The notes beneath the pieces are model-generated. The model did not search any database. It was not told the DNA's origin and worked only from the letters and a program-made list of their open reading frames with translations. A stretch of DNA of 64,000 nucleotides from NCBI GenBank assembly GCA_016716465.1, contig JADJWH010000001.1, positions 685,414-749,413 on the forward strand, written 5' to 3'. The stretch is from Gammaproteobacteria bacterium (GTDB taxonomy: Bacteria > Pseudomonadota > Gammaproteobacteria > SZUA-140). The position numbers and the translations under genes were made by a program. Shown here piece after piece: positions 1 to 64,000 of the stretch (position 1 is the first letter of the stretch; each line of letters begins with the position of its first letter).

Positions 1-591
<591 letters not shown>

Positions 592-1018
592 TTATGACTC
601 GATTTCAGCGGTAGGTCACGCGGCGCACATACGCCTGCCGCGGCTATTATAGGTCATGCCCGTGCACCCCGGACACCCTGTGGGGCGGCTGTCCTGATGT
701 TATGCGGCGAGTCCAGTGCCGCTCGGATGAATCATGCGATGAATATGGTTTCGCCATGGTCGCTCGAAGTTCCCCGGGAGGACAACCCGATGGGCCGCAC
801 TATTTTAAAGCGCCGCGGGATGGTAATGTCGTCTGCTGGTGCGCTTCTTCGGGTTCGTCTCTCGGTTCTATTCGTCGCATGCGGGCATCACAATCGGGAT
901 AATATCTCCTGTTATATCTCATGTTTATCAATTAAGTCATTATTTTAATTTTTATTTGATAATTTTTTTCTGGTTCGGGGATGTAGTGTGTGGCGGTGGA
1001 AATTCTGCCGGGGAAGAG

Positions 1019-1035
1019 TTGGCAATAAACCTGCA
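1019..1035 (+). promoter_or_regulatory. Weak sigma-54-like -24/-12 motif (TGGCAA-N5-CTGCA) at the 5' end of ureD
   Basis: A GG-N10-GC motif with two mismatches to TGGCAC-N5-TTGCA lies directly after a very AT-rich stretch (900-990). If real, the ureD start must be downstream of 1036. Confidence 0.2.
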
Positions 1036-1944
1036 ATGACGTGCAAGCATGGCGAAATCGTGGATGGGGAAGATGTTCTGCGCCCGGAAGGCGGCGCGGT
1101 AAACAGCGTGGCGCTGGATGTGGCCGCTGATGGCTGGGACGCGGCCCTGAGGTTGGTCTTCCGACGCGATGGCGCGCGCACGGTGCTCGCGCGCCGGTCT
1201 TCCTGCGGGCCGCTGCAGGTTCAGCGTCCGTTCTATCCCGGGGATGGCGTCTGCCACGTCTATCTGCTGCACCCGCCGGGAGGCGTGGTCGGCGGCGACC
1301 GGCTGGAGATCCGCGCTGAACTCGACAACGGAGCGCAGGTGCTGCTGACCACGCCGGCCGCAGGCAAGTTCTACCGCAGCGGAGGACGCATGGCGGCGCA
1401 GCTTCAGCACTTCACGGTTGCGGAAGGCGCCGCGCTCGAGTGGCTGCCGCAGGAGACCATCGTGTTCGATGGCGCGCGCGCACGCGGCACGACACGGGTT
1501 GAACTCGCTCACGGGGCGAGCTTCCTCGGCTGGGAGATCGTCTGTCTCGGGCGGCCGGCGGGAGGCGAGCGGTTCACGAATGGAGTGTTCATACAGGGCA
1601 TGGAGGTGTATCGCCAGGGACGGCCCTTATTGCATGAGTGCAGCCGCTTCGACGGTGGCGGCGCCATCCTCGATGCGCCGTGGGGATTGAACGGTTGCCC
1701 GGTCAGCGGCACGCTGGTCTGCACTGGGAGAGACGAGGCCGATCTTGCCGTGGTGCGCGAGTCCTTGGGCGAGGACGGATGCGACGAGATGACCGGGGCC
1801 ACGCTGCTGGAGGATGTGCTGCTGGTGCGTTTTCTCGGTACGCAGGCCGAACGTGCGCGCGAGCGTTTCCTGCGGGTATGGGAGGCGTTGCGGCCCAGGA
1901 CATTCGGCAGGCCGGCATTGCGTCCGAGGATCTGGAATACATGA
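1036..1944 (+). CDS. ureD: Urease accessory protein UreD/UreH (start uncertain; in-frame GTGs at 1060/1105/1117 are possible)
   Basis: Motifs GWDAALRLVFRRDGARTVL...LQVQRPFYPGDGVCHVYLLHPPGGVVGGDRL are typical of UreD. The gene immediately precedes ureABC. Confidence 0.85.
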   Translation: MTCKHGEIVDGEDVLRPEGGAVNSVALDVAADGWDAALRLVFRRDGARTVLARRSSCGPLQVQRPFYPGDGVCHVYLLHPPGGVVGGDRLEIRAELDNGAQVLLTTPAAGKFYRSGGRMAAQLQHFTVAEGAALEWLPQETIVFDGARARGTTRVELAHGASFLGWEIVCLGRPAGGERFTNGVFIQGMEVYRQGRPLLHECSRFDGGGAILDAPWGLNGCPVSGTLVCTGRDEADLAVVRESLGEDGCDEMTGATLLEDVLLVRFLGTQAERARERFLRVWEALRPRTFGRPALRPRIWNT

Positions 1945-1955
1945 GGTTTCGCGAA

Positions 1956-2019
1956 GGGTAATGGGTAAACGGTAACAGGGCAGGGTGTCTGGAGTGGAAA
2001 GTCTCCATCACCCATCGCC
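1956..2019. repeat. Inverted heptamer-array hairpin (GGTAATG/GGTAAAC ... CATCACC/CATCGCC) between ureD and ureA
   Basis: Direct reading: tandem 7-mers are followed by their reverse complements. Confidence 0.35.
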
Positions 2020-2051
2020 AGACGTTCGTCAAACAGCCAGGAGAATGCGAA

Positions 2052-2354
2052 GTGGAGCTGACCCCACGCGAGAAAGACAAGCTGCTGATCTTCACCGCCG
2101 GGCTGCTGGCCGAGCGGCGCAAGGCCCGCGGCCTCAAGCTGAACTATCCCGAGGCGATCGCCTATATCTCGGCGGCTATCCTCGAGGGCGCGCGTGATGG
2201 TTGCAGTGTGGCGGAACTGATGAGCTACGGCGCCACGCTGCTGACGCGCGCGGATGTGATGGACGGGATCGCCGAGATGATCCCGGAGGTTCAGGTCGAG
2301 GCGACCTTCCCCGATGGCACGAAGCTCGTCACCGTGCATAACCCGATCGTCTGA
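2052..2354 (+). CDS. ureA: Urease gamma subunit
   Basis: [43 protein letters not shown] start with an AGGAGA Shine-Dalgarno sequence 8 nt upstream. Confidence 0.95.
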
Positions 2355-2363
2355 AGAACCCGA

Positions 2364-2424
2364 GGATGGTGATGTGAGGCAAGGTTCCGGGATTTCCATC
2401 ACCCATCACTCATTCCCTATCACC
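2364..2424. repeat. Inverted heptamer-array hairpin (GGTGATG family) in the ureA-ureB spacer
   Basis: ggatggtgatgtgagg ... ccatcacccatcactcattccctatcacc. Confidence 0.45.
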
Positions 2425-2455
2425 CCTTGTCATACCGGCTAACGAGGAGACCAGA

Positions 2456-2761
2456 ATGATTCCCGGCGAAATCAGCACCGCGGACGGCGAAATCGAACTC
2501 AACGCCGGGCGCGATACCGTGACACTCAGCATCGCGAACTCCGGTGACCGGCCGATCCAGGTCGGCTCGCATTACCATTTCTACGAGACCAACGCGGCGC
2601 TGGCCTTCGACCGCGAGCAGGCGCGCGGCTTCCGCCTCAATATCCCGGCCGGCACCGCGGTGCGCTTCGAGCCGGGCCAGTCGCGCACGGTCGAACTGGT
2701 GCGCTACGCGGGCGCCGGGCGCGTCTACGGATTCAACGCAAAGATCATGGGGAAGCTCTGA
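2456..2761 (+). CDS. ureB: Urease beta subunit
   Basis: [46 protein letters not shown]. Confidence 0.95.
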
Positions 2762-2762
2762 C

Positions 2763-4466
2763 GTGACTACGATACTGCGGCGCGCGTACGCGGAGATGTA
2801 CGGGCCCACGGTCGGCGACCGTGTCCGGCTGGGGGATACCGAGCTCTGGCTCGAGGTCGAGCAGGACCGCACGGTCTACGGCGAGGAGGTCAAGTTCGGC
2901 GGCGGCAAGGTCATTCGCGACGGCATGGGCCAGAGCCAGGCCAGCGCGAAACAGGTGGTCGATTGCGTCATCACCAACGCGCTGATCGTGGACCACTGGG
3001 GCATCGTCAAGGCGGATATCGGCCTCAAGGACGGGCGCATCGCGGGCATTGGCAAGGCGGGCAACCCCGATGTCCAGCCCGGGATCGATATCGTCATCGG
3101 TCCCGGCACCGAGGTCATCGCCGGCGAGGGCCTGATCGCGACCGCCGGCGGCATCGATGCCCACATCCACTTCATCTGCCCGCAACAGGTGGAGGACGCG
3201 CTGATGTCCGGCGTCACCACCATGATCGGTGGCGGCACCGGACCGGCGGCCGGCACCAACGCCACCACCTGCACGCCGGGGCCGTGGAATATCGCCCGGA
3301 TGCTGCAGGCCGCGGATGTGCTGCCGATGAACCTCGGTTTTCTCGGCAAGGGCAACGCAAGCCTGCCGCAAGCCCTGGAAGAGCAGGTCGCCGCCGGGGC
3401 GATGGGTCTGAAACTGCATGAGGACTGGGGCACGACGCCCGCCGCGATCGACAACTGCCTGGAGGTGGCGGAAAAGTACGACGTGCAGGTCGCCATCCAC
3501 ACCGATACTTTGAACGAGTCGGGTTTCGTCGAGGATACGCTCGCCGCCTTCAAGGGGCGCACCATTCATACCTATCACACCGAAGGCGCCGGCGGTGGCC
3601 ACGCGCCGGACATCATCAAGGCCTGCGGTGAGGCCAATGTGCTGCCGTCGTCCACCAATCCGACGCGCCCCTATACGGTGAACACGGTCGACGAGCACCT
3701 CGACATGCTGATGGTATGCCATCACCTCGATCCGGGCATTCCGGAGGATGTCGCCTTCGCCGAGTCGCGCATCCGGCGCGAGACCATCGCCGCGGAAGAC
3801 ATCCTGCACGACCTCGGCGCCTTCTCGATGATCAGTTCGGATTCGCAGGCCATGGGCCGCGTCGGCGAGGTGATCACGCGCACCTGGCAGACGGCGCACA
3901 AGATGAAGGTCCAGCGCGGCGCGCTCGCGGGCGATCCCGCGCGCCACGATAATGGACGCATCAAACGCTACGTCGCCAAATACACCATCAATCCGGCGAT
4001 CGCCCACGGCGTCGCCGCCGATGTCGGCTCGATCGAGACCGGAAAGCTCGCCGACATCGTGCTGTGGCGCCCGGCCTTCTTCGGCGCCAAACCGTCGCTG
4101 ATCCTCAAGGGCGGCCTGATCGCCGCCGCGCCTATGGGCGACCCCAATGCCTCAATCCCGACGCCGCAACCGGTGCACTATCGACCCATGTTCGCCGCCC
4201 TCGGCGGGGCCTGCGCCGCGACCAGCGTGACTTTCGTGTCGCAGGCCGCGCAGCAGTCGGCGGTCGGCAGTCGCCTGGGCCTCAGGAAGCGCACGGTGCC
4301 GGTGTCCGGGACCCGCAATATCGGCAAGGCCGATATGATCCACAACGATTACCGGCCGCGGATGGAAGTCGATGCGCAGACCTACCAGGTGCGTGCCGAC
4401 GGTGAGTTGCTGGTATGCGATCCGATGAGCGTGCTGCCACTGGCGCAGCGGTATTTTCTGTTTTGA
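2763..4466 (+). CDS. ureC: Urease alpha subunit (GTG start)
   Basis: [29 protein letters not shown]...[13 protein letters not shown]...MVCHHLD. The long upstream frame from 2544 overlaps ureB; GTG 2763 directly follows the ureB stop. Confidence 0.95.
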
Positions 4467-4577
4467 AGATGTGAGGAGTGAGGTGTTCAAGAATAAACGC
4501 TTGCCTTTCGAATCCGTCAATGGGTCTCGCCGATTATTAGGACGTATGTTTCCTTTGCTCCTCACTCCGCACATCTC
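4465..4577. repeat. Inverted heptamer arrays (GTGAGGA/GTGAGGT ... CCTCACTCC) bracketing the ureC-ureE spacer
   Basis: gaagatgtgaggagtgaggtg ... gctcctcactccgcacatctc. Confidence 0.45.
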
Positions 4578-4585
4578 GCCGAACG

Positions 4586-5800
4586 ATGTTGAAACTGACC
4601 GCAATCGTTCAATCCACTGAGGCCCCTGCCGCCATGCTGACGCTGAGCTTCGACCAGCGCCAGCGCAGCCGTCTGCGCGTGACGCTGGACGACGGGCGCG
4701 AGGCCGCGTTGCTGCTCGAGCGCGGCGCCGTACTGCGCGGGGGGTGCTGTCTGCGTTCGGACGACGGGGTCATCGTCCGGGTCATTGCCGCACCGGAGCC
4801 CGTGTCCACGGTCCCGTGTCCGGACCCGTACCTGCTGGCGCGTGCCTGCTACCACCTCGGCAACCGCCACATCCCGCTGCAGATCGGTACCGGCTGGGTG
4901 CGGTATCAGCAGGACCACGTGCTGGACGACCTTGTGCACGGCCTCGGCCTGCGGCCGGTGGCGGAGTCCGCGCCCTTCGAGCCGGAGGCCGGGGCCTATG
5001 GCCATCATGCCCCTGAGACGGGTGGCGGCACGGAACCCTCGCTTGCCCCCGAAGGGCGCGTCAGACCGGAGGAACACGCGGCGCTGCACGAATCCGCCCA
5101 CGCATTCGGTCCGGCGTTGCTGGCGCTGCTGCGCCTGACGAGTTCGTCCCTGCCGGTGGGTTCCTTTGCCTATTCACAGGGCATGGAATACGCCGTGGAA
5201 CACGGCTGGATCAGCGACGAGGCGAGTGCGCGCGCCTGGATCGCGGGCCTGTTGCGGCACAGCCAGGCCCTCCAGGACATGCCGCTGTTGCTGCGCCTGT
5301 GCCGGGCCTGGGAGTCGGATGATGCCGCAGAGGTACAGAGGTGGAATGCGCGCCTGCTGGCCGCGCGCGAATCGCGCGAACTTCGCGCCGAGGAACTCAA
5401 TGTCGGCACGGCCCTGGCGCGCCTGCTCGCCGATCTCGGCGTGGCCAGGGCGGGCATGACGCCGTCGGAACAAGTCCCGAAGACGACAGACGGGATGCCG
5501 CCCTTGGGATATCTCGCGATGTTCGCCCTGGCCTGTGTCGAATGGAAAATTCCGCCGCGGGATGCGGTCTGCGGATACCTGTGGTCCTGGTGCCAGAACC
5601 AGGTTACCGCCGCGATCAAGCTGGTGCCGCTGGGCCAGACCGCGGGTCAGCGCATCCTGCAGACCCTGATCGAGTCGATCCCGGCCGTGGCCGATCAGGC
5701 CTTCGCGCTGGAAGACGAGGATATCGGTTTCACCGCCCCCGGTCTGGCGCTCGCAAGCGCCCGGCACGAGGGGCAGTACACACGGCTGTTTCTGTCTTAG
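4586..5800 (+). CDS. ureEF: UreE-UreF read as one continuous 404-aa ORF: a UreE domain with a His-rich linker, then a UreF domain
   Basis: N-terminus: MLKLTAIVQST...RSRLRVTLDDGREAALLLERG...HIPLQIG (UreE). C-terminus: LLALLRLTSSSLPVGSFAYSQGMEYAVEHGWI...VPLGQTAGQRIL (UreF). No stop codon lies between them in this frame. An internal TTG at 5117 could alternatively start ureF. Confidence 0.75.
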   Translation: MLKLTAIVQSTEAPAAMLTLSFDQRQRSRLRVTLDDGREAALLLERGAVLRGGCCLRSDDGVIVRVIAAPEPVSTVPCPDPYLLARACYHLGNRHIPLQIGTGWVRYQQDHVLDDLVHGLGLRPVAESAPFEPEAGAYGHHAPETGGGTEPSLAPEGRVRPEEHAALHESAHAFGPALLALLRLTSSSLPVGSFAYSQGMEYAVEHGWISDEASARAWIAGLLRHSQALQDMPLLLRLCRAWESDDAAEVQRWNARLLAARESRELRAEELNVGTALARLLADLGVARAGMTPSEQVPKTTDGMPPLGYLAMFALACVEWKIPPRDAVCGYLWSWCQNQVTAAIKLVPLGQTAGQRILQTLIESIPAVADQAFALEDEDIGFTAPGLALASARHEGQYTRLFLS

Positions 5801-5810
5801 AACCGGATGC

Positions 5811-5836
5811 GGGGACAGATTTATAAATCTGTCCCC
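5811..5836. repeat. 25-bp palindromic REP-like element GGGGACAGATTT-N-AAATCTGTCCCC
   Basis: ggggacagatttataaatctgtcccc, in the ureF-ureG spacer. Confidence 0.8.
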
Positions 5837-5875
5837 ATTTACTGAGTCCTTAGTCCTCTCTTTAACGAGGTAATT

Positions 5876-6490
5876 ATGTCCAAACAAACCCTACGTGTCG
5901 GCGTCGGCGGTCCGGTCGGTTCGGGCAAGACCGCCCTGGTGGACGCCCTGTGCAAACGCATGCGGGAGCGCTACAACATCGCCGTGGTGACCAACGACAT
6001 CTACACCCAGGAGGATGCGCAATTCCTCGTGCGCAGCGCGGCGCTGGCGCCGGAGCGCATCATCGGCGTGGAGACCGGCGGCTGTCCCCATACGGCGATC
6101 CGCGAGGACGCCTCCATCAATCTGGTGGCGGTGGACAAGCTGTGCCAGCGTTTTCCGGATCTCGACCTGGTGCTGGTCGAGAGCGGCGGCGACAATCTGA
6201 GCGCGACCTTCAGCCCCGAGCTGTCCGATCTGACCATTTACGTGATCGATGTCGCCGCCGGCGACAAGATCCCGCGCAAGGGCGGACCCGGCATCATGAA
6301 ATCCGACCTGCTGGTGATCAACAAGATCGATCTCGCCCCGTACGTCGGCGCCTCGCTCGAGGTGATGGAGCGCGACGCGCGCAAGATGCGCGGCGCCCGG
6401 CCGTTCGTCTTCACCAACATGAAGACGGGGCACGGCCTCGATATTGTCGAGAACTTCATCCGCGAGGCGGGGCTGCTGGATGTCGCGTGA
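5876..6490 (+). CDS. ureG: Urease accessory GTPase UreG
   Basis: [20 protein letters not shown]...ESGGDNL...[12 protein letters not shown]. Confidence 0.95.
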
Positions 6491-6494
6491 ATGC

Positions 6495-6644
6495 CAGGAC
6501 CAGGGACTAAGCAACAGTAGATCCCGCTGATTACGGAGGGAGGGTTGGCCTAGATACTGCGTGGAGATAGAGAGTGTTAAGTCCCCGGATTCCGCTGCGC
6601 TCCATCCGGGCTACAGTTTAATATTTTAATTAGTCCGGGTCCTG
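6495..6644. repeat. Composite intergenic structure: a GGACTAA-family inverted pair flanking a CCCGGATT...ATCCGGG hairpin repeat (6573-6604)
   Basis: caggaccagggactaagc ... ttagtccgggtcctg; the inner element is ccccggattccgctgcgctccatccgggctac. Confidence 0.4.
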
Positions 6645-6683
6645 TCTATCCGCTTTCCGCGTCCACGCCCGGCGGTGTAATCT

Positions 6684-8996
6684 ATGCGGATGCCCGCGGC
6701 ACCCGTACCGACGCAATATCCCGTCCTCCGCCAACTCAAACGCCCCGCGCTGATCCTGGCGGGGTTGCTGATCATATATGCGCTCGCGGGATTTATCCTC
6801 CTGCCCGCAATCGCGCGCTCGCAGGCCGTGGATATCCTCAAGGAGCGTTACCGTCTCGATCTGGAGATCGGCAAGCTTCGCTTCAACCCGTTCACCTTTT
6901 CCGCGCGTCTCGAAGGCGTGAGCCTGAGCGATCCGGGCGGCGAGCGGCTGCTGGCGTTCGCGGCCTTTGGCGCGGATTTCGAGCTGCGCTCGCTGATCGA
7001 TCGGGCCCTGGTCTTCAAGTCGGTCACCTTGAGCCGGCCCTATGTGCACATTCATCTGCGTGAGGACGGGACGGTGAACCTGGCGCGGGCCTTCGCGTCA
7101 CCGCCGGGCGAGACTGCCGATGACGGACCCGCTTCGGCGCCCCCGGCACTGATCATCGGGGACATCGCGCTGAACGGTGGAGACCTGCACTTCACGGACA
7201 ATTCTCAGGGCCGTGATTTCGATCAGCACTTCACGCCGCTCGACCTGCACGTACAGCGCTTCTCGACGCGGCCGGAGGATCGCTCCGATCTCGTCGGCCT
7301 GAACATCAGTATCGGTGAGAGCGGGCGGCTAACGGTCTCGGGCGATCTGTCGGCCATCCCGACCCGTTTCGATATTCAACTCGCTGCACGCGGCATCCCG
7401 CTGGCCATCTTCCAGCCCTATCTTGAGGATCGCCTGCCGGCACGTATCAGTGACGGGTCGCTCGACTTCGATCTCTCGCTCGCGCAGGGGGAGCCGGGAC
7501 AGACCTCGCGACTGAAGCTGAGCGGCAAGGCCGCCATTCGCGGGCTCGCGGTCAAGCTCAAGGAGCGCGACGATGTGGCGCTGGCCTGGGAAGAGGTGGC
7601 GGCGAACGGCATGACGCTGGATCTGAGCCCCGATCGTCTCGCCATCGGCGAGATCGCCATCCGCGGGCTCGATACCTCGTTCAAGATCTACGCCGACGGC
7701 CGCACGAACGTCAGCGAGATGGCGCGCCAGGCGCGCGGGGAGTCGCCGGAATCCGCGGCGATGGCGCCGGAGGAACCGGCAGCGGCGGGTACGGATTCGA
7801 CGACGTCCGGCTTTCCATACGCAATCGACCGCGTCGTCGTCGCCGGTTCGCACCTGATGTTCAGCGACACACAGATCCAGCCGAACGTGCGGATACGCAT
7901 CGAGGATCTTGCCGGCGAGATACGCGGCATCGCCTCCGCTCCCGAAGCGCAAACGACCATCGCGCTCACCGGCCGCGTCGGCGAATATGGGAAGGCGAAG
8001 ATCGACGGCGCGGCGCGACTCGCGGCGCCCAGGCAGGACCTGAAGGCCAGGGTCACGTTTGATAACGTCGAGCTGACCTCGTTCTCGCCCTACGCGGGCA
8101 AGTTCGCCGGTTACACCATCGACAAGGGCAAGCTGTTCCTCGATCTGGACTACACCCTGGCCGGCAGCCGCATCCGGGGCGAGAATCACGCCGTGTTCGA
8201 TCAGTTCGAACTCGGCGACAGGGTCGACAGCGCGGATGCCCTCAAGCTGCCCATCAAGTTCGCGCTGTCGCTGCTGCGCGACCGCGAAGGCCGCATCGAC
8301 ATCGATCTGCCGGTGGAAGGCGATGTCGACGCGCCCGGTTTCAGGCTGGGTCCGCTGGTCGTCAAGGCGCTGGTCAATCTGGTCACGCGTATCGTCACCG
8401 CGCCTTTCGATTTCATCGCCGGCATGTTCGTTGGCGGGCCGGAGATGGAATACGCCGTATTCGCGCCGGGCGACGGCGCGCTGCCCGGCGCGGAGCGCGA
8501 AAAGATCCTGCCCCTGTCGCGCGCGCTTGCCGAACGGCCGCGCCTCGTGGTCGAGGTCCAGGGCTGGGCGGATCCCGGCGCCGATGCCGTCGCCCTGCGG
8601 CAGGGCAAGTTCGATGCCTTGCTGGCCGCCGCAGGCCCGCCCACGGACGCCGCGCTGGTCACCGCGTACGACGGTTTTTTCGGCGCCGGCGCCGTGGCCG
8701 CGTTGCGCACCGAACTTGCGGCCGGAGCCCGGTCCGATCCGGCGGCGGAGCCTGCCGGAGAGATGCCCGCCGATCCCGAGGCAGCGTTCCGGGCCGAGTT
8801 GAGCAATCGTCTGCTCGCCGCCCAGCCGGTGACCGACGAGGAACTGGCGGCGCTCGCCTATGCCCGCGGCGAACAGGTGATGGGCCTGCTCGTACAGGAC
8901 GGCGGCGTGGAGGCGGAGCGCGTCTTCGTGCGCCGGGGCGAGATTGCCCGCGACGGCGAGGGCACGAGGGCGAAACTGATCCTCGATGCGCGCTAG
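6684..8996 (+). CDS. Large membrane-anchored protein, DUF748/AsmA-like (function unknown)
   Basis: 770-aa ORF. N-terminal TM helix LILAGLLIIYALAGFILLPAI, then a long beta-rich, low-complexity body. The family assignment is from memory only. Confidence 0.55.
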   Translation: MRMPAAPVPTQYPVLRQLKRPALILAGLLIIYALAGFILLPAIARSQAVDILKERYRLDLEIGKLRFNPFTFSARLEGVSLSDPGGERLLAFAAFGADFELRSLIDRALVFKSVTLSRPYVHIHLREDGTVNLARAFASPPGETADDGPASAPPALIIGDIALNGGDLHFTDNSQGRDFDQHFTPLDLHVQRFSTRPEDRSDLVGLNISIGESGRLTVSGDLSAIPTRFDIQLAARGIPLAIFQPYLEDRLPARISDGSLDFDLSLAQGEPGQTSRLKLSGKAAIRGLAVKLKERDDVALAWEEVAANGMTLDLSPDRLAIGEIAIRGLDTSFKIYADGRTNVSEMARQARGESPESAAMAPEEPAAAGTDSTTSGFPYAIDRVVVAGSHLMFSDTQIQPNVRIRIEDLAGEIRGIASAPEAQTTIALTGRVGEYGKAKIDGAARLAAPRQDLKARVTFDNVELTSFSPYAGKFAGYTIDKGKLFLDLDYTLAGSRIRGENHAVFDQFELGDRVDSADALKLPIKFALSLLRDREGRIDIDLPVEGDVDAPGFRLGPLVVKALVNLVTRIVTAPFDFIAGMFVGGPEMEYAVFAPGDGALPGAEREKILPLSRALAERPRLVVEVQGWADPGADAVALRQGKFDALLAAAGPPTDAALVTAYDGFFGAGAVAALRTELAAGARSDPAAEPAGEMPADPEAAFRAELSNRLLAAQPVTDEELAALAYARGEQVMGLLVQDGGVEAERVFVRRGEIARDGEGTRAKLILDAR

Positions 8997-9010
8997 GCGC
9001 ATGACCATTG

Positions 9011-9035
9011 GGGGACAGATTTGAAATCTGTCCCC
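9011..9035. repeat. 25-bp palindromic REP-like element
   Basis: ggggacagatttgaaatctgtcccc. Confidence 0.8.
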
Positions 9036-9050
9036 GTACACTACATCTCC

Positions 9051-10262
9051 CTACACCGCGCGCCGCGCGGCTTGCGAGCCCCAGATGAAAGACGCGTGCC
9101 GCCGCCACGCATCGGCGAGCGCGTGGCGGATATCGTCCGGTCCCAGGGCGGCGAGCCGGGCCAGGCGTTCGTTGAGGGCTGTGACACGGTCCAGGTAGGC
9201 GATCTCGTGCGCGATGCGTTCCATTACGCACTCGGGGTCGTCTTCCTCCAGCGTCCAGCGCGCCTGCAGTTGAGCGAGATGGCGAACCAGCTCCTCGCGC
9301 CCCGGTCCATGCTGGATCAGCGCTTCCATGACGGATTCGACCGCCGTGGCGCAGCGTCCTTCCATGCCGGGTTCGCAGCGCACGCGGATCCACCAGAGAC
9401 CGCAATCGCTATAGAGCTCCAGACGGGACTCGACTGCATATGCGAGCCCGAGCCGTTCGCGCAACTCGTATTGCAGACGTGCGGAGAGCGGCGCCCCGGC
9501 GGCGATCTGTTCCGCGAGCAGCAATGCCGGATAGGCCGGTTCGCCCAAGGTCGGTACCGGCATCAGCCAGAGCAGGTCGGAACCGTCGCCGCCCGCGGGT
9601 CCGTGCAGGGAGCAGGGCGTGAATTCCGCTGGCGGCGCATCGCGCTGATCCCCGGCGGGCAGTTGCTCCAGCGCACGACAGGCCTCCACCAGTTCGTCAT
9701 GACGGACATCGCCCGCCGCCACGACCCAGATCGCGGGACCGCGCAGACGGGACGCGCAATATTCCTGCACTGCCGCGGCATTGGCCCGGGGTCTGTTCCC
9801 GCTCCCCAGGATCGGCCGGGCGAGCGGGTGTCCATCCCAGACGCGCCGGAGCGCGAAGGCCTCCTGCTCGTCCCACAGGGACTGCGAGGCCATCCGGCGC
9901 TCATGCCATACCGCGGGCAGTTCGGCGGCAAGTTCCTTCGCCCCGAGGCGCGGTTCGAGCAGCAGGGCGGCGAACAGGCCTGCCAGCGCGCCCACGCGAT
10001 CACCGGTCACCAGGCCGTGAAAGGCGGTAAGTTCACGCATGGTGCGGGCATTGACATGACCGCCCAGCACCGCGAATTGGTCGGTGTAACGACCGCCGCC
10101 GTGGAACAGCAGATGCTCGAGCAGGTGCGCGTAGCCATCCTGGCCGGGGGTTTCGTGGCGTGAACCGTTGCGCAACCAGAGCCCGAGTGACGCGCTGCGC
10201 CGGCCGGGCAGCGGGCGGCTCAGGACGCGGACACCATTCGCGAGTGTGGTACAGGCCGTCAT
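9051..10262 (-). CDS. M16-family (pitrilysin/PqqF-like) zinc metallopeptidase, last gene of the riboswitch-controlled ABC operon
   Basis: Inverted zinc motif HLLEHLLFHG (HxxEH), then VLGGHVNARTMRELTAF, matching the M16 N-terminal signature. The start overlaps the ATPase stop (ATGA, 10259-10262). Confidence 0.75.
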   Translation of the reverse strand: MTACTTLANGVRVLSRPLPGRRSASLGLWLRNGSRHETPGQDGYAHLLEHLLFHGGGRYTDQFAVLGGHVNARTMRELTAFHGLVTGDRVGALAGLFAALLLEPRLGAKELAAELPAVWHERRMASQSLWDEQEAFALRRVWDGHPLARPILGSGNRPRANAAAVQEYCASRLRGPAIWVVAAGDVRHDELVEACRALEQLPAGDQRDAPPAEFTPCSLHGPAGGDGSDLLWLMPVPTLGEPAYPALLLAEQIAAGAPLSARLQYELRERLGLAYAVESRLELYSDCGLWWIRVRCEPGMEGRCATAVESVMEALIQHGPGREELVRHLAQLQARWTLEEDDPECVMERIAHEIAYLDRVTALNERLARLAALGPDDIRHALADAWRRHASFIWGSQAARRAV

Positions 10263-11070
10263 GCCGGTTCCGCCGTGGGCTTCGGAGAGACGCCGGTGTA
10301 ATAATCCTCCCGCGCCCGCAGCAGGCGCAGCGCGTCGTCCCTCTCGACGTCGCGGCGCGTGAGCGGGATATCAAAGGTGATCGTGGCGCCGAAGCGTTCC
10401 GGCGCCTGCGCATCGCGCCGTACCTTGTCGAATACCAGCAGGCGCGTGCCGAGGGCGAAGGCTTCCTTCAGGTCATGGGTGATCATGAATACCGTCATGT
10501 CGGTCGCGCGCCACAGGCCGAGCAGCAGGCGGTGCATATCGGCCCGGATCCCCGGGTCGAGGGCGCCGAACGGTTCGTCCAGCAGCAGGATCTTCGGACG
10601 CTTGATCAGGGCCTGCGCGATGGCGAGACGTTGCTGCATGCCTCCGGACAGCGCGCTTGGATACTTGGCGGCCGCCCCCTCCAGCCCCACCGACTGCAGG
10701 GTCTCGTCGACACGGGTGAGCGCCTCGCGCCGCGCCGCGCCGAACAGCCGGCCGCTCAGGGGAGAGGCGCCGAGCTCGAGGCCGAGCAGGACGTTGTCGC
10801 GCACCGTCAGGTGCGGAAAGACCGAATAGCGCTGGAACACGATGCCGCGTTCCGGTCCCGGCTCGGCGCGCAGCGGCGCGCCGTCGAGCTCGATTGCGCC
10901 GCGGCTCGGGGATTCCTGGCCGAGCAGCATGCGCAGGAAGGTGGTCTTGCCGCACCCCGAGGCGCCGACGATGGTGCAGAATTCGTGTTCCTGCACGGTC
11001 AGATTGATGCGCTCGAGGACGACCTGCGCCTCGTACTGCTTCCAGACATTGCGGATGACGAGCCGGCTCA
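10259..11070 (-). CDS. ABC transporter ATP-binding protein (NitT/TauT family)
   Basis: MSRLVIRNVWKQY...GASGCGKTTFLRML...LSGGMQQRLAIAQAL...LLLDEPFGALD. The probable start is the ATG reverse-complemented at 11068-11070; the longer ORF reaching 11275 is a GC-rich extension. Confidence 0.85.
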
Positions 11071-11892
11071 TGCGCGCGGCATCTCCGCGTGATACCAGGG
11101 GAACAGTCGCCGCGACAGCCGGCGCAGGAGCAGGTCGAAGGCATAGGCCAGCAGGGTGATCCAGGCGACGTAGGGCAGGATGAGGTCCATGGCCAGATAG
11201 CGCCGCACCAGAAAGATGCGATAGCCGAGTCCGTCGGTCGCCGCGATCGCCTCGGCCGCGATCAGGAACAGCCACGCCGCGCCCAGCGAGAGCCGGACCG
11301 CGTCGAGCAGGCGCGGCAGGATCTGCGGCAGCACCACGCGCAGGATGACCAGCCAGGTCGAGGCGCCCAGGGTCTGGGCCTTGATCAGCTGTTCCGGCGG
11401 GATCTCACCCGTGCGCAGCGCGAGGTCACGGATCAGGAAGGGCGTGATGCCGATGACGATCAGCACGATCTTCGAAACCTCGCCCAGCCCGAACACGATG
11501 AACAGGATGGGCAGGATCGCGAGCGGCGGAATCAGCGAGAGCACCGCCACCAGCGGAGCGAAGGCCGCGCGCAGGCGCGGGATGACGCCGATCAGCACGC
11601 CCGCCGCCAGCCCCAGCAGGGCGCTGATCAGGATGCCCGAGCCCAGACGCAGCAGACTGCTCGCGGTGTCCTTCCACAGCAGGATATCGCCGCTGCGCGC
11701 GTCCGGCTCGAAGGCGACCTGCTGGATGGCCGCGCCGAAGGCGGCGAAGGAGGGCAGCAGCTTGTCATTCGGATTCGACGCGAGACGCAGGTCCGAGCCG
11801 ACGATGTAGGCCGCCACGATCAGCAGGAAGGGCAGCGCGCCCAGGGCGAGCGCGCCGGACCTTCCGGGATGCTGATTGAGCAGGCGGGGCAT
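11068..11892 (-). CDS. ABC transporter permease (NitT/TauT family)
   Basis: Polytopic membrane protein containing an EAA-like loop (AAEAIAATDGLGYRIF). Confidence 0.85.
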   Translation of the reverse strand: MPRLLNQHPGRSGALALGALPFLLIVAAYIVGSDLRLASNPNDKLLPSFAAFGAAIQQVAFEPDARSGDILLWKDTASSLLRLGSGILISALLGLAAGVLIGVIPRLRAAFAPLVAVLSLIPPLAILPILFIVFGLGEVSKIVLIVIGITPFLIRDLALRTGEIPPEQLIKAQTLGASTWLVILRVVLPQILPRLLDAVRLSLGAAWLFLIAAEAIAATDGLGYRIFLVRRYLAMDLILPYVAWITLLAYAFDLLLRRLSRRLFPWYHAEMPRA

Positions 11893-11895
11893 GGA

Positions 11896-12975
11896 CTAGA
11901 GATTGCCGTCCGCCGCCATCTTCATGTAGGCCGAGGTGAAGCGCAGCTTGACGTTGCCCTTGTCGCCGAGCAACTTGTCACCGGGGAAGCTGATCCCGAC
12001 CGCATCGACGCTGCGCGCACCCTCGCCGAGGATCCCGTGGTCGAAGGAAAATGTGCGCACATGGTCCATGGTCTGGATCAGATCCGCACTGTCGGTGAAC
12101 TTCACCGCGTCGGCGGCGGCATAGAACATCTTGGTGGTCTTGAGCTGGCTGTCATAGCCGGCGAGATCGGTGCCGGAGGCCTGGCCCATGTGGGTCCGCG
12201 CCGCGGCGCCCGCCGCATCCTTGGCGGACATCAACGCCATCGTCTCGTACCAGGCGCCGGTGAGCGCCTTGCCGAGGGCCGGATTGGCGCTGAGCGTCGC
12301 GCTGTTCACCACCATCATATCGATGATCTCGCCGGGGATCTGGCTGGAATCGAAGACGGGTTTGGCGCCCGGCATGGCCGTGACTTCGCTCAGCTGCGGG
12401 TTCCAGGTGACCAGGGCGGTGACATCCGGCGAGGAAAAGGCGGCAACGATATCGGCGTCGGAGGTATTGACTACGGTGATGTCCTTCTCCTTCAGACTGA
12501 CCGTATCGAGCGCGCGCGCGAGCAGATAATGCGAGACCGAGAGCTCGACCAGATTGACCTTCCTGCCCTTGATGTCCTTCAGTGCGGCGGCGTTCTTCAG
12601 GATGATGCCGTCGTTGCCGTTGGAGAAGTCGCCGACGATCAGGGCGGTGGAATCGACGCCGCCGGCGGCCGGGATGGTCAGGGCGTCCATGTTGGTCATC
12701 ACGCAGCCGTCGAAGGCGCCGGCGGTGTACTGATTGATGGATTCAATGTAGTCGTTGATCTGCACCACCTCGATATCGATGCCGTACTTGTCGGCCCATT
12801 TCTTCACGATGCCCTGGCTGGCGGCGTATTCCCACGGCATCCACCCGACGTAGATGCTCCATGCGACGCGGAACTTGGTCTTCTCGGCGGCGAGCGCGCC
12901 GGGGGCGGCGCCGAACATCAGGAGGGCGAAGGCGAGCAGCAATGCGGATACGGCGGAAACTCTGGACGTTTTCAT
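11896..12975 (-). CDS. ABC transporter periplasmic substrate-binding protein (NitT/TauT family); candidate guanidine-binding protein
   Basis: Signal peptide MKTSRVSAVSALLLAFALLMFGAAPGALA. AAGGGGA Shine-Dalgarno sequence before the ATG (reverse complement of 12973-12975). It sits downstream of a guanidine-I riboswitch. Confidence 0.85.
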   Translation of the reverse strand: MKTSRVSAVSALLLAFALLMFGAAPGALAAEKTKFRVAWSIYVGWMPWEYAASQGIVKKWADKYGIDIEVVQINDYIESINQYTAGAFDGCVMTNMDALTIPAAGGVDSTALIVGDFSNGNDGIILKNAAALKDIKGRKVNLVELSVSHYLLARALDTVSLKEKDITVVNTSDADIVAAFSSPDVTALVTWNPQLSEVTAMPGAKPVFDSSQIPGEIIDMMVVNSATLSANPALGKALTGAWYETMALMSAKDAAGAAARTHMGQASGTDLAGYDSQLKTTKMFYAAADAVKFTDSADLIQTMDHVRTFSFDHGILGEGARSVDAVGISFPGDKLLGDKGNVKLRFTSAYMKMAADGNL

Positions 12976-13137
12976 ATTTTCCCCTTGAGCTGTCAGTTCT
13001 GTTGCGTCAGACCGAGTGCCGGGGAGGTATGCGCCGAGACGGACCGGAGAAGCCGGCAGGCACCGTCAGGACATCACACATCCGCGGCCTGTGCCTCCCG
13101 GGCTTTTATCCCGCCGTGTATCCGAGCTCTCCGAACC

Positions 13138-13166
13138 GGGGACAGATTTATTTATCCGATCTGTCC
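13138..13166. repeat. Degenerate REP-like palindrome inside riboswitch 2 (P2-region hairpin)
   Basis: ggggacagatttatttatccgatctgtcc. Confidence 0.5.
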
Positions 13167-13216
13167 GCGTGTCGTGCCGCCCGGACTGCATCCCTTGGAC
13201 CAGCCATCCCTGGGAA

Positions 13217-13241
13217 CGGGGACAGATTTAAAATCTGTCCC
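13217..13241. repeat. 25-bp REP-like palindrome forming the P1a-position hairpin of riboswitch 2
   Basis: ggggacagatttaaaatctgtcccc, directly downstream of CUAGGGUUCCGG on the minus strand. Confidence 0.8.
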
Positions 13242-13600
13242 CGGTACAAGAGACCGGAACCCTAGATGCTCTGAACAGGGTTTAGCAATTAGCATGCCGC
13301 GCCCATGGGCAAGGCCTGTGGCGCGAGCTAACAGATTGACTGTTCTTGCATTCGCCTGTGCGATCTTCACCGTGGCTCGCGCATGACTGAGCCCGCGCGA
13401 CAGTCCGTCGCGAATAATTGCCCCATCATGGTGAGGCGACACTTCGAAATGCGCGGAAATGGTGCCTGATAAGCGAGTCAGGGCCGGGCGCACGGCGCGT
13501 GTTCCGCGGGAATCCGTGCCGGCATTCCATCATCGAACTGTTGGCTATTCCATCACTTAGCCGATGGCACGCATTGTCCCGGTTCATGCCTGGTGCAGGA

Positions 13601-13616
13601 TGGTACGCCGCTTGCA
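13601..13616 (+). promoter_or_regulatory. Sigma-54-type promoter candidate (TGGTAC-N5-TTGCA) driving the gdmH leader
   Basis: GG-N10-GC spacing is exact and the -12 TTGCA is perfect, with one mismatch at -24. The predicted transcription start lies ~40 nt before the aptamer. Confidence 0.35.
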
Positions 13617-13666
13617 ATCTCACAGGGCAAGCGGCCATGGCCGCGATAATCAGCCTATCAGGATGA

Positions 13667-13793
13667 CTAGGGTTCCGGTTCCGCGTGGTACGCGGGGACA
13701 GATGTAAATCCGTCCCCGATGGCGATGCGGGGCGACTGGTCCGAGAGTCATCGGCCTCCGGCGCGGAGGTTACACGGCGGGATAAAAGCCCGG
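13667..13793 (+). promoter_or_regulatory. Guanidine-I (ykkC-type) riboswitch aptamer in the gdmH leader
   Basis: CUAGGGUUCCGG ... GGUCCGAGAG ... ACACGGCGGGAUAAAAGCCCGGGAGAG. All three hallmark ykkC blocks are present in the correct order. Confidence 0.8.
13694..13717. repeat. REP-like palindrome (one arm mismatch) embedded in the P1a-position hairpin of riboswitch 1
   Basis: ggggacagatgtaaatccgtcccc. Confidence 0.6.
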
Positions 13794-13817
13794 GAGAGCA
13801 GGCCTCTCTCGACTTTT
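13794..13817 (+). terminator. Riboswitch expression-platform intrinsic terminator
   Basis: gagagcaggcctctctc followed by gacTTTTGTT. The 5' half overlaps the aptamer 3' end (CCCGGGAGAG), the classic ligand-ON arrangement. Confidence 0.5.
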
Positions 13818-13850
13818 GTTCAACGGTAACCGTTCAGACCAGGAGGACAC

Positions 13851-15044
13851 ATGGCCGATTTTTCCCGATACCGTTCCCGTACGCTGAAACCTTCGCTGCG
13901 CAATCCGGCGCACCGGCACCACCCCTCGTTCGACAAGACCCAGCTGCATGGCTGGAAGGCCGCGCACAAAGAGGCCGAACTGTCACATAGCGGCTGGGAC
14001 GCGGAGGAAAGGCGCTGTCTGGAGCTCGGACTGCCGGGTGCGGACAGCATCCAGGACAAATCGATCCCCACCTTCGCCCGCGGCGAGCTGCCGCACTATG
14101 CGGGCATCAACACCTTCATGAAGGCCCCGTACTGCGAGGACATCAAGGATGTCGGCAAGTACGATGCGGCGATCATCGGCGTGCCGTTCGATGGCGGCAC
14201 CACCTACCGGCCCGGCACGCGCTTCGGGCCACAGGGCATCCGGCGCATCTCGGCGCTGTATACGCCCTATAACTACGAACTCGGCGTCGACCTGCGCGAG
14301 CAGATGACCCTGTGCGATACCGGGGACGTGTTCACGATCCCGGCCAATATCGAGAAGACCTTCGACCAGATCAGTCGCGCGGTCGGTTACGTGTTCGCGA
14401 GCGGGGCGCTGCCGATCATCCTGGGCGGCGACCACTCGATCGGATTCGCCACGGTACGCGGCATCGCGCAGCAGACCGACAAAAAGATCGGCATCATCCA
14501 CTTCGACCGCCACGCCGACATCCAGGAAAAGGATCTCGACGAGCGCATGCACACGACGCCGTGGTTCCATGCCACCAATCTGCCCAACGTGCCGGCGTCC
14601 AATCTGGTGCAGATCGGCATCGGCGGCTGGCAGGTGCCACGCCAGGCGGTGAAGGAGGCGCGCAAGCGCGACACCACGATCATCACGATGAACGACGTGG
14701 AGAAGCTCGGCCTCGACAAGGTGGCGGAGATCGCGCTGGAAACCGCCTGGCACGATGCGGACGCGGTCTATCTGAGCTTCGACATCGACAGCGTGGACGC
14801 CGGCTTCGTGCCGGGCACCGGCTGGCCGGAGCCGGGCGGTTTCCTGCCGCGCGAGATCCTCTATCTATTGGGCATGGTCGCGCGCGAGGGCATCTGCGGC
14901 ATGGAGGTCGTGGAGGTCTCGCCACCCTACGACGTCTCTGACATCACCTCGCTGATGGCGATGCGGGGCATCGTCGACGTGCTCGGCACCCTGGTCGCCC
15001 ACGGCAAGATGGGCGCGCACCGGCACATCATTCGTGGCAGGTGA
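13851..15044 (+). CDS. gdmH: Arginase/agmatinase-family ureohydrolase with a long N-terminal extension; candidate Ni-dependent guanidine hydrolase (GdmH-like)
   Basis: Ureohydrolase motifs GGDHSI, DAHAD-like HFDRHADI, SFDIDSVD. 397 aa. AGGAGG Shine-Dalgarno sequence 5 nt before ATG 13851. Directly downstream of a guanidine-I riboswitch. Confidence 0.75.
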   Translation: MADFSRYRSRTLKPSLRNPAHRHHPSFDKTQLHGWKAAHKEAELSHSGWDAEERRCLELGLPGADSIQDKSIPTFARGELPHYAGINTFMKAPYCEDIKDVGKYDAAIIGVPFDGGTTYRPGTRFGPQGIRRISALYTPYNYELGVDLREQMTLCDTGDVFTIPANIEKTFDQISRAVGYVFASGALPIILGGDHSIGFATVRGIAQQTDKKIGIIHFDRHADIQEKDLDERMHTTPWFHATNLPNVPASNLVQIGIGGWQVPRQAVKEARKRDTTIITMNDVEKLGLDKVAEIALETAWHDADAVYLSFDIDSVDAGFVPGTGWPEPGGFLPREILYLLGMVAREGICGMEVVEVSPPYDVSDITSLMAMRGIVDVLGTLVAHGKMGAHRHIIRGR

Positions 15045-15093
15045 GCGGAGGCATGGCATTGAAACTTGATCAGCCGCGCCGTGGGCGTGCTTC

Positions 15094-15121
15094 GGGGACA
15101 GATTTAATCAAATCTGTCCCC
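15094..15121. repeat. REP-like palindrome (28-bp variant)
   Basis: ggggacagatttaatcaaatctgtcccc, 50 bp past the gdmH stop. Confidence 0.8.
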
Positions 15122-15136
15122 GTTCATGCGCAGATG

Positions 15137-15208
15137 GAGCGCAGCGGAATCCGGGGATCAATTGATTGTTCCCCGGATTCCGGCGCGTTGCGCCTTCATC
15201 CGGGCTAC
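15137..15208. repeat. Inverted pair of CCCGGATTCCG(C/G)...ATCCGGGCTAC hairpin repeats
   Basis: gagcgcagcggaatccgggg, then the atcaattgat palindrome, then ccccggattccggcgcgttgcgccttcatccgggctac. Confidence 0.45.
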
Positions 15209-15446
15209 ATGGATAGCGCGCAGAGTGATCTTATTTAACCCGCCCCTGGATTATGAAATGAGCAGACATAGCCGAATGGGAAGTGATTTTTTTACAGGCC
15301 GCAAACATCTCCACGTTAAAAAACTGCGCCATTCGATGGCATTTGCGCGCGAACGTGATGCGTGATGGTGCGATTTTCTTCACTCAGGCGTTGCATAAAA
15401 ACACGGAAAAATTCTATCTCGCTAATCAATAAAGAAAATATTTTTG

Positions 15447-15461
15447 TGGCACAAAGGATGC
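15447..15461 (+). promoter_or_regulatory. Sigma-54-type promoter candidate (TGGCAC-N5-ATGCT) upstream of the OMP/urt genes
   Basis: TGGCACaaaggATGCT in an AT-rich region ~90 nt upstream of the OMP start. Confidence 0.35.
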
Positions 15462-15551
15462 TATTCCCAGTTCGTACTTTGTTCGAACAAAGCACAGGGT
15501 TGGATCAAGGCAGTTTTATCAACGTGAAATAGGTAGAGGGAGACATAGGAA

Positions 15552-16226
15552 ATGCATACGAAAAAAATCAGTCGTTTGATGCTCGCGGCCAGCCTGGCGG
15601 CCCCCGCCATGGTGTTCATGCCGATGAGCGCGCAGGCCGGCGCGACCGCCAATATCGGCGTTGCCAATATGTATCTGTGGCGCGGCATGGATGTGAGTGC
15701 CTCCGATGCACAGGTGAGCGGCACCCTGCAGTACAACGCCGACAGCGGTTTCTACGTCGGCGGCTGGGCCTCCAGCACCTGGGCCGGCGCAGGATATGAG
15801 CTCGACCTGTATGGTGGTTATGGCGGCAGCGCGGGCGATTTCAAGTACGACATCTCGTTTTGGGAGTACCTGTATCCAGAGGCCGGCTTTGTACCGGGTG
15901 ACGATGTCGGTCTCGGCGACACGGATGCCTCCGACTTGGTGCTGAGCGTCGCCTACGACATGTTCTCGGCCGCCGCCTACGTCAACACGGACAGTGATCT
16001 TCCCGATGCGGTCTATTACACCCTTGGTGTTTCCTCGGGCAAATTCGGCGGTACGTTCGGTTTCTGGACCGGCGATGATGATGCCCTGGACTACAGCCAT
16101 ATCACGCTGAGCTACAACCCGATCGAGTCGCTCACCTTCAAGCTGAGCATGGCTTCCTCGGGCGATACGGAAGTGGAAGAGGATCCCCTGGTCCAGGTTT
16201 CCTATACCTGGGGTTTTGATCTGTAA
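15552..16226 (+). CDS. Small outer-membrane beta-barrel protein (porin-like), possibly a urea/guanidine channel
   Basis: Signal peptide MLAASLAAPAMVFMPMSAQA. Alternating G/Y/S/T-rich strands. C-terminal YTWGFDL. Confidence 0.55.
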   Translation: MHTKKISRLMLAASLAAPAMVFMPMSAQAGATANIGVANMYLWRGMDVSASDAQVSGTLQYNADSGFYVGGWASSTWAGAGYELDLYGGYGGSAGDFKYDISFWEYLYPEAGFVPGDDVGLGDTDASDLVLSVAYDMFSAAAYVNTDSDLPDAVYYTLGVSSGKFGGTFGFWTGDDDALDYSHITLSYNPIESLTFKLSMASSGDTEVEEDPLVQVSYTWGFDL

Positions 16227-16338
16227 GTCATGATGTCGATCCACGCTGTCTAGACTTCGGGGGGCGGGGCCCGCGGGCGCCGTCCCCCGATTCATTTCGT
16301 CATTCACCCGCCATATACAAAAGAAGAGGAAGGGGATC

Positions 16339-17637
16339 ATGAAAAATCACAAATTGCTGAGTTGGAGGAATCTGTTTGGCTCGCTGGCTGCCGTTGCCCT
16401 GACCGCGGGGACCCTGACCGCGCAGGCCGCCGACACGATCAAGGTCGGTGTACTGCATTCGCTGTCCGGCACCATGGCGATCAGCGAGACGACGCTGAAG
16501 GACACGGTCCTGATGCTGGTCGATGAGCAGAACAAGAAGGGCGGCCTGCTCGGCAAGAAGCTCGAGGCGGTGGTGGTCGACCCGGCGTCGAACTGGCCGC
16601 TGTTCGCCGAGAAGGCGCGCGAGCTGATCCAGAAGGACAAGGTCGCGGTGGTGTTCGGCTGCTGGACCTCGGTGTCGCGCAAGTCCGTGCTGCCGGTATT
16701 CGAGGAACTGAACGGACTGCTGTTCTATCCGGTGCAGTATGAAGGCGAGGAGTCCTCCAAGAACGTGTTCTACACCGGCGCGGCGCCCAACCAGCAGGCG
16801 ATCCCGGCGGTGGACTACCTGATGAAGGACATCGGCGTGAAACGCTGGGTGCTGGCCGGCACCGACTATGTGTACCCGCGCACCACCAACAAGATCCTCG
16901 AGGCCTATCTGAAGGCGAAGGGCGTCAAGTCCGAGGACATCATGATCAACTACACGCCGTTCGGCCATTCGGACTGGCAGAGCATCGTGTCCGACATCAA
17001 GAAGTTCGGGTCCGAGGGCAAGAAGACGGCGGTGGTCTCGACCATCAACGGCGACGCCAACGTGCCGTTCTACAAGGAACTCGGCAACCAGGGTATCTCG
17101 GCCGAGGACATCCCGGTCGTGGCATTCTCGGTCGGCGAGGAAGAGCTGTCCGGTCTGGATACCGCCCCGCTGGTCGGGCACCTGGCCGCCTGGAACTACT
17201 TCATGAGCATCGATACGCCGGAAAACGCGGCCTTCATCAAGAAATGGCATGACTTCATCAAGAACCCGAAGCGCGTCACCAACGACCCGATGGAGGCGCA
17301 CGTGATCGGTTTCAACATGTGGGTGAAGGCGGTCGAGAAGGCCGGCACGACGGATACCGACGCGGTTGAGAAGGCGATCATCGGTATCGAGACGCCGAAC
17401 ATGACCGGAGGCATGGCGAAGATGCTGCCCAATCACCACATCACCAAGCCGGTCTTCATCGGTGAGATCCAGGATGACGGCCAGTTCGAGGTGGTCTGGA
17501 AGACCGACGGCCTGGTGCCTGGAGACGCCTGGTCCGACTTCCTGCCCGGCAGCAAGGATATCGAGGCCGACTGGGTGACGCTGAAGTGCGGTAACTACAA
17601 CACCAAGACCAAGAAGTGCTCCGGACAGAATTACTGA
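16339..17637 (+). CDS. urtA: Urea ABC transporter substrate-binding protein
   Basis: 432 aa, Liv-type binding-protein fold: IKVGVLHSLSGTMAISE...VVFGCWTSVSRKSVLPVFEE. Confidence 0.85.
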   Translation: MKNHKLLSWRNLFGSLAAVALTAGTLTAQAADTIKVGVLHSLSGTMAISETTLKDTVLMLVDEQNKKGGLLGKKLEAVVVDPASNWPLFAEKARELIQKDKVAVVFGCWTSVSRKSVLPVFEELNGLLFYPVQYEGEESSKNVFYTGAAPNQQAIPAVDYLMKDIGVKRWVLAGTDYVYPRTTNKILEAYLKAKGVKSEDIMINYTPFGHSDWQSIVSDIKKFGSEGKKTAVVSTINGDANVPFYKELGNQGISAEDIPVVAFSVGEEELSGLDTAPLVGHLAAWNYFMSIDTPENAAFIKKWHDFIKNPKRVTNDPMEAHVIGFNMWVKAVEKAGTTDTDAVEKAIIGIETPNMTGGMAKMLPNHHITKPVFIGEIQDDGQFEVVWKTDGLVPGDAWSDFLPGSKDIEADWVTLKCGNYNTKTKKCSGQNY

Positions 17638-17839
17638 CCGGTGGGGACGCCGGCACCGGGAATACCGGTGCCGGCGCCTCGATTTTCGAACAGTTTTCCA
17701 GATCGGTTGCATGGGCCATCCCCGCGTAGACGGGGGGCGGACACCGGGCGGCCCTGGCCGGGCGCACACCCCCTCAGACGGGGATGACGCAGCGGACGGG
17801 GCGGTTTCTCACCGCAAATTATCGAATTAGGGGCACGGC

Positions 17840-19495
17840 ATGAAGCGATTCTCCGTCGATCCGCGTGTATTGTGCCTGGGCGTGCTGTTGTTGCTGGCCA
17901 CGCTGACGCCGCCTCCGGCGCTGGCGCAGGCCCCGGCGAGTGACGAGGCCCTGAGCGAAGCGGTCGCCGGTTTCACGGCCACCGATTTCGCCGCCAAACA
18001 GTCCGTCGTGGAACGGCTGGCGCAGATGCCGCACCGCCGTACGGTCGTCATTCTGACGGCGATGCTGAATGGCGATCTGTATTATCGCAAGGACGATGAG
18101 CGTGTGGTTATCGCGCAGACCGGCGATGGGGAACTCGCGTTGTTCGATCCCGTCACCGGAGAGGCGCTGGGTGCCGCCGCCAAATCCGACCTCAAGAAGG
18201 TCACGGTCAACAATCCGCTGCGCGGCCTGCTGCGCAACGTCATCGGGCAGTTGAGCCTCTCGAGCCCTGAGCCGGTCGACCGCCTGGCCGCGGTGCGCGA
18301 GATCATGAAGGATCTGTCACCCGACGCGATCGATCAGCTGCGCGCGGCGGAGAGTCGTGAACAGGATTCCCGCGTACTGGAGCAGATCCGTGACGCGCTC
18401 GCACTCGCCGATCTGCAGGGCCAGGATAGGGCGCTGCGTCTGGCCGCCATCGAGCGCCTGGGCGCCAGCCTGGAGCCTGAGGTACGCAATCGCCTGGCGG
18501 TGCTGGCCGAACCGGACGCCGGCGGCAATATCGCCGGGGCCGACGCCGAGTTGCGCCAGGCCGCGCGAGCCGCGCTCGCGCGCATCGACAGCCGCGTGCA
18601 GTTCTATCACCTGCTGGAGACGGTATTCTTCGGCATCAGCCTGGGCTCGGTGCTGCTGCTGGCGGCGATCGGGCTGGCCATCACCTTCGGCGTCATGGGC
18701 GTGATCAACATGGCGCATGGCGAATTGATGATGATCGGCGCCTACACGACCTATGTCGTTCAGCTGCTGATGCCGCAACACATCGACCTGTCGCTGTTCG
18801 TCGCCGTGCCGCTGGCCTTCATCGTGGCAGGCCTGTTCGGGATCCTGATCGAACGCGGGGTGATCCGCTTTCTCTACGGGCGTCCGCTGGAGACCCTGCT
18901 CGCCACCTTCGGTATCAGCCTGGTATTGCAGCAACTGGTGCGTTCGATCTTCTCGCCGCTCAACCGCTCGGTCGCCACGCCATCCTGGATGAGCGGGTCG
19001 CTGGAGATCAACAGCGTGCTCTCGCTGACCTACAACCGGCTGTACATCGTCCTGTTCAGCCTGCTGGTGTTCGCCGCATTGCTGTTGATCCTGAAGAAGA
19101 GCCGGCTTGGCCTGCAGGTGCGCGCGGTGGCCCAGAACCGCGCCATGGCGCGCGCGATGGGCGTGCGCTCGGACTGGGTCGATGCGCTCACCTTCGGGCT
19201 GGGCTCCGGCATCGCCGGCGTCGCCGGGGTCGCGCTCAGCCAGCTCACCAATGTCGGTCCCAATCTCGGCCAGGCGTACATCATCGACTCCTTCATGGTG
19301 GTGGTGTTCGGCGGGGTGGGCAATCTGTGGGGAACCCTGGTCGGCGCGCTCTCGCTCGGCGTCGTGAACAAGTTCCTCGAGCCCTGGTCGGGCGCGGTGC
19401 TGGCCAAGATCTTCGTGCTGGTGGCGATCATCCTGTTCATCCAGAAGCGCCCGCGCGGACTCTTCCCGCAGAAGGGCCGGGCGGCGGAGGACTGA
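17840..19495 (+). CDS. urtB: Urea ABC transporter permease UrtB with a ~260-aa N-terminal periplasmic extension
   Basis: Signal peptide plus a HEAT-like, Ala/Leu-rich N-terminal domain, then the LivH-type permease core (GVINMAHGELMMIGAY). Confidence 0.8.
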   Translation: MKRFSVDPRVLCLGVLLLLATLTPPPALAQAPASDEALSEAVAGFTATDFAAKQSVVERLAQMPHRRTVVILTAMLNGDLYYRKDDERVVIAQTGDGELALFDPVTGEALGAAAKSDLKKVTVNNPLRGLLRNVIGQLSLSSPEPVDRLAAVREIMKDLSPDAIDQLRAAESREQDSRVLEQIRDALALADLQGQDRALRLAAIERLGASLEPEVRNRLAVLAEPDAGGNIAGADAELRQAARAALARIDSRVQFYHLLETVFFGISLGSVLLLAAIGLAITFGVMGVINMAHGELMMIGAYTTYVVQLLMPQHIDLSLFVAVPLAFIVAGLFGILIERGVIRFLYGRPLETLLATFGISLVLQQLVRSIFSPLNRSVATPSWMSGSLEINSVLSLTYNRLYIVLFSLLVFAALLLILKKSRLGLQVRAVAQNRAMARAMGVRSDWVDALTFGLGSGIAGVAGVALSQLTNVGPNLGQAYIIDSFMVVVFGGVGNLWGTLVGALSLGVVNKFLEPWSGAVLAKIFVLVAIILFIQKRPRGLFPQKGRAAED

Positions 19496-19498
19496 GCC

Positions 19499-20629
19499 AT
19501 GCTGTCACGCGGACTCGTACGCAGCCTGCTCGAAAGCGATCGCGGCGGACAGATATTCCTGCTCATCCTGGCCGCCGTCGCGGTGGCGATCCCGGTGGCC
19601 AACCTGCTGATCCCGGAGGGCTCGCCGCTGCATCTCTCCGCCTACACGGTCACGCTGTTCGGGAAATACCTGTGCTATGCGCTGCTGGCGCTGGCGCTCG
19701 ACCTGATCTGGGGCTATTGCGGCATCCTGAGCCTGGGGCACGGCGCCTTCTTCGCCCTGGGCGGCTACGCCATGGGCATGTACCTGATGCGCCAGATCGG
19801 CGACCGCGGCGTGTACGGCGATCCGGTGCTGCCGGATTTCATGGTGTTCCTCAACTGGCAGGAACTGCCGTGGTACTGGTTCGGCTTCGACCAGTTCTGG
19901 TTCGCGCTGGCCATGATCGTGCTGGTGCCGGGCCTGCTGGCCTTCGTGTTCGGCTGGTTCGCCTTCCGGTCGCGGGTCACCGGCGTCTATCTGTCGATCA
20001 TCACCCAGGCGCTGACCTTCGCGCTGATGCTCGCCTTCTTCCGCAACGACATGGGCTTCGGCGGCAACAACGGCCTGACCGACTTCAAGGACATCCTCGG
20101 CTTCAATCTCCAGTCGGACGCGACCCGCGTGGTCCTGTTCCTGGCCTCGGCGCTGGCGCTCGCGGCCGGTTATCTGGCCTGCCGCTATATCGTGAACTCC
20201 AAGCTTGGGCGCGTGGTGGTGGCGGTGCGCGACGCCGAAAGCCGCGCGCGCTTCATCGGTTACCGGGTCGAGCACTACAAGCTGTGGGTATTCGTGTTCT
20301 CGGCGATACTGGCGGGCATCGCGGGCGCGCTCTACGTGCCGCAGGTCGGCATCATCAACCCGAGCGAATTCTCGCCGCTGAACTCGATCGAACTGGTGGT
20401 GTGGGTCGCCGTTGGCGGGCGCGGCACGCTCTATGGGGCGGTGCTCGGCGCCGTGCTGGTGAATTACGCTAAGACCTGGTTCACCACCGAGTTCCCGGAG
20501 GTGTGGCTGTTCGCGCTCGGCGGCCTGTTCGTGTTGGTGACCATCCTGATGCCGCGCGGGATCGTCGGCCTGTTCGCGAAGCTGCGCGGCGGAAAAGGCG
20601 CGGTGCGCAAGGCGAAGGAGGCGACATGA
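19499..20629 (+). CDS. urtC: Urea ABC transporter permease
   Basis: LivM-type permease: ILSLGHGAFFALGGYAMGMYLM. Confidence 0.85.
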   Translation: MLSRGLVRSLLESDRGGQIFLLILAAVAVAIPVANLLIPEGSPLHLSAYTVTLFGKYLCYALLALALDLIWGYCGILSLGHGAFFALGGYAMGMYLMRQIGDRGVYGDPVLPDFMVFLNWQELPWYWFGFDQFWFALAMIVLVPGLLAFVFGWFAFRSRVTGVYLSIITQALTFALMLAFFRNDMGFGGNNGLTDFKDILGFNLQSDATRVVLFLASALALAAGYLACRYIVNSKLGRVVVAVRDAESRARFIGYRVEHYKLWVFVFSAILAGIAGALYVPQVGIINPSEFSPLNSIELVVWVAVGGRGTLYGAVLGAVLVNYAKTWFTTEFPEVWLFALGGLFVLVTILMPRGIVGLFAKLRGGKGAVRKAKEAT

Positions 20630-21438
20630 GCGTCGGACCCGACGCGATGGACGGCGATGGCATGGCGCACGCCACCCCCGAGGATGCGGTGGATACCAGC
20701 CACGGCCCGATTCTGTACCTGGAGAACGTCTCCGTCAGCTTCGACGGGTTCAAGGCGCTGAACGAGCTGACGCTGTACGTCGACGACGGCGAGCTGCGCT
20801 GTATCATCGGCCCCAACGGCGCCGGCAAGACGACGATGATGGACGTCATCACCGGCAAGACGCGGCCGGATTCGGGTACGGTGTTCTTTGGCCAGACGCT
20901 CGATCTGACCCGGATGTCAGAGCCTGATATCGCGAGCGCCGGCATCGGGCGCAAGTTCCAGAAGCCGACCATCTTCCCCGCCCATACCGTGTTCGAGAAC
21001 CTGGAACTCGCCATGCAGGCCGACAAGCGCGTCTGGGCCTCGCTGTGGGCGCGCCTCTCCGCCGAGCAGCGTGACCGCATCGAGGAGGTGCTGGCGCTGA
21101 TCGGGCTCAAGGACCAGCGCGGCCTGCGCGCCCAGTCGCTGTCGCACGGCCAGAAGCAGTGGCTGGAGATCGGCATGCTGCTGATGCAGAACCCGCGCCT
21201 GCTGCTGGTGGACGAGCCGGTGGCGGGCATGACGCACCAGGAGATGGACCGCACCGCTGAACTGCTGACCGGACTGGCCGGGCGCCACTCGGTGGTCGTG
21301 GTCGAGCACGACATGGACTTCGTGCGCTCCATCGCGCGCAAGGTCACCGTGCTGCACGAAGGCCGCGTGCTCGCCGAGGGCGGCATGGACCAGGTGCAGA
21401 ACGATCCCCGCGTCATCGAAGTCTATCTGGGGGCCTGA
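20626..21438 (+). CDS. urtD: Urea ABC transporter ATP-binding protein
   Basis: GPNGAGKTTMMDVITGKTRPDSG...LSHGQKQWLEIGMLL; ATGA overlap with the urtC stop. Confidence 0.85.
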   Translation: MSVGPDAMDGDGMAHATPEDAVDTSHGPILYLENVSVSFDGFKALNELTLYVDDGELRCIIGPNGAGKTTMMDVITGKTRPDSGTVFFGQTLDLTRMSEPDIASAGIGRKFQKPTIFPAHTVFENLELAMQADKRVWASLWARLSAEQRDRIEEVLALIGLKDQRGLRAQSLSHGQKQWLEIGMLLMQNPRLLLVDEPVAGMTHQEMDRTAELLTGLAGRHSVVVVEHDMDFVRSIARKVTVLHEGRVLAEGGMDQVQNDPRVIEVYLGA

Positions 21439-21439
21439 C

Positions 21440-22138
21440 ATGCTGGAGATACGCGCGCTCAACCAGTTCTACGGTGAGAGCCATACCCTGTGGGACGTCG
21501 ATCTCAGCCTGCCGCAAGGCGGCTGCCTGTGCCTGATGGGGCGCAACGGCGTCGGCAAGACGACCCTGCTGCGCTCCATCATGGGCCTGCAGGCCATCGC
21601 CTCCGGGACCCTCCGTTTCGACGGCCAGGACCTGCATGCACGCGCCGCCGAGGGGCGCGCGCCGCTCGGCATCGGCTACGTCCCGCAGGGACGCGAGATC
21701 TTCCCGCTGCTGACAGTGGAGGAGAACCTGCGCATCGGCCTGCCGGCGCGGCGCGACGGCAACCGGCGCGATATCCCGGAGCGCATCTTCGACCTGTTCC
21801 CGGTGCTGAAGCAGATGCTGAGGCGGCGGGGCGGTGATCTCTCCGGCGGCCAGCAGCAACAGCTTGCGATCGGCCGCGCGCTCGTCCTGGAACCCACGCT
21901 GCTGATCCTGGACGAACCCACGGAAGGTATCCAGCCCAATATCGTGCAGGAGATCGGCGACATCATCCGCCGCCTGAACGAGGAACAGAACCTCAGCATC
22001 CTGCTGGTCGAACAGAAACTCCCGTTCGCGCGCCGCGTGGCGAAGGAGTTCTGCCTGATGGATCGGGGGAGGGTGGTGGCGACAGGGGATATTGGGCAGC
22101 TCAGTGAGGGATTGATCGATCAGTATTTGAAGGTATAG
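21440..22138 (+). CDS. urtE: Urea ABC transporter ATP-binding protein
   Basis: GRNGVGKTTLLRSIMGL...LSGGQQQQLAIGRALV. Confidence 0.85.
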   Translation: MLEIRALNQFYGESHTLWDVDLSLPQGGCLCLMGRNGVGKTTLLRSIMGLQAIASGTLRFDGQDLHARAAEGRAPLGIGYVPQGREIFPLLTVEENLRIGLPARRDGNRRDIPERIFDLFPVLKQMLRRRGGDLSGGQQQQLAIGRALVLEPTLLILDEPTEGIQPNIVQEIGDIIRRLNEEQNLSILLVEQKLPFARRVAKEFCLMDRGRVVATGDIGQLSEGLIDQYLKV

Positions 22139-22227
22139 TCCGTAGGTTGGGCAGAGCAACGCGAAGCCCAACAATTTTCAATCCTAGTCATGTTGGGTTT
22201 CATTCCATTCAATCCAACCTATGGATA

Positions 22228-22713
22228 CTAGCCACGCACTACCAGCCATGCGATAAGTAAAGGTAAACCATACAGTACCGATGCGATGAAATAACCTGAT
22301 ACGGAACCCCTAAATCTACGCGTGGTTATTATCTCTTTCCATTCCTCTTCGGAGTAGAGAGACTCGTGAAACACGGTCAATATTAAGTGGTAAATTCGGT
22401 ACGCAGAATATACTGACAACGCAGACATTGCCACTAATAGCGCTAGACCAAAACCCAACGCTCCATCGATGGCCGAGAAGATCTGGTACCCAATTGCAAA
22501 TAGTATGAAAGGAATAATATTTATTACAATGATCGAGATAAACAAACGTGCTAATAGACGCTGCTGTTCTTTTCGCTCAGGTTCTTGCCACAGGCCCCAT
22601 GGAAATGCTCGAAATGAACTCATGCCCGATAGCAACGCACCATACAAAACTGCGTAAAACACAGAGAAAAGTGTTTGGGCCTCAGTCATCTTTTGTGACA
22701 CTGGGCATAACAA
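22228..22713 (-). CDS. Hypothetical small polytopic membrane protein encoded on a low-GC insert
   Basis: 161 aa with 4 predicted TM helices. The surrounding 22140-22860 is ~42% GC against ~65% elsewhere. Confidence 0.45.
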   Translation of the reverse strand: MLCPVSQKMTEAQTLFSVFYAVLYGALLSGMSSFRAFPWGLWQEPERKEQQRLLARLFISIIVINIIPFILFAIGYQIFSAIDGALGFGLALLVAMSALSVYSAYRIYHLILTVFHESLYSEEEWKEIITTRRFRGSVSGYFIASVLYGLPLLIAWLVVRG

Positions 22714-22855
22714 GAATTCATGATCAAAAATGATATATAAACCGGGCTACACGACGTATAGTATCGCAGCTCCATCAATAATTCGTTGTGTGGCATGGTA
22801 GCGACTGTGAGAAGCGCATCGGCGAAATCCGCTAACACAACAAACATCGAACCAG

Positions 22856-23677
22856 CTATTTATCTCGCAACAGTTCGTTGATCCCCACCTTAGACCGCGT
22901 CTTCTCGTCCACCTGCTTGATGATAACGGCGCAGTACAGGCTGTGGCTGCCGTCCTTGGCGGGCAGGCTGCCGGGGACGACGACGGCGCCGGGCGGCACC
23001 TTGCCGTAGACGACCTCGCCGGTCAGGCGGTTGTAGATCTTGGTGCTCTGGCCGATGTAGACGCCCATCGAGATCACCGCGCCCTCGCCGACGATGACGC
23101 CCTCGACGACTTCGGAGCGCGCGCCGATGAAGCAGTTGTCCTCGATGATGGTCGGGCTGGCCTGCACCGGTTCCAGCACGCCGCCGATGCCGACGCCGCC
23201 GGACAGGTGCACGTTCTTGCCGATCTGGGCGCAGGAGCCGACGGTGGCCCAGGTGTCGACCATGGTGCCGCTGTCGACGTAGGCGCCGATGTTGACGTAA
23301 GAGGGCATCAGCACGACGCCGGAGGCGATGTAGGCGCCCTTGCGCGCGCTCGCCGGCGGCACCACGCGCACGCCGGCGTCACGGAATTCGCGCGGGTTGT
23401 AGGCGGCATACTTGGGCTGCACCTTGTCGTAGTAGTTGGTGAAGCCGCCCTTCATGAAGCTGTTGTCCTCGATGCGGAACGACAGCAGCACGGCCTTCTT
23501 CAGCCACTGGTTGACGACCCATTCGCCGCCCTGCTTCTCGGCGACGCGCAGCTTGCCCTGGTCGAGCAGGTCGATCACCGTGTTGACCGCCTCCTTGACG
23601 TGGGTCTCCACGCTGCGCGGGGTGATGTCGGCGCGGCGCTCGAAGGCTTCATCGATGATGCGTTGCAGGTCGTTCAT
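22856..23677 (-). CDS. dapD: 2,3,4,5-tetrahydropyridine-2,6-dicarboxylate N-succinyltransferase
   Basis: [20 protein letters not shown]...hexapeptide repeats. The longer ORF reaching 23716 reads through the REP element; the GGAGA Shine-Dalgarno sequence supports the ATG at 23677. Confidence 0.9.
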
Positions 23678-23701
23678 GGTGCATTCTCCGTATCTGCTGA
23701 A

Positions 23702-23727
23702 GGGGACAGATTTCAAAATCTGTCCCC
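23702..23727. repeat. 25-bp REP-like palindrome
   Basis: ggggacagatttcaaaatctgtcccc. Confidence 0.8.
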
Positions 23728-23743
23728 GGGGGTTACCCGGGGG

Positions 23744-24940
23744 TTACGTTCGTTCAATGTAGTTTCGGATCCGCCATGCCGCCTCCATGCAGTCCTCCAG
23801 CGGCGGCACCAGGGCCATGCGCACGCGGCCGCGGCCCGGGTCGATGCCATGGGCGGGGCGCGACAGGTAGCTGCCCGGCAGCACGGTGACATTTTCCGCC
23901 GCGAACAGGCCACGCGCAAATTCCGCGTCATCACCCGGTGTCTGCGGCCACAGATAGAAGCTGGCGGGCGGGCGCTGAACCTCGAGCACCGGCGTGAGGA
24001 TCTCCAGCACGGCGTCGAATTTCGCGCGGTACAGCGCGCGGTTCCGGATCACGTGTTCCTCGTCGCCCCAGGCCTTCAGACTCGCGGCCTGCGTGTGCGG
24101 CGGCATCGCGCTGCCGTGGTAGGTGCGGTAACGATGGAAGGCCTCGATGATCGCGGCGTCGCCGGCGACGAAGCCCGAGCGCAGGCCCGGCACGTTCGAA
24201 CGCTTCGACAGGCTCTGGAAGATGATGCAGCGCTTGTATTCGGTGTTGCCCAGCGCGGCGGCGGCCGCGAGCAGGCCGGGCGGCGGATCGAGTTCATCGT
24301 CGTACAGCTCCGAGTAGCATTCGTCAGCGGCGATGATGAAATCGAAGCGCTCCGCGAGCTCCAGCACCGCGCGCATCCCGTTCAGGCCGATCACCGCGCC
24401 GGAGGGATTGCCGGGCGAACAGAGATAGAGCAACTGGCAGCGTTGCCAGGCCTCGGCCGGGACCGAGGCGAAATCGGGCAGCCAGTGCGTTTCGGCAGTG
24501 GTGTTGATATACCAGGGCTCCGCGCCGGCGAGCAGGGCGGCGCCCTCGTAGATCTGATAGAACGGATTGGGCATCATGACCCGCGGCGAGCGCGCGCGAT
24601 CGACCACCGTCTGCGCGATGGCGAACAACGCCTCGCGCGTGCCGTTCACCGGCAGGATATGGCGCTCCGGGTCGAGGCTCGCGGCGGGCAGGCCGTAGCG
24701 CCGCTGCAGCCAGCGCGCGATCGCCGCGCGCAGCTCCGCCGTCCCGCGCGTCAGCGGATACTGTTCGAGGCCGTGCAGGTGGGTAATGAGTTCCTCGGCG
24801 ATGAAGCCGGGCGGCGGGTGTTTGGGTTCGCCCATGGCCAGGCTGAGCACGGATTTATCCGCTGCCGGCTGTACCCCATGCTTGAGGCGAGCCAGCCGCT
24901 CGAACGGGTAGGGTTGCAATCGGGCGAGATCAGGATTCAT
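23744..24940 (-). CDS. dapC: Succinyldiaminopimelate transaminase (class I aminotransferase)
   Basis: MNPDLARLQPYPFERL...SLSKRSNVPGLRSGF. Confidence 0.85.
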   Translation of the reverse strand: MNPDLARLQPYPFERLARLKHGVQPAADKSVLSLAMGEPKHPPPGFIAEELITHLHGLEQYPLTRGTAELRAAIARWLQRRYGLPAASLDPERHILPVNGTREALFAIAQTVVDRARSPRVMMPNPFYQIYEGAALLAGAEPWYINTTAETHWLPDFASVPAEAWQRCQLLYLCSPGNPSGAVIGLNGMRAVLELAERFDFIIAADECYSELYDDELDPPPGLLAAAAALGNTEYKRCIIFQSLSKRSNVPGLRSGFVAGDAAIIEAFHRYRTYHGSAMPPHTQAASLKAWGDEEHVIRNRALYRAKFDAVLEILTPVLEVQRPPASFYLWPQTPGDDAEFARGLFAAENVTVLPGSYLSRPAHGIDPGRGRVRMALVPPLEDCMEAAWRIRNYIERT

Positions 24941-25021
24941 GTAATTTAATTTATGAAGTTATAGCTGTAACCATATAAAGAAATTAAAATTCAGTCGATT
25001 TATTATGGCCGAGTTAAAAAT

Positions 25022-25095
25022 GGGGACAGATTTAATTTTTGCTCGGGATTCCGCATTTTACACGGGGCACATCTTCAAAAATAAAATCTGTCCCC
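25022..25095. repeat. 74-bp long-loop variant of the REP-like element (the same terminal inverted arms around a ~45-bp core)
   Basis: aaatggggacagatttaatttttg...caaaaataaaatctgtccccattt. Confidence 0.7.
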
Positions 25096-25246
25096 ATTTT
25101 TTGGCCGCCTTCTTTGCATCCCGTCATATTAATAGGCCGAGCACTGGACACTCAAAGCACGAGCCTGCCCGTTGCGGTAAGATGGCGGCCTTTCGGCCCG
25201 GAAGGGCCTGGCTGAATCGAAGTCGCACAGTATAAGACAAGCATCC

Positions 25247-26131
25247 ATGCCATCCAAACCCGTCGTGGCCGCCATGCTGCCGCTTGCCGCCCTGTTGTTC
25301 GGCGCCGCCTTCTGGGGGGTGTCGTGGTTTCCGCTGCGGGAACTCGAGGCGCGCGGCCTGGTCGGGCTGTGGTCCACCCTGATCATCTACGGCACGGCGC
25401 TCGCCATCGGGCTGGTCGTTCTGGCGCTGCGGCGTGAGCGGCCGCGGTGGAGCCTGTGGATACTGTGGCTGCTGCTCTCCAGCGGATGGTGCAACGTGGC
25501 CTTCATCCTCGCCGTGCTCGAGGGCAACGTGGTGCGCGTGTTGCTGTTGTTCTACCTGTCACCGCTGTGGACCGTGCTGCTGGGGTGGCTGATACTGAAG
25601 GAGACGCCGTCGCCGGCGGCGCGGCTGACCCTGGCGGTGGCGATGATCGGCGCCGTGGTGATGCTGTGGGACGCATCGACCGGGGCGCCCTGGCCGCGCA
25701 GCGGCGCCGACTGGCTGGCCATCACCTCCGGCATGGCCTTCGCGCTCAACAACGTGGTCGTGCGCCGGCTGCAGGATGTCCCGCTATGGAGCAAGACCAC
25801 GATTGCCTGGGCGGGGGTGGTCCTGCTCGCGGCCGGCTGGATCGCTCTGGACGGCGTTGCGTTCCCCCCGGTGAGTAGCGGGATCATCGGCGGCGCGATC
25901 GCGCTCGGCGCCTTCGGCATGGCGGCCATGACACTCGCCGTGGTGTACGGCATGACGCATATGCCGGCGCATCGCGCGGCGGTGGTGCTGCTGTTCGAAC
26001 TGGTGGTCGGCGCGGCCTCGGCGCAATGGCTGACGGATGAGATCGTCAAGCCCCAGGAGTGGGCGGGCGGCGCCCTGATCCTGCTCGCCGGCTGGTTCGC
26101 CGCGCGCGCCCAGATGCGAAGTTCTCATTAA
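25247..26131 (+). CDS. DMT-superfamily (EamA-like) transporter
   Basis: 294 aa with 10 predicted TM helices and EamA-like repeats. Confidence 0.7.
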   Translation: MPSKPVVAAMLPLAALLFGAAFWGVSWFPLRELEARGLVGLWSTLIIYGTALAIGLVVLALRRERPRWSLWILWLLLSSGWCNVAFILAVLEGNVVRVLLLFYLSPLWTVLLGWLILKETPSPAARLTLAVAMIGAVVMLWDASTGAPWPRSGADWLAITSGMAFALNNVVVRRLQDVPLWSKTTIAWAGVVLLAAGWIALDGVAFPPVSSGIIGGAIALGAFGMAAMTLAVVYGMTHMPAHRAAVVLLFELVVGAASAQWLTDEIVKPQEWAGGALILLAGWFAARAQMRSSH

Positions 26132-26294
26132 TTATCCCAGTGGAGACATGGGGGTGCGGGAGGAATCGAGAAAGCCCCTGAATTGCCGCGCCGCGGGGGA
26201 TCTGCGGCGGTCGGACTGCGCGTTGTTTCACCGACTGCCCAGCCCATCCCGCGGTCTTGAGCGGGGATTTCCCGCCTGACCCGTGGCCTTGAGC

Positions 26295-26319
26295 GGGGAC
26301 AGATTTGAAATCTGTCCCC
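26295..26319. repeat. 25-bp REP-like palindrome
   Basis: ggggacagatttgaaatctgtcccc, preceded by the short direct repeat g(c/t)gg(t/c)cttgagcgggga. Confidence 0.8.
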
Positions 26320-26358
26320 GGCCTTAGATTGATTGAGGTATCAGGGGCATTCTGGTAA

Positions 26359-28053
<1,695 letters not shown>

Positions 28054-28058
28054 CCGCC

Positions 28059-28892
28059 ATGAAGCTGTGCGGTTTCGAGGCCGGGATCGACCGGCCGATC
28101 TTTCTCATCGCCGGCCCGTGCGTGATCGAGAGCCGGGCGCTGGCGCTCGAGACCGCCCAGGCGCTGAAGGAGCTGACCCAGCGCGTCGGCATCCCGTTCA
28201 TCTACAAATCCTCTTTCGACAAGGCCAACCGCACCTCCAGCAAGAGCTACCGCGGTCCCGGCCTGGAGGAGGGGCTGCGCATCCTGGAAGAGGTGAAGAG
28301 CCGCATCGGGGTGCCCGTGCTGACCGACGTGCACGAGGACACGCCGCTGGACGAGGTCGCCGCCGTGGTCGACGTGCTGCAGACCCCGGCCTTCCTGTGC
28401 CGCCAGACCACCTTCATCCGGAACGTCGCCCGCCAGGGCAAGCCGGTCAACATCAAGAAGGGTCAGTTCCTCGCCCCCTGGGACATGAAGAACGTGGTGG
28501 AGAAGGCGCGCGAGACCGGCAATGAACAGATCCTGGTGTGCGAACGCGGCGTCTCCTTCGGCTACAACACCCTGATCTCCGACATGCGCGGCCTGGCCGT
28601 CATGCGCGAGACCGGCTGCCCGGTCGTGTTCGACGCCACCCATTCGGTGCAGCAGCCGGGCGGGCGGGGCGCCTCCTCGGGCGGCCAGCGCGAGTTCGTG
28701 CCGGTGCTGGCCCGGGCGGCGGTGGCGGCGGGGGTCAGCGGCCTGTTCATGGAGACCCATCCCGATCCCGACCGCGCCCTGAGCGACGGCCCCAACGCCT
28801 GGCCGCTGGGCCGCATGGAGGAACTCCTGCGCACCCTGCGCGACCTGGACGCGGTGGTCAAACGCGCCGGCTTCATCGAAGCCGATTTTTGA
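28059..28892 (+). CDS. kdsA: 2-dehydro-3-deoxyphosphooctonate aldolase (KDO8P synthase)
   Basis: [12 protein letters not shown]...[11 protein letters not shown]. Confidence 0.95.
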
Positions 28893-28947
28893 AATTCCCC
28901 CGGAAAAGCGTAAACTGTGCGCCGTGAAACCGGCACCATTAAAAAAT

Positions 28948-29071
28948 GGGGACAGATTTATTTTTAACGGAATGCTCTCAAAAAAATGGCAGGAAATGGG
29001 GACAGATTTAATTTTTGACCGGAGACTGTTCACTGAACGGAGGTCATCTCACAAAGATAAAATCTGTCCCC
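28948..29071. repeat. Nested cluster of REP-like elements: a partial left arm with core (28948-28997) plus a complete 74-bp long-loop copy (28998-29071)
   Basis: Two aaatggggacagattta left arms and one aaaatctgtccccatttt right arm. The core is ~60% identical to the 25022 copy. Confidence 0.7.
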
Positions 29072-29124
29072 ATTTTCTTACCCGCCCCCATTTTTATCCA
29101 CTGTTATTACCCAACCTGCTTTGA

Positions 29125-30426
<1,302 letters not shown>

Positions 30427-30435
30427 GAAACGTAC

Positions 30436-30825
30436 TTGGCGACCGGGGCCCTGACCAGAAGACGAGGCGGCGCGGCGCCGCGGTCGGCGCGCAAGGGCCA
30501 GCGTACGCCATTCTATCTGCGCCTGTTCGCGGGAAATCACAGCCGTCTGGTTTCGCGCGCCACCCTCGCGGTACTGCTGTTCCTGCTGGTCGCCCTGCAG
30601 ATCCGCCTGTGGTCTCACGACGGCGGCATCGCCAACATCTGGCGCCTCAATTATGAGATCGCGCACCAGAAACAGGAAAATGAAGGATTGCGCGAGCGTA
30701 ACGAAGGCCTCGAGGCCGAGGTCGCCGATCTCAAGCAGGGGGCGGCGGCCGTGGAGGAGCGCGCGCGCGCCGAACTCGGCATGATCCGCAAGGGCGAGAC
30801 CTTCTTCCAGACCGTGGAACCCTGA
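30436..30825 (+). CDS. ftsB: Cell division protein FtsB (start uncertain; TTG at 30436)
   Basis: TM helix, then coiled coil ...LEAEVADLKQGAAAVEERARAELGMIRKGETFFQ. Confidence 0.6.
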   Translation: MATGALTRRRGGAAPRSARKGQRTPFYLRLFAGNHSRLVSRATLAVLLFLLVALQIRLWSHDGGIANIWRLNYEIAHQKQENEGLRERNEGLEAEVADLKQGAAAVEERARAELGMIRKGETFFQTVEP

Positions 30826-30834
30826 GGGCGCGGC

Positions 30835-31563
30835 ATGACGGGCGCCGCCGCCGATCAGGGCCCGGCCTACTGGGTGGTGATCCCCGCCGCGGGCGCCGGC
30901 AACCGCATGGGCGCCGCCACTCCCAAGCAATATCTCGAGATCGCCGGCCGCACCGTCATCGAACATACCCTGGCGCTGTTTTCCACTCATCCGCTGGTTT
31001 CCGGCATCGTCGTGGCGCTGGCGCCCGGCGATGACGCCTGGGCGCGCCTGGCGCCGAGCGCCACCTGCCCGCTGCACACGGTAACGGGCGGGGCGGACCG
31101 ACACCACTCCGTATTGAACGCCCTGCGCCGCCTCAGCGAGCTGGGACGGCCGCACGACTGGGTGCTGGTGCACGATGCCGCCCGGCCCTGCCTGCGTCGC
31201 TCCGATCTTGACCGCCTGATCGCCATGCTGCAGGAGCATCCGGTCGGCGGGCTGCTCGGCGTGCCGGTCCCCGATACCCTGAAGCGCGTCGACGCGAAGG
31301 GCAACGTGGTCGAGACGCTGACGCGCGACGGCGTGTGGCGCGCGCTGACGCCGCAGATGTTCCGCCTCGATGCGTTGCGGACCGCCCTCGAGGCGGCGGT
31401 CGTCGGTGGACGCCGGGTGACGGACGAGGCAGGCGCGATGGAGCATGCCGGCCATGCCGTGCGCATGGTGGAAGGTCATGCCGACAACATAAAGATCACC
31501 GCGCCGGGGGACCTCGCGCTGGCCGAGGTGTTCCTGCGCCGGCAACGGGAGGAGACCGAATGA
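30835..31563 (+). CDS. ispD: 2-C-methyl-D-erythritol 4-phosphate cytidylyltransferase
   Basis: [21 protein letters not shown]. Confidence 0.9.
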
Positions 31564-32162
31564 TCCGTATCGGCTGCGGCTATGACGCCCACCGTTTCGC
31601 GCCGGACCGTCCGCTGATCATCGGCGGGGTCGAGATCCCGTATGACCTCGGCATGCTCGCGCACTCCGATGGCGACGTGCTGATCCACGCCCTGTGCGAC
31701 GCCCTGCTCGGCGCCGCGGGGCTCGGCGACATCGGCCGCCACTTTCCGGACAGCGCCGCCGAGTACGCCGGCATCGACAGCCGGATCCTGCTGCGGCGCG
31801 TGCTTGAAGAGATCCGCAAGCGCGGCTACGGCATCGTCAACGTCGACGCCACCCTGATCGCGCAGAAGCCCAAGTTCGCGCCCTACATCGAGTCGATGAC
31901 CGCCATCCTCGCCGCCGACCTCGGCATTCCCATCGACGGCGTCAACGTCAAGGCGACCACCACCGAAGGCATGGGCTTCACCGGCCGCGCCGAACGTTGG
32001 TCTGCGCCAGCTTCACCCGGTTCTCGTACGCCTCCCGCGCGATGCGCACGTCTTCGAGGAAATAGGGCAGTTCCTTCAACAGCAGGGCCTGCGGGCCATC
32101 GACCAGGGCCTTGCTCGGCTCGGGGTGGAAGTCGACCAGGATCATGTTGGCACCGGCGATGA
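31560..32162 (+). CDS. ispF: 2-C-methyl-D-erythritol 2,4-cyclodiphosphate synthase with an atypical 55-aa C-terminal tail
   Basis: [13 protein letters not shown]...[19 protein letters not shown] is canonical. Homology ends where the convergent DAHP synthase gene ends. The frame stays open to 32162, antisense to that gene. Confidence 0.7.
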
Positions 32163-33102
32163 CGCCCTGGGCGGTGACATGCAGCATGTCGAGGATGCCG
32201 TCCGGGCAGCGGGCGCGCGAGCCGACCGAGTGCGACGGGTCGATGCACACCGGCATGCGCGTCAGGCGCTTGATGACCGGCACGTGGGCGAAGTCGACGA
32301 AGTTGCGGTGCGGGTCGCCCATGTTGGTCTTCATGCCGCGCAGGCCGAAGATCACCTTGCGATTGCCCTCGCTGGCGAGATATTCCGCCGCATTGAGCGA
32401 TTCCTCCAGCGTGATGCCGAAACCGCGCTTGAGCAGCACCGGGAACTCGTGCTGGCGCCCGGTGAACTTGAGCAGCTCGAAGTTCTGCGTGTTGCGCGTG
32501 CCGATCTGCAGCAGGATGCCGGTCGGATTTCCGGTCTGCTCCAATGCCGCCTTGATCTCCATGATGTGCGCCTCGTGCGTCACCTCCATGGCGATGCACT
32601 TGATGCCGTACTTGCCCGCCAGCTCGAACACATAGGGCAGGCAGTTCTTGCCGTGGCCCTGGAAGGAATACGGGTTGGTGCGCGGCTTGTAGGCGCCCAT
32701 GCGCGTGCACACCTGGCCGTTCTCCTGCAGCGCCTTCATCATGCGCTCGACGTGCTCGGGATTGTCGACGGCGCACAGGCCGGCGAACACGTGCAGGGTA
32801 TCCTGGCCGAAGCGCAGTCCGTTGTATTCAAAGGACGTAGGACGGTTGTCGCCCTTGTGCCGTCCGAGCACGCGGTACTCCTCCGACACGCGCACCACGC
32901 GCTCCACGCAGGGCAGTTCCGCCATCTCCGCCTCGTTGAGCGCGAGGGTGTCGCCGATCAGATAGATCTCGGTCAGGGTCTGCTTGGTGCCGACCTCCTG
33001 ATGGATGCGCGCCTGAATGTTCCGCAGATGTTCCAGATGAGTCATCAGCTGGCGGAATTCGGCGCCGTTGCGGTCGGTGTTGGGGGAGAGGATCAGGATC
33101 AT
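31978..33102 (-). CDS. 3-deoxy-7-phosphoheptulonate synthase (type I-beta with an N-terminal regulatory domain), paralogue 1
   Basis: [14 protein letters not shown]...[15 protein letters not shown]...CIDPSHS. Confidence 0.85.
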
Positions 33103-33160
33103 GGTGGTGGTTACCTGTTATATGATTGGGTAGTTTCTTCTGTATAGGCTTACTGTGCGT

Positions 33161-33294
33161 TCAGTGAGGCGTGAGGCGTTAGGTGTTAGGTGTGAGGAGG
33201 AAAAGCCAACAAAACTATTTAAAAAAGTACTTGCCAGGAAAAATGCAGCGATCATGCTCTTGTTGCCTCACGCCTCACGCCTCACGCCTCACGC
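33161..33294. repeat. Long inverted heptamer-array hairpin (GTGAGGC x4-5 ... GCCTCAC x4) around an AT-rich spacer
   Basis: agtgaggcgtgaggcgttaggtgttaggtgtgagg ... cctcacgcctcacgcctcacgcctcacgcc. Confidence 0.6.
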
Positions 33295-34185
33295 CTAGTC
33301 TCTGAACCTCCGCGTCAGATCTCCGTACGCATCGATGCGCCGATCGCGCAGATAGGGCCACATCCGCCGCACGGCCTCGCCGTGCGCGCGGTCGATCTCG
33401 ACGACCAGCACCTCGGGTTCGGCCGCGGCTTCGGCGAGGATCTCGCCCTGCGGTCCGCAGATGAAACTGTCGCCCCAGAATTCGATGCCCTTCGACTGGC
33501 CGGAGGGGTCGGGCTCGCGGCCGACGCGGTTGCAGGCGGCGACCGGGATGCCGTTGGCGATGGCATGGGCGCGCTGGATGGTGCGCCAGGCATCGCGCTG
33601 GCGTTCGCGTTCGGGCTGCTCGTCGCGCGGGTCCCAGCCGATGGCGGTGGGGTAGAGCAGGATCTCGGCGCCGGCCAGCGCCATCAGGCGCGCGGCCTCG
33701 GGATACCACTGGTCCCAGCACACCAGCACGCCGAGGCGTCCGGCTGAGGTGTCGATCGGCGTGAAGCCGAGGTCGCCCGGCGTGAAGTAGAATTTCTCGT
33801 AATAGCCGGGATCGTCCGGGATGTGCATCTTGCGATAGGTGCCGGCCAGCGACCCGTCGCGCTCGAAGACGACGGCGGTGTTGTGGTAGAGCCCGCTGGC
33901 GCGGCGCTCGAACACCGAGCCGACGATCACGATGCGCAGCTCGGCGGCGAGCGCGGCGAGCGCGCGGGAGGTCGGACCCGACGGGATCGGCTCGGCCAGG
34001 TCGAAGACGGCGGGATCCTCGGTCTGGCAGAAATACGGTCCGGCATGCAGTTCCTGCAGCAGGACCAGCCCGGCGCCGCGCGCCGCCGCCGCGCGGATGC
34101 CGGCCACGCTGCGCGCGAGGTTATCGTCGCGGTCGGCGCCGCAGGCCTGCTGTACCAGTCCGAGTTTGATCGCGGTCGTGCTCAT
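33295..34185 (-). CDS. aguB: N-carbamoylputrescine amidase (nitrilase superfamily)
   Basis: MSTTAIKLGLVQ...catalytic cysteine in VLVCWDQWYPE. Confidence 0.85.
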   Translation of the reverse strand: MSTTAIKLGLVQQACGADRDDNLARSVAGIRAAAARGAGLVLLQELHAGPYFCQTEDPAVFDLAEPIPSGPTSRALAALAAELRIVIVGSVFERRASGLYHNTAVVFERDGSLAGTYRKMHIPDDPGYYEKFYFTPGDLGFTPIDTSAGRLGVLVCWDQWYPEAARLMALAGAEILLYPTAIGWDPRDEQPERERQRDAWRTIQRAHAIANGIPVAACNRVGREPDPSGQSKGIEFWGDSFICGPQGEILAEAAAEPEVLVVEIDRAHGEAVRRMWPYLRDRRIDAYGDLTRRFRD

Positions 34186-34198
34186 TGGGCCGGGTTCG

Positions 34199-35275
34199 TT
34201 ACGGGATCGATGCCGGCATGCCTGGCAGCACCCCGGCGGGAATCTGCATGGTAGCACAGTGCAGGCTGCCGTTCTGCGAGATCAGCGGCAGGCATGGGAT
34301 ATCGATGATGGCGCGGCCCGGAAAGCAGGCGGCGATGCGGTCGAGGGCGATCCGGTCGGCGGGATCGCTGTACACCGGGACCAGCACCGCGCCGTTGATG
34401 ACGAGGAAATTGGCGTAGCTCGCCGCCAGGCGACGCCCGTCGCGATCCCGCTTGGGCTGCGGCAACGGCAGCGGCACCAGTGTGTAGGGCCGGCCGTCGG
34501 CATCACGCAGGGCCGCAAGTTCCGCCGCCATCGCCCGCAGCGCGGGATGATGTTCGTCAGCCGCATCCTCGCAGGAGGCATAGGCGATAGTACGCTCGTC
34601 ACAGAAGCGCGCCAGTTGATCGACATGGCTGTCGGTGTCGTCGCCGGCCAGCCAGCCGTGCTCCAGCCACAGCACGCGGGCGATGCCGAGTTCGGCATGG
34701 AGAAATTCCTCGATTCGCGCGCGTGACCACCCGGGATTGCGCGTGGGCGCGAGCAGGCACTGGGTGGTGGTGAGCAAGGTACCCCGGCCGTCGCAGTCGA
34801 AGCTGCCGCCCTCCAGCACGAAGTCGGAACGGCGCAGCGGCGTGTCGCCGAAGGCGCCCTGGGCGTGCAGGCGGCGCGTGATTTCGTTGTCGTTGCCGGC
34901 CTCGAACTTGCCGCCCCAGCCGTTGAAGGTGAAGTCGCACAGTATCGGCCGGCCGTCCTCGATGAGGGTGATCGGTCCGTGGTCGCGCACCCAGACATCG
35001 TTCGACGGGGCGGTGAAGAACTGCGTGGCATCCATGTGCGCGCGGGCGCGCTCGAGCATTCCGGCGATGTGGTCCCGGTGCCCCTCGTCCTGGCAGGTGA
35101 TGATGAGCTGCTGATGGCGACTGATCGCGGAAGCGATGGCGGCGAACACCGGTTCTACGCCCGGCAGCTCGTCCCGCCAGTCGCTGTCCGCGCGCGGCCA
35201 GGTGAGCATGACCGCATCCTGGGGCTCCCATTCTGCCGGCAGGCGGCGCGGGCATGCGGGAATCGAAGGGGACAT
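34199..35275 (-). CDS. aguA: Agmatine deiminase
   Basis: PAEWEPQDAVMLTWP...SLHCATMQIPAG. Confidence 0.85.
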   Translation of the reverse strand: MSPSIPACPRRLPAEWEPQDAVMLTWPRADSDWRDELPGVEPVFAAIASAISRHQQLIITCQDEGHRDHIAGMLERARAHMDATQFFTAPSNDVWVRDHGPITLIEDGRPILCDFTFNGWGGKFEAGNDNEITRRLHAQGAFGDTPLRRSDFVLEGGSFDCDGRGTLLTTTQCLLAPTRNPGWSRARIEEFLHAELGIARVLWLEHGWLAGDDTDSHVDQLARFCDERTIAYASCEDAADEHHPALRAMAAELAALRDADGRPYTLVPLPLPQPKRDRDGRRLAASYANFLVINGAVLVPVYSDPADRIALDRIAACFPGRAIIDIPCLPLISQNGSLHCATMQIPAGVLPGMPASIP

Positions 35276-35350
35276 CGTATGGCCTCATCTGCGGCATTGG
35301 AGGAAGCCGCATATGATGCCATCAAATTCCCGGCCGTGGTATGGGCCGGC

Positions 35351-35638
35351 TCAGGGGGTTGCGGGGCTGGACACGCCGGTGACGCTGTGGATGACGTACT
35401 GACGTTCGAAATACACGGTAAAGTCCGGGTAGATCCAGCGCGTGATCGGGGGATTGCCGACCGCGGGCAGGATCTTGTCGGGTTTGCCGAAGGCCTGTTC
35501 GACCGTGCCCATGGTGGTGGCGCGGGCGGGCGCTGGCGCGGCGACGGGATCCGTGGCGGGCGCCGCCCGGGCCGCGGTCGCCGTCAGCAGCAATGCCGTG
35601 GCGAGCGCGATGGACATGTGACGGGCGGGAAGTTTCAT
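35351..35638 (-). CDS. Small secreted hypothetical protein
   Basis: Signal peptide MSIALATALLLTATAARA; 95 aa. Confidence 0.4.
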   Translation of the reverse strand: MKLPARHMSIALATALLLTATAARAAPATDPVAAPAPARATTMGTVEQAFGKPDKILPAVGNPPITRWIYPDFTVYFERQYVIHSVTGVSSPATP

Positions 35639-35728
35639 GGCTGGTCGCTTCCAGTGTGTAACGGGCTCACAGGGAAGCGGCGGCGGGAGAAAAGTCTTTA
35701 AGGGTTCGGTACGGGGACCTGAACCCCG

Positions 35729-36679
35729 TCACAGATTTCGCGTGGACTCAAGCGAATCTGAATGCTTGACGCAGTTGCGACCAGCCGCCTTGGCGGCGTA
35801 GAGCGCGCTGTCGGCCTTCTCAAACAGACTCTCGCTGTTGTCGCCCTTGCTGTAGCAGGACACGCCGAGGCTGACCGTGACGGGAATCCTGTGATCGCCA
35901 TAGATGAGCTCATTGGTTTCGACCGCGGTGCGGATGCGCTCGGCGAGGCGCATCGCGCCCTGCTTGTTGGTATTGCTGAGCAGAATCAGGAATTCCTCGC
36001 CGCCGCAGCGAAACAGGATATCGGTGCGACGCGTGCAATCGGTGAAGATTTCCGCCACGGCCTTGAGGACGTAATCTCCTGCGAGGTGGCCGTGGCTGTC
36101 ATTGATCTGCTTGAAGTGATCGAGGTCCGCCGCGATGAGCGACAGTGCATTGCCGTGCCGCCGGGCAAGCTCCGTTTCGCGGATCAGGGCGCTGTTCATG
36201 GCGCTGCGGTTGTTGATACCGGTCAGCGGGTCGGTCAGCGCCGCGGTCAGCGCGTGCCGGTACATGATGGCGTTGCGCAGCGGATAGACCAGGCAGCACA
36301 GCAGGTGTTCGAGCAGATGGGTCTCGTTGGCGCTGAACTTCTTTCGGCGCGTGAAGACGAGCTGGCCGAGCGTCTGTGCCGCCACCACCAGCTGGTAGGA
36401 GCAGGAGTGCTTTTCCGGTTTGCCGTTCGCAACCGCGATCTGCAGCGGCTGGTACTCATAGCTCACGCTGTCGTGGGGGACCAGGCCGTGGATCTGCTGG
36501 GAAAAGACTTGGATCAGTTGGTCGAACTCGAGCGTGGTCTGCAGCATGCCGGCGATCTGCAGGGCCTTCGCGGTTCCTTCGGGCAGGCCGGTGTCAGTCT
36601 CGATGGCGCTGGACATCAGGGCCAGGTTGCCTAACTCGTAGGCCGGCTCGCTGCCTTTCTGTTTTTTCGTTTGCGGCAT
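35729..36679 (-). CDS. GGDEF-domain diguanylate cyclase with an N-terminal sensory (GAF-like) domain
   Basis: RHGNALSLIAADLDHFKQIND...RCGGEEFLILL (GGEEF active site). Confidence 0.85.
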   Translation of the reverse strand: MPQTKKQKGSEPAYELGNLALMSSAIETDTGLPEGTAKALQIAGMLQTTLEFDQLIQVFSQQIHGLVPHDSVSYEYQPLQIAVANGKPEKHSCSYQLVVAAQTLGQLVFTRRKKFSANETHLLEHLLCCLVYPLRNAIMYRHALTAALTDPLTGINNRSAMNSALIRETELARRHGNALSLIAADLDHFKQINDSHGHLAGDYVLKAVAEIFTDCTRRTDILFRCGGEEFLILLSNTNKQGAMRLAERIRTAVETNELIYGDHRIPVTVSLGVSCYSKGDNSESLFEKADSALYAAKAAGRNCVKHSDSLESTRNL

Positions 36680-37061
36680 AGCTTGAGCGCTTCCCCAGTG
36701 CCCGCCATGAATCCTGCCCCAGAAAACAGCAACTTCCGTGCCACAGGCAGCCCGGATGAATTCTTTCTTGAATTTTAAAATGTTAGAGCAGGAGCTTTGT
36801 CATTCTTAACATACTCTTCCGGCGAAGAAAATAGGCCCGCGGTGAGTGGCCGCCAACAATACGGCGCGCGGGCGCGGGTCTTCCTCATCAGACGTCTACA
36901 AAGATGCCAATAATTTGTTGATTTGAAAATCGAGTTTTTCCCGTATGCATGAGCGCTACCGTGAGGCGGGCTTTGCCGGGCTTGCCGATAGACGCATCCG
37001 TGCGCATGATGGGACGGTCCACGGAATGTCAACGTCGCCATCGGCGCCAGGGAAGGTGCGC

Positions 37062-38807
37062 ATGGAAAAGACTCTGCTTCATTCAACGGAGGAATTGTTG
37101 CGGCTGGTGGAGGAGCGCAGTCCGCCGCCCGACCGGCCGCTCGGGCGCATCCTGCTCGAATCCCGTCTGATCGAGCCGGCGCAATTGGAACTGGCCCTGG
37201 CCCGGCAGCGCCGGGAGCGCAGCAAACACCTCGGGCGCATCCTGATCGAAAGCGGCCTGCTGAGCGCGGGACAGATCCATGAAGCGCTCGCCGCCAAGTT
37301 CGGCATCCCCTGCGTCACACTGGAACACCTGCCACTGGATGCCGCCGTGCTGGCGCGACTGCCGGCCGAATTCGCCGCCCAGCACACGGTGCTGCCCCTC
37401 GCCGAGTGCGGTGAACGGCTGATTGTCGCGCTGGAGAACCCGCTCGACGCCGCCATACTGGAGCTGATCCGCTTCAACACCGGCGCCAGCGTGGTCCCGG
37501 TGCTGGCCTCGGCGCAGGATATCGCGCTCGCCCACAATCGCTGCTATGCGCAGGCTGATGAAGACGAGGCGCTGGAGGTGGTGCGCCCGGAAACGCCGCG
37601 CAACGGCGAGGTCACGGAGACGCCCGAGGATCCGGTCGCGCGCGAGGCGACGCGCAAACCCATCGTCCGTCTGCTGAACGCAATTCTTGCGCAGGGCATT
37701 ATGCGGCGCGCCTCCGACATCAATATTCGGCCGGATCGCGAGCGCGTCGGTGTCTATTACCGGGTCGACGGCGCCCTGCAGTTCTCCCGCTCGCTGCACA
37801 AATCGCTGCTGCCCGCGCTGGTGAGCCGGCTCAAGATCATCGGCCACATGAATATCGCGGAACGCCGCCTGCCGCAGGAGGGCAATACCCGGTTGCAGCG
37901 CGGCGGACGCGATATCGATCTGCGCATCTCGGTGATTCCGACCGTAAACGGGGAGAGCGTCGTGATCCGCATCCTCGACAAGGAGGTCGGCCTCAAGCCG
38001 TTCACCGGACTCGGCCTGCCACAGCACGAGGCGGGTGAGATGTTGCGCATCCTGCAGCGTCCGCACGGACTCCTGCTGGTCACCGGACCGACCGGCTCGG
38101 GAAAATCGACCACGCTCTACGCGCTGCTGAACGAGATCCGCGCCACCGGCGCCCATATCCTGAGCGTGGAGGATCCGGTGGAATACGGCATGGAGGATGT
38201 CGAGCAGGTGCAGATCGCGGAAAAGATCGGCCTCGGATTCGCCCAGGTGCTGCGCCGTTTCCTGCGCCACGATCCGGATGTGATCATGGTCGGGGAGATC
38301 CGCGACGGCGAGACCGCCGCCATCGCCTGCCAGGCCGCGCTCACCGGCCACCTGGTCATGAGCACGCTGCACACCAACAGTGCTCCCGATACCGTCGCGC
38401 GACTGATCGACATGGGCGTCGAGCCGTACATCCTGGCCTCGATCCTGCTCGGGGTGATGTCCCAGCGGCTGATCCGCCTGAATTGTCCGCAGTGCAGCCG
38501 GCAGGATACGGCCAGTGTCGCGACGCGATATGCGAAGACCGGCGCGGGAGAAGGAGGGACCGGATTCCGCCGCGGCGCCGGTTGTGCCGGCTGCAATCTC
38601 ACCGGCTACCGCGGCCGCGGGCTGATCTGCGAGGTGCTGCCGGTCACGCCTGAGGTCGCATCCCTGATCAGCGCCGGCGCTCCGGCCGCTGCGCTGGCCA
38701 AACTTGCCCGGGAACAGGGCATGACCTCGCTGCTGGACCAGGCGCTGCAGCTGGCCCGGGAGGGCAGGACCTCGCTGGAAGAGGCGCTGGCGGTCGCCGG
38801 CGCCTGA
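37062..38807 (+). CDS. Orphan GspE/PilB-family secretion ATPase with two N-terminal MshEN-type c-di-GMP-binding motifs
   Basis: Tandem RLGxxLLxxxLIxxxQLxxALxxQ-like motifs: PLGRILLESRLIEPAQLELALARQ and HLGRILIESGLLSAGQIHEALAAKFG. Walker A GPTGSGKST, a tetracysteine CPQC...CAGC, and Walker B/His boxes. Confidence 0.8.
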   Translation: MEKTLLHSTEELLRLVEERSPPPDRPLGRILLESRLIEPAQLELALARQRRERSKHLGRILIESGLLSAGQIHEALAAKFGIPCVTLEHLPLDAAVLARLPAEFAAQHTVLPLAECGERLIVALENPLDAAILELIRFNTGASVVPVLASAQDIALAHNRCYAQADEDEALEVVRPETPRNGEVTETPEDPVAREATRKPIVRLLNAILAQGIMRRASDINIRPDRERVGVYYRVDGALQFSRSLHKSLLPALVSRLKIIGHMNIAERRLPQEGNTRLQRGGRDIDLRISVIPTVNGESVVIRILDKEVGLKPFTGLGLPQHEAGEMLRILQRPHGLLLVTGPTGSGKSTTLYALLNEIRATGAHILSVEDPVEYGMEDVEQVQIAEKIGLGFAQVLRRFLRHDPDVIMVGEIRDGETAAIACQAALTGHLVMSTLHTNSAPDTVARLIDMGVEPYILASILLGVMSQRLIRLNCPQCSRQDTASVATRYAKTGAGEGGTGFRRGAGCAGCNLTGYRGRGLICEVLPVTPEVASLISAGAPAAALAKLAREQGMTSLLDQALQLAREGRTSLEEALAVAGA

Positions 38808-38886
38808 GGCATGGAGGAGGAACGAGGCCTTAGCGCTTATAATGGGGTCATTGCACCCGGACTGTGCCTTGACCAGGAGTTTCTTC

Positions 38887-40035
38887 ATGCCGCGCCTGTC
38901 CCATCATAACTGGATCGTTCCGCTGGTCTTCGGATTTACCCTGGCCGGCTGCGGGACCGGCAGCGGCGGAGGCGGCAGCGCGACCACGGCGACCGGTGTC
39001 CTCAAGGACGCCAATGTCGCCGGCCTGAGCTATCGGTCGGGACAGGAGGAAGGTGAGACCGGCGCGGACGGGAGTTTCACCTACGAAGTGGGAAACGATG
39101 TCACGTTTTCCATCGGCGATCTGGTGGTGGGCACCGCCCCCGGGCAACCCGTGATCACGCCGCTGGATTTCGTTCCGGCCAGCGGAGTCAATACGACCGC
39201 GGTGCAGAACATCGTCCGCTTTCTGCTGTGGCTGGACACGGACGCGATTCCTTCGAATGGCATCGAGATCAGCCAGGCGTTGCGTGAGCACGCGGAGGCC
39301 ACGCCGTCGATCTGGAAGCCGATCGCTTTCAATGTCAGCGAAGATTTCAATCGGAACTGGACCTGCTCTTCACGCTCGCTGCCGACGGCACTCGATGCAC
39401 GGGATCATCTGACAAATACCCTGTTATGCCTGCGGTCGGGGGCCTTCCGCGGGACGCTGGCGGGCGGCGATACAGGCAATCTCGGGCTGATGGTCGACGC
39501 GCAAACGAACGAGTTGCGCGGTTTCGTCGCCCGTAACGGCAGCCCGGCCATGCTCGAACTGGAGGGAAGTTCCGCCGTCAGCCTGGATCAACAGGCCTTT
39601 TTCATCAGCACGGCCACGCCCGCCGGTACGACTTTCATGGGGCGGCTGACTGATCCGGATACCGCCACCGGCTCCTGGACGATTCCGCTCGCGCAGCCGC
39701 TCAACGGGACCTTCCAGGGCGAGCGAATCGGAGGCCAGGGCAATGCCCGTTATCGTTTCACCGCCACCTACAAGAACGGCACTAACGACCTGGCCGGACT
39801 GTATACCTTCGATATCGATGCGGCCAGCGGCGTGACCGGCGTTGCCTACGGCGTCGATTCCGATGAGTCGACGACCCTGTCGGGGGTCTACGACAGTCAA
39901 TTTCAGACACTCATTGCCGTCACCCCGGGTCAGCTTGTCAGGGTTGACGCCGCTGTGGACCTGACCGCGGGCACCCTGAACGGCAGCGATAGCCTGGGAA
40001 ACACCGTCACCGGCAGCGGCTGCCGCCTGAACTAG
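38887..40035 (+). CDS. Hypothetical lipoprotein (lipobox LAGC)
   Basis: MPRLSHHNWIVPLVFGFTLAGCGTGSGGGGS; Thr/Gly/Ser-rich body. Confidence 0.6.
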   Translation: MPRLSHHNWIVPLVFGFTLAGCGTGSGGGGSATTATGVLKDANVAGLSYRSGQEEGETGADGSFTYEVGNDVTFSIGDLVVGTAPGQPVITPLDFVPASGVNTTAVQNIVRFLLWLDTDAIPSNGIEISQALREHAEATPSIWKPIAFNVSEDFNRNWTCSSRSLPTALDARDHLTNTLLCLRSGAFRGTLAGGDTGNLGLMVDAQTNELRGFVARNGSPAMLELEGSSAVSLDQQAFFISTATPAGTTFMGRLTDPDTATGSWTIPLAQPLNGTFQGERIGGQGNARYRFTATYKNGTNDLAGLYTFDIDAASGVTGVAYGVDSDESTTLSGVYDSQFQTLIAVTPGQLVRVDAAVDLTAGTLNGSDSLGNTVTGSGCRLN

Positions 40036-40238
40036 CGAAGCCCGTCCAGCATCACTGAATCCCATCGGCACGGGGATGACCTCCGCGCTCTGCCGTAACC
40101 GACTCCGGCTGGATTCAGGGGCATTCGTCCGTGTGAAAAATATTTTTTCCGCCTCCTTGACTCCCCCCTGCGTCCGGTTTGATCCTAATACCGGTTTTCG
40201 GGGTGCGGCCGGAGCCCGCATAACACGGAACGCGACGA

Positions 40239-40769
40239 TTGATACGATTGATGATGGGCACATCGCAAGAATCCGACATCAGGATCAGGTCGGCGACGCG
40301 GCAGGATGCGCGGGCGCTCGCGCAGATCGAGCAACGTTGCTTCGACCCGGCGATTTACGGCCACATCCTGCTCAGTGAGAGCGAGTTTCACCACATGATC
40401 GGTCGCGCGCGCGCGCAGGTGATCGTGGCCGAAACGGCCGGACGTGTGATCGGCTACGCCGCGGTATTTTATCTGCGCGCAAAACGCCTGACATGGTTCT
40501 ATTCGCACGCCGTCGAGCGCGAATACCGCGGCCTCGGGGTCGGCACGCGCCTGTTTCAGGGCGTCGAGGCGCTGGCGGTCGCCAACGAGTGTCCCTGCAT
40601 GATTCTGGAGATCCGCGGGAAACGGGAACTGTACGAACGTTACCTGCGTTACGGTTACCAGGTGATTCGCGAGATCCCGAGGTTCTATCCCGACGGCAGC
40701 GCCGCGACCCGCATGGGCAGGCTGATCGCGGAAAACGCATCTGCTTCGCCGCGGAGAATCCTTGTCTAA
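40239..40769 (+). CDS. GNAT-family N-acetyltransferase
   Basis: RQDARALAQIEQRCF...YRGLGVGTRLFQG. Confidence 0.7.
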   Translation: MIRLMMGTSQESDIRIRSATRQDARALAQIEQRCFDPAIYGHILLSESEFHHMIGRARAQVIVAETAGRVIGYAAVFYLRAKRLTWFYSHAVEREYRGLGVGTRLFQGVEALAVANECPCMILEIRGKRELYERYLRYGYQVIREIPRFYPDGSAATRMGRLIAENASASPRRILV

Positions 40770-40781
40770 GACTAGGATCGT

Positions 40782-41099
40782 CTACTCGGAGTGCTCCAGC
40801 ATGTACTCAAGCGCGGAACGCAATTCGTCGTCGCTGCAAGCGGCGCAGCCGCCGCGCGCCGGCATACGGTTGAGACCGCTCAGGGTGCTATCCAGCAATG
40901 CGTCCTTGCCCCTGGCGATGCGGGGTGCCCACGCGTCCCGATCGCCAAGGCGGGGGGCGTTCATCATTCCCGGACCATGACACATCTTGCAGGCCTTGCT
41001 GTAAATATCTGCGCCGATCTCTGAAGACCCGGCAGGCTGCGCCGCGGCGGCGGTGGCGAAGATGCCAGACAGCAGGATGCATAGAGTAGATCGTTTCAT
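40782..41099 (-). CDS. Cytochrome c5-type monohaem cytochrome
   Basis: Signal peptide and CKMCHG haem-binding motif. Confidence 0.8.
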   Translation of the reverse strand: MKRSTLCILLSGIFATAAAAQPAGSSEIGADIYSKACKMCHGPGMMNAPRLGDRDAWAPRIARGKDALLDSTLSGLNRMPARGGCAACSDDELRSALEYMLEHSE

Positions 41100-41165
41100 G
41101 GCCGGCTCCTGTGGTTCATCGTCTGATGATTGCTGTTCGCATGGATCTGCTCCTGCGAGCGCTCC

Positions 41166-42488
41166 TTACGCGGGTTGCGCCGATTGTGCCATGATCCGGC
41201 GTGCGCATTCCAACCCGCTGCGCACCGCGCCCTCCAGCGTCGAGGGATAACCCGTCGCGACCGCATCGCCGGCCAGCCAGCAGGCTTCCAGCGGCGTATC
41301 CACCCCGGGGCGCAGGGCATTGATGCCCTGGCGGCTGAGGAACGTCGCGCGTTTCTCGCACAAGGTGAAGATTTCATCCGGTGCGGGCCAGTGCGGGAAA
41401 CAGGCCGCGAACTCGGCGGCGACGCGCTGCTGCAGGACGCCGCGTTCCAGGTCCATGTGTTCTCCCGGACCGCTGATGACCGCCGCGATCAGTCCGGGTT
41501 CCCCGCTCGCCCCCAGGTCGAATGCCCATTGGGCAAGCATGCCGTGCAGGCCGACCATAGGACAGTCGAGCCGGACCGCGGCGGGATAATGCAGGTACAC
41601 GGTACAGATCGGCGAATATTCGAATGCCGCGAGGCGTCGCGCCAGCACCTGCATGGGGGCGCAGTCATTGATGAGGTGCAGGCAGGCCGACGGCGGCAGG
41701 GCCAGGATGACGTGATCGGCCTCCAGGCGCGTGCCGTCGGCCAGCACGACGCCGGTGATCCTGCCGCGCGAGACCTCGAGCCCGGTGGCGCGACGGTTGA
41801 GCAGGACGCGGCCGCCGCGCCCGGCGATGAATTTCCGCGCCGGTTCCGGAAAGGTGTCGGCCAGGCCGCGGCGCGGCAGCAGCAGGTCACTGTCGCGGCG
41901 GTCATAGGCGAAGGCGTCGCGCAACACACGCAGGAACACTTCTGCCGAGGCCTCGTGCAGCGGCGTATTGAGCGCCGCGAGGCAGATCGGCTCCCACAGT
42001 CGCGCGACCGCTTGCGGCGACTGTCCGTGACGGTACATCAGTTCCTGCACGGAATAGTCTTCGCGCAGATCCCTCGAACGCGCGGCGGCGAGACAGAATC
42101 TCAGCGCGCCCCATTTGTCCGCCCGGCTCAATCCCTCGGCGCCGTACAGCCCGCCGAGCAGATGGAATGGCGCCGGCAGGGCGGCGAGCCTGAGGCGCAA
42201 TGAGCGGGAAGGCGAGGTGGACAGCGAGCGCAGTTCGAACGGGCGGCGATCGAACACGGCATCCTCCGGGACGCCCATCGCGGCGAGCAGGCCGAGGATG
42301 CCGTGATAGGCCCCGATCACCAGGTGCTGCCCGCTGTCATACTCGCGTCCGCGGTGCCGGATGCGGGCGGCGCGGCCGCCGAGGCGTCCCGCGGCCTCGA
42401 TCAGCGTGACCTCGGTCTGGTGCCGGCACAGTTCCACGGCGGCGGCAAGGCCGGACCACCCGCCCCCGACGATGAGCACGCGGGTCAT
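41166..42488 (-). CDS. hpnE: Hydroxysqualene dehydroxylase (FAD-dependent amine-oxidase family)
   Basis: MTRVLIVGGGWSGLAAAVEL; positioned with hpnC/hpnD. Confidence 0.7.
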   Translation of the reverse strand: MTRVLIVGGGWSGLAAAVELCRHQTEVTLIEAAGRLGGRAARIRHRGREYDSGQHLVIGAYHGILGLLAAMGVPEDAVFDRRPFELRSLSTSPSRSLRLRLAALPAPFHLLGGLYGAEGLSRADKWGALRFCLAAARSRDLREDYSVQELMYRHGQSPQAVARLWEPICLAALNTPLHEASAEVFLRVLRDAFAYDRRDSDLLLPRRGLADTFPEPARKFIAGRGGRVLLNRRATGLEVSRGRITGVVLADGTRLEADHVILALPPSACLHLINDCAPMQVLARRLAAFEYSPICTVYLHYPAAVRLDCPMVGLHGMLAQWAFDLGASGEPGLIAAVISGPGEHMDLERGVLQQRVAAEFAACFPHWPAPDEIFTLCEKRATFLSRQGINALRPGVDTPLEACWLAGDAVATGYPSTLEGAVRSGLECARRIMAQSAQPA

Positions 42489-42489
42489 G

Positions 42490-43362
42490 TCAGTCGGCGG
42501 TTTCCGCCAACCGTTTTTTCTGTTGCCGCTTTTCCTGTTGCACGGTCTTCCAGGCCAGCCACAGCTTGCGCACGGGGGTGAGGCTGATGCGGTGCTCGAG
42601 GACCTTGTAATCGTCGGCGGCGATCTCCTTCAGCGTCTCGAGATAGATCGCGGCCATGGCCAGGCCGCCGCGCTGGGCATGGCGATCCGCGGCGGGGAGC
42701 AGCTCGAAGGCCTTGCGGTAATAGGAGCGGGCGCGGTCGGCCTGGAAGCGCAGCAGGGCGCGGATCCGATCGGTGGTCTGGTTTCCCATGATTTCATTGA
42801 GACCCACCCCGAAGCGGCGCAGCTCCTCGAGCGGGATATAGACCCGGCCGCGCAGGCTGTCCTCGCGCACATCGCGCAGGATGTTGGTGAGCTGAAACGC
42901 GGTGCCGAGATTGTGGGCGTATTTCAGGGTCGCACGGTCGGTATAACCGAAGATCTCCGCCGACATCAGGCCGACCATGCTGGCGACACGGTGGCAATAC
43001 AGCGAGAGATCCTTGAAGCTCTCGTAGGTATCGTGGTCGAGGTCCATCTCCATGCCGTCGATGACCTCCAGGAAATGCTCGGCCGGCAGGTTGAAGCGCT
43101 GGATCGGGATGGCGAGGGCGCGCGTGACCGGGTGTTGCGGCGAGCCCGCGAACAGGCGCCCGATCTCCTCGCGCCACCAGGCCAGCTTGGCGCGCGCCAC
43201 CGCCGGGTCGAGGTTCGCGTCGACCACATCGTCCACCTCGCGGCAGAAGGCGTACAGGGCGATGATCGCGCGCCGCTGATCCGGTGGCAGGAACAGGAAG
43301 CCGTAGTAAAAACTCGAGCCGCTGCGCGCGGCCTTCTGCTGACAATACTGATCCGGGGTCAT
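42490..43362 (-). CDS. hpnD: Presqualene diphosphate synthase (squalene/phytoene synthase family)
   Basis: YCQQKAARSGSSFYYGFLFLP...Asp-rich motifs. Confidence 0.75.
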   Translation of the reverse strand: MTPDQYCQQKAARSGSSFYYGFLFLPPDQRRAIIALYAFCREVDDVVDANLDPAVARAKLAWWREEIGRLFAGSPQHPVTRALAIPIQRFNLPAEHFLEVIDGMEMDLDHDTYESFKDLSLYCHRVASMVGLMSAEIFGYTDRATLKYAHNLGTAFQLTNILRDVREDSLRGRVYIPLEELRRFGVGLNEIMGNQTTDRIRALLRFQADRARSYYRKAFELLPAADRHAQRGGLAMAAIYLETLKEIAADDYKVLEHRISLTPVRKLWLAWKTVQQEKRQQKKRLAETAD

Positions 43363-43442
43363 GCCGGAAAAGATACAGGAAAACCCGCTGAAAACACAGG
43401 ACCGAGGGATGAACAAAATGCCGCCCGAATACAGGCGCGGAG

Positions 43443-43502
43443 CGCCGGAATCCGGGGGCCGTGGACCTGATCCCGGATTTCGCTGCGCTGCATCCGGGCT
43501 AC
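43443..43502. repeat. Inverted pair of CCCGGATT...ATCCGGGCTAC hairpin repeats
   Basis: cgccggaatccggggg ... tcccggatttcgctgcgctgcatccgggctac. Confidence 0.45.
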
Positions 43503-43519
43503 GATTGCGACATGTTTTT

Positions 43520-44419
43520 TTATTGACCTGGTCCCTGGCCCTGAGTCGATAGTCCTGTTTTTGTAATGGACATCCACAGCAATCCCATCCGGTCCATTCG
43601 CGTCAGCCGCGGCCGGCGGAAGACATCCTCCCGCTGTTTTGCGAGGCGGTCGAGCACGCGGCGGGCACCGAACAGAATCATGCGCAGTTCGAGTCCGAGG
43701 CGGCCGCGCAACTGCCAGCCGAGCGGGGCGCCGGTGACCAGGAGCGCGCGGATGCGGTCGAGCTGAAGATCGACCAGGCGGAGCATCGCGGGATCGGTGC
43801 GGCCCGCGGCAATCGCATCCTCACTGACACCGCATTCGCGCATATCCTGTTGCGGAAGATAGATGCGGCCGTGTTCGTGATAATCCTGACGGATATCCTG
43901 CAGGAAATTGATCAACTGCAGGGCGCTGCAGATCGCATCGGAGAGGGAGAGCTTGCCGGGTTCGGCCTCGCCGTACAGGTGCAGCAGCAGCCGGCCGACG
44001 GGATTGGCCGAACGGCGGCAGTAATCCAGCACCTCGGCGAAATCCTCATAGCGCTTCCGCGTCACGTCCTGGCTGAAGGCGTCGAGCAGGTCGTGAAACA
44101 GCGGCAGCGGGAGCCGGAAGCGCCGCCGGCAGTCGTCCAGCGCGATGAAGACCGGGTCGTTGCCCGGGTCGCCCGCGGCCATTTCGTCCAGGCGACGCGC
44201 AAAGTCGCGCAACAGGGCGATCCGGGTCTCGGGCGCGCGCGCCTCCTCGTCGGCGAAATCGTCCGCCGTGCGGGCATAGGCATAGATGGCCGCGACCGGG
44301 CCGCGCAGGCGCGCGGGGACGGCGAGCGAAGCGACCGGAAAATTTTCGTAATGGCGGCGTGCCAGGCCGAGGCAGTAGTGATAGGCGTCGCGCACCTGCG
44401 CGGCGGACGGGGCGGACAT
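43520..44419 (-). CDS. hpnC: Squalene synthase HpnC
   Basis: YCLGLARRHYENFPVAS...YARTADDFADE. Confidence 0.75.
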   Translation of the reverse strand: MSAPSAAQVRDAYHYCLGLARRHYENFPVASLAVPARLRGPVAAIYAYARTADDFADEEARAPETRIALLRDFARRLDEMAAGDPGNDPVFIALDDCRRRFRLPLPLFHDLLDAFSQDVTRKRYEDFAEVLDYCRRSANPVGRLLLHLYGEAEPGKLSLSDAICSALQLINFLQDIRQDYHEHGRIYLPQQDMRECGVSEDAIAAGRTDPAMLRLVDLQLDRIRALLVTGAPLGWQLRGRLGLELRMILFGARRVLDRLAKQREDVFRRPRLTRMDRMGLLWMSITKTGLSTQGQGPGQ

Positions 44420-45690
44420 CAGCCCTCCGGTGTGTCGTCAGTCATGCGCCGCACATCCTGCTCGATCTGTTCCGGTGCGTCGAGCGGCTTCGCGCCGCTG
44501 ATGCCAAGCTCGGTGAACTTGCGCGCGCCGCTCATCACCTGGCGCTCGTAGGAGCCGACAGCCTTGTTGTAGGTCTCTACACTCCCCTTGAGCTGGCGCC
44601 CGATCTTGTCGAGGTGCTCGCCGAAGGTGGCGAGGCGCTTGTAGAGGTCTTCGCCGAGATCGCGTATGCGTTCGGCGTTTTCGGTGATGGCCTCCTGGTT
44701 CCAGCCGAAGGCGATCGCGCGCAGCAGGGCGACCAGGCTGGTCGGCGTGGCGAGGATGACCTTGCGGGCGAGCGCATCCTCGAGCAGGGCCGGATCGTGA
44801 TCGAGCGCGGCGCTCAGGAAGTGTTCGCCGGGGATGAACAGCACGACGAAGTCCGGGCTGTGCTTGAACTGGCTCCAGTAGGCCTTGCCGGCCAGTTCCT
44901 GCACGCGCTCGCGCACCTTGCGGCTGTGGCGTTCCAGGTGCTGGCGTCGCGTCGCGTCATCGGCCGCCTCGACCGCGCTGAGGTAGGCGTCGAGCGGTGT
45001 CTTCACGTCAACCACGATCTCGCGCCCGCCCGGCATGCGCACGATCATGTCGGGTCGGATCGCACCCTCCGTGGTGCCGGTGTGCTCCTGTTCGTAGAAG
45101 TCGCAATGCTGCACCATGCCGGCAAGCTCGACCAGCCGGCGCAGCGTCAGTTCGCCCCACTGTCCGCGCACCTCGGGACGGCGCAGGGCCTGCACCAGAT
45201 TGCGCGTCTCGCCGTGCAGCAGCTGCTGGGTCTGGGCCAGTGACTCCAGGTGCTTGCTGATCGAACCGTAGGCCTCCTTGCGCTCGTGCTCGATCTCGCG
45301 GATCTGGCTGCGGGTCTTTTCCAGCAGTTCCTTGATCGGCGCCACGAGGTGCTCGATCGCCTGTTCCTTCTTGGCCAGATCACCCTCGGCCTGGATGTGG
45401 AATTGCCTGAGCTTTTCCTGCGCCAGGCGCAGGAATTCGGCATTGTTGTTCTTCAGCGCTTCCAGCGAAAGCGCCGCGAAGGTATCACCGAGTTGTGAAC
45501 GCGCCTGTTCCAGCGCCTGCAGCTTCTCCTGCGCCGACCGGCGTTCGAGTTCGAGCGTGGTGTTCAGCTCGGCGAGGCGCAGCTCGAGCGCGAGCTGGCG
45601 GCGCTGGGCGTGCAGGCGCGCCAGGATGAAGCCGGCGAGGAAGGCGGCAAGGACCGCGACGCCCGCGAGGATCAGTCCTTCCGCTGTCAT
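44419..45690 (-). CDS. rmuC: DNA recombination protein RmuC
   Basis: N-terminal TM helix, a long coiled coil, and a C-terminal RmuC nuclease-like domain. Confidence 0.8.
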   Translation of the reverse strand: MTAEGLILAGVAVLAAFLAGFILARLHAQRRQLALELRLAELNTTLELERRSAQEKLQALEQARSQLGDTFAALSLEALKNNNAEFLRLAQEKLRQFHIQAEGDLAKKEQAIEHLVAPIKELLEKTRSQIREIEHERKEAYGSISKHLESLAQTQQLLHGETRNLVQALRRPEVRGQWGELTLRRLVELAGMVQHCDFYEQEHTGTTEGAIRPDMIVRMPGGREIVVDVKTPLDAYLSAVEAADDATRRQHLERHSRKVRERVQELAGKAYWSQFKHSPDFVVLFIPGEHFLSAALDHDPALLEDALARKVILATPTSLVALLRAIAFGWNQEAITENAERIRDLGEDLYKRLATFGEHLDKIGRQLKGSVETYNKAVGSYERQVMSGARKFTELGISGAKPLDAPEQIEQDVRRMTDDTPEG

Positions 45691-45702
45691 GCGCGCGCGC
45701 GC

Positions 45703-46383
45703 TCAGGCATGGGCGTTCAGCCAGTCGAGAATGTCGAGCGGGGTGTCGATCATCCCGTCCGCGTCCCATTCATGCGGGCGGTCATCCTGTCCCAGGTACC
45801 CGAACAGCGCCACCAGGGTCTTCATGCCGGCGGCGCGTCCGGCCTCGATGTCGCGCCGGGCGTCACCGATGTAGAGACATTGTTCCGGCGCCACGCCGAC
45901 CAGTGCGCTGGCGTGCAGCAGCGGTTCGGGGTGGGGCTTGCGGTTGCGCGTGCTGTCGCCGCTGATGACGCAGGCCGCGCGCGGCGCCAGGCCAAGGTCC
46001 TTCAGCAGAGGTTCCGTCAGCCAGGCGGGCTTGTTGGTCACGACACCCCACTTCACGCCGCGGTTCTCCAGCGTGGCGAGGACCTCATCCATGCCGTCGA
46101 ACAGACGCGAATCCTGCATCAGCCGCTCGCGGTACAGGTCCAGGAAACGCTGGCGCAAGGCCGCGAAACTCGCGTCCTGCTCATCGATCCCGAATCCGAC
46201 CTGGACCATGGCGCGGGCGCCGTGCGAGACATGCGGACGGATGACGTCAAACGGCAACGGCTCCAGCCCCCGCTCCGCGCGCAGGACATTCAGTGTCGCG
46301 GCGAGATCGGGCGCGGTGTCCACCAGCGTGCCGTCAAGATCGAACAGGAAGCAATGGGGAATCTGGTTGGTATTGGAGGTCAT
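45703..46383 (-). CDS. gph: Phosphoglycolate phosphatase (HAD family)
   Basis: CFLFDLDGTLVDTAPDL. Confidence 0.85.
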   Translation of the reverse strand: MTSNTNQIPHCFLFDLDGTLVDTAPDLAATLNVLRAERGLEPLPFDVIRPHVSHGARAMVQVGFGIDEQDASFAALRQRFLDLYRERLMQDSRLFDGMDEVLATLENRGVKWGVVTNKPAWLTEPLLKDLGLAPRAACVISGDSTRNRKPHPEPLLHASALVGVAPEQCLYIGDARRDIEAGRAAGMKTLVALFGYLGQDDRPHEWDADGMIDTPLDILDWLNAHA

Positions 46384-46391
46384 GAATAAAG

Positions 46392-46529
46392 AACTCAGGA
46401 CTCAGGACTCAGGACTCAGGACCGGGGACTGAGAAAAACAATACGGTTCTGTTTTTGGCATCGAGCCTGGATAACCATCTACGAAAAAAAATGTTTTCAC
46501 TTGGCCCTTAGTCCTGAGACCTCAGTCCC
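46392..46529. repeat. Inverted GGACTCA heptamer arrays ((AGGACTC)x4 ... CTTAGTCCTGAGACCTCAGTCC) between ubiG and gph
   Basis: The right array supplies the last two codons and the TGA stop of ubiG; the left array abuts the gph start. Confidence 0.6.
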
Positions 46530-47259
46530 GTGTCTTGACGGCATGCACCAGATAATTCACATCCACGTCATGTCCCAGCGCGTAGCGCCGCGTGAGCGGA
46601 TTGTAGCTGAGGCCGGCAAGTTCACGCACTTCAAGTCCGGCGGCGCGCAGCCAGCGGCCGAGTTCCGAGGGGCGGATGAAGCGGGCATAATCATGCGTGC
46701 CCTGGGGCAGCATGCGCAGCACGTATTCCGCGCCGACAATGGCGAGCAGATAGGCCTTGGGGGTGCGGTTCAACGTCGAGAAGAACAGGTGCGCGCCCGG
46801 ACGCGCAAGGTCCGCGCAGGACTGGACCAGTGCGGCCGGATCGGGCACATGCTCGAGCAGTTCCATGCAGGTGACGACGTCCGCCGTGGCGGGCGACTGC
46901 GCCGCCAGTTCCTCGGCGCCGATGCAGCGATAGTCGACCTGTCGCCCGGTTTCGAGCAGGTGCAGGCGCGCAACCGAGAGCGCGGACGCCGCCAGATCGA
47001 TGCCGGTGACGCTGGCGCCGAGCCCGGCCATACCTTCGGCGAGAAGTCCGCCGCCACAACCGACATCGATGACCGCCTTCCCCGCGATCCGCGCGCGCGC
47101 GTCGATGAAACCCAGGCGCAACGGATTGATGTCGTGCAGCGTCTTGAACTGTCCCTGGGGATCCCACCAGCGCGCCGCCAGGGCGTCGAACTTGGCGACT
47201 TCGGCGGGGTCGACATTGGTCCTGGTTTCGCTCATATCGATCAATGTGTCATGCCTCAC
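46522..47259 (-). CDS. ubiG: Ubiquinone biosynthesis O-methyltransferase
   Basis: [19 protein letters not shown]-binding motif. Confidence 0.9.
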
Positions 47260-47337
47260 GTCTCAACTCATCGCTCTTCCCGATCTTCTCCCGCCACATC
47301 TCGGCATTCACCAGGATGGCATCCTCGTCCAGGGTCG

Positions 47338-48585
47338 TCAGGCGACGATCCTGAGCAGATGGCGGCCGGCGACCCAGACGTCGCTGACCTGCTGGCGCCC
47401 GCAGGCGTAGACCAGTTGCGAGATGGGGTGATAGACGGGACGGGATTCGATGTCACCCAGGCGAACCGCGACGACGTCGGCGGATTTTCCGCGCCGCAGG
47501 GAACCGATCTCATCATCGAGGCCGAGGGCGCGCGCGCCGTTGAGCGTGGCCATGCGCAGGGCCGTAGCGGCGGGCAGCGCGCTGGCATCGCCGGCCACGG
47601 CCTTGGCGAGCAGGGCGGCGGTGCGCATCTCGCCGAACATGTCGAGATCGTTGTTGCTGGCGGCGCCGTCGGTGCCGAGCGCGACGTTGACGCCGGCCCG
47701 CAGCAGCTTGTGCACCGGACAGAAGCCGCTGGCGAGCTTGAGGTTGGATTCGGGACAGTGGATCACCTGCGCGCCGGTGTGCGCGAGACGCGCGATCTCG
47801 GCGTCGTCGAGCTGTGTCATGTGTACGGCAAGCAGGCGCGGGGACAGCAGGCCGAGCTGTTCCAGGCGCGCGATGGGCCGCTGTCCGTGGTGTTCGAGGC
47901 TGCCGTTGATCTCATCCGCCGTCTCGTGCACGTGCATGTGGACGGGGATATCCAGCTCGTCGGCCAGGGTGCGGATCTTGTGCAACGGCTCGTCCGAGAC
48001 GGTGTACGGCGCGTGGGGGGCGAACACGGTGCGGATGAGGGGATCGCCGCGATAGCGGTCGTGCAGTTCGAGACCCTTGGACAGATATTCCGCCGCGTCC
48101 GCCGCCCAGGCGGTGGGGAAGTCGATCATGATCAGGCCGATCGCCGCGCGTATGCCGGCATGGCTGGCCGCGCGCGCCGTTTCGTCCGGGAAGAAATACA
48201 TGTCGTTGAAACAGGTGGTGCCGCCGCGCAGCATCTCCGCGATGGCGTGCTGCGAGCCCTGGAAGACGAACTCGGGGCCGACCCAGGCCGCCTCAGCGGG
48301 CCAGATGTGATCGCGCAGCCATTGCATCAGCGGCAGATCATCGGACAGACCGCGGAACAGGCACATCGCGGCATGGGTATGCGCGTTGACCAGTCCAGGG
48401 ATCAGCGCATGTTCGTCCAGGCGCAGTTCCTGCGCGGCGCCGTAGCGGCGCACCGCCTCGGATGAAGGCAGGATCTCGGTGATACGCCCGCCCTGGATCG
48501 CGAGGGCGTGGTGTTCGTATACCGCGCCTTCCGGCTCGACCGGGATGATCCAGCGCGCGTGAATGAGGGTGTCGACCGTCGTCAT
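47338..48585 (-). CDS. mtaD: 5-methylthioadenosine/S-adenosylhomocysteine deaminase (amidohydrolase)
   Basis: MTTVDTLIHARWIIPV...LIPGLVNAHTHAAM. The longer ORF to 49029 is an upstream extension. Confidence 0.8.
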   Translation of the reverse strand: MTTVDTLIHARWIIPVEPEGAVYEHHALAIQGGRITEILPSSEAVRRYGAAQELRLDEHALIPGLVNAHTHAAMCLFRGLSDDLPLMQWLRDHIWPAEAAWVGPEFVFQGSQHAIAEMLRGGTTCFNDMYFFPDETARAASHAGIRAAIGLIMIDFPTAWAADAAEYLSKGLELHDRYRGDPLIRTVFAPHAPYTVSDEPLHKIRTLADELDIPVHMHVHETADEINGSLEHHGQRPIARLEQLGLLSPRLLAVHMTQLDDAEIARLAHTGAQVIHCPESNLKLASGFCPVHKLLRAGVNVALGTDGAASNNDLDMFGEMRTAALLAKAVAGDASALPAATALRMATLNGARALGLDDEIGSLRRGKSADVVAVRLGDIESRPVYHPISQLVYACGRQQVSDVWVAGRHLLRIVA

Positions 48586-48661
48586 GGAAAGGCCTGCCGG
48601 AATCGGGGTCCCGCTAGTATAGCGGGAAGCCGCGCCGGAAATCACCCGCGCGGGAGCAGGC

Positions 48662-49156
48662 CTACTCGGTGTGGCGGACGATGTAGATCTCGACGCGGCG
48701 GTTGCGTGCGCGTCCTTCGCGCGTCCAGTTCTCGTCGATGGGGGTATGCTCGCCCAGTCCGCCGAGGCGGACCAGCTCGGCTGCGATCCCCTGGCCGAGC
48801 AGATAATCGCGCACGGCGTTCGAACGGCGGTCGGACAGGAGGTCGTTGTAATTCTCACCGGCGGTATAGTCGGCATGCCCCTGGATGATGACGCGATCCA
48901 CGCCCGTCGCGTGCCGGAGATATAGCGCCGCGTCGTCCAGGACGTTGCGCGCCTGCTCGTCCAGCAGGTCCTGGTCATGCGCAAAGAAGACATGGCGCAG
49001 GGGAATGAATTCGAACCGGACGCCGACACCGGTCGCGGATCCTGTGGTATCCGCTGCCAATACCGGCGTCGCGCCCTCGTCGGCGGCGGAGCTGACGCCT
49101 GTGACCAGCAGGGCGGCGGCCATGGCGTACGGAAGCGAATGCGAACGGGATCTCAT
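48662..49156 (-). CDS. OmpA-family peptidoglycan-associated protein
   Basis: Signal peptide and an OmpA-like C-terminal domain (NRRVEIYIV). Confidence 0.7.
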   Translation of the reverse strand: MRSRSHSLPYAMAAALLVTGVSSAADEGATPVLAADTTGSATGVGVRFEFIPLRHVFFAHDQDLLDEQARNVLDDAALYLRHATGVDRVIIQGHADYTAGENYNDLLSDRRSNAVRDYLLGQGIAAELVRLGGLGEHTPIDENWTREGRARNRRVEIYIVRHTE

Positions 49157-49298
49157 CCTGGGAATTATCGGCCGCGACGAGCGTCTCTTAACTGCGCCGC
49201 ACGGGTCCGGAGTGGTAGAATATGGCCCTGCCTGCCCCCCGGGCGGCGGTGCCGCCTCCAGACGGCATCCATGACCAACTGACACGGAATTACCCGCG

Positions 49299-50345
49299 AT
49301 GAACCTCGATACCCATGACAGTGTTCGGCCCATACTCTGGCGCGACGGAAGCCTGTGGTTGATTGATCAGCGGTTGCTGCCCCAGCGCAAGGAGCAGGTC
49401 ATCTGCCGGGATGTTGCGGCGGTAGCGGAAGCGATCCGTAACATGACCGTGCGCGGCGCGCCGGCGATCGGCATCACGGCCGCCTACGGCGTGGTGCTGG
49501 CGGCGCGCGACCGCTTCGATACCGCGCCCGGGTCATGGCGTGAGGCGATCGAAGAGGACCTGCAGCTCCTCGCCGGCACGCGGCCCACCGCGGTGAACCT
49601 GTTCTGGGCGATCGACCGCATGCGCGCGGCGATCGCCGACTGCGACGGCGGCCCGGGCGTGCGCCTGCTGGAAGAGGCGCGCGCGATCCACGAGGCGGAT
49701 ATCGCCGACAACCGCAGGATGGGTCAGATCGGCGCCGCGCTGATCGAGACGCCCTGCGCGGTGCTGACCCACTGCAACGCGGGTTCGCTGGCGACCGGCG
49801 GATTCGGTACCGCGCTCGGCGTGATTCGCGCCGGCTACGTCACCGACCGTATCCGGCGCGTCTATGCCGACGAGACCCGCCCCTGGCTCCAGGGCGCGCG
49901 GCTGACGGCCTGGGAACTGCTCGAGGACCGCATCCCGGTGACCCTGATCGCGGAGGGCGCGGGCGCCCACCTGATGAAGCAGGGCGAGGTCGGCTGGCTG
50001 ATCGTGGGCTCGGACCGCATCGCCGCCAATGGCGATGTGGCGAACAAGATCGGGACCTATGGGGCGGCGATTGCCGCGCGCCATCATGGGGTCAAGGTCA
50101 TGGTGGTCGCGCCGACCTCGACCATCGACATGAACACGCCGGGCGGCGGGGCGATCCCGATCGAGACGCGGCGCGAGGAGGAACTGCTCGCGCTCGCCGG
50201 GCAGGGGATCGCTGCCGCCGGGGCGCGCGCCTGGAACCCGGTGTTCGACGTGACTCCGGCCGGACTGGTCGATGCAATCGTCACCGAAAAGGGCGTGGTG
50301 CTGGCGCCCGACGCGGCCAAGATGGCCGCGCTGATGAAGCCCTGA
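49299..50345 (+). CDS. mtnA: S-methyl-5-thioribose-1-phosphate isomerase
   Basis: eIF2B-like fold: [17 protein letters not shown]. Confidence 0.85.
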
Positions 50346-50407
50346 GCCCGCCCGGCCCAGGGCGGCGCCTCACCCGTTAGGAGAAGGTGCGGCGACCGTA
50401 TGCCTTG

Positions 50408-50416
50408 TGCTAGAAT
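50408..50416 (+). promoter_or_regulatory. Extended -10 promoter element (TGcTAGAAT) upstream of gyrA
   Basis: TGnTAGAAT lies ~105 nt before the gyrA ATG. Confidence 0.35.
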
Positions 50417-50522
50417 CCGCCTTTTAAAACGCCCCCGTAAACGGGAAAAATAAATTCAAGGGATCAGGAAGACATGAGTCGGTTGCCGCGCCAGGCGGCG
50501 AGCCGACACCTCGAACCATTCC

Positions 50523-53066
50523 ATGACAGATTCCGCTAAAGAGATTCTCCTCACCAACATCGAAGAGGAGATGAAACAGTCCTATATGGACTACGCCATG
50601 AGCGTGATCGTCGGGCGCGCGCTGCCCGATGTGCGCGACGGCCTCAAACCCGTGCATCGCCGCGTCCTGTACGCGATGCACGGCCTCAACAACGACTGGA
50701 ACAAGCCCTACAAGAAATCCGCCCGCGTGGTCGGTGACGTGATCGGTAAATACCATCCGCACGGCGACACCGCGGTGTACGATTCGATCGTGCGCATGGC
50801 CCAGCCGTTTTCCCTGCGTTACATGCTGGTCGACGGCCAGGGCAACTTCGGCTCGGTCGACGGCGACGCCCCGGCGGCGATGCGCTACACCGAGGTGCGC
50901 ATGTCGCGCATCGCCCATGAGATGCTGGCCGACCTGGAAAAGGAAACCGTCGATTTCGTCCCCAACTACGACGAATCCGAGCAGGAACCTTCGGTGCTGC
51001 CCGCGCGCATCCCGAACCTGCTCATCAACGGTTCCGCGGGCATCGCGGTGGGTCTCGCCACCAATGTGCCGCCGCACAATCTGAACGAGATCGTCAATGC
51101 CTGCATTGCGCTGATCGACAACCCGGCGATCGACATCCAGGGCCTGATGGAACATGTTCCGGGCCCGGATTTCCCCACCGGCGCGATTATCAACGGCGTC
51201 CGCGGCATCCACGAGGCCTACCGCACCGGGCGCGGGCGCATCTACCTGCGCGCGCGCGCCCACTTCGAGACCGACGAGGCGGGTCGCGAGCGCATCATCG
51301 TCACCGAACTGCCGTACCAGGTGAACAAGGCGCTGCTGCTGGAGAAGATCGCGCAGCTGGTGAGGGAGAAGCGGCTCGAGGGCATTTCCGAGCTGCGTGA
51401 TGAGTCCGACAAGGACGGCATGCGCATGGTCATCGAGCTGAAGCGCGGCGAGATGGGCGAGGTGGTGCTGAACAATCTGTATCTGCACACCCAGATGCAG
51501 AACGTGTTCGGTATCAACATGGTCGCGCTGTCCGAAGGACAGCCGCGCCTGCTCAACCTCAAGCAGTCGCTGGAAGCCTTCCTGCAGCACCGGCGCGAAG
51601 TCGTCACGCGGCGGACCATCTTCGACCTGCGCAAGGCGCGCGAACGGGCCCATGTATTGGAGGGACTGACCGTCGCGCTGGCGAACATCGACGAGATCAT
51701 CGCCCTGATCAAGGCGGCCCCCGGCCCGGCCGAGGCCAAGGCCGGATTGATGGCGCGGAGCTGGCCACCCGGCGTGCTGACCGAGATGCTGGCCCAGGGC
51801 GATGCGGGCCTGGCGCGGCCCGAGGGACTGGCGTCGGAGTTCGGTCTGCTCGCGGACGGATACCGCCTGTCGGACGTTCAGGCGCAGGCGATCCTGGATC
51901 TGCGCCTGCACCGCCTGACCGGTCTGGAGCAAGAAAAAATCCGCTCAGAATTTAGAGAGATAATCGAGGCAATTAAAGAGCTAATTGAAATACTGTCGAA
52001 TCCGGGACGCCTGATGCAGGTCATCCGTGACGAACTCCTCGCGGTGCGTGAGCAGTTCGGCGACGCGCGTCGGACCGAGATACAGCACGACCAGACCGAT
52101 CTCTCGATGGAAGACCTGATCCCGCCGGAGGACGTCGTCGTCACGATTTCCCACGGCGGCTACGTCAAATCGCAGCCGGTCGAGATGTACCAGGCTCAGC
52201 GGCGCGGCGGTCGCGGCAAATCGGCCACTTCGATGAAGGAAGCCGACTTTATTGATAAACTCTTCGTGGCCAACACGCACGACGCCATCCTGTGCTTTTC
52301 CAGCCATGGCAAGGTCTACTGGCTGAAGGTCTACGAACTGCCGCAGGCGAGCCGGAACGCCCGCGGCAAGCCGTTCGTGAACATACTGCCGCTGGAAGAG
52401 CACGAACGCATCAACGCCGTGCTTCCGGTGCGCGAGTACGCGGATGACAAGTTCATCTTCATGGCCACCAGCAACGGGACCGTGAAGAAGACGCCGCTGA
52501 CGGATTTTTCGCGTCCCCGCTCGAACGGCATCATCGCCATCGAGCTGGAGGAGGGAAATCACCTCATCGGGGTGGACATCACGGACGGCAGCAAGGATAT
52601 CCTGCTGGTATCCAGCAGCGGCAAGGCGGCGCGTTTCACGGAGAGCGACGTGCGGCCGATGGGCCGGGTCTCGCGCGGCGTGCGCGGCATCAAGCTGGCG
52701 GAGGATCAGCGCGTGATCTCGCTGCTGATCGTGGACGACAAGGGCTATGTGCTGACCGCGACCGAGCACGGTTACGGCAAGCGCACCTCCATCGGTGAGT
52801 ACCCGGTGCACGGGCGTGGCGGGCAGGGCGTCATTTCCATCCAGACCTCCGAGCGCAATGGCCAGGTGGTGGGCGCGGAGCTGGTGTTCGATGGCGATGA
52901 GATCATGCTGATCACGGCGGGCGGCACGCTGGTGCGGACCCATGTGGACGAGATATCGGTACAGGGACGCAATACCCAGGGCGTGCGCCTGATGCGTCTC
53001 GATGAGGGTGAACGTCTGGTCGGCATCGACCGGTTCGAGAGTCTGGAAGAAGAAGAGTCGGAGTAA
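50523..53066 (+). CDS. gyrA: DNA gyrase subunit A
   Basis: [26 protein letters not shown]...[17 protein letters not shown]. Confidence 0.97.
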
Positions 53067-53074
53067 GCACAGAC

Positions 53075-54157
53075 ATGACACGCGTCTACAATTTCAGCGC
53101 CGGCCCGGCCATGCTGCCGGAGGAAGTGCTCAAGCGCGCCAGCGAGGAGATGCTCGACTGGCACGGCAGCGGCATGTCGGTGATGGAGATGAGCCATCGC
53201 GGCAAGGCCTACCTGTCGATCGCGCGACAGGCCGAAGCCGACCTGCGCGAGCTGCTGGCCATCCCGTCCAATTACAAGGTCCTGTTCCTGCAGGGCGGCG
53301 CCAGCCTGCAGTTTTCCATGGTGCCGATCAACCTGCTGCGCGGCAAGCGCACGGCGGACTATATCAATACCGGCGCCTGGTCGAAGAAGGCGATCGAGGA
53401 GGCGCAGCGCTTCTGCGAGGTGAACGTCGCGGCGAGTTCGTCCGCCAGCAAGTTCACCACCGTACCGCCGCGCGCCGAGTGGAAGCTGAATCCGGACGCC
53501 GCCTATGTGCATTACACGCCCAACGAGACGATCGGCGGCGTGGAATTCCCGTTCATCCCGGACACCGGCGCCGTACCGCTGGTCGCCGACATGTCGTCCA
53601 CGCTGCTGTCGCGGCCGATCGACGTAACCCGGTTCGGCGTGATCTATGCCGGCGCCCAGAAGAATATCGGCCCCGCCGGCCTGGTCATCGTCATCGTGCG
53701 TGAGGACCTCATCGGCGCGGCGCTGCCCGGCATGCCGGTCATGCTCGACTACAAGACCCATGCCGAGAACGAATCGATGTACAACACCCCGCCGACCTAC
53801 AGCTGGTACATCGCCGGCCTGGTGTTCGACTGGCTGAAGCGCCTCGGCGGCCTGGCCGCGATGGCGAAGATCAACCAGCGCAAGGCGGCCAAGCTGTACG
53901 ACTACATCGATGCCTCCGGTTTTTATCGCAATCCGGTCGACAAACCCAGCCGCTCGTGGATGAACGTACCCTTCACGCTGCCGAACGAGGCGCTCGACGC
54001 GGTCTTCCTGAAGGAGGCCGATGCGCAGGGGCTCACCACACTGCAGGGCCACCGCTCCGTCGGCGGGATGCGCGCCAGCATCTACAACTCCGTGCCCGAG
54101 GCCGGGGTGGACGCGCTGGTGGAATTCATGAAGGGTTTTGCCAAGCGGAACGGGTAA
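53075..54157 (+). CDS. serC: Phosphoserine aminotransferase
   Basis: MTRVYNFSAGPAMLPEEVL. Confidence 0.95.
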   Translation: MTRVYNFSAGPAMLPEEVLKRASEEMLDWHGSGMSVMEMSHRGKAYLSIARQAEADLRELLAIPSNYKVLFLQGGASLQFSMVPINLLRGKRTADYINTGAWSKKAIEEAQRFCEVNVAASSSASKFTTVPPRAEWKLNPDAAYVHYTPNETIGGVEFPFIPDTGAVPLVADMSSTLLSRPIDVTRFGVIYAGAQKNIGPAGLVIVIVREDLIGAALPGMPVMLDYKTHAENESMYNTPPTYSWYIAGLVFDWLKRLGGLAAMAKINQRKAAKLYDYIDASGFYRNPVDKPSRSWMNVPFTLPNEALDAVFLKEADAQGLTTLQGHRSVGGMRASIYNSVPEAGVDALVEFMKGFAKRNG

Positions 54158-54160
54158 ATA

Positions 54161-54189
54161 CCTCAGGACCGAGGACTTAGGACTGAGTA
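54161..54189. repeat. GGACTNA heptamer array directly after the serC stop
   Basis: cctcaggaccgaggacttaggactgag. Confidence 0.5.
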
Positions 54190-54233
54190 GGCAACACCAT
54201 TCACCCATCACCTGTTGTGATTGCTGAGGTGTC

Positions 54234-55400
54234 ATGTACAAGATTCTGACCCTGAATAACATATCCGTCGTCGGGCTCGAGCGGTTTCCGCGCGAATCGT
54301 ACGAGATCGCATCCGAGATCCAGCATCCGGACGCGATCCTGCTGCGTTCGTTCAAGATGCACGGCATGGCGCTTCCCGAAACGCTGAAGGCGGTCGGACG
54401 GGCGGGAGCGGGTGTGAACAATATTCCCGTTCCTGAGCTGAGCAAGCGCGGCATACCCGTGTTCAACGCCCCGGGGGCGAACGCCAATGCGGTGAAGGAA
54501 CTGGTCGTCGCCGGCATGCTGCTCGCCTGCCGCAACATCTGCCAGGCCTGGGATTTCGCCCGCAACCTGGAAGGCGACGATGAATCCATCGGAAAGCAGG
54601 CCGAGGCGGGCAAGAAGGACTACGTCGGTTTCGAGTTGCCGGGCCGCACCCTCGGGGTGATCGGACTCGGCGCGATCGGCATCAAGGTCGCCAATGTCGC
54701 CATCGATCTCGGCATGCGCGTGATCGGTTATGACCCCAAGATCACGGTGCAGAGCGCCTGGCGGCTGTCTTCCGAGGTACAGCAGGCCGCAAGCCTCGAC
54801 GACATGCTCACGAAGGTCGATTTCGTCACCTTCCACGTGCCGCTGAACGACGAGACCCGCGGCATGATCAATACGGACCGCCTCAAGCGCATGAAGAATG
54901 GCGCGGTGATCCTGAACTTTGCCCGCGAAGGCATCGTCGACACCGCCGCGGTACGCGCGGCCATCGACGCCGGCAAGATCTATTCCTATGTGTGTGATTT
55001 CCCCAGCCATGAACTGAAGGGCCACAAGCGAGTGATCGCCTTGCCGCACCTTGGCGCCTCCACCGATGAGGCGGAAGAGAACTGCGCCGTCATGGTGGCG
55101 GATCAGGTGCGCGACTACCTCGAGAACGGCAACATCTTCAACGCGGTCAATTTCCCGGAGGTGCAGATGCCGCGCACCGAGGGTTACCGGATCGGCATCG
55201 CCAACGCCAATGTACCCAATATGGTCGGCCAGATTTCGACCGTGATGGCGCAGGCGGGCCTGAACATCATCGACCTGCTCAACAAATCACGCGGCGAAAT
55301 CGCCTACACCCTGGCCGACGTCGACCGCAAGATCCCCATCGAAGTCATCGAAGGCATCCGCAAGATCGACGGGGTGCTGAATGTGCGGGTCATTGATTAA
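54234..55400 (+). CDS. serA: D-3-phosphoglycerate dehydrogenase-like 2-hydroxyacid dehydrogenase with a C-terminal ACT domain
   Basis: GVIGLGAIGIKVA NAD-binding motif; ACT-like C-terminus. Confidence 0.75.
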   Translation: MYKILTLNNISVVGLERFPRESYEIASEIQHPDAILLRSFKMHGMALPETLKAVGRAGAGVNNIPVPELSKRGIPVFNAPGANANAVKELVVAGMLLACRNICQAWDFARNLEGDDESIGKQAEAGKKDYVGFELPGRTLGVIGLGAIGIKVANVAIDLGMRVIGYDPKITVQSAWRLSSEVQQAASLDDMLTKVDFVTFHVPLNDETRGMINTDRLKRMKNGAVILNFAREGIVDTAAVRAAIDAGKIYSYVCDFPSHELKGHKRVIALPHLGASTDEAEENCAVMVADQVRDYLENGNIFNAVNFPEVQMPRTEGYRIGIANANVPNMVGQISTVMAQAGLNIIDLLNKSRGEIAYTLADVDRKIPIEVIEGIRKIDGVLNVRVID

Positions 55401-55405
55401 AAAAT

Positions 55406-55547
55406 CAGGACTTAGGACTCAGGACTAAGGACTAAGTTAAATGCCAATAATAAAAAATAAATCCAAAGCAGCCGAGCGATTTGTTTCAGGCGCTAAATTT
55501 AGCCTGCGTGTTTTCACTCAGTCCTTAGTCCTGAGTCCTTAGTCCTG
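55406..55547. repeat. Inverted GGACTNA heptamer arrays bracketing the serA-pheA spacer (which holds the inner palindrome gctaaatttagc)
   Basis: caggacttaggactcaggactaaggactaag ... cactcagtccttagtcctgagtccttagtcctg. Confidence 0.65.
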
Positions 55548-55557
55548 TATTTTGATC

Positions 55558-56640
55558 ATGTCCGACGAAGACCTGCTGAAAACCATCCGCGCCCGCATCG
55601 ATCAGATCGACGGGAAGCTGCAGGAGCTGATCACCGAGCGGGCGCGATGCGCGCTCGAGGTGGCGCGGCTCAAGCATGCCTCCGGCGATATGGATTACTA
55701 TCGGCCGGAGCGCGAGGCGCAGGTGCTGCAGACGGTGCTCGGTCGCAACCAGGGGCCGCTCGACGACGAAGTGGTGGTGCGCCTGTTCCGCGAGATCATG
55801 TCTGCCTGCCTGGCGCTGCAGCGCCCGATCGCCGTGGCCTATCTCGGACCGGAAGGCACCTTCACCGAGGCCGCGGTATTCAAGCATTTTGGCCAGGCGG
55901 TGAGCGCGCGCCCGCTGGCCGCCATCGACGAGGTCTTCCGCGACGTCGAAGCAGGCGCCGTGGATTACGGTGTGGTTCCGATCGAAAACTCCTCCGAGGG
56001 GGCGGTCGATCACACGCTCGACATGTTCATGAGTTCTCCGCTGAAGATCTGCAGCGAGATCGAGTTGCGTATTCATCACAATCTGATGGGCAAGGCGGAC
56101 GCGACGGGCGGGATCAATCGTGTCTATGCGCACCAGATGGCCCTGGCGCAGTGCCGCGAATGGCTCAACGCGCACCTCTCCGGCGTCGAATGCATCCCGG
56201 TCAGCAGCAACGCCGAGGCCGCGCGTCGGGCGCAGGAGGAAGCGGGCGCGGCCGCGATCGCCGGCACCAACGCGGCCGCCATCTACGGCCTGGAGATTCT
56301 CTCGTCCAATATCGAGGACAAGCCGGACAACACGACCCGCTTCCTGGTGATCGGTCGCAAAATCCCCGCGCCGAGCGGACGCGACAAGACTTCCCTGCTG
56401 GTCTCCACGTCCAACAAGCCCGGCGCGCTTTATCGCCTGCTGAAACCCCTGGCTGAACACGGGATTTCCATGAGCCGTATCGAATCGCGGCCTTCCCGGC
56501 GCGAGATGTGGGAATATGTCTTTTTCATCGACATCGAGGGCCATGCCCAGGACGAGAAGGTGGCGGCGGTCATCCGGATCCTGGAAAATGAGGCGGCTGT
56601 GCTCAAGGTGCTGGGTTCGTACCCCTGCGCCGTGTTGTAG
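55558..56640 (+). CDS. pheA: Bifunctional chorismate mutase / prephenate dehydratase
   Basis: MSDEDLLKTIRARIDQIDGKLQELI (chorismate mutase domain)...prephenate dehydratase domain...ACT domain. Confidence 0.9.
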   Translation: MSDEDLLKTIRARIDQIDGKLQELITERARCALEVARLKHASGDMDYYRPEREAQVLQTVLGRNQGPLDDEVVVRLFREIMSACLALQRPIAVAYLGPEGTFTEAAVFKHFGQAVSARPLAAIDEVFRDVEAGAVDYGVVPIENSSEGAVDHTLDMFMSSPLKICSEIELRIHHNLMGKADATGGINRVYAHQMALAQCREWLNAHLSGVECIPVSSNAEAARRAQEEAGAAAIAGTNAAAIYGLEILSSNIEDKPDNTTRFLVIGRKIPAPSGRDKTSLLVSTSNKPGALYRLLKPLAEHGISMSRIESRPSRREMWEYVFFIDIEGHAQDEKVAAVIRILENEAAVLKVLGSYPCAVL

Positions 56641-56710
56641 GGGACGGACTGAAGTCCGTCCCCATGAACGCTCATAAACTGAGTCGGGGACGGATTTGAG
56701 ATCCGTCCCC
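56640..56710. repeat. Two REP-like palindromes carrying compensatory arm substitutions (GGGGACGGA...TCCGTCCCC)
   Basis: ggggacggactgaagtccgtcccc and ggggacggatttgagatccgtcccc. An A-to-G change in the left arm is matched by a T-to-C change in the right arm. Confidence 0.75.
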
Positions 56711-56730
56711 GACACCTAAATTACACCTGA

Positions 56731-57768
56731 ATGAAACAGGCGCAACAAATGATCATCATCATGAAAGCCAGTTCGACCGAGCCGCAGATCGAGGCGGTGG
56801 AGAATCATCTGCGTTCGCTTGGACTGCAACCACACACTTCCCGCGGCATGCAGCGCACCGTCATCGGTGCGATCGGCGACGAACGTGAGATCGACCTGGA
56901 CCGGATCGGTGTACAGGACGGGGTGGAACGCGTCGTGCGGGTGATGAAGCCCTATAAGTTCGTGTCGCGCGAATCGCACGAACAGGACACCGTCATCGAC
57001 GTCAAGGGGATCCCGATCGGCGGCAAGACGATACAGATCATCGGCGGGCCCTGCTCGGTGGAGACGCCGGAACAGATGGAGGCCGCCGCCGCCGGAGTCG
57101 CCGCCGCCGGTTGCCGCCTGATGCGGGGCGGAGCATTCAAGCCGCGCACCAGCCCGTATTCCTTCCAGGGCAAGGGGGTCGACGGACTGGCCATGTTCCG
57201 CACGGCCGCGGCCCGTCACCAGCTGCCCATCGTCACCGAGCTGATGGACGTGCGCATGCTGGATACCTTTCTCGAGCAGAAGGTCGATGTCATCCAGATC
57301 GGCACCCGCAACATGCAGAACTTCGACCTGCTCAAGGAGGTCGGGCGCAGCACCCATACGCCGGTGATCCTCAAGCGCGGCCTGTGCGCCACGATATCGG
57401 AATGGCTGATGGCCGCGGAGTACATCGCCGCCGGCGGCAACCATAACATCATCTTCTGTGAACGCGGCGTCCGGTCTTTCGAGGATGCCTACCGCAACAT
57501 GCTCGACGTCACCGCGGTGCCGGTGCTCAAGCGCGAGACCCATCTGCCGGTACTGATCGACCCCAGCCATGCGGGCGGCAAGGCCTGGATGGTGCCGGCG
57601 TTGTCGCGCGCGGCGATCGCCGCCGGCGCCGACGGCCTCCTGGTGGAGATGCATCCCAACCCGCCGGCGGCCTGGTCGGACGCCGACCAGGCCCTCAGTC
57701 CGCGCGAGTTGGCGGATTTGATGGTCGAGCTGCGCGGCATCGCCCGGGTGCTGGGGCGCGATCTCTAG
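56731..57768 (+). CDS. 3-deoxy-7-phosphoheptulonate synthase (type I-beta), paralogue 2, in the aromatic amino acid operon
   Basis: GGPCSVE...GAFKPRTSPYSFQG...IDPSHAGG. Confidence 0.85.
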   Translation: MKQAQQMIIIMKASSTEPQIEAVENHLRSLGLQPHTSRGMQRTVIGAIGDEREIDLDRIGVQDGVERVVRVMKPYKFVSRESHEQDTVIDVKGIPIGGKTIQIIGGPCSVETPEQMEAAAAGVAAAGCRLMRGGAFKPRTSPYSFQGKGVDGLAMFRTAAARHQLPIVTELMDVRMLDTFLEQKVDVIQIGTRNMQNFDLLKEVGRSTHTPVILKRGLCATISEWLMAAEYIAAGGNHNIIFCERGVRSFEDAYRNMLDVTAVPVLKRETHLPVLIDPSHAGGKAWMVPALSRAAIAAGADGLLVEMHPNPPAAWSDADQALSPRELADLMVELRGIARVLGRDL

Positions 57769-57792
57769 CGCGTCGACCCGCGCCGCCCCGAC

Positions 57793-58689
57793 ATGTCCCT
57801 TGCCGCTCCCGCACAACGACTGACCATCATCGGCGTCGGCCTCATCGGGGGTTCCCTCGCGCGGGCGCTTCGACGCGAGCATCCGGGTATCGAGGTCATC
57901 GGTTGCGGCCGGCATTTGCCCAATCTGGAGCGCGCGCGGGAACTGGGCGTCATCGATCGTTACGAGACCGACCCGGGACGCGCCGTTGAAGGTTCAGACC
58001 TGGTTGTGGTGGCCGTGCCGGTCGGCGCCATCGGACCGATATTCGCGGCGATCGCCGGCCATCTCGCCGACGGCGCCGTCGTCACCGACGTCGGCAGCAC
58101 CAAGGGGAACATCGTGGATGCCGCGCGCCGCAGCCTGGGCGTGCGGCTGGCGGATTTCGTCCCTGGACACCCCATCGCGGGCACGGAACGCAGCGGCGTC
58201 GAGGCCTCGTTCGCGGAACTGTTTCAAGGCTGCCGGGTAATCCTGACACCGCTTGCGGAGACGCGCCGAACGGCGCTCGAACGCGTGCGCGCGCTGTGGT
58301 CACTCGCGGGCGCGCGCGTAAGCGACATGGACGTGCGGCACCATGATGAAGTCCTGGCCGCCACCAGTCACCTGCCGCACCTGCTCGCCTATACACTGGT
58401 GGACACCCTGGCTCGCATGGACGACAGCGAGGAGATCTTCGACTACGCCGCGGGTGGCTTCCGGGATTTCACCCGCATCGCATCCTCCGATCCGGCCCTG
58501 TGGCGCGATATCAGCATCGCCAACCGCGACGCGATGCTCGATACGGTCCAACGCTTCACGGATAACCTTGCCGCCGTCACAGAGGCGCTGCAGCGCAACG
58601 ATGGCGATACGCTGATGAAGGTGTTCGCGCGCGCGAAGGAGGTGAGGGATCGGTTCGCGGAAAAGGGCAAAGTGAAGAGCGAGGAATGA
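57793..58689 (+). CDS. tyrA: Prephenate/arogenate dehydrogenase
   Basis: LTIIGVGLIGGSLARAL. Confidence 0.85.
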   Translation: MSLAAPAQRLTIIGVGLIGGSLARALRREHPGIEVIGCGRHLPNLERARELGVIDRYETDPGRAVEGSDLVVVAVPVGAIGPIFAAIAGHLADGAVVTDVGSTKGNIVDAARRSLGVRLADFVPGHPIAGTERSGVEASFAELFQGCRVILTPLAETRRTALERVRALWSLAGARVSDMDVRHHDEVLAATSHLPHLLAYTLVDTLARMDDSEEIFDYAAGGFRDFTRIASSDPALWRDISIANRDAMLDTVQRFTDNLAAVTEALQRNDGDTLMKVFARAKEVRDRFAEKGKVKSEE

Positions 58690-58693
58690 AACG

Positions 58694-58764
58694 TTAGGTG
58701 ATGAGTGAAGGGTGATGGGTGATCATAACCAGTTCATTGACCCATCACCCATCACCCATAACCA
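58694..58764. repeat. GGTGATG heptamer-array hairpin between tyrA and aroA
   Basis: ttaggtgatgagtgaagggtgatgggtgatcataacc ... gacccatcacccatcacccataacc. Confidence 0.65.
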
Positions 58765-58778
58765 TCTTCAAAGTTGCA

Positions 58779-60188
58779 ATGACGACTAAAGAACATATCT
58801 TCGACATCACCCCCGGCGGCCGCCTGAGCGGTGAAATCCGCGTTCCCGGCGACAAGTCGATTTCGCACCGCTCCATCATGTTCGGCTCGCTGGCCGAGGG
58901 AGTCACCGAGGTGGAGGGGTTCCTGGAGGGTGAGGACAGCCTGGCGACACTGGCGGCGTTCCGCCGCATGGGTGTCGCCATCGACGGGCCGGCACAGGGG
59001 CGGGTCACCATTCGCGGCGCAGGCATGCGCGGGCTGAGTGCGCCCGACGGCCCGCTCGATCTGGGCAATTCCGGGACCTCGATGCGCCTGATGGCCGGGC
59101 TGTTGTCCGCGCAGTCCTTCGATACTGAACTGACCGGCGACGCCTCGCTGTCGCGCCGGCCGATGCGCCGGGTGACACAACCGCTGGCATCGATGGGCGC
59201 GCGTATCGAGACGGAGGCCGCGGGCACGCCGCCGCTGCGCATTCGCGGCGGATCGCCGCTGCGCGGCATACGCTACGACATGCCGGTCGCAAGCGCCCAG
59301 GTCAAATCCGCGCTGCTGCTGGCCGGGCTCTATGCCGACGGCGAGACCTGCGTGACCGAGCCCGCGCCCACGCGCGATCACACCGAACGCATGCTGACCG
59401 CCTTCGGTTATCTGGTCACGCGCCACCACAACACCGTCTGCGTGAAGGGCGGAGGGCGGCTCAATCCGACCCGCATTGCGATCCCGGCGGATATTTCCTC
59501 GGCGGCGTTCTTCCTGGTCGGAGCCGCGATTGCGCCGGGGTCCGACGCGACGCTGACCGATGTCGGCATCAATCCGACGCGCATCGGCGTGATCAACATC
59601 CTGCAGCAGATGGGCGCGCGCATCGATATCCTCAACAAGCGCATGTTCGGCGGCGAACCGGTGGCCGACCTGCGCGTGCGCGCGGGCATGCTCAAGGGCA
59701 TCGACATCCCGATCGAGCAGGTCCCGCTGGCGATCGATGAATTTCCCGCACTCTTCATCGCCGCGGCCTGCGCCGAAGGCCGGACGGTGCTGACCGGCGC
59801 GGAGGAACTGCGCGTCAAGGAAAGCGACCGCATCCAGGTCATGGCCGACGGCCTGCGGCGGCTGGGCGTCATGGCCGAGCCGACGCCGGACGGGATTGTC
59901 ATCGAAGGGAAGGGCGTAGCCGGTGCCAAGGGGACAGATTTAAAATCTGTCCCCAATGGCGCAACTTCTGTCCCCGAACATCAGGCGGTATTTTCCGGTG
60001 GTGAGGTCGAGAGCCACGGCGATCACCGCATCGCGATGGCCTTCGCGGTGGCCGGCTTTCGTGCCGCAGGCCCGATTCGCATCCGCGACTGCAAGAATGT
60101 GGATACCTCGTTCCCGGGGTTCGTGGGACTGGCGCGGAAATCCGGATTAAAAATCAAAACACAGGACTTAGGACTCGGGACTGAGTGA
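58779..60188 (+). CDS. aroA: 3-phosphoshikimate 1-carboxyvinyltransferase (EPSP synthase) carrying an in-frame ~24-aa repeat-derived insertion
   Basis: ITPGGRLSGEIRVPGDKSISHRSIMFGSLA...SHGDHRIAMAF. The insertion KGTDLKSVPNGATSVP is encoded by a REP copy. The last 8 codons and the stop are encoded by a heptamer array. Confidence 0.9.
   Translation: MTTKEHIFDITPGGRLSGEIRVPGDKSISHRSIMFGSLAEGVTEVEGFLEGEDSLATLAAFRRMGVAIDGPAQGRVTIRGAGMRGLSAPDGPLDLGNSGTSMRLMAGLLSAQSFDTELTGDASLSRRPMRRVTQPLASMGARIETEAAGTPPLRIRGGSPLRGIRYDMPVASAQVKSALLLAGLYADGETCVTEPAPTRDHTERMLTAFGYLVTRHHNTVCVKGGGRLNPTRIAIPADISSAAFFLVGAAIAPGSDATLTDVGINPTRIGVINILQQMGARIDILNKRMFGGEPVADLRVRAGMLKGIDIPIEQVPLAIDEFPALFIAAACAEGRTVLTGAEELRVKESDRIQVMADGLRRLGVMAEPTPDGIVIEGKGVAGAKGTDLKSVPNGATSVPEHQAVFSGGEVESHGDHRIAMAFAVAGFRAAGPIRIRDCKNVDTSFPGFVGLARKSGLKIKTQDLGLGTE
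59930..59975. repeat. REP-like palindrome plus a duplicated right arm, inserted in-frame within aroA
   Basis: ggggacagatttaaaatctgtcccc aatggcgcaa cttctgtcccc. Confidence 0.8.
60162..60187. repeat. GGACTNA heptamer array encoding the aroA C-terminus and stop
   Basis: caggacttaggactcgggactgagtga reads Q D L G L G T E stop. Confidence 0.6.
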
Positions 60189-60305
60189 AAATACAAAAAT
60201 TCAAAGGATCGAAGAAAGGCGGGTCACCTTCAGGCCGTGATTCCCATCGCGAGTTCTTCATAAACTTAATCCTTATCTCAAATCCCTAACGTCTTGTTTG
60301 CAGTT

Positions 60306-60986
60306 ATGGTTGATTCAGTTCCAGTCATCACCGTCGACGGCCCCGGGGGAGTGGGGAAGGGGACGGTCAGCCGCATCGTTGCGGCGCGGCTGGGCTGGCA
60401 CCTGCTGGACAGCGGGGCCCTGTATCGTCTGGTCGGGCTGAGCGCCCTGAAACGGGGCGTCGCGCTGGATGACGAGGCGGCCGTGGCCGCGCTTAGCACC
60501 CACCTGGACGCGCAATTCACCGGTAACAGCGGCGATAATACCGTCATCACACTCGATAATGTCGACGTGAGCGACAAAATTCGTACGGAAAGCGTCGGTT
60601 CGGCAGCGTCCCGGGTAGCTGCTCTGCCCGCCGTGCGCGAGGCCCTGCTGGAACGTCAGCGTCGGTTTTGCCGCCCGCCGGGCCTGGTGGCCGATGGCCG
60701 TGACATGGGGACGGTGGTGTTTCCGGGCGCCCAACTCAAGGTCTTTCTGCAGGCCAGTCGGGAAGAACGGGCATCAAGGCGTTATAAACAGTTGAAGGAC
60801 AAGGGAATCAGTGTTAGTCTTGATGCCCTTCTGAGGGAGATTGAGGAACGCGACGCGCGGGACAGCACCCGTCAGGTCGCACCGATGAGGCCGGCGGAAG
60901 GCGCGGTGATTATCGACACCACGCATATGGGTATCGCGGGCGTGGTGGAAAACATCCTGCGCGCCTGGAATGGGCGCCCGAATTGA
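60306..60986 (+). CDS. cmk: Cytidylate kinase
   Basis: VITVDGPGGVGKGTVSRIVAARLGWHLLDSGALYR. Confidence 0.9.
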   Translation: MVDSVPVITVDGPGGVGKGTVSRIVAARLGWHLLDSGALYRLVGLSALKRGVALDDEAAVAALSTHLDAQFTGNSGDNTVITLDNVDVSDKIRTESVGSAASRVAALPAVREALLERQRRFCRPPGLVADGRDMGTVVFPGAQLKVFLQASREERASRRYKQLKDKGISVSLDALLREIEERDARDSTRQVAPMRPAEGAVIIDTTHMGIAGVVENILRAWNGRPN

Positions 60987-61166
60987 TTCACCGTCGGCCT
61001 ATTCTTCAGCCGTTCCCGCAGTTTAAGGTGGTAAAGGCAGTCAGGTAAAAGGTGCCCGCCGTCGGGACACAGGTCTCGTGGCGCGGCTGACATTAAATCG
61101 TCTGCACACGCAGACACAACCAAGGGAATTGCCCGGCGCAGGCCGCGGCAAGGAAACGTAACCCCA

Positions 61167-62837
61167 ATGAGTGAAAGCTTCGCAGAACTTTTTGAACAGA
61201 CACAGATAGACAAGCAGATGCGTCCCGGCTCCATCGTCATCGGGACCGTCGTCATGGTCGGCTCCGACGTCGTCGTCGTGAACGCCGGCCTCAAGTCCGA
61301 GGGCATCATCCCCATCGAGCAGTTCATGACCGACGGCCGCGTCGCTGACGTGCGCGTCGGTGACGTGATCGAAGTCGCGCTCGATGCCGTCGAGGACGGC
61401 TCCGGGGAAACCCGCCTCTCCCGCGAGAAGGCCCGCCGCATCAAGCAGTGGGACCTGCTCGACCAGGTCATGGAGAAGGGCGACAAGGTCGTCGGACGGA
61501 TCAGCGGCAAGGTCAAGGGCGGCTTCACCGTCGACATCGGCGACATCCGCGCGTTCCTGCCCGGCTCGCTGGTCGACATTCGGCCGGTGCGCGATCTCAC
61601 TCATCTGGAAGGCAAGGATCTCGAATTCAAGATCGTCAAGATCGACCGCAAGCGCAACAACGTTGTCGTGTCCCGCCGCGCCGTGGTCGAGAGCGAAGGC
61701 AGCGCCGAGCGCGAGGCCCTGCTCTCCAACCTGGAGGAAGGCCAGGTGGTCAAGGGCGTGGTCAAGAACCTCACCGATTACGGCGCGTTCATCGACCTCG
61801 GCGGCATCGACGGCCTGCTGCACATTACCGATATGGCGTGGAAGCGCATCAAGCAACCGTCCGACATCGTCAATATCGGCGACGAGATCGATGTCAAGGT
61901 GCTCAAGTTCGACCGCGAGCGCAACCGCGTCTCGCTGGGCCTCAAGCAGCTGGGCGAGGATCCGTGGGAGAATCTCACCCGGCGTTACCCGGTGGGCGCC
62001 AAGGTCTTCGGCAAGGTCACCAACATCGCCGACTACGGCTGCTTCGTCGAGATCGAAGAGGGCGTGGAAGGCCTGGTGCACGTTTCCGAGATGGACTGGA
62101 CCAACAAGAACATCCATCCCTCCAAGGTTGTTCACCTGGGCGACGAGATCGAAGTCATGGTGCTCGACATCGACGTCGATCGCCGCCGCATTTCGCTCGG
62201 CATCAAGCAGTGCCAGTCGAACCCGTGGGAGGATTTTGCCAGCCGCCACAACAAGGGCGACAAGATCTCGGGCGTGATCAAGTCGATCACGGATTTCGGC
62301 ATCTTTGTCGGCCTGGAAGGCGGTATCGACGGCCTGCTGCATCTGTCGGACCTGTCCTGGAACGCCGCGGGCGAAGAGGCGGTGCACAATTACAAGAAGG
62401 GCGACGAGATCGAGACCGTGATTCTGGCGATCGATCCCGAGCGCGAACGCATCTCGCTCGGCATCAAGCAGCTCGAGCGCGACCCCTTCGAGCTCTATGT
62501 CGCTGAACACCCCAAGGGCAGCATCGTGACCGGCAAGGTCACCACGATCGACGCCAAGGGTGTGACCGTGCAGCTGGCGGACAGCGTGGAGGGCTACATC
62601 CGCTCGGCCGACCTGTCGCGTGAGCGTATCGACGATCCCCATACCGTGGTCAGCGTCGGCCATGAGGTGGAGGCGAAGTTCACCGGCGTGAACCGCAAGA
62701 ACCACACCATCATGCTCTCGATCAAGGCGAAGGACGAGCATGAAGAAGCTGAAGCGGTCAGGGAATACAGCCGTTCCGCATCCGAATCCGGCGGCGCGAC
62801 GCTGGGGGATCTGATCAAGGAACAGCTCGACAAATAA
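61167..62837 (+). CDS. rpsA: 30S ribosomal protein S1
   Basis: Six S1 repeats; [11 protein letters not shown]. Confidence 0.97.
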
Positions 62838-62946
62838 AAAAACAGTGCGACGATCCCACAGGGATGTGGGCATCGGCACGCGAATGTAACGGGTTTCGTT
62901 GGATAACGGGTAGTTAGGGATAATTCCGGTATTGGGGGCCACTGTA

Positions 62947-63285
62947 ATGACGAAATCGGAACTAATAGAAATAATCGCGCAACGACAGAAGCATCTTTCC
63001 TATAAGGACATCGAGTTCGCGGTAAAAACAATGATCGAACAGATGGCGCAGTCGCTGGCCAGCGGCGAACGCATCGAGATTCGCGGCTTCGGCAGCTTTT
63101 CCCTGCATTACCGCCCCCCCAGGATGGGACGCAACCCCAAGACCGGTGAGGCCGTTCCTCTGGAGGGCAAACACGTGCCCCATTTCAAACCCGGCAAGGA
63201 ACTGCGCGAACGCGTCAACAGCGGACCGGCGCAGGAGAAATCCAGACCAGGCGATCCGCAGATGATGTCGAGAGAGATGCAGTAA
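62947..63285 (+). CDS. ihfB: Integration host factor beta subunit
   Basis: [27 protein letters not shown]...[23 protein letters not shown]. Confidence 0.9.
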
Positions 63286-63341
63286 GGCCTAGTCCGCCGC
63301 CGGCCCGCGCGCCGCTCGCAACCCTGCGTCATTGAGGACGG

Positions 63342-63635
63342 ATGAAGCGCATTATCAGTCTGGTATTCTTCCTGGTCGTTCTGATCTGCGGCCTGTTCTT
63401 CGGGTTGTTGAACGCCGATCCAGTCAGGATCGACTATTATTTCGGCGCGCGTGAACTCCCTCTCGCACTGGTTCTGGTCATCACGCTGCTCGCGGGCGCC
63501 GTGTGCGGGGTGCTGGCCGCGCTGGGTGTGATCTTCAGGAAGAACCGCGAAATCGGGCGGTTGCGCAAGGAGATCAGGATCGCCGGCAAAGAACTGAGCA
63601 ATCTCCGCGCGCTTCCCTATCAAGACGAACACTGA
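63342..63635 (+). CDS. lapA: Lipopolysaccharide assembly protein A (DUF1049)
   Basis: Two TM helices, then a coiled-coil C-terminus; ATGA overlap with lapB. Confidence 0.7.
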   Translation: MKRIISLVFFLVVLICGLFFGLLNADPVRIDYYFGARELPLALVLVITLLAGAVCGVLAALGVIFRKNREIGRLRKEIRIAGKELSNLRALPYQDEH

Positions 63636-64000
63636 TGCCGCAGGAACTGTTGTGGCTGCTGTTGCCCGTGGCCGCCGCCTCGGGCTGGTTCGCCGCATAT
63701 CGATACCTGACCCGGGGGCGCACTCCGGGGATCCGCATCGAACCCGAGTACTTCAAGGGCATCAATTACCTCATCAACGAGCGCCCGGACAAGGCGATCG
63801 AGGTGCTGGTACAACTCGTCGAGATCGACAGCGAGACGGTCGAGCCGCATTTCGCCCTCGGTAACCTGTTTCGCCGCCAGGGGGAGGTCGATCGCGCAAT
63901 CCGCATTCACCAGAACCTCGTCGCGCGTCCGCAGTTGACCCGTGCGCAATCCAGTCGCGCCCTGTTCGAACTCGGCCGTGACTACTATCAGGCCGGGCTG
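63635..64000 (+). CDS. lapB: Lipopolysaccharide assembly protein B (partial; the TPR protein continues past the window)
   Basis: MPQELLWLLLPVAAASGWFAA, then TPR repeats ...ALGNLFRRQGEVDRAIRIHQNL. Confidence 0.7.
   Translation, partial: MPQELLWLLLPVAAASGWFAAYRYLTRGRTPGIRIEPEYFKGINYLINERPDKAIEVLVQLVEIDSETVEPHFALGNLFRRQGEVDRAIRIHQNLVARPQLTRAQSSRALFELGRDYYQAGL

Follow-up and report, generated by a model that had tools for sequence, protein, structure and literature searches.

Among long simple repeats, heptamer arrays are the commonest in many bacteria. In MITEs and eukaryotic Foldback elements, copies carry terminal inverted repeats and show presence/absence polymorphism, and Foldback arms are made of short tandem subrepeats flanking a heterogeneous centre. 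Intergenic G-rich heptamers are known from Xanthomonas (GGGAATC) and Nostoc (GGGGAYT), where the G-rich strand lies right after the stop codon (Rehm 2015, PMC4692102). These repeats run from 2 to over 20 copies (about 4 being usual), with 70-75 convergent inverted pairs per genome, and at the same gene pair related species differ in copy number and sequence (PMC4692102). The Xanthomonas repeats are not associated with mobile elements and their neighbouring genes show no functional bias. Most are transcribed, GGGAATC forms a G-quadruplex (G4) in vitro, and the function was left unassigned (PMC4692102). For the cyanobacterial STRR (Mazel 1990) and the heptameric LSSR (Mrazek 2007), as they are presented in PMC4679880 and PMC4692102, polymerase slippage is the proposed generator. 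TAACTGA direct repeats are found in marine Beggiatoaceae, cyanobacteria and Bacteroidetes, and a translational role and RNA-binding proteins have been proposed for them (MacGregor 2015, PMC4679880). REP/BIME and REPIN sequences of enterobacteria and pseudomonads stabilise upstream mRNA and modulate expression (PMC3116915, PMC3333891).

The window analysed here is a 64,000-nucleotide stretch of a gammaproteobacterial contig. A preliminary description had reported tandem heptamers in its spacers, and sequence inspection and TRF located them at the same places, with TRF period-7 arrays at 33164-33197/33265-33296, 46393-46422, 55407-55436/55520-55547 and 58697-58723/58740-58763. A period-7 scan gave 6 strong arrays (score at least 11) where 200 Markov-1 simulations gave an expectation of 0.055 and a maximum of 2. 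Period 7 is dominant, as the same window scan gave 0 arrays at periods 4, 6, 8 and 10. All six strong arrays are intergenic. Spacer DNA accounts for 11% of the window and holds seven of the seven arrays with a score of at least 8 (p about 2e-7). One array that seemed non-intergenic was an artefact of a mis-called aroA start, which the longest ORF had put at a GTG inside the array.

The three heptamer families of the preliminary description were recovered. The units are GGACTNA, GGTRATG and GTGAGGN, in at least two tandem copies and heterogeneous at 1-2 positions. Single substitutions link CTAAGGA (=GGACTAA), GTAAGGA, GTGAGGA, GTGAGGC/GTGAGGG and GTGATGG (=GGTGATG). Judged by their units, the GGACTNA, GGTGATG and GTGAGGC families form a single mutational network. 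The gene names given earlier agreed with Pfam and NCBIfam scans of the ORFs, and the arrays do lie between co-directional neighbours. Strands and neighbours needed correction at two places: ubiG and gph are on the minus strand, and the 33.2 kb spacer separates a DAHP synthase gene from an aguB-like amidase gene, both minus.

In each cassette, one arm is a G-rich array of tandem heptamers and the other its reverse complement, and the core between them is AT-rich and variable. The inverted arms are 24-42 nt long and 81-88% complementary. At least nine spacers had been counted as bracketed in this way and expected to form long hairpins. Five clear inverted-array cassettes stand, folding as 18-36 bp hairpins that beat shuffles (z -3 to -10). 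About five others are only degenerate, heterologous or one-armed remnants. For five spacers (1956-2018, 2366-2425, 6495-6644, 54163-54212 and 60162-60294) the fold does not beat that of shuffled sequences (z -1.3 to +0.7), and the count is therefore better put as five clear cassettes and about five remnants.

The best-preserved GGACTNA cassette (55400..55553, plus strand) fills the whole serA/pheA spacer with a stem of about 36 bp. It reads as an A-run, 4 units, the junction AGTTAAA, a 70-nt AT-rich core, TTTTCACT, 4 units and a T-run, and its fold (55400-55549) reaches -68.3 kcal/mol (z -10.2). A GGACTCA/GGACTGA cassette occupies the ubiG/gph spacer on the minus strand (46390..46533; fold 46387-46534(-), z -5.3). 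The GTGAGGC cassette between the amidase and DAHP-synthase genes (33164..33296, minus) sets five units against 4.6 across a core of about 68 nt and folds at -55.1 kcal/mol (33155-33300(-), z -4.6). In the tyrA/aroA spacer a GGTGATG cassette (58697..58763, plus) has about 3.9 versus 3.4 units and a 16-19 nt core (fold 58690-58781, z -4.4), and the aroA ATG follows at 58779. A GTGAGGA-type cassette fills the ureC/ureE spacer (4469..4575, plus), with arms GATGTGAGGAGTGAGG and CCTCACTCCGCACATC and a 74-nt core (fold 4467-4585, -39.9 kcal/mol, z -3.0).

The remnants, all on the plus strand, are more varied. A degenerate GGGTAAT-type cassette in the ureD/ureA spacer (1956..2018) has the left arm GGGTAATGGGTAAACGGTAAC and the right arm CCATCACCCATCGC (z -0.8). 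The GGTGATG-type cassette between ureA and ureB (2366..2425) has a short left arm GGATGGTGATGTGAGG, a 16-nt core and a 4-unit right arm CCATCACCCATCACTCATTCCCTATCACC; a local stem forms, but z is +0.7. After ureG, a weak GGACTNA-type cassette (6495..6644; arms CAGGACCAGGGACTAAG and TTAGTCCGGGTCCTG, 118-nt core) has its arms paired in the MFE fold, yet z is only -1.3. In the serC/serA spacer (54163..54212) a GGACTNA left arm (TCAGGACCGAGGACTTAGGACTGAG) stands with the end of a GGTGATG right arm (CACCATTCACCCATCACC). This heterologous pair keeps the polarity, forms no hairpin (z 0.1) and is homologous to the ends of a triple cassette in a sister genome (L001, 8381-8690). An old GGACTNA cassette at the aroA/cmk junction (60162..60294) has the left arm CAGGACTTAGGACTCGGGACTGAGTGA and a decayed right arm (TTAATCCTTATCTCAAATCCCTAACGTC, 60267-60294; z -1.1), and is common to the window and L001 and alignable between them. 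Just upstream of ureG is a solo C-rich arm, ACTGAGTCCTTAGTCCTC (5841..5858). The window also has a conventional REP-like family (GGGGACAGATTT), one palindrome of which, at 5811-5836, adjoins the solo arm in the position of the absent left arm.

The arrays had been said to supply stop codons and C-terminal residues, and a comparison of C-termini in three genomes bears this out for AroA and UbiG. AroA ends in ..KTQDLGLGTE* in the window, ..KTQD* in L001 and ..IQVRGEG* in the second sister genome, L052. The window residues DLGLGTE and the stop are encoded by the left arm CAGGACTTAGGACTCGGGACTGAGTGA. UbiG ends in ..KTRD*, ..KAG* and ..KTQD*, respectively, and the outermost unit of the window ubiG/gph cassette (GGGACTGA, minus strand) encodes the last residue plus the stop. 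Because every unit contains TGA or TAA and a 7-nt repeat shifts the reading frame at each step, three copies give a stop in all frames. A cassette can thus overlap a gene end and rewrite the last codons of a protein. Genes adjoining such arrays are prone to mis-called starts and ends, which calls for caution in annotation.

A strict polarity rule governs the cassettes. The G-rich arm comes first in 26 of 26 cassettes (about 26, from a visual count over the window, L001 and L052; binomial p=3e-8) and in 35 versus 7 of all inverted pairs, and it always abuts the upstream gene. Across all loci, the 5' end of the G-rich strand is the end nearer a gene in 93 of 130 arrays, and solo arrays keep the polarity 17 to 7 (p=0.06). 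The stop-bearing arm is first in 29 versus 10, a count confounded with the 35 versus 7 of the G-rich-first rule; the latter is the more general because Xanthomonas and Nostoc units have no stop codons. The outer termini are conserved (AAAAATCAGGACT...AGTCCTGATTTTT), as are the inner junctions (GGACTAAGTGAAAA...TTTTCACT and GGGTGATTAAA...TTTACCCATCACC). Such termini and junctions point to sequence-specific machinery or selection and are not expected from pure slippage. The near-perfect arms of fresh cassettes could equally reflect selection for the hairpin. The forward units were also considered as a Shine-Dalgarno (SD) complement; the likeness to TAAGGAGGTGATC is real but post hoc, and units of other lineages differ.

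The preliminary description had called for a comparison with syntenic regions of related species. Our set comprised three related genomes (the window, L001 and L052) with about 26 cassettes. The two sister MAGs are about 88% identical to the window in nucleotides and 91-92% in amino acids, and carry 9 (L001) and 13 (L052) arrays per 21 kb. They have the same three families at the same spacers, the family at a given spacer often differing. Relatives at no more than 76% amino acid identity have essentially none of these families and their spacers are short. At serA/pheA the family is GGACTNA for the window, GGTGATG for L001 and GTGAGGC for L052. Between gyrA and serC there are 8 nt in the window and L001 and a 140-nt cassette in L052. 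A cassette is tandemly duplicated in L052 and triplicated in L001, and one locus has a cassette in both orientations among the genomes compared. Window 46390..46533 is orthologous to L052 300-470 (86% identity); this single orthologous pair examined shows concerted change in one arm and no compensation in the other. On these sequence comparisons, the cassettes are restricted to a narrow lineage and turn over fast. The cassettes do not look like polarity or processing signals that are conserved and fitted to individual operons, as sister spacers hold different families, none, or duplicated, flipped or decayed cassettes.

We consider it moderately probable that the cassettes are fast-turnover, lineage-specific, REP-like heptamer palindromes of a known intergenic heptamer class, tolerated in spacers and with generic RNA effects. 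As the comparison shows, arrays shift in copy number and homogenise within one arm, and whole cassettes duplicate in tandem, flip and decay, with families swapping at one spacer within the time of about 12% gene divergence. Such behaviour suggests selfish or near-neutral spacer DNA, not conserved regulators. Tolerance may come from the G-rich arm, whose stop in each frame would permit overlap of gene ends. The hairpin would put the upstream stop and the downstream start at the base of one stem, and this shared base may keep translation coupled where relatives have junctions of only 0-30 nt. Fresh copies, when transcribed, would form 18-36 bp RNA stems. These should be generic targets of RNase III, obstacles to 3'-exonucleases or partial terminators, with REP/BIME-like segmental control of mRNA stability as the expected outcome. 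Long hairpins between co-directional genes that also supply stops make a generic effect on mRNA processing and stability plausible, and the RNA hairpins probably have such REP-like effects, not gene-specific regulation. Neutrality does not account for the strong polarity rule, which counts against a near-neutral reading.

The cassettes might instead be non-autonomous MITE/REPIN-like elements, with heptamer-array terminal inverted repeats, that are mobilised in trans by a transposase encoded elsewhere and favour existing palindromes or spacers as insertion sites. We regard this as doubtful. Spacers that are filled in one genome and empty in another or that hold another family, outer termini and inner junctions particular to each family, the locus with both orientations, nested or heterologous arm combinations, and phage contigs with several near-identical copies per genome all speak for it. 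An all-against-all BLAST of the 26 cores matched only orthologues and local tandem duplicates. Copy-and-paste transposition via shared cores was dropped, since BLAST found no core likeness between non-orthologous loci. Comparing filled with empty versions of the gyrA/serC site and the site upstream of ubiG reveals no target-site duplication. Pfam and NCBIfam searches of about 30 of the about 56 window ORFs found no transposase, and no RAYT (Y1 transposase) was among these ORFs of the 64 kb. The L052 array at the gyrA end looks grown from a native GGAGTAA, and the Xanthomonas repeats lack mobile-element associations (PMC4692102). Inward G-rich polarity on both sides, unrelated filler cores and missing target duplications are also the geometry expected of active templated end-addition or repair at spacer breaks, of which the arrays would be scars. 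At such a break, a telomerase- or reverse-transcriptase-like process would extend each 3' end with heptamers, or the repeats would expand through R-loops downstream of stop codons, and the ends would then be joined. The G-rich strand indeed runs 5' to 3' from gene into spacer on both sides, even where arms are of mixed families (54163-54212 and another locus, L157). We hold this to be very improbable. If true, the arrays of Xanthomonas, cyanobacteria, Beggiatoaceae, the window lineage and their phages would be the record of one unrecognised enzymatic activity.

Selection as intercistronic RNA devices (sites of processing, attenuators or terminators that work in both directions, or hairpins that couple neighbouring cistrons and set their relative expression) seems to us improbable. 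It would fit the highly stable hairpins that lie precisely between one gene's stop and the next gene's start, the A-run before and T-run after several GGACTNA cassettes, a cassette between two tRNA genes (L127), and the transcription of most Xanthomonas repeats (PMC4692102). Neither pheA nor aroA has an SD in any of the three genomes, and both may therefore depend on coupling. Unrelated, absent or decayed cassettes at the same junction in sister genomes argue against such devices, as do the missing compensatory evolution in the one orthologous pair examined and the unbiased functions of neighbouring genes in Xanthomonas (PMC4692102). No cassette in 45.5-61.2 kb drew a rho-independent terminator call in a consensus scan, and a promoter consensus scan of the same interval found no promoter-like sites in cassette cores. 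The idea of an insulator made of a terminator plus a core promoter was dropped on these scans. Several GGACTNA cassettes end in GATTTTT or GGTTTTT, so partial termination may still occur. Rfam gave no family at the gathering threshold for the cassettes, hammerhead included despite CUGANGA-like units, and in E-value mode the sole cassette match was a spurious miRNA precursor (4456-4589, E 0.6). An action as DNA, through G-quadruplexes, cruciforms or protein-binding arrays that affect replication, transcription or nucleoid organisation, we judge extremely improbable. GGGTGAT and GTGAGGG arrays do fit a G3-N4 x4 motif, as does Xanthomonas GGGAATC (PMC4692102), GGA motifs at 7-nt spacing resemble CsrA-type sites, and RNA-binding proteins were proposed for the TAACTGA repeats (PMC4679880). 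But no candidate binding protein was found, and the three families behave identically while GGACTNA and GTGAGGC have GG runs only, so a quadruplex cannot be their common property.

Metagenome and phage scans found such cassettes to be widespread, with genome-specific units, phage contigs included; the metagenome matches examined had none from the window's lineage. GGACTNA had 55 viral matches versus 14-32 for composition-matched control heptamers. An excess of only about 2-4 fold does not support a sequence-specific universal driver, and GGACTNA was rejected as a special universal sequence. Built from other units, the same layout is found again in many uncultured bacteria and phage contigs. 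The window and its two sister MAGs form an unusually clear natural time-series of heptamer arrays turning over at fixed essential-gene junctions (gyrA-serC-serA-pheA-tyrA-aroA-cmk). The stages seen are birth by a native SD-plus-stop, concerted arm change, tandem duplication, inversion, decay and family replacement.

The architecture had been taken for an undescribed one, which it is not, as convergent intergenic heptamer pairs were already reported in Xanthomonas and Nostoc (Rehm 2015, PMC4692102). By sequence and layout the cassettes belong to the class of intergenic heptameric repeats and inverted pairs known from Xanthomonas, Nostoc and other cyanobacteria. Tandem 7-nt units, intergenic bias, convergent pairs and polarity are common to both. 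The window differs in its units, two of its three families being unable to form a canonical G4, in having three inter-related coexisting families that replace each other, in stop-bearing units, and in family-specific termini and junctions with cores up to about 120 nt. Four G3 tracts occur only in GGGTGAT and GTGAGGG arrays, and the GG-only GGACTNA and GTGAGGC place the cassettes in the broader heptamer-array class, outside the G4 subclass. With the STRR/LSSR, as summarised in the later papers, they share the coexistence of several heptamer families in one genome, a place in spacers and a distribution specific to lineages; those are mainly direct arrays, and these summaries do not define them by an inverted partner across a core or by a position exactly from stop to start. 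TAACTGA repeats also contain a stop, and form hundreds of short intergenic arrays of patchy phylogenetic distribution. They are nearly all direct (one indirect in 170) and lie immediately upstream of starts in forward orientation (PMC4679880), whereas in the window the stop-bearing arm comes after the upstream gene and has an inverted partner. MITE and Foldback elements differ from the window cassettes, for which no target-site duplication, no shared internal sequence and, among the scanned ORFs, no autonomous partner were detected, the 26 cores giving no sign in BLAST of an interior derived from a parent IS and common to copies. The likenesses to REP/BIME are genome-specific extragenic palindromes, inverted doublets with long hairpins, several families and transcribed spacers. 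REP arms are unique 20-40 nt imperfect palindromes whose 5' tetranucleotide and doublet spacer are both conserved, features that the cassettes lack, and REPINs keep a conserved spacing and are tied to a RAYT gene, which the repeats typically flank. The window arms are tandem heptamers of variable copy number, around unrelated cores of 16 to about 120 nt and with no RAYT among the scanned ORFs.

The heptamer arrays of the window are genuine and well observed. The spacers at 33161-33294, 46392-46529, 55406-55547 and 58694-58764 match the preliminary description exactly in sequence. According to Tandem Repeats Finder, those at 33.2, 55.4 and 58.7 kb are flanked by period-7 arrays on either side, and the one at 46.4 kb on one side. 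A period-7 scan of the window finds six strong arrays against 0.055 expected, with a maximum of two in 200 Markov-1 simulations; periods 4, 6, 8 and 10 give no comparable signal. All arrays are intergenic, in a window of which 11% is intergenic DNA. They pair as inverted repeats of 24-42 nt with 81-88% complementarity, 19-79 nt apart. At least nine bracketed spacers had been proposed: five are clear cassettes, and the rest carry recognisable units that are degenerate, heterologous or one-armed. The three unit families (GGACTNA, GGTGATG-type and GTGAGGN) are joined by single substitutions, and intermediates are present in arrays (CTAAGGA, GTAAGGA, GTGAGGA, GTGAGGC/GTGAGGG, GTGATGG). Characteristic of the families are the outer ends (AAAAATCAGGACT...AGTCCTGATTTTT) and the inner junctions (GGACTAAGTGAAAA...TTTTCACT; GGGTGATTAAA...TTTACCCATCACC).

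Family searches confirmed the gene orders ureD-A-B-C-E..G and gyrA-serC-serA-pheA-DAHP synthase-tyrA-aroA-cmk-rpsA. The genes for DAHP synthase and an aguB-like amidase are both on the minus strand, as are gph and ubiG. A cassette runs from stop codon through G-rich array, AT-rich core and C-rich array to start codon, often filling the whole spacer; its stem would place the upstream stop ~5 nt and the downstream ATG ~10 nt from the stem base. Every forward unit has a TGA or TAA, and because 7 is not divisible by 3, a run of three copies gives a stop codon in all frames. That the arrays supply stop codons and C-terminal residues was borne out for AroA and UbiG, whose C-termini are rewritten among the window and two sister MAG contigs, L001 and L052. 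Window AroA ends in ..KTQDLGLGTE*, its frame passing through three GGACTNA units to TGA; it ends in ..KTQD* in L001 and in ..IQVRGEG* in L052, which has a GTGAGGG array there. UbiG ends in ..KTRD*, ..KAG* and ..KTQD* in the window, L001 and L052, respectively. At the other gene end, a longest-ORF rule wrongly starts aroA at a GTG within the array (58719). No Shine-Dalgarno sequence was found ahead of pheA (ATG 55558) or aroA (ATG 58779) in the window (55540-55560; 58764-58781), L001 or L052. The serA/pheA spacer of more distant relatives measures 0-30 nt, a hint that the two genes were ancestrally coupled in translation. Because pheA and aroA lack a Shine-Dalgarno sequence in all three genomes, the stem, which would put stop and ATG close to its base, may preserve this coupling.

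The cassettes are strongly polar. By eye count, the G-rich arm comes first in all of ~26 cassettes of the window, L001 and L052 (26/26, binomial p=3e-8). As the cassette is a palindrome, the G-rich strand thus points into the spacer from the genes on both sides. Heterologous pairs also show this polarity, for example at 54163-54212 in the window and in L157, a further locus compared. Among all loci fetched, 35 inverted pairs are G-rich-first versus 7 C-rich-first. In 93 of 130 arrays the G-rich strand has its 5' end on the gene-proximal side (median distance 19 versus 97.5 nt), and solo arrays show the same trend (17 versus 7, p=0.06).

Cassettes were folded as RNA read in the sense of the neighbouring genes and compared with shuffled sequence. 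The proposed hairpins held for the five fresh cassettes, whose stability is far above that of shuffles: 55400-55549 (-68.3 kcal/mol, z -10.2), 46387-46534 (minus strand, z -5.3), 33155-33300 (minus strand, z -4.6), 58690-58781 (z -4.4) and 4467-4585 (z -3.0). They did not hold for five remnant spacers, 1956-2018, 2366-2425, 6495-6644, 54163-54212 and 60162-60294, which fold no better than chance. A solo arm lies ahead of ureG at 5841-5858. RNA stems span 21-36 bp in four of the five clear cassettes and 18 bp in the fifth. From established knowledge of RNase III and REP elements, these stems would be expected to act as RNase III substrates and 3'-exonuclease barriers.

A PheA search returned 61 loci from uncultured Gammaproteobacteria, in Chromatiales- or Acidiferrobacterales-like MAGs. 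The close contigs are L001 (JADLET010000009, 92% aa) and L052 (JADLCS010000012, 91% aa), both collinear with the window at ~84-89% nt identity. Within 21 kb they carry 9 and 13 period-7 arrays, respectively, of the same three families. In a period-7 comparison of the PheA-search loci, these families are absent from the next relatives (at most 76% aa), whose serA/pheA spacers are 0-110 nt; L002-L007 are examples of sisters free of arrays. In L013, a more distant MAG, the inverted heptamer pairs are built of different units, AGTGGCT and GGGNAAA.

Comparison with related genomes, which the preliminary description had proposed, gave no support to conserved polarity or processing signals specific to particular operons: across the window, L001 and L052 the same spacer holds different families, and presence or absence differs. 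The serA/pheA spacer carries GGACTNA in the window, GGTGATG in L001 and GTGAGGC in L052. Between tyrA and aroA the window has GGTGATG and both sister contigs GGACTWA; between gph and ubiG the window and L052 have GGACTNA and L001 GGTGATG. Between gyrA and serC the window and L001 have a spacer of 8 nt, where L052 has a 140-nt GTGAGGM cassette whose array runs on from a native GGAGTAA, Shine-Dalgarno plus stop codon. Upstream of ubiG, L052 has a GGACTAA cassette and L001 a GGTTATG cassette, and GCCTCACGTCTCAACTCATCG at 47253-47273 of the window resembles the right arm of a GTGAGGC-type cassette in a decayed state, a possible remnant. All three families thus seem to have occupied one spacer. Gain, loss and replacement are fast, and so are duplication and inversion. 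Whole cassettes are duplicated in tandem at L052 13094-13480, including a copied tyrA tail, and triplicated at L001 8381-8690. The L001 tyrA/aroA cassette aligns at full length with that of L052 only as the reverse complement, so this unit has flipped. Between the window and L052, the orthologous gph/ubiG cassettes share 86% identity. Their left arms differ at the variable position in all units jointly (GGACTCA x4 versus GGACTAA x3), and the right arms show no matching change, a pattern indicating that slippage homogenised the arm and that the change was not compensatory. The aroA/cmk cassette is common to the window and L001; its right arm is decayed, so no hairpin has been kept there.

We infer that these cassettes represent repeat DNA of a selfish or near-neutral kind. 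Movement by a transposase, as for a MITE, would leave hallmarks that the cassettes lack: no target duplications are visible where filled and empty sites were compared, and the cores of non-orthologous loci are unrelated to one another. Polarity, filler-like cores and the same lack of target duplications suggest templated end-addition or repair as the origin, an idea to which we give a very small chance.

Several other features were seen in the window. Other spacers contain another palindrome family, of conventional REP-like type (GGGGACAGATTT...AAATCTGTCCCC; one variant has GGGGACGGAT), at 5811-5836, 13121-13253, 15095-15125, 25016-25101, 28950-29078 and 56641-56717. At 25016-25101 and 28991-29078 its halves are separated by a 34-nt unrelated core, the arms-plus-core layout of the heptamer cassettes, and at 5811-5858 the palindrome takes the expected place of a GGACTNA cassette's left arm. 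Over 6-7 nt, the forward heptamer units agree with TAAGGAGGTGATC, the Shine-Dalgarno complement (window 55405-55436 and 58697-58723, L052 7195-7235, for example), a post hoc observation expected by chance in ~1-3% of heptamers. GGACTAA matches via TAAGGA, GGGTGAT via GGTGAT and GTAAGGA via TAAGGAG, so the C-rich arms resemble the 16S 3' tail; the likeness was not found in heptamers of other lineages. Two divergent guanidine-I riboswitches, 13093-13276 (minus strand) and 13656-13798 (plus strand), exceed the Rfam gathering threshold. The latter is upstream of an arginase-family gene (13851-15044) near the urease operon, which suggests a guanidine/urea nitrogen-salvage locus. A strong Rfam match to the Helicobacter 5' ureB sRNA (111.9 bits, 2912-3198, minus strand) is antisense within the urease alpha-subunit coding sequence and most likely reflects conservation of that sequence, not an sRNA gene. 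The minus-strand ORF 22228-22713, flanked by AT-rich spacers, has a GC3 of 0.44 versus ~0.85 in its neighbours and has no match in Pfam; it may be of foreign origin or a spurious gene call.

Similar cassettes occur widely. Three GGACTNA units were found at no fewer than 120 metagenome loci of GC 0.33-0.73. Inverted pairs are frequent among the matches listed, other heptamer units also form such pairs at many of these loci, and the window's lineage was not found among them. On L127, an unrelated metagenome contig, a GGACTGA inverted cassette (9295-9480) occupies the spacer that separates two tRNA genes, so the architecture is independent of translation and of flanking protein-coding genes. Viral contigs contain 55 GGACTNA and 30 GGGTRAT stretches, compared with 32, 17 and 14 for composition-matched control heptamers, so the particular units stand out only modestly. 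In two IMG/VR phage contigs of GC ~0.62 (L284 5416-10003; L290 137-13878), many (TGCAGAA)n-TGAAAGACTTTTGA-(TTCTGCA)n hairpin cassettes, nearly identical to one another, follow immediately on stop codons; their loop occurs in both orientations. Inverted heptamer-array cassettes with genome-specific units thus populate phage genomes too.

The window cassettes belong to a known class of intergenic heptamer-repeat palindromes and are ordinary in kind. Among long simple repeats, heptamers are the most abundant, with polymerase slippage a possible cause (Mrazek, as summarised in PMC4679880), and TAACTGA arrays have been described (MacGregor 2015, PMC4679880). The preliminary description did not recognise the architecture as a described class, but convergent intergenic pairs are already published for GGGAATC of Xanthomonas and GGGGAYT of Nostoc, which behave similarly (Rehm et al. 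2015, PMC4692102). New details here are the particular units, the network that joins the three families, and the series of turnover events. Xanthomonas genomes each have ~185 GGGAATC arrays, 89-93% of them intergenic and most commonly four units long, with 70-75 convergent inverted pairs per genome. Those arrays are mostly transcribed, vary in length between species and are not linked to mobile elements, and their function is "still to be elucidated" (PMC4692102).

Follow-up and report, generated by a model that had tools for sequence, protein, structure and literature searches.

The short palindromes scattered through the window, that is, the whole 64-kb stretch of DNA analysed here, are most probably gene-less derivatives of a TIRtron, on which a TIRYT from elsewhere in the genome would act in trans. 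A TIRtron is a unit of ~0.9 kb in which the gene for a Y1 HUH tyrosine transposase lies between inverted ends, (A)AAAGGGGACAGATTTATTT(T). Since the arms of the palindromes are the ends of TIRYT units and the protein encoded between such ends belongs with subclass 2.1, the window copies can be read as gene-less end-to-end fusions. The repeat is of a known but little-studied kind; here it is unusually dense and occurs even in a riboswitch and an essential gene, and the nick-site duplications, the riboswitch-loop copies, and an in-frame copy in aroA are new details.

The half-site GGGGACAGATTT has 23 matches in the window at ≤1 mismatch against 0.17 expected, and the full pattern, GGGGACAGATTT-N(1-4)-AAATCTGTCCCC, has 7 against 0.00 expected. 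These excesses confirm that the family reported in a preliminary description is real. However, the figure of about 16 copies of this pattern given there was wrong, as only 7 copies are exact (starting at 5811, 9011, 13218, 15094, 23702, 26295, and 59930) and a total of 15 sites is reached only with three variant palindromes (13694, 56640, and 56686), two long forms, and three partial or solo pieces (13138-13168, 28948-28964, and 59964-59975). Grouped by arrangement, the window contains 10 head-to-head dimers and solo ends (28948 and 13138) besides the two long forms. Matches with two mismatches at 14058 and 19545 are probably due to chance. No Rfam family matches the palindrome, and a literature search with its sequence matched eukaryotic primers only.

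In the proposed scheme, a left and a right end meet head to head across 1-4 nt in each 25-mer, a short core separates longer ends in the 74-bp forms, and each solo arm is a single end. The 74-bp forms are located between divergent dapC and a transporter gene (25022-25095) and between kdsA and eno (28998-29071). They have ends of ~24 nt in common (AAATGGGGACAGATTTAATTTTTG) and contain the A/T-rich extension of the gene-unit ends; in the form at 25022, A/T runs lie outside GGGG and the core spans ~34 nt. The 50 nt between the 12-mers are identical at 35/52 positions with gaps and the inner 34 nt at 20/36, a score reached in 7/500 shuffles, and the earlier statement that the two cores are ~60% identical therefore holds. 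A solo left-end-type terminus on the plus strand, GGGGACAGATTTATTTT (28948-28964), lies 38 nt before the second long form and matches the 16-mer of the gene-unit consensus, and the degenerate copy at 13138-13168 also bears the full 16-nt end (GGGGACAGATTTATTT, then ...GATCTGTCCGC). The suggestion that the 25-mers are core-deleted derivatives was correct in spirit, since 25-mers and 74-bp forms are both gene-less fusions of a left and a right end, but the parent appears to be the gene-bearing unit rather than the 74-bp forms. A remnant at positions 558-684 of locus L115 still carries the 3′ coding tail of the transposase.

The arm GGGGACAGATTT(ATTT) forms the inverted termini of a unit whose gene codes for a Y1 HUH transposase. 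Among 82 related loci from metagenomes and genomes, with an end scored as GGGGACAGATTTATTT at ≤2 mismatches, the left end (the 16-mer) lies upstream of the gene in 62/75 loci, the right end (the 16-mer complement) follows the stop codon in 66/76, and both are present in 50 of the 70 loci with both flanks readable. This supports a non-autonomous family of mobile-type DNA tied to a Y1 HUH enzyme, the class of enzyme that the preliminary description had suggested looking for. The proteins at the 82 loci are 55-91% identical to the query and the GC content of the DNA ranges from 0.37 to 0.70, and the ends remain constant despite the divergence of the protein and of the DNA around them. Bracketing ends were read directly in L115, L121, L122, and L203. 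In L115, a 243-aa ORF lies between inverted GGGACAGATCTATTT ends and scores 48.8 bits with Pfam Y1_Tnp and 82.8 bits with the NCBIfam model 'REP-associated tyrosine transposase' (cut-off 80), with a match to TnpAREP of PDB 4ER8 at E 2.6e-4. The end-gene-end layout is also found in one ENA contig and in Thioalkalivibrio sp. ALM2T, where the left end only was found, and a gene unit on a P. aeruginosa plasmid has perfect ends of 31 bp. The gene occurs in 8 of 72,556 plasmid records.

In an alignment of 22 of these proteins (A1), which are 219-245 aa in length, NHVHLLL, LWE, and (Y)IELNP are invariant or nearly so and a C-terminal extension of ~100 aa is conserved. TnpA-Y1 subclass 2.1 is defined by the HuH motif NHVH, the W motif W[EQ], the Y motif YIELNP, and a median length of ~238 aa (PMC6006769, Table 1), and the motifs NHVH, WE, and YIELNP together with a length of ~235 aa fit this subclass. 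Judged by these sequence features, the Y1 protein fits TnpA-Y1 subclass 2.1, which equates to the RAYT Group 1 of Bertels and the TIRYT of Di Nocera. Subclass 2.1 proteins are reported to show C-terminal helix-turn-helix similarity to Bac_DnaA_C, HTH_23, or HTH_28 (PMC6006769); a Pfam search of the C-terminal extension gave no helix-turn-helix match even at E≤5.

Most copies had been described as following stop codons closely or as lying between divergent genes. Several do lie just 3′ of genes, but this picture is incomplete, as others occupy riboswitches, operons, and a coding sequence. Palindromes with exact arms are found 11 nt past the stop of a ureE-containing ORF and 40 nt ahead of ureG (5811-5836, 2-nt loop), between convergent genes with stops at 8996 and 9051 (9011-9035, 1-nt loop), 50 nt past the stop of an agmatinase-like gene (15094-15121, 4-nt loop), between the minus-strand genes dapC and dapD (23702-23727, 2-nt loop), and upstream of pyrG (26295-26319, with flanks GGCCTTGAGC / GGCCTTAG). 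Two of these are within operons, ureE/F-ureG and dapC-dapD. Three copies are inside guanidine-I riboswitch aptamers, in the terminal loops of two riboswitches. The minus-strand riboswitch (13093-13276) has an exact palindrome (13218-13242) within a 35-nt insertion in the terminal loop of P1 and the degenerate copy at 13138-13168 within a 49-nt insertion in that of P2, and the plus-strand riboswitch (13656-13798) has a hybrid variant, GGGGACAGATGT/AAATCCGTCCCC (13694-13717), within a 42-nt insertion in the terminal loop of P1. The only intragenic copy seen in the window is an exact palindrome in frame within the aroA coding sequence (59930-59954), where it encodes GTDLKSVP. An extra partial arm on the minus strand (59964-59975, with TCTGTCCCC at 59967-59975) lies 12 nt past it in a lineage-specific 21-nt addition (NGATSVP). 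The aroA copy (59930-59975) is common to related genomes, and active homogenisation of it was rejected, as its divergence between relatives is about that of the rest of the gene. The riboswitch-loop and aroA copies are clean natural examples of repeats that were tolerated and then inherited, and they caution annotators that not all such palindromes are extragenic.

Most copies are unlikely to act as terminators, because no T-run follows the eight short copies with flanks read (the 7 exact copies and 56686; 13694 and the first copy at 56640 were left out of this scoring) and two copies are inside operons. T-runs are found only at the long form at 25022, which has them on either side and lies between divergent gene starts.

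Two G-type variants lie close together, one overlapping the pheA stop codon by its first base (GGGGACGGACTGAAGTCCGTCCCC, 56640-56663) and the other upstream of a DAHP synthase gene (GGGGACGGATTTGAGATCCGTCCCC, 56686-56710), and both have orthologous copies in L204 and L205. As first described, A>G changes in one arm are matched by T>C changes in the other, and both copies fold as perfect stems of 10-13 bp. These paired changes are poor evidence for the selection on the hairpin that had been deduced from them, because GGGGACGGATTT already existed as an end variant, occurring at either end of the gene units in L137, L170, and L172, because the copy at 13694 joins an A-type left arm to a G-type right arm with one stem mismatch, and because orthologous copies in related genomes simply drift. 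End variants are found at both ends together, namely GGTGAC in L187 and L191, CGGGAC in L166 and L188, GGGGACGG in L137, L170, and L172, and ATCT in L122. Covariation of the two ends is real at the family level, and it would be explained equally well by hairpin pairing or by a single protein recognising both ends.

Beyond the window, the exact palindrome occurs in at least 120 stretches from at least 67 species-representative assemblies of several phyla, with the caveat that metagenome bins may carry a wrong taxonomic label. Among the matches listed, the GC content of the palindrome-bearing stretches ranges from 0.29 to 0.68 and the Y1 gene is present in 1/120 loci; the palindrome forms clusters in L113, L109, and L075. 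The window has no DNA in common with the 120 listed loci. The TIRYT gene is absent from the 64-kb window and from the syntenic 21-kb loci of two relatives. Neither target-site duplications nor orthologous sites in relatives give a direct sign of recent movement. None of the nine short window copies with flanks read shows a consistent duplication, 26295 alone having a direct repeat (8 of 9 matching), and a copy is present at each of the three orthologous sites that were examined in relatives. This points to old, slowly turning over copies, which are possibly relics.

It is very improbable that a Group 2 or 3 RAYT mobilises the copies as canonical REP or REPIN elements in the manner of E. coli, Pseudomonas, and Stenotrophomonas. 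They are indeed dense extragenic palindromes (cf. PMC3116915; PMC8266576), and the protein tied to them scores above the cut-off of the NCBIfam RAYT model. However, this explanation is contradicted on its defining tag, as GTAG or CGTC is present at neither foot; GGGG/CCCC forms both feet, with no conservation in the flanks. The transposase gene lies between single arms that are mutually complementary across it, not between self-folding REP hairpins, and its motifs are those of subclass 2.1 (NHVH/YIELNP) and not of 2.2 (DHLH/YIHYNP) or 2.5. Moreover, REPs are lineage-specific, whereas the palindrome sequence is identical across phyla. Little also speaks for MITEs of an ordinary DDE transposon, moved as double-stranded DNA by cut-and-paste and with ends that merely resemble those of the Y1 unit. 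The terminal inverted repeats of the units (16-31 bp) and the unrelated cores of the 74-bp forms would suit such elements, but in 50/70 loci a Y1 gene is all that the ends enclose, the nine short copies show no regular target-site duplication, and an element of 25 bp would be too short for a DDE synaptic complex, so that this origin is highly unlikely.

A different proposal is that host selection maintains the copies as structural relics, immobile now and co-opted as terminators, mRNA-stabilising hairpins, or binding sites for host proteins. The hairpins are stable (as DNA, -11.5 kcal/mol with z -6.4 for the palindrome at 5811; -23.7 kcal/mol with z -8.4 for the long form at 25022), several copies are placed directly behind the 3′ end of a gene, orthologous copies are retained in three related genomes, and the 25022 form is bordered by T-runs. 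Against this stand the eight short copies without a T-run, the two copies in operons, the three in riboswitch aptamers, and the one in coding sequence, as well as the aroA copy, which diverges about as fast as the rest of its gene. A fixed dimeric site in double-stranded DNA also fits poorly with arms that are 1-4 nt apart in some copies and 50 nt apart in others. Host selection is therefore an unlikely explanation; it would account for retention and not for origin, and it is compatible with derivation from a TIRtron. IS200/IS605 elements, which have the Y motif Y---Q and a high gene copy number, with subterminal hairpins and without terminal inverted repeats, were rejected, as the Y motif here is YIELNP, terminal inverted repeats are present, the NCBIfam IS200 score is 19.9 bits against a cut-off of 55, and the gene is in only one of the 120 listed palindrome loci. 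The ends of Tn3, IS5, ISL3, and IS1595, dif/res sites, CRISPR repeats, attC, and uptake sequences were dropped once the Y1 gene had been found between the arms.

The TIRtron interpretation extends to a predicted nick site. Within the gene loci, a tandem repeat adjoins 46 of 213 unique ends, and 30 of these 46 adjacent units begin exactly at the G of GTCCCC, compared with 2/617 for all ends in a shuffled-flank control. Because the duplications start exactly at AAATCT|GTCCCC, they point to a nick after a CT, the dinucleotide at which TnpAREP enzymes cleave (PMC8266576). A two-cut model, with excision between two CT sites, was rejected, as the duplicated units terminate at their 3′ side in TG, CC, CG, or CA rather than CT. 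Counting against the predicted site, it falls within the stem of the 25-mer hairpin, and characterised Y1 enzymes cut single-stranded DNA beside a hairpin. By homology with TnpAREP and IS200-type enzymes, a TIRYT encoded elsewhere, whose presence in the source genome is assumed, would act on single-stranded DNA with the arms paired, nick after the CT of AAATCT^GTCCCC, become linked to the 5′ G, and rejoin the strand so that the hairpin is copied or moved. The tandem duplications would then be scars of nicking, short strand-displacement synthesis, and religation. Inserted copies last long and are tolerated where neither a stem-loop nor a short surface loop is harmful, as in intergenic spacers, the terminal loops of riboswitch hairpins, and a putative surface loop of AroA.

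More tentatively, Group 1/subclass 2.1 may drive a near-universal REP-like system, in which the 16-nt end is conserved across many phyla, the nick falls at AAATCT^GTCCCC, the 25-nt hairpin is the minimal mobile unit, single-stranded or hairpin-loop DNA is preferred, and copies can settle stably in essential genes; we regard this as possible but somewhat doubtful. If true, the preference for single-stranded or hairpin-loop DNA would account for the riboswitch-loop copies. TIRYT/Group 1 RAYT genes are the commonest of the RAYT type and make up its largest and most widely distributed group, and we know of no biochemistry for them. The related loci supply a concrete substrate (the 25-nt hairpin or the 16-nt end) and a predicted nick site, which makes TIRYT activity directly testable. 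The main phylogenomic survey records no repeats for TIRYT; the window shows that TIRYT ends can become as dense in a genome as REPs.

The closest known system is the TIRtron, in which, as here, a Y1 gene lies between long terminal inverted repeats rather than REP hairpins and the ends are dispersed (Di Nocera, De Gregorio & Rocco 2013, BMC Genomics 14:522; PMC3733652). The TIRYT end motif given there, GGGGWSAS, is present as GGGGACAG in the 7 exact copies and as GGGGACGG in the variants, and the exact arm sequence is absent from the text of that paper. TIRtron end-repeat families occur as singles, dimers, and clusters and were called 'moderately abundant' (PMC3733652), whereas the window has 15 sites in 64 kb, with the minimal 25-bp end-to-end fusion dominant. 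The invariance of the full 16-mer across many phyla is established here, and PMC3733652 describes neither scars at a nick site nor insertions in riboswitches and aroA. Subclass 2.1/RAYT Group 1 genes resemble the present ones in their motifs (NHVH, W[EQ], and YIELNP), their ~238 aa length, their wide but patchy spread, their low copy number, and their rarity on plasmids. In contrast to the REP-like density of end-built palindromes in the window, no REP-like sequences were reported near subclass 2.1 genes (Quentin et al. 2018; PMC6006769), and flanking 16-mer counts for Group 1 were modest, with a mean of 12 (Bertels et al. 2017; PMC5581495). The Group 2/3 REP/REPIN-RAYT systems, including E. 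coli TnpAREP (4ER8) and those of Pseudomonas, also combine a single-copy HUH Y1 enzyme with non-autonomous palindromes that are dense, mostly extragenic, and long-lived. They differ in that CT cleavage is experimental there and inferred here, in that the present family has no GTAG guide tetranucleotide and flanks its gene with two complementary arms instead of hairpins, and in that their REPs co-diverge with the host while this palindrome is conserved across phyla. Finally, Rickettsia palindromic elements and intragenic REPs parallel the aroA copy as in-frame palindromes in conserved genes that are kept over evolution, though they belong to another sequence family and another enzyme.

The repeat family in the window is real. 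At no more than one mismatch, the 12-mer GGGGACAGATTT occurs 23 times on the two strands, against 0.17 expected from dinucleotide-preserving shuffles, and the full pattern GGGGACAGATTT-N(1-4)-AAATCTGTCCCC occurs seven times against none expected. The preliminary description had put this pattern at about 16 copies, which is too many: seven short palindromes are exact (5811, 9011, 13218, 15094, 23702, 26295, and 59930), and 15 sites are reached overall once two mismatches are allowed and the contexts are read. These further sites comprise three variant short palindromes (13694, 56640, and 56686), two 74-bp forms (25022 and 28998), and three partial pieces (13138, 28948, and 59964). As DNA, the short copies form hairpins with stems of 10-13 bp and folding energies of -9 to -17 kcal/mol, and none of 200 shuffles folds equally well. 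The two 74-bp forms have ends of ~24 nt in common, with 67% identity (gapped) between the 12-mers and 56% over the innermost 34 nt.

The window, from an uncultured gammaproteobacterium, is ordinary chromosome with a GC content of 61-68%, and carries urease accessory genes, a urea/guanidine ABC transporter, dapD, dapC, pyrG, kdsA, eno, pheA, a DAHP synthase gene, aroA, and cmk. The copy at 26295 (region 26285-26327) has GGCCTTGAGC as its left flank and GGCCTTAG as its right flank; no other copy in the window shows a direct repeat that could be target-site-like. A short tandem repeat, GGGGGTTACCCGGGGGTTACG, abuts the 3′ side of the 23702 copy at 23728-23748. Antisense in the urease structural gene region, a match to the Rfam family 5_ureB_sRNA (111.9 bits; 2912-3198, minus strand) probably reflects conservation of the coding sequence and not a small-RNA gene.

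The origin of the arms is seen in DNA from other genomes, where they bracket a transposase gene. In one such locus, L115, inverted GGGACAGATCTATTT ends flank a 243-aa ORF for a Y1 HUH transposase, which matches Pfam Y1_Tnp (48.8 bits), the NCBIfam REP-associated tyrosine transposase (82.8 bits; cut-off 80), and the E. coli TnpAREP structure 4ER8 (E 2.6e-4). Its homologues number more than 7,800 at E<=1e-20, including Thioalkalivibrio and many Pseudomonas proteins. The contigs of two homologues show the same ends; on one of these, L121, the upstream end alone was seen. Scanning metagenomes with 22 aligned homologues added at least 80 gene loci, giving 82 loci in all. Among these, 62 of 75 have the 16-mer GGGGACAGATTTATTT (two mismatches or fewer) 35-150 nt upstream of the start codon, 66 of 76 have its complement within 0-80 nt of the stop codon on the downstream side, and 50 of 70 have both. 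Since the encoded proteins share just 55-91% identity with the query and GC spans 0.37-0.70, the ends must be under strong constraint. Changes in the ends are often paired, with GGTGAC, CGGGAC, GGGGACGG, and ATCT variants found at both ends within one unit. On the P. aeruginosa plasmid NZ_CP116719.1, a unit at 16138-17576 (L203) encodes WP_033954923.1, annotated 'transposase', between perfect 31-bp ends, AAAGGGGACAGATTTATTTTCCCTACTCTAA, which open with the same sequence as the other units. This 24-kb plasmid has three matching places; ~65 nt before the left end there is also a partial one, AGATTTATTTTTACTACTCTAA. At locus L194, the upstream and downstream flanks beyond the ends form a perfect inverted repeat of more than 80 nt, and TCAA takes the place of the terminal GGGG on either side. 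This locus is situated where its contig stops, so the inverted repeat may come from a fold-back in the assembly or from hairpin-templated extension.

Genes of this kind, Y1 genes with long flanking inverted repeats, have been named TIRtrons, and their transposases TIRYTs (Di Nocera et al. 2013, PMC3733652). Since the arms are the ends of a TIRYT gene unit, the palindromes in the window are left and right ends joined without the gene, with the two terminal inverted repeats of a TIRYT (Group 1 RAYT) unit fused end to end. The full 16-mer is borne by the copies at 13138 and 28948, the A/T-rich extension of the ends is present in the 74-bp forms, and L115 558-684 is an intermediate in which the 3′ tail of the transposase coding sequence is retained. 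No TIRYT gene was found in the window or in the loci around aroA of its relatives. Apart from its copy number, the preliminary description was largely right in what it observed, and its interpretation was largely on target.

When one genome per species was scanned, the exact palindrome pattern was found in at least 120 stretches from at least 67 assemblies. Among the matches listed, cultured carriers include Marinobacter, Halorhodospira, Desulfurivibrio, and Desulfamplus, while the bins are labeled Syntrophales, Desulfobacteraceae, Nitrospirota, Gammaproteobacteria, Chloroflexota, Acidobacteriota, Actinomycetes, Clostridium, Bacteroidota, and Coprothermobacterota, though such taxonomic labels may be mistaken. 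Local GC around these matches spans 0.29-0.68 and the flanks are unconserved. Because cultured strains carry the palindrome and the GC spread is wide, it is not a lineage-specific REP. Variants affecting both arms are frequent elsewhere (ACACATT/AATGTGT, AGACTT/AAGTCT, and AGAATT/AATTCT). A recurrent order of left arm, right arm, spacer, and extra arm was also observed (L113 1-1700, L075 1-350, L032, L039, L045, L049, L062, L067, and others), in which the extra arm is solo, in the same orientation, and 10-20 nt outside the full palindrome, at times with three to four repeats. At L109 2897-4587, elements of 170-230 bp carry the same ends as the family and have internal sequence in common, and one of them (3519-3747) has a variant palindrome nested at 3603-3626. 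The sequence after their left end contains AGCCTTCCCGGCC, whose reverse complement would encode the G-R-P-G motif of TIRYT C-termini, and may mark a gene-deleted unit.

The HUH and Tyr motifs are retained across the enzyme family in the alignment of 22 homologues, the ends are conserved and covary, and end fusions without the gene are dispersed in many genomes. TnpAREP and IS200-type enzymes work on single-stranded DNA that has folded, and cleave it at a CT dinucleotide (PMC8266576); by homology to them, TIRYT supplied in trans would recognize the paired arms and nick them. Among 213 unique ends at the gene loci, 46 lead into a tandem repeat in which the end of the terminus is included, and in 30 of these 46 the repeated unit begins exactly at the G of GTCCCC (AAATCT|GTCCCC). 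A shuffled-flank control on all ends gave 2 of 617. The duplicated units are perfect, mostly 11-17 nt long, and directly outside the ends, with a 3′ boundary that varies (for example L144, L171, L174, L202, L137, L141, and L187; loci L123-L202). From this fixed 5′ and variable 3′ boundary, we infer that the duplications may be scars of a site-specific nick. A nick at AAATCT|GTCCCC would be followed by short strand-displacement synthesis from the 3′-OH, after which the displaced, enzyme-linked 5′ end would be religated. The predicted nick falls after CT, as in characterized TnpAREP enzymes. Its position within the 25-mer stem is unusual. The functional hairpin may consist of the inner AGATTT-N-AAATCT, in which case GGGGAC would serve as a 5′ guide-like sequence pairing with GTCCCC. 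Alternatively, at gene units the A-run and T-run around each end may put the nick site in a loop.

Several copies in the window lie within functional sequences. A divergent pair of guanidine-I riboswitches, at 13656-13798 (plus strand) and 13093-13276 (minus strand), both above the Rfam gathering score, carries three terminal-loop insertions with one copy in each: 42 nt in P1 of the plus-strand riboswitch, and 35 nt in P1 and 49 nt in P2 of the minus-strand riboswitch. Either a preference for hairpin loops or the survival of harmless insertions would account for these. In aroA (EPSP synthase; 58719-60188), a copy lies in frame at 59930-59975. Relative to solved AroA structures, the protein has a 17-residue insert in a loop, AKGTDLKSVPNGATSVP, in which GTDLKSVP is the translated palindrome. 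A GTDLKSVP-like insert is common to ten related AroA proteins (84-95% identity) and absent at 76% identity or below. In the window lineage, aroA has 21 nt added with a second TCTGTCCCC, and the 12-nt spacer is not copied from the flank.

The region around aroA was compared with two relatives, L204 and L205, whose AroA proteins are ~91% and 87% identical. Both copies in the pheA-DAHP synthase spacer (56640 and 56686) and the aroA copy (59930) occupy the same positions in the relatives, in diverged form (L204 7757-7818 and 11149-11173; L205 7768-7827 and ~11143-11167). The A or G state at arm position 7 is not constant between orthologous copies, and the aroA copy has diverged about as much as the rest of the gene (third-codon identity 0.79 and 0.66). 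Therefore, these copies are old and are not being homogenized. The paired changes at 56640 and 56686, previously taken as local compensation within each hairpin, are better read as marking copies that belong to, or descend from, an already known end variant. The copy at 13694 is a hybrid of A-type and G-type arms and has a mismatch in its stem.

Among other explanations for the palindromes, a canonical REP/REPIN fails on anatomy, as neither the defining tag nor the flanks fit. Against a DDE-type miniature element stand the Y1 gene between the ends and the absence of regular target duplications, and this explanation fails too. Terminators or operators evolved in situ also fail: the short copies whose flanks were read have no T-run, the spacing between the arms is variable, the sequence is identical across phyla, and copies also lie within a gene and riboswitches. 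Co-option of copies for transcript stability is possible, and is compatible with an origin by fusion of TIRYT ends.

TIRtron ends have the GGGGWSAS motif in common, and their repeat families are moderately abundant, with single ends, dimers, and clusters all reported (Di Nocera et al. 2013, PMC3733652). The repeat sequence itself was not found printed in the TIRYT literature searched. TIRYTs correspond to TnpA-Y1 subclass 2.1 and to Bertels' Group 1; subclass 2.1 is listed without REP and is characterized by NHVH, W[EQ], YIELNP, and a median length of 238 aa (Quentin et al. 2018, PMC6006769). The proteins of the gene loci show exactly these motifs and this length, while the helix-turn-helix similarity reported for the subclass 2.1 C-terminus was not recovered with Pfam. 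Group 1 surpasses the other RAYT groups in size and in breadth of distribution, with modest numbers of flanking 16-mers (mean 12) and rare carriage on plasmids (Bertels et al. 2017, PMC5581495), in agreement with the TIRYTs found on 8 of 72,556 plasmid records. The elements are thus of a kind already known but barely studied, of which the window is an unusually dense example, and four details appear to be new: the invariance of the ends across phyla, the nick-site scars, the copies in riboswitch loops, and the conserved in-frame copy in aroA.

Follow-up and report, generated by a model that had tools for sequence, protein, structure and literature searches.

An M16B peptidase gene fused to a riboswitch-controlled importer operon belongs to lineages that travel with the guanidine hydrolase gene gdmH

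Why should a zinc peptidase be encoded at the end of a riboswitch-controlled operon for a small-molecule importer? The question arises from a 64-kb stretch of gammaproteobacterial DNA (the window), in which a sequence-only reading had described, behind a guanidine riboswitch, the gene order binding protein, permease, ATPase and M16 metallopeptidase. Open reading frames and Pfam calls bore out this order, and the Rfam search placed a Guanidine-I aptamer ahead of it (Table 1). The gimA product scored 579.8 bits on NCBIfam TIGR03427 (ABC_peri_uca), for which the cut-off is 333.9. Pfam and NCBIfam family membership together with adjacency to the guanidine hydrolase gene gdmH fit a guanidine importer, and we assign GimABC this putative role by family and gdmH context.

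Table 1. Features of the gimABC-M16 operon and the divergent gdmH unit, in window coordinates
Feature	Position	Strand	Evidence
Perfect palindrome GGGGACAGATTTCAAATCTGTCCCC	9011..9035	.	Read from sequence
M16B zinc endopeptidase (predicted), 403 aa	9051..10262	-	Pfam, motifs, profile search, AF2
gimC-type ABC ATPase, 270 aa counted from ATG at 11071	10259..11071	-	Pfam ABC_tran, E 5.7e-34
gimB-type ABC permease, 274 aa	11068..11892	-	Pfam BPD_transp_1
gimA-type periplasmic substrate-binding protein, NitT/TauT family, 359 aa, N-terminal signal-like segment	11896..12975	-	Pfam NMT1_2/NMT1
Guanidine-I riboswitch aptamer, gimA leader	13093..13276	-	Rfam RF00442, 70.6 bits (gathering score 63)
Second Guanidine-I aptamer, gdmH leader	13656..13798	+	Rfam, 84.9 bits
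Terminator-like hairpin with T-tract, gdmH leader	13791..13811	+	Terminator-like site scan
gdmH, Ni-dependent guanidine hydrolase, 397 aa	13851..15044	+	phmmer against PDB; Pfam Arginase

The four genes are tightly packed. Three nucleotides separate the gimA stop from the gimB start, and the true gimC start, i.e., the ATG at 11071, forms an ATGA overlap with the permease stop. A second ATGA overlap lies at the other end of gimC, where the M16 ATG at 10262-10260 shares bases with the ATPase TGA at 10261-10259 in ...GGAACCGGCATGACGGCC..., as had been noticed before. On the operon strand, neither scan gave a promoter-like or terminator-like site from gimA to the M16 start, and the sigma-70 consensus scan returned no site in window positions 8900-13900. 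The aptamer, above its gathering score, thus stands upstream of the first cistron without an intervening terminator or promoter. We infer that M16 is co-transcribed with gimABC, and from the operon structure we propose that guanidine would switch on the peptidase together with the importer.

The open reading frame almost certainly encodes an M16B peptidase. Its length, the motifs HLLEHLLFHG (46-55) and NARTMRELTAF (71-81) and the Pfam matches (Peptidase_M16, E 5.7e-18, residues 12-153; Peptidase_M16_C, E 2.1e-16, residues 161-332) all agree with the 403-aa M16 protein described earlier. The zinc motif HxxEH (H46-L-L-E49-H50) was invariant in 38 clade sequences, as were the distal glutamate ligand E121, about 75 residues beyond the first histidine, which aligned with E126 of Bacillus halodurans BH2405 in the profile alignment, and N71, R76 and E77. 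The R268/Y275 pair was nearly invariant among them and aligned with RxxxxxxY of BH2405. A profile search against the PDB returned 3HDI (BH2405) as top match (E 3.8e-88), followed by MPP-beta, and the AF2 model (pLDDT 93.1) superimposed on TTHA1264 and BH2405 with TM 0.90-0.92. No signal peptide was found in the protein. We conclude that the peptidase is intact, cytoplasmic and of the BH2405/MPP-beta type.

Pfam and the AF2 model agree on two homologous alpha/beta domains in one chain of the M16B size class of about 45-50 kDa. Looking for a missing partner half, as had been recommended, is hence inapplicable: a single chain holds both domains together with the zinc site and R268/Y275, the closest solved relative, BH2405, is a homodimer, and the window protein needs no second half. 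The protein was rightly called a lone family member as far as the 64-kb window goes, where tblastn found no second M16 gene. By likeness to BH2405 and with this single gene, it is presumably a homodimer, expected to form a clamshell that would act on unstructured peptides or protein termini. We rejected an MPP-type heterodimer on the same gene count and because the R/Y pair, absent from MPP, is retained.

BH2405 (BHP), a YmxG-type homodimeric M16B peptidase, is the nearest known system. It aligned over residues 1-387, falls into the same length class, superimposes with TM 0.92 and likewise carries HxxEH at 46-50, the distal glutamate and the R/Y pair in one chain; the positions tabulated for BHP in a 2025 M16 review (46-HFLEH-50, E126) match those of the window protein. 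However, identity is only about 24%, and the window clade has residues of its own, i.e., invariant W29, W232 and D286 and near-invariant W290 and C304. Moreover, the physiological substrate of BHP is not known, and BHP has no guanidine or nickel-enzyme link. MPP-beta proteins are next-best in sequence (E ~1e-69) and fold (TM ~0.9). MPP, in contrast, is a heterodimer whose alpha subunit has a glycine-rich loop in place of the R/Y pair (2025 M16 review), whereas the window holds a single gene with that pair.

gdmH runs divergently on the other strand, with about 0.9 kb between it and the start of gimA. Over ~350 residues, phmmer matched its product to Synechocystis Sll1077 (7ESR/7OI1, E 1.6e-167) and the N. 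inopinata guanidinase (9FEK, E 1.4e-163), and by these PDB matches gdmH is a close orthologue of characterized guanidine hydrolases. The GdmH-GhaA/GhaB-GimABC cluster of Synechocystis likewise combines a GdmH orthologue, an adjacent NitT/TauT-type ABC importer and guanidine-I riboswitches, and window gimA shares family and gdmH context with the GimA described in PMC12704784. Unlike the Synechocystis cluster, the window lacks the HypA/HypB-like genes ghaA and ghaB and has the M16 gene, an adjoining urease cluster with fused ureE-ureF, and two separate riboswitches on the divergent gimA and gdmH units. Among HypB-like genes, only ureG was detected in the window as a G3E GTPase.

We compared 38 distinct loci found via the M16 protein (33-90% identity). 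Adjacency had been named as refuted if unique to this strain; it recurs in many relatives. What is conserved is the neighbourhood of gdmH, which lay within a few kb of M16 in 16 of the 38 loci, in at least five arrangements. M16 overlaps the end of a gimABC operon divergent from gdmH in the window and three others (L001, L003, L028), or follows such an operon after a 280-430 bp gap (L006, L009, L012). It also stands divergent from a ure-gdmH unit (L016, L087), the same with gimABC beyond M16 (L017, L027), divergent from gdmH-gimCBA (L025, L036, L054, L032), or convergent with gdmH (L021). Counting gdmH, gim, urease, urt, amtB-glnK or Gcw porin genes, 24 of the 38 loci carried at least one. The gdmH association is scattered over the entire M16 tree, its deepest branches included; it holds to 33% M16 identity and reaches Burkholderiales, Thiomargarita and Porticoccaceae. 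Conservation was limited to the upstream side of M16; downstream, the loci share no common gene family. The peptidase had been tied to the ABC importer, and in the window the two do share an operon, but across relatives it is gdmH, together with urease, that stays with the peptidase gene. The M16 gene is not a transporter accessory; its M16B lineages are ones in which the gene accompanies gdmH.

The same association appeared from the gdmH side. An M16 gene was nearby in 12 of 80 gdmH loci from metagenomes. Where the locus was long enough and its GdmH at least 80% identical to that of the window, the count was 10 of 15. Moreover, a second M16 clade, only ~24% identical to the window protein and with the catalytic residues conserved, was embedded in operons of gdmH, a 127-135-aa accessory protein and M16 in all six loci examined, with start/stop overlaps in four (L139, L172, L173, L174). 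In one locus (L170), this operon is followed by CbiM/CbiQ/ABC genes for an ECF Ni/Co transporter. The small accessory protein, for which we built an HMM from domain envelopes, is encoded right after gdmH and is often His-rich. Two very different M16 branches beside gdmH suggest that the peptidase may be an undescribed helper of GdmH.

The ATGA overlap between gimC and M16 was found only in close relatives of the window. In most relatives M16 is a separate unit that diverges from gdmH; it has a -10 box of the TACAAT type and lacks a riboswitch of its own. These boxes were seen by eye and in k-mer counts only, and the sigma-70 consensus scan found no site in the L012 spacer. Where M16-linked loci carry gdmH, the riboswitch sits ahead of gdmH or gimA and never ahead of a free-standing M16 gene. 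Since the overlap is confined to close relatives, riboswitch control of M16 here results from operon fusion and is a derived feature of the sub-lineage. Here gimABC stands between gdmH and the peptidase gene and the spacer is gone, which makes the peptidase the fourth cistron. Translated by termination-reinitiation at the ATGA junctions, it would consequently be induced by guanidine along with the importer.

A functional link of M16 to GdmH-based guanidine assimilation appears fairly likely to us; the link and the substrate are both what we infer. The best explanation overall, which we hold tentatively and somewhat short of an even bet, is an M16B peptidase travelling with gdmH that would perform a proteolytic step making or keeping GdmH active. 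Its most likely role would be proteolysis required to produce or maintain the active enzyme. The sigma-70-like -10 box without riboswitch in most relatives looks like constitutive expression and counts against a GdmH role, as do the many clade members that have no gdmH beside them.

The -10 boxes speak, moreover, for a housekeeping cytoplasmic M16B peptidase, i.e., a YmxG/BH2405-like 'peptidasome' that ancestrally sat beside the urease/gdmH island and has no pathway-specific role. Local gimABC insertions would then have produced the varied arrangements, and the operon fusion in the window would be accidental. Indeed, all arrangements can be derived by gimABC insertions around an ancestral divergent pair of M16 and gdmH-ure, 14 of the 38 loci had no nitrogen gene within the flank, and no specific NCBIfam equivalog exists for the protein. 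These 14 include one monophyletic M16 subclade that adjoins recA, MacAB or metallo-beta-lactamase genes. We nevertheless regard descent without function as rather unlikely, given the second clade inside gdmH operons, the persistence of linkage down to 33% identity across distant taxa, and conservation on the gdmH side only.

Alternatively, M16 might be a general peptidase for nitrogen limitation or guanidine stress, recycling peptide nitrogen or clearing guanidine-destabilized protein fragments, and generally co-located with nitrogen scavenging genes. Some relatives adjoin nitrogen genes without gdmH, namely urease only (three arrangements: L004/5, L029, L088), amtB-glnK (L089, L030) or a Gcw/TorF porin. 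The 2025 M16 review views M16B enzymes as peptidasomes for 30-70-residue peptides, and guanidine induces the heat-shock response of E. coli according to PMC12186494. However, a scan for the sigma-54 -24/-12 element (TGGCAC-N5-TTGCA, at most two mismatches) found no sigma-54/NtrC-type promoter upstream of M16 in any of 37 loci, compared with 2.4% of 400-bp background windows, and we rejected such control. The GimA homologue is reported to bind guanidine with a KD of ~0.1 uM (PMC12704784), far below the chaotropic range, and in the second clade M16 is one of the genes of the gdmH operon. This explanation is hence improbable.

The sequence-only reading had further considered a non-proteolytic amidino-group reaction or processing of a guanidino-containing peptide; we take this to cover reactions on guanidino groups and peptide cleavage that frees guanidine. 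All that speaks for it is the riboswitch-controlled setting of M16 in this genome. The full peptidase catalytic set is invariant in both clades, the fold is standard M16B, most relatives lack riboswitch control, and no nearby enzyme makes or consumes a guanidino-peptide. Non-proteolytic amidino chemistry thus found no support, and we judge the whole proposal very improbable. Least credible of all is a PqqF- or AlbE/F-type protease for precursor peptides in RiPP or cofactor biosynthesis, a candidate we rejected since the weak NCBIfam PqqF match (TIGR02110, 41.6 bits) is far under the cut-off of 320 and neither radical-SAM nor pqq genes, nor a conserved short ORF for a precursor, turned up in the neighbourhoods examined.

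For a proteolytic step on GdmH, its N terminus is the candidate site. In M16-linked loci, GdmH carries a leader of ~20 aa (median 5 K+R, 0 D+E) that ends with RR directly before an invariant HHP. Leaders free of acidic residues made up 15 of 25 distinct M16-linked sequences versus 1 of 44 from loci that encode the small accessory protein but lack M16, a charge statistic confounded by phylogeny. MPP cuts similarly basic, acid-free N-terminal leaders. An arginine-rich substrate, as had been suggested earlier, is possible given the basic leader. In the preferred version of the proteolytic role, M16 would cut off this leader ahead of HHP in proteobacterial GdmH, in parallel to presequence removal by MPP or to the N-terminal processing behind the Ni-hook of NiSOD. 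N-terminal processing of GdmH by M16 is nonetheless unlikely in our estimate. A basic leader with HHP was found also in gdmH loci without M16, and second-clade GdmH leaders were not basic. As an M16-specific GdmH feature we rejected the HHPxF...GWK motif plus leader; they occur with and without M16, and the sole difference is in charge composition.

Other nickel enzymes are matured by proteolysis: SodX removes the NiSOD leader, and the C-terminal endopeptidases HybD and HycI process [NiFe]-hydrogenases. The likeness is one of concept only, i.e., a dedicated peptidase is encoded with the nickel enzyme and its cut completes metal-centre assembly; those peptidases belong to families S26 and A31 rather than M16, and GdmH cleavage is hypothetical, as in the MPP comparison. 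M16B might be an unrecognized maturation factor of the 'HHP-type' GdmH of many bacteria outside cyanobacteria. It would remove the leader and expose a His-His-Pro end at which nickel could be captured or delivered, alongside or replacing the small accessory protein. We consider this doubtful; if true, GdmH activation would have a third route in addition to GhaA/GhaB. Synechocystis GdmH requires only GhaA/GhaB according to PMC12704784, and the N. inopinata guanidinase was reportedly made in nickel-supplemented E. coli cultures; the peptidase is therefore no general requirement.

GdmH-based guanidine assimilation was described only recently (2021-2025), with GhaA/GhaB and the GimABC importer as known accessories. 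Among the papers searched, none had both 'guanidine riboswitch' and 'M16', and 'guanidine hydrolase' was never paired with insulinase, pitrilysin or M16 peptidase. In PMC12704784 and PMC11410670, 'peptidase', 'insulinase' and 'M16' were absent and 'protease' occurred three times each (in PMC11410670 for purification reagents only). PMC12186494 lacked 'peptidase' and 'protease', and PMC8390497 'peptidase' and 'proteolytic'. Within the papers searched and these term look-ups in four guanidine papers, we thus found no earlier report of the M16-gdmH association. If the functional link is true, M16 is a new pathway component that followed gdmH through rearrangements and recurs in a distant second M16 branch. 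A bacterial M16B enzyme would moreover gain a candidate physiological setting; the 2025 review gives one for only a few prokaryotic members. If the link is synteny only, the finding shrinks to an ordinary operon fusion. Practically, the M16 gene is a candidate for co-expression when active proteobacterial guanidinases are produced.

The palindrome, which lies 16 nt past the M16 stop where the M16 and DUF748 genes converge, is a copy of a REP-like repeat and probably forms a transcript-end hairpin; as it has no T-tract, the intrinsic-terminator scan left it unscored. The gimA aptamer measures 184 nt compared with the 107-nt model, with 35-nt and 49-nt loop insertions in the alignment, since two of its terminal loops hold inserted REP-like palindromes. 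Another 117 nt separate its end from the gimA start codon. In the minimum free energy fold of this leader, the Shine-Dalgarno region base-pairs with a CCUCCCC stretch further upstream, at a z-score of only -1.1.

The M16 gene that closes the gimABC operon of the window is recurrently linked to gdmH, the gene for the Ni-dependent guanidine hydrolase. We retrieved 38 distinct loci via the M16 protein, its closest relatives all stemming from uncultured Gammaproteobacteria and a few other Pseudomonadota. gdmH lay within a few kb of M16 in 16 of them; eight further loci carried only other genes of nitrogen or guanidine type nearby, and 14 had no such gene, most of these forming one subclade. The gdmH association is scattered across the whole M16 tree, deepest branches included, and the conserved part of the neighbourhood is the upstream, gdmH side only.

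We also screened 80 metagenome gdmH loci with an HMM of the window M16 clade and found an M16 gene near gdmH in 12. Where GdmH was at least 80% identical to that of the window and the locus was adequately long, M16 was nearby in 10 of 15 cases, in several arrangements. The twelfth positive locus, L139, encodes an M16 protein about 24% identical to that of the window, in the order gdmH, 127-aa ORF, M16 (4-nt overlap). Relatives of this second-clade peptidase (40–97% identical to it) retain H49/E52/H53, E121/E128 and R289/Y296. In all six second-clade loci inspected, gdmH, a small ORF and M16 follow in this order on one strand, and small ORF and M16 overlap in four (L139, L172, L173, L174). Next to the operon of L170, on its downstream side, are CbiM-CbiQ-ABC genes for an ECF-type Ni/Co transporter. 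Inherited synteny alone hardly accounts for two highly divergent M16 branches that are both linked to gdmH; mainly for this reason we prefer a functional link between M16 and gdmH.

That the neighbourhood reflects synteny or housekeeping only is nevertheless favoured by the 14 unlinked loci and by independent M16 promoters, and we rate it as rather unlikely. Free-standing M16 genes have a TACAAT-type -10 box 35–55 nt ahead of the ATG; in L012, a hairpin rich in GC lies between this box and gimC. In Rfam scans of 18 M16 loci, Guanidine-I aptamers preceded gdmH or gimA and never stood directly ahead of a free-standing M16 gene. Riboswitch control of the peptidase is therefore a trait derived in the window sub-lineage, where it arose through loss of the spacer. 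Alternatively, M16 could be a general nitrogen-limitation or stress peptidase, in line with its urease-only and amtB contexts, but a sigma-54 element was present in 0 of 37 loci and the guanidine affinity of a GimA homologue is reported to be sub-micromolar (PMC12704784). We consider this role improbable.

Features of the window and of related loci (L-numbers: fetched relative loci carrying M16 and/or gdmH)
Feature	Position or loci	Strand	Basis or remark
Guanidine-I aptamer ahead of gimA	13276-13093	minus	Rfam RF00442, 70.6 bits (gathering score 63)
gimA, NitT/TauT-type substrate-binding protein	12975..11896	minus	ORF + Pfam
gimB, permease	11892..11068	minus	ORF + Pfam
gimC, ATPase	11071..10259	minus	ORF + Pfam
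M16, 403 codons	10262..9051	minus	ORF + Pfam
Palindrome after M16 stop	9011-9035		
REP-like copies, gimA aptamer	about 13215-13245, 13135-13165	minus (aptamer)	loop insertions
REP-like copy, gdmH aptamer	about 13700-13730	plus (aptamer)	loop insertion
gdmH	13851-15044		divergent from gim operon
ureE-ureF fusion	4586-5800	plus	one ORF
5' ureB sRNA match in ureC	2912-3198	minus	Rfam
gdmH divergent from gimABC-M16	window, L001, L003, L028		4-nt overlap
Same order	L006, L009, L012		280-430 bp spacer
ure-gdmH divergent from M16	L016, L087		
ure-gdmH divergent from M16..gimABC	L017, L027		
gdmH-gimCBA divergent from M16	L025, L036, L054, L032		
M16 convergent with gdmH	L021		
Urease only near M16	L004, L029, L088		
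amtB near M16	L089, L030		L089 plus glnK and Gcw porin
Gcw porin near M16	L019, L031		
Riboswitch-led gim-like ABC system near M16	L020		
Small ORF directly after gdmH	L103, L107-L148, L155, L165-L169		e.g. L142:11214-11642, L125:11151-11618
Small ORF directly after gdmH, second clade	L139:1177-1560; L170-L174		
HALDxDH or HupE/UreJ protein after gdmH	L017, L027, L091, L095, L054, L102, L036, L105; L101:11200-11769, L097, L025		e.g. L091:11182-11874
M16 in two reading frames	L090:2676-3968	minus	downstream of gimABC
gdmH homologues with poly-Gln/Asn N-termini	L149-L164		e.g. L151:10001-11128

For the window itself, the sequence-only reading had described the operon correctly: gene order, aptamer and ATGA coupling are all seen in the sequence. 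ATGA overlaps occur at the permease/ATPase and ATPase/M16 junctions, and gimA and gimB are 3 nt apart. A simple scan found neither a promoter-like site nor an operon-strand terminator-like site between gimA and the M16 start. We infer co-transcription from gimA to M16; this structure should render M16 guanidine-inducible in the window, and translational coupling along gimA-gimB-gimC-M16 would hand riboswitch control on to the last cistron. A perfect 25-nt palindrome lies 16 nt past the M16 stop, where the M16 and DUF748 genes converge. This REP-like palindrome, GGGGACAGATTT(n)AAATCTGTCCCC, is also found inside terminal loops of both Guanidine-I aptamers. Loop insertions (cmscan) amount to 35 and 49 nt in the gimA aptamer, which therefore measures 184 nt compared with 107 nt for the model, and to 42 nt in the gdmH aptamer. 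It seems that the aptamers accommodate the repeat by lengthening a stem.

A separate Guanidine-I aptamer, together with a terminator-like hairpin, belongs to gdmH. Its product is a close orthologue of the Ni-dependent guanidine hydrolase GdmH, matching Sll1077 (PDB 7ESR/7OI1, E 1.6e-167) and the N. inopinata enzyme (9FEK, E 1.4e-163). The ABC system is of the GimABC type (binding protein with 580 bits on TIGR03427), demonstrated as a guanidine importer in 2025 (PMC12704784). Upstream are ureD, ureC, a fused ureE-ureF, ureG and a DUF748 gene; past gdmH follow a Gcw/TorF porin and urtABCDE. From its urease, urt, gdmH and gim content, the window is therefore a nitrogen-scavenging island leading from guanidine via urea to ammonia. 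Besides ureG, it contains no HypB-like gene. The ureE-ureF fusion (404 aa; UreE_N, UreE_C and UreF domains) is shared by L001 and L003; the genes are separate in L004, L087 and L088. The Rfam model '5' ureB sRNA', a Helicobacter antisense RNA, matched ureC of the window and equivalent sites in L004, L009, L016, L017, L025, L027, L029, L087, L088 and L093. It scored 95–141 bits in every ureC gene examined, and the probable source of the match is the conserved coding sequence of urease, not an sRNA.

The M16 protein is an intact, standard member of M16B, with Peptidase_M16 (12–153) and Peptidase_M16_C (161–332) domains. The two motifs cited in the sequence-only reading were located at residues 46–55 and 71–81. 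Across an alignment of 38 relatives (33–90% identity), H46, E49, H50, N71, R76, E77 and E121 never vary, and R268/Y275 hardly do; according to a 2025 review, such residues form the zinc site (HxxEH), supply the distal Glu ligand and make up the R/Y pair (PMC12731061). Among the matches of the clade profile, BH2405 of Bacillus halodurans, a homodimeric peptidase, ranked first (3HDI, E 3.8e-88) and MPP-beta subunits came next. An AlphaFold2 model (mean pLDDT 93.1) superposed on TTHA1264 (3EOQ, 7V4Y) and BH2405 with TM 0.90–0.92. The chain opens straight into the first β-strand and hence has no signal peptide. No further M16 gene exists in the 64-kb window. The partner half for which the sequence-only reading proposed to look is not missing: as in BH2405, zinc site and R/Y pair share one chain, and by this analogy the active enzyme is expected to be a homodimer. 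No specific NCBIfam model matched, and a PqqF identity was rejected (41.6 bits; cut-off 320).

We propose that the peptidase would have its substrate within the GdmH system; among the candidates, only GdmH itself is encoded in all M16-linked loci. In proteobacterial GdmH, an invariant HHP(S/D)F...GWK module comes after an N-terminal leader. No alignment of this module was obtained with the N-terminal ends of the crystallised Sll1077 and N. inopinata enzymes, from which cyanobacterial and Nitrospira GdmH would appear to have neither leader nor module. Leaders from M16-linked loci are basic, span about 20 residues and commonly end in RR immediately before HHP; 15 of 25 distinct leaders contain no acidic residue, compared with 1 of 44 in accessory-only loci. 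Such leaders resemble MPP substrates, and cleavage could bare a His-rich GdmH N-terminus, by analogy with NiSOD. As evidence for processing the leader is weak, because phylogeny confounds the comparison, second-clade leaders are not basic and the HHP module also occurs in loci without M16. A non-proteolytic guanidino reaction, put forward in the sequence-only reading, is very improbable, and so is PqqF- or RiPP-type processing, neither having positive evidence.

Other genes directly following gdmH differ between loci. A small ORF family (120–175 aa) starting at or overlapping the gdmH stop was present in 50 of the first 172 fetched loci, plus L173 and L174. It occurs in 46 metagenome loci without M16 and in the second M16 clade, never in window-type loci. 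Its core is conserved (…FIDGF..A.DK.AYLRL.GVP…VGTASPGFG..EL.Y.P…), its N- or C-terminus is often very His-rich, and no Pfam or NCBIfam family matched. We regard its product as a candidate GdmH nickel chaperone other than GhaA/GhaB, the GdmH helpers reported in cyanobacteria (PMC12704784). In window-type loci, ureD, a NicO-like permease or a HupE/UreJ protein directly follows gdmH. Often this is a membrane protein with a HALDxDH motif (weak Pfam NicO and DsbD_2 matches) or, alternatively, the HupE/UreJ protein (E 9e-46); both are probable nickel permeases. The helper sets of GdmH appear to be alternatives: GhaA/GhaB, the small accessory protein alone, this protein with M16, or M16 with urease-type nickel genes.

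Riboswitch, GdmH and GimABC were already known. In the literature searched, we found no description of the M16-gdmH association, no paper combining 'guanidine riboswitch' with 'M16', and none pairing 'guanidine hydrolase' with an insulinase, pitrilysin or M16 peptidase. 'Peptidase', 'insulinase' and 'M16' are absent from PMC12704784 and PMC11410670, 'peptidase' and 'protease' from PMC12186494, and 'peptidase' and 'proteolytic' from PMC8390497. The genomic signal is solid and testable; the function of M16 in the GdmH system is our proposal.

In L090 the M16 gene is broken across two reading frames, through either a frameshift that made it a pseudogene or a faulty assembly. Several relatives (L004, L006, L009, L012 and L087) have a tRNA gene as the next gene after M16, about 100–300 bp past the stop; the window has none there. 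The gdmH homologues of L149-L164 (75% identity, about 51% GC) have neither gim genes nor the accessory ORF nearby; the ORF that comes next is rich in Glu, Arg and Leu, its repeats resembling heptads that may form a coiled coil. These homologues look eukaryotic, perhaps from marine picoeukaryotes.

Follow-up and report, generated by a model that had tools for sequence, protein, structure and literature searches.

A 64-kb stretch of DNA from an uncultured gammaproteobacterium (hereafter the window) contains two divergent transcription units that, in our reading, serve guanidine utilisation, each with a sigma-54-type promoter followed by a guanidine-I aptamer. We put the probability of this explanation as a whole at roughly 85%. 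The units are separated by an 875-nt spacer (12976-13850), from which an orthologue of the Ni-dependent guanidine hydrolase gene gdmH is read rightward and a predicted guanidine ABC importer operon is read leftward.

Locus layout

The genes of the two units and their flanks are as follows.

988-6490, plus strand: urease cluster with ureD, the structural genes, a ureE-ureF ORF and ureG (Pfam UreD, Urease_alpha, UreE + UreF, CobW/UreG)
9051-10262, minus strand: M16B zinc peptidase, 403 aa, HLLEH motif, fourth gene of the importer operon (PF00675, PF05193)
10259-11071, minus strand: ABC ATPase, about 270 aa (PF00005), start overlapping the permease stop (ATGA)
11068-11892, minus strand: ABC permease, 274 aa (PF00528; TauC/NtrB-like matches under the equivalog cut-offs)
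11896-12975, minus strand: gimA-type periplasmic binding protein, 359 aa (TIGR03427, 579.8 bits, cut-off 333.9; NMT1-like domains)
13851-15044, plus strand: gdmH, Ni-dependent guanidine hydrolase orthologue, 397 aa (PF00491), with an AGGAGG Shine-Dalgarno sequence at 13841-13846
15552-16226: TorF-family porin gene, ahead of urtA (TIGR02001)
16339-17637, plus strand: urtA, urea ABC transporter binding protein (TIGR03407, 577.7 bits, cut-off 492.75)

A preliminary description of this DNA had proposed that a minus-strand riboswitch heads an operon of binding protein, permease, ATPase and M16 peptidase, that an AGGAGG sequence precedes a 397-aa ureohydrolase gene starting at 13851, and that the whole reads as a guanidine to urea to NH3 module. 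The profile matches bear out the gene assignments, the ureohydrolase is a GdmH orthologue, and urease and urtA flank the two units. GdmH would split guanidine into urea and ammonium, and the neighbouring urease would convert the urea to ammonia.

The divergent two-aptamer layout also occurs in the related loci L001, L002, L007, L008 and L081, and about 55 loci have a single aptamer followed by gimABC-gdmH. Relatives of GdmH are found in at least 587 species-level genomes. Among the best 80 loci, which were the ones examined, most pair gdmH with an ABC importer, and most of those pairs lie behind a guanidine-I riboswitch. The prevalence of this combination speaks for guanidine being a nitrogen source that is common in the environment, and the present locus extends the guanidinase route from guanidine through urea to ammonia to uncultured Gammaproteobacteria.

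Two guanidine-I aptamers

When the whole window was searched with cmscan at Rfam gathering thresholds, three matches were returned, of which two are Guanidine-I (RF00442, gathering score 63). Both span model positions 1-107, the full length of the model.

13656-13798, plus strand: guanidine-I aptamer in the gdmH leader (RF00442, 84.9 bits, E=1e-13)
13093-13276, minus strand: guanidine-I aptamer in the importer-operon leader (RF00442, 70.6 bits, E=1.6e-10)

The back-to-back divergent guanidine-I riboswitches of the preliminary description, which had been recognised from ykkC hallmark blocks on both strands, are thus both above threshold in the covariance-model search that it had suggested, and the blocks lie where it had placed them. 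In the plus aptamer these are CUAGGGUUCCGG from 13667, GGUCCGAGAG at 13738-13747 and ACACGG...GGGAG at 13772-13796; in the minus aptamer, CUAGGG from 13265, GGUCCAAGGG at 13201-13192 and ACACGG...GGGAG at 13119-13095. The numbering of pocket and tertiary-contact bases follows the Dickeya aptamer structure (PMC5340920), and the bases G37, G67, G68, G84-C64, G85 and A75-A78 of that structure are kept in both copies. Both RNAs are confirmed as guanidine-I riboswitches by these matches, and each would be expected to bind guanidine.

The middle block of the minus copy does deviate, as had been pointed out: GGUCCAAGGG differs from the consensus GGUCCGAGAG by the substitutions G35A and A38G (Dickeya numbering). 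The preliminary description took this as a possible sign of altered specificity or decay. If the minus aptamer were degenerate or had shifted to another ligand, the importer would no longer be controlled by guanidine; the divergent block, the presence of two insertions in the lower-scoring aptamer of the pair (70.6 bits) and the roughly 10-fold loss of affinity when A38G was engineered into the Dickeya aptamer (PMC5340920) all point in that direction. However, the variant block is also present in the relatives L001 and L008, and among related aptamers position 35 is A in 8 of 71 and position 38, a less conserved site, is G in 14 of 71, with the substitutions appearing in gim and gdmH leaders alike and in no steady pattern. 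The minus copy retains the ligand contacts G37, G67, G68 and G85 as well as the A-loop and the structural G84. In ykkC subtype 2 RNAs, which bind ppGpp, PRPP and similar ligands, pyrimidines take the places of G67 and A38 (PMC5340920); here G67 is kept in both copies and position 38 is a purine (A in plus, G in minus), which excludes subtype 2.

Conservation points the same way. In the comparison with L001, identity is 91-93% in the aptamer cores (91% for the minus core) and 94% in the minus leader but only 69% in the spacer next to them, so that purifying selection on the aptamers and the minus leader relative to the spacer is evident from the alignment. We therefore regard degeneration or a change of ligand as quite improbable, and read the deviating block as natural variation within a guanidine-I aptamer. 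The preliminary description had also pointed to GGUUCGGAGAG further on in the minus copy; this turned out to be P2-stem sequence flanking a palindrome insertion, and there is no second copy of the block. Separately, we considered whether A38G might tune affinity systematically between importer and hydrolase leaders, and dropped the idea since no consistent pattern emerged when the two-aptamer loci were compared.

Palindromes inserted in aptamer loops

Relative to the RF00442 model, the plus copy contains an insertion of 42 nt and the minus copy insertions of 35 nt and 49 nt. These large insertions did not figure in the preliminary description. They belong to a dispersed family of palindromes that has 30 half-sites in the 64 kb, against 4.2 expected, and 12 paired elements, all of which lie between ORFs or within the two leaders. 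The elements in and next to the two units are listed below, without strand.

9011-9035: REP-like palindrome at the 3' end of the importer operon
13138-13168: minus aptamer, P2 loop: degenerate REP-like palindrome within the 49-nt insertion
13218-13242: minus aptamer, P1b loop: REP-like palindrome of the same family, inserted relative to the model
13694-13717: plus aptamer, P1b terminal loop: REP-like palindrome GGGGACAGATGTAAATCCGTCCCC within the 42-nt insertion
15094-15121: REP-like palindrome directly downstream of gdmH, ahead of the porin gene

Like REP/REPIN elements and small MITEs of Proteobacteria, these are imperfect palindromes of 24-31 nt, intergenic, at about one per 5 kb, and the window also has longer 74-nt relatives with the same termini. 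In the related locus L081, a palindrome that resembles these (GGGGAC...) flanks a Y1 transposase. The window differs from REP/REPIN systems in that three copies sit inside riboswitch aptamers and in that no Y1/RAYT gene was found in it, a tblastn search of the 64 kb with the L081 Y1 transposase giving no match. Three REP-like palindromes in the terminal loops of two aptamers are a previously unreported detail; a limited literature search for REP elements within riboswitch aptamers returned nothing relevant, which is weak evidence of absence.

With three insertions of about 25-45 nt spread over 330 nt of aptamer, one or both RNAs could have been inactivated, leaving the sigma-54 promoters in sole control and the riboswitches as relics, and a comparable insertion of 160 nt in the relative L005 took its aptamer below the Rfam gathering score. 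Against this, all three palindromes lie in terminal loops (P1b and P2), for which the structure paper mentions no tertiary contact (PMC5340920), and minimum free energy (MFE) folds retain P1, P1b and P2, with the palindromes stacked on top as coaxial hairpins, the one in the 49-nt insertion atop P2. The plus P1b palindrome occupies the same site in L001 and is absent from L002, L003, L004, L007 and L008; aptamer palindrome insertions as such are absent from L002, L004, L007, L008 and L081. In L001, the stem of the minus P1b palindrome has C:G in place of G:C, a compensatory change. The insertions are older than the divergence of the window from L001, since when the cores have stayed 91-93% identical next to a spacer at 69%. 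Inactivation by palindromes is for these reasons very improbable. In the explanation that we favour, the palindromes would be mobile-element insertions that the RNAs tolerate, making peripheral helices longer and leaving the binding core untouched. The P1b and P2 loops would then be natural insertion-tolerant sites, useful for engineering, and the palindromes in these loops, taken with the L005 case, mean that riboswitch censuses miss such aptamers.

Expression platforms of the two switches

The regions downstream of the two aptamers are built differently.

13791-13821, plus strand: intrinsic terminator, CGGGAGAG-CAGGC-CUCUCUCG then ACUUUUGUUC (terminator scan, MFE fold)
12976-13092, minus strand: leader and expression platform, with AAGGGG as the Shine-Dalgarno sequence (folds)

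On the plus strand, a terminator-like hairpin at 13791-13811 is followed by ACUUUUGUU, and its 5' arm is the 3' strand of aptamer P3 (C82-G87), so the overlap of terminator and aptamer 3' end that had been proposed holds. The terminator is kept in L001. Without guanidine, the P3 3' strand would pair into the terminator and transcription would stop; with guanidine bound, P3 would form, the terminator would be blocked and gdmH would be transcribed. The plus aptamer is, in the best explanation, a terminator-type ON switch, its response to the ligand being predicted from this overlap.

On the minus strand, the terminator scan found no terminator, a previously unreported detail. A long alternative helix is predicted to pair the P3 region with about 13066-13041, and no U-tract follows this competing helix. 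When the platform was modelled thermodynamically with the aptamer free or locked, accessibility of the Shine-Dalgarno sequence was 0.35 against 0.36, no meaningful change. For the minus copy this result, the missing U-tract and A38G count against the favoured explanation. Judging by the sequence itself, the P3 3' strand and the AAGGGG Shine-Dalgarno sequence are alternative pairing partners for an CCUCCCCGG element.

These features raise the possibility of a different logic for the two operons, in which the gdmH switch is ON and the importer switch, being Rho-dependent or translational, may turn OFF at high guanidine. The missing U-tract, the two pairing partners of CCUCCCCGG and the 94% conservation of the 117-nt minus leader would suit such a device, as would the divergent layout, which uncouples functions that more commonly share a single operon. 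Guanidine becomes toxic above millimolar concentrations, Synechocystis GimA binds it at about 97 nM (PMC12186494; PMC12704784), and uptake with nanomolar affinity might accordingly call for a brake. Yet the guanidine-I switches described in these papers and in PMC11410670 are ON switches, most relatives drive gimABC and gdmH from one aptamer, which must therefore be ON there, and the modelling gave no clear shift of Shine-Dalgarno exposure in either direction. We consider such different logic unlikely, and tentatively infer ON polarity for the minus copy as well.

A further idea, which we also hold to be doubtful, combines two proposals. The locus might act as a guanidine homeostat that scavenges at low nitrogen, degrades when guanidine is present and throttles uptake on accumulation, and the REP hairpins in the aptamer loops might be functional (e.g. 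in folding kinetics or transcript stability) instead of neutral. Its basis is that the aptamers would be non-redundant, the importer side (A38G, no terminator, a 94%-conserved leader) having a different read-out, possibly of opposite polarity. The divergent pair is a natural comparison for asking if two different read-outs can be driven from one locus by a single aptamer class.

Sigma-54-type promoters ahead of both aptamers

A scan of 12900-13900 for sigma-70-like sites found none, and sigma-54 motifs were therefore sought, using a GG-N10-GC core pattern (TGGCACG-N4-TTGCW). One lies ahead of each aptamer.

13601-13616, plus strand: sigma-54-type -24/-12 promoter TGGTACGCCGCTTGCA for the gdmH transcript, predicted start near 13627
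13284-13299, minus strand: sigma-54-type -24/-12 promoter CGGCATGCTAATTGCT for the importer transcript, predicted start near 13273

The predicted importer transcript start sits 2-3 nt ahead of P1. The pattern occurs three times in the 64-kb window, where 0.20 occurrences are expected, and two of the three immediately precede the aptamers; among related aptamers the motif is found no more than 90 nt upstream in 21 of 51, over a background of 0.002 per 90 nt. The gdmH-side motif is kept in L001, L002 and L081, and the importer-side motif has an equal spacing of -33 to -36 from CUAGGG in L001, L002, L004, L007, L008 and L081. A search for upstream activator sites revealed conserved islands in the spacer (e.g. 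TGCCCCATCATGG) and a weak NtrC-like dyad; neither a sigma-54 activator gene nor a recognisable NtrC site was identified, which also counts against the favoured explanation.

A sigma-54-type promoter ahead of each aptamer is a previously unreported detail, and a limited literature search for sigma-54 or NtrC control of guanidine riboswitches returned nothing relevant, again weak evidence of absence. The combination of these promoters with the aptamers implies that nitrogen status and guanidine would control the locus together. With a sigma-54 promoter followed by an aptamer in each unit, two signals are expected for expression: activation of the promoter, presumably under nitrogen limitation through what we infer to be an NtrC-type activator, and guanidine. 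Such dual control may be a general design in Proteobacteria, paralleling the pairing of NtcA and a riboswitch in cyanobacteria.

The predicted guanidine hydrolase

The 397-aa protein is a GdmH orthologue, and would be expected to hydrolyse guanidine. It matches 7ESR/7OI1 with 68% identity (E=1.6e-167, 560 bits) and 9FEK with 65% identity (E=1.4e-163), and its closest relative, from a Gammaproteobacteria MAG, is 95% identical. The metal motifs GGDHS (from residue 192), DRHAD (from 219) and DIDSVD (from 311) are in place. Guanidine specificity has been assigned to Thr97 and Trp305 in Synechocystis and to Thr105, His222, Trp313 and Glu344 in Nitrospira inopinata (PMC11410670); T118, H234, W325 and E355 match all four published residues.

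The protein could instead act on agmatine or on guanidino acids, or be some other ureohydrolase of this kind. Members of the clade have historically been annotated 'agmatinase 2' in databases, and NCBIfam gives only agmatinase and formimidoylglutamase models, all of them under their cut-offs. Set against this is the gap between 560 bits to GdmH and at most 174 bits to other characterised ureohydrolases, the next-best being proclavaminate amidinohydrolase (E=4.9e-50), together with the retained Thr, His, Trp and Glu and the position of the gene behind a guanidine-specific riboswitch. A substrate other than guanidine is the least probable of the alternatives considered here.

No HypA/HypB-type Ni maturase gene was found beside gdmH or among the scanned flanking ORFs, where only ureG and ureE were found; ureG was the only match to the CobW/HypB/UreG family, and no HypA was seen. 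This too counts against the favoured explanation, but comammox genomes likewise lack dedicated Ni accessory genes (PMC11410670).

The importer operon

The binding protein, permease and ATPase are, as predicted from their families, a guanidine ABC importer of the GimABC type. The ATPase start was placed from the ORF translation and the 271-aa L001 orthologue, and the ATGA start of the M16 peptidase overlaps the ATPase stop codon. The aptamer at 13276-13093 would control a translationally coupled four-gene operon for a high-affinity guanidine ABC importer plus the M16 peptidase. The best PDB match of the peptidase is 3HDI (E=1e-28), and its gene's place in the operon is unchanged in L001, L002 and L081. 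A role as a GdmH-specific maturation factor was considered and rejected, members of the subfamily being found also beside urease operons and at an Amt/GlnK locus without gdmH.

Comparison with known systems

The system that takes guanidine through urea to ammonia was already published in 2022-2025, and this locus is another instance of it. A close parallel is gdmH-ghaAB/gimABC of Synechocystis sp. PCC 6803 (PMC12186494; PMC12704784). There, too, a guanidine-I riboswitch with a terminator lies upstream of a Ni-dependent GdmH (the riboswitch is a validated one; Funck et al. 2022, cited in PMC12186494), a NitT/TauT-type ABC guanidine importer adjoins, urease finishes the pathway, and a nitrogen-status promoter is layered over the riboswitch. 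The differences concern control and accessory genes. In Synechocystis gimABC has only an NtcA promoter, whereas the importer here is divergent with its own riboswitch, and the nitrogen input is of the sigma-54 type here and NtcA there. The present locus has no adjacent genes for GhaA/GhaB (HypA/HypB-like) maturases, includes an M16 peptidase in the importer operon, and belongs to an uncultured gammaproteobacterium.

The comammox bacterium Nitrospira inopinata shares with this locus a guanidine-I riboswitch, a GdmH-clade guanidinase (65% identical, with the same specificity residues), no dedicated Ni chaperone nearby and a urease encoded elsewhere (PMC11410670). Its enzyme's operon contains an ATP-independent APC permease, whereas here an ABC importer forms a separate, divergent operon under riboswitch control (PMC11410670). 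Loci for guanidine carboxylase in Pseudomonas, Klebsiella and Raoultella also resemble it: a TIGR03427-type binding protein, a permease and an ATPase lie behind a guanidine-I riboswitch, and one locus may hold more than one guanidine riboswitch (PMC12186494). Those loci take the route of an ATP-dependent carboxylase, CgdAB and allophanate hydrolase (PMC12186494), whereas the predicted route here is that of a hydrolase and urease.

Two divergent guanidine-I aptamers

Searched with cmscan at Rfam gathering thresholds, the whole window gave three matches, two of which are full-length Guanidine-I (RF00442) aptamers on opposite strands, both above the gathering score of 63.

13656-13798 (+), guanidine-I aptamer, plus copy; 84.9 bits, E=1e-13
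13276-13093 (-), guanidine-I aptamer, minus copy; 70.6 bits, E=1.6e-10

The sequence blocks from which the preliminary description had proposed a divergent riboswitch pair were all recovered in place and, together with these matches, make the observation real, far beyond chance. Its core reading, a riboswitch pair with an importer operon and a hydrolase gene, is supported.

A scan of reference genomes for GdmH, the Ni-dependent guanidine hydrolase, found at least 587 relatives, from which the best 80 loci were kept. The closest among these, L001, comes from an uncultured Gammaproteobacteria MAG (95% identity). About 55 of the 80 loci, mostly alphaproteobacterial, carry a single aptamer followed by gimA-gimB-gimC-gdmH on one strand. 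The divergent two-aptamer layout recurs in L001 and in the relatives' loci L002, L007, L008 and L081; in L009 the two aptamers follow one another in series, and in L004 the second is farther off. The relatives' minus copies are alike, as are their plus copies, indicating that the two aptamers are old paralogues rather than a recent duplication.

The minus copy is conserved

The minus copy had been thought perhaps to be decaying or of altered specificity. In the Dickeya dadantii aptamer structure, GGUCCGAGAG corresponds to G30-G39, of which G37 touches the ligand and A38 is less conserved (PMC5340920). The minus copy has GGUCCAAGGG in this block, equivalent to G35A and A38G. The remaining pocket and tertiary-contact bases (G67, G68, C64-G84, G85 and A75-A78) are intact in both copies, and ykkC subtype 2 is excluded because positions 38 and 67 are purines. 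The variant is a natural one, with G38 in 14 and A35 in 8 of 71 related aptamers, and the exact GGUCCAAGGG block is also present in L001 and L008. Identity to L001 reaches 91% in the minus aptamer core, 93% in the plus core and 94% in the minus-strand leader, as against 69% in the spacer between the aptamers, which argues for purifying selection and not decay. Engineered A38G weakened binding by the Dickeya aptamer ~10-fold (PMC5340920), so the minus copy is possibly somewhat less sensitive. Among related aptamers, G38 did not track importer leaders or hydrolase leaders in any consistent way. The GGUUCGGAGAG further on, earlier counted with the deviating block, is actually the 3′ strand of P2 adjoining an insertion.

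Genes and read-out on the two strands

The plus copy precedes the hydrolase gene.

13791-13811 (+), terminator-like hairpin 3′ of the plus aptamer, CGGGAGAG-CAGGC-CUCUCUCG, then tail ACUUUUGUU
13841-13846 (+), AGGAGG, between the hairpin and the 397-aa ORF
13851-15044 (+), gdmH, 397-aa ORF, arginase family PF00491

The best matches of the encoded protein are two structurally characterised guanidine hydrolases, from Synechocystis (GdmH, 7ESR/7OI1; E=1.6e-167, 68% identity) and N. inopinata (guanidinase, 9FEK; E=1.4e-163, 65% identity), with the next best ureohydrolase far behind (E=4.9e-50). Published guanidine-specificity residues are Thr105, His222, Trp313 and Glu344 in N. inopinata and Thr97 and Trp305 in Synechocystis; their equivalents here are T118, H234, W325 and E355, and the metal-binding motifs are kept. 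Its predicted fold makes the plus copy an ON switch of the textbook kind: the 5′ arm of the terminator comprises P3 residues C82-G87, making a ligand-stabilised P3 and the predicted terminator mutually exclusive. Upstream of P1, and after the predicted start of the plus-strand transcript, is a perfect 14-nt palindrome, GCGGCCATGGCCGC (13631-13644, +), which is kept in L001, deleted in L002, and could fold as a 5′-terminal stem-loop.

The minus aptamer heads four tightly packed genes, with ATGA stop/start overlaps at the permease/ATPase and ATPase/M16 junctions.

11896-12975 (-), binding protein, TIGR03427, 579.8 bits (cut-off 333.9)
11068-11892 (-), permease of the importer operon
~10259-11071 (-), ATPase of the importer operon
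9051-10262 (-), M16B peptidase, HLLEH motif intact, fourth gene of the gimABC operon

In modelling, a long alternative helix of the minus copy could sequester the entire P3 region. The terminator scan found no U-tract after this helix, and modelled Shine-Dalgarno accessibility did not change. U-tract terminators are rare among related aptamers (7/46). ON is the most likely polarity, given that relatives with one aptamer have to switch gdmH on from a leader of this kind. Rho-dependent or translational control, or even an OFF switch, is less probable but conceivable.

About 50 proteins match the M16 peptidase at more than 170 bits and form a distinct M16B subfamily. In L001, L002 and L081 the gene again stands fourth in the operon, and other gammaproteobacterial members lie beside urease operons (L082, L084) or a porin-GlnK-Amt locus (L083), which ties it to nitrogen-scavenging loci generally and not to guanidine in particular.

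Palindromic insertions in the aptamer loops

Set against the RF00442 model, both aptamers contain large insertions: in the plus copy the P1b loop is longer by 42 nt, and in the minus copy P1b gains 35 nt and the P2 loop 49 nt. The sequence GGGGACAGAT and its complement provide 30 half-sites in the window (4.2 expected), which pair into 12 palindromes of 24-31 nt (two of them 74 nt), all intergenic.

13694-13717, palindrome in plus copy P1b
13218-13242, palindrome in minus copy P1b
13138-13168, palindrome in minus copy P2
5811-5836, 9011-9035, 15094-15121, 23702-23727, 26295-26319, 56686-56710, 59930-59954, other REP-like palindromes, GGGGACAGATTT..AAATCTGTCCCC
25022-25095, 28998-29071, 74-nt elements, termini common with the short forms, A/T-rich flanks

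The aptamer insertions are mobile REP-like palindromes; the dispersed copies are often located right after genes, and the 74-nt elements look MITE-like. L001 shares all three aptamer insertions; they are absent from L002, L003, L004, L007, L008 and L081, which have short loops. Block-to-block distances make the window and L001 the extremes among 71 aptamers. In the predicted minimum-free-energy folds, P1, P1b and P2 are all preserved and the palindrome stacks above them; in one L001 copy a G:C pair of the palindrome stem is replaced by C:G, a compensatory change. The same P1b loop has received palindromic inserts in independent lineages (~160 nt, L005 4018-4267; ~125 nt, L045 3790-3999). The L005 aptamer is absent from the Rfam gathering-scan output, so such insertions give false negatives in riboswitch annotation.

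The window encodes no Y1/RAYT transposase. In L081, a Y1 (IS200/RAYT-type) transposase gene (404-1171, -) lies directly beside the porin-gdmH module. Palindromes AAAGGGGACGCTACCCTTTT flank it (390-410, 1170-1330), and the first six bases of their stem are those of the window palindrome. A limited literature search turned up no description of a REP-type element within a riboswitch aptamer.

Putative sigma-54 promoters

A scan of the spacer found no sigma-70-like site. Sigma-54-type -24/-12 motifs stand directly upstream of both aptamers.

13601-13616 (+), TGGTACGCCGCTTGCA, upstream of the plus aptamer
13299-13284 (-), CGGCATGCTAATTGCT, upstream of the minus aptamer
36728-36743 (-), TGGCACGGAAGTTGCT, third strict motif, upstream of ORF 35729-36679

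The pattern GGYAYGNNNNTTGCW has three matches in 64 kb (0.20 expected), two of them the aptamer sites. The motifs are kept in L001, L002, L004, L007, L008 and L081, and a strict match lies no more than 90 nt upstream of 21 of 51 aptamers, where the background is 0.002 per 90 nt. The distance to CUAGGG is 33-38 nt in most cases, putting the predicted transcript start at the foot of P1. Roughly midway between the divergent motifs are candidate activator sites (13328-13339, 13419-13434 and ~13459-13475): islands common to the window, L001 and L002 amid divergent sequence (CTAACAGATTGA; TTGCCCCATCATGGTG) and a weak NtrC-like dyad, TGCGCGGAAATGGTGCC. We infer joint control by nitrogen limitation and guanidine, a proteobacterial counterpart of NtcA plus riboswitch. 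The literature search gave no publication that connects guanidine riboswitches with sigma-54 or NtrC. In L081, a further sigma-54-type motif (2199-2214, -) precedes the TorF-type porin gene adjoining gdmH.

Urease and urea-transport surroundings

988-6490, urease cluster: ureD, ureC, ureE-ureF ORF, ureG
just downstream of gdmH, TorF-type porin gene and urtA (TIGR03407, 577.7 bits)

One 404-aa ORF (4586-5800, +) encodes UreE, with its N- and C-terminal domains, together with UreF, and may be a lineage-specific fusion: a 385-aa gene called in L081 (14281-15224) has these three domains as well, and ureE and ureF are separate in L082 and L084. A 5_ureB_sRNA (RF02514) match (2912-3198, -; 111.9 bits), antisense within the urease alpha-subunit coding region, recurs in L004 (10704-10989, -), and most likely reflects the conserved urease coding sequence underlying this Helicobacter antisense-RNA model, not a real sRNA. 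In L004 (6989-12257), the urease operon (ureD 8876, ureC 10551) lies same-strand 3′ of the riboswitch-controlled gdmH after a gap of ~690 nt, an arrangement that possibly permits guanidine-dependent read-through into urease.

Comparison with known systems

The gdmH-ghaAB genes of Synechocystis stand under a validated guanidine-I riboswitch (PMC12704784; PMC12186494), and GimABC, the importer encoded next to them, binds guanidine with an affinity of ~97 nM (PMC12704784). NtcA, the nitrogen regulator, acts on both as well, and the last step of the pathway falls to urease (PMC12704784; PMC12186494). Comammox Nitrospira have an operon of riboswitch, permease and guanidinase without Ni chaperones (PMC11410670), and guanidine carboxylase loci as a rule have a TIGR03427-type transporter behind a guanidine-I riboswitch (PMC12186494). 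The guanidine to urea to NH3 pathway of the preliminary description is thus correct but not new, as the system is already published. The locus is modestly new in its separate riboswitch on a divergent importer, its sigma-54-type promoters, the palindromes in its aptamer loops and its M16 peptidase.
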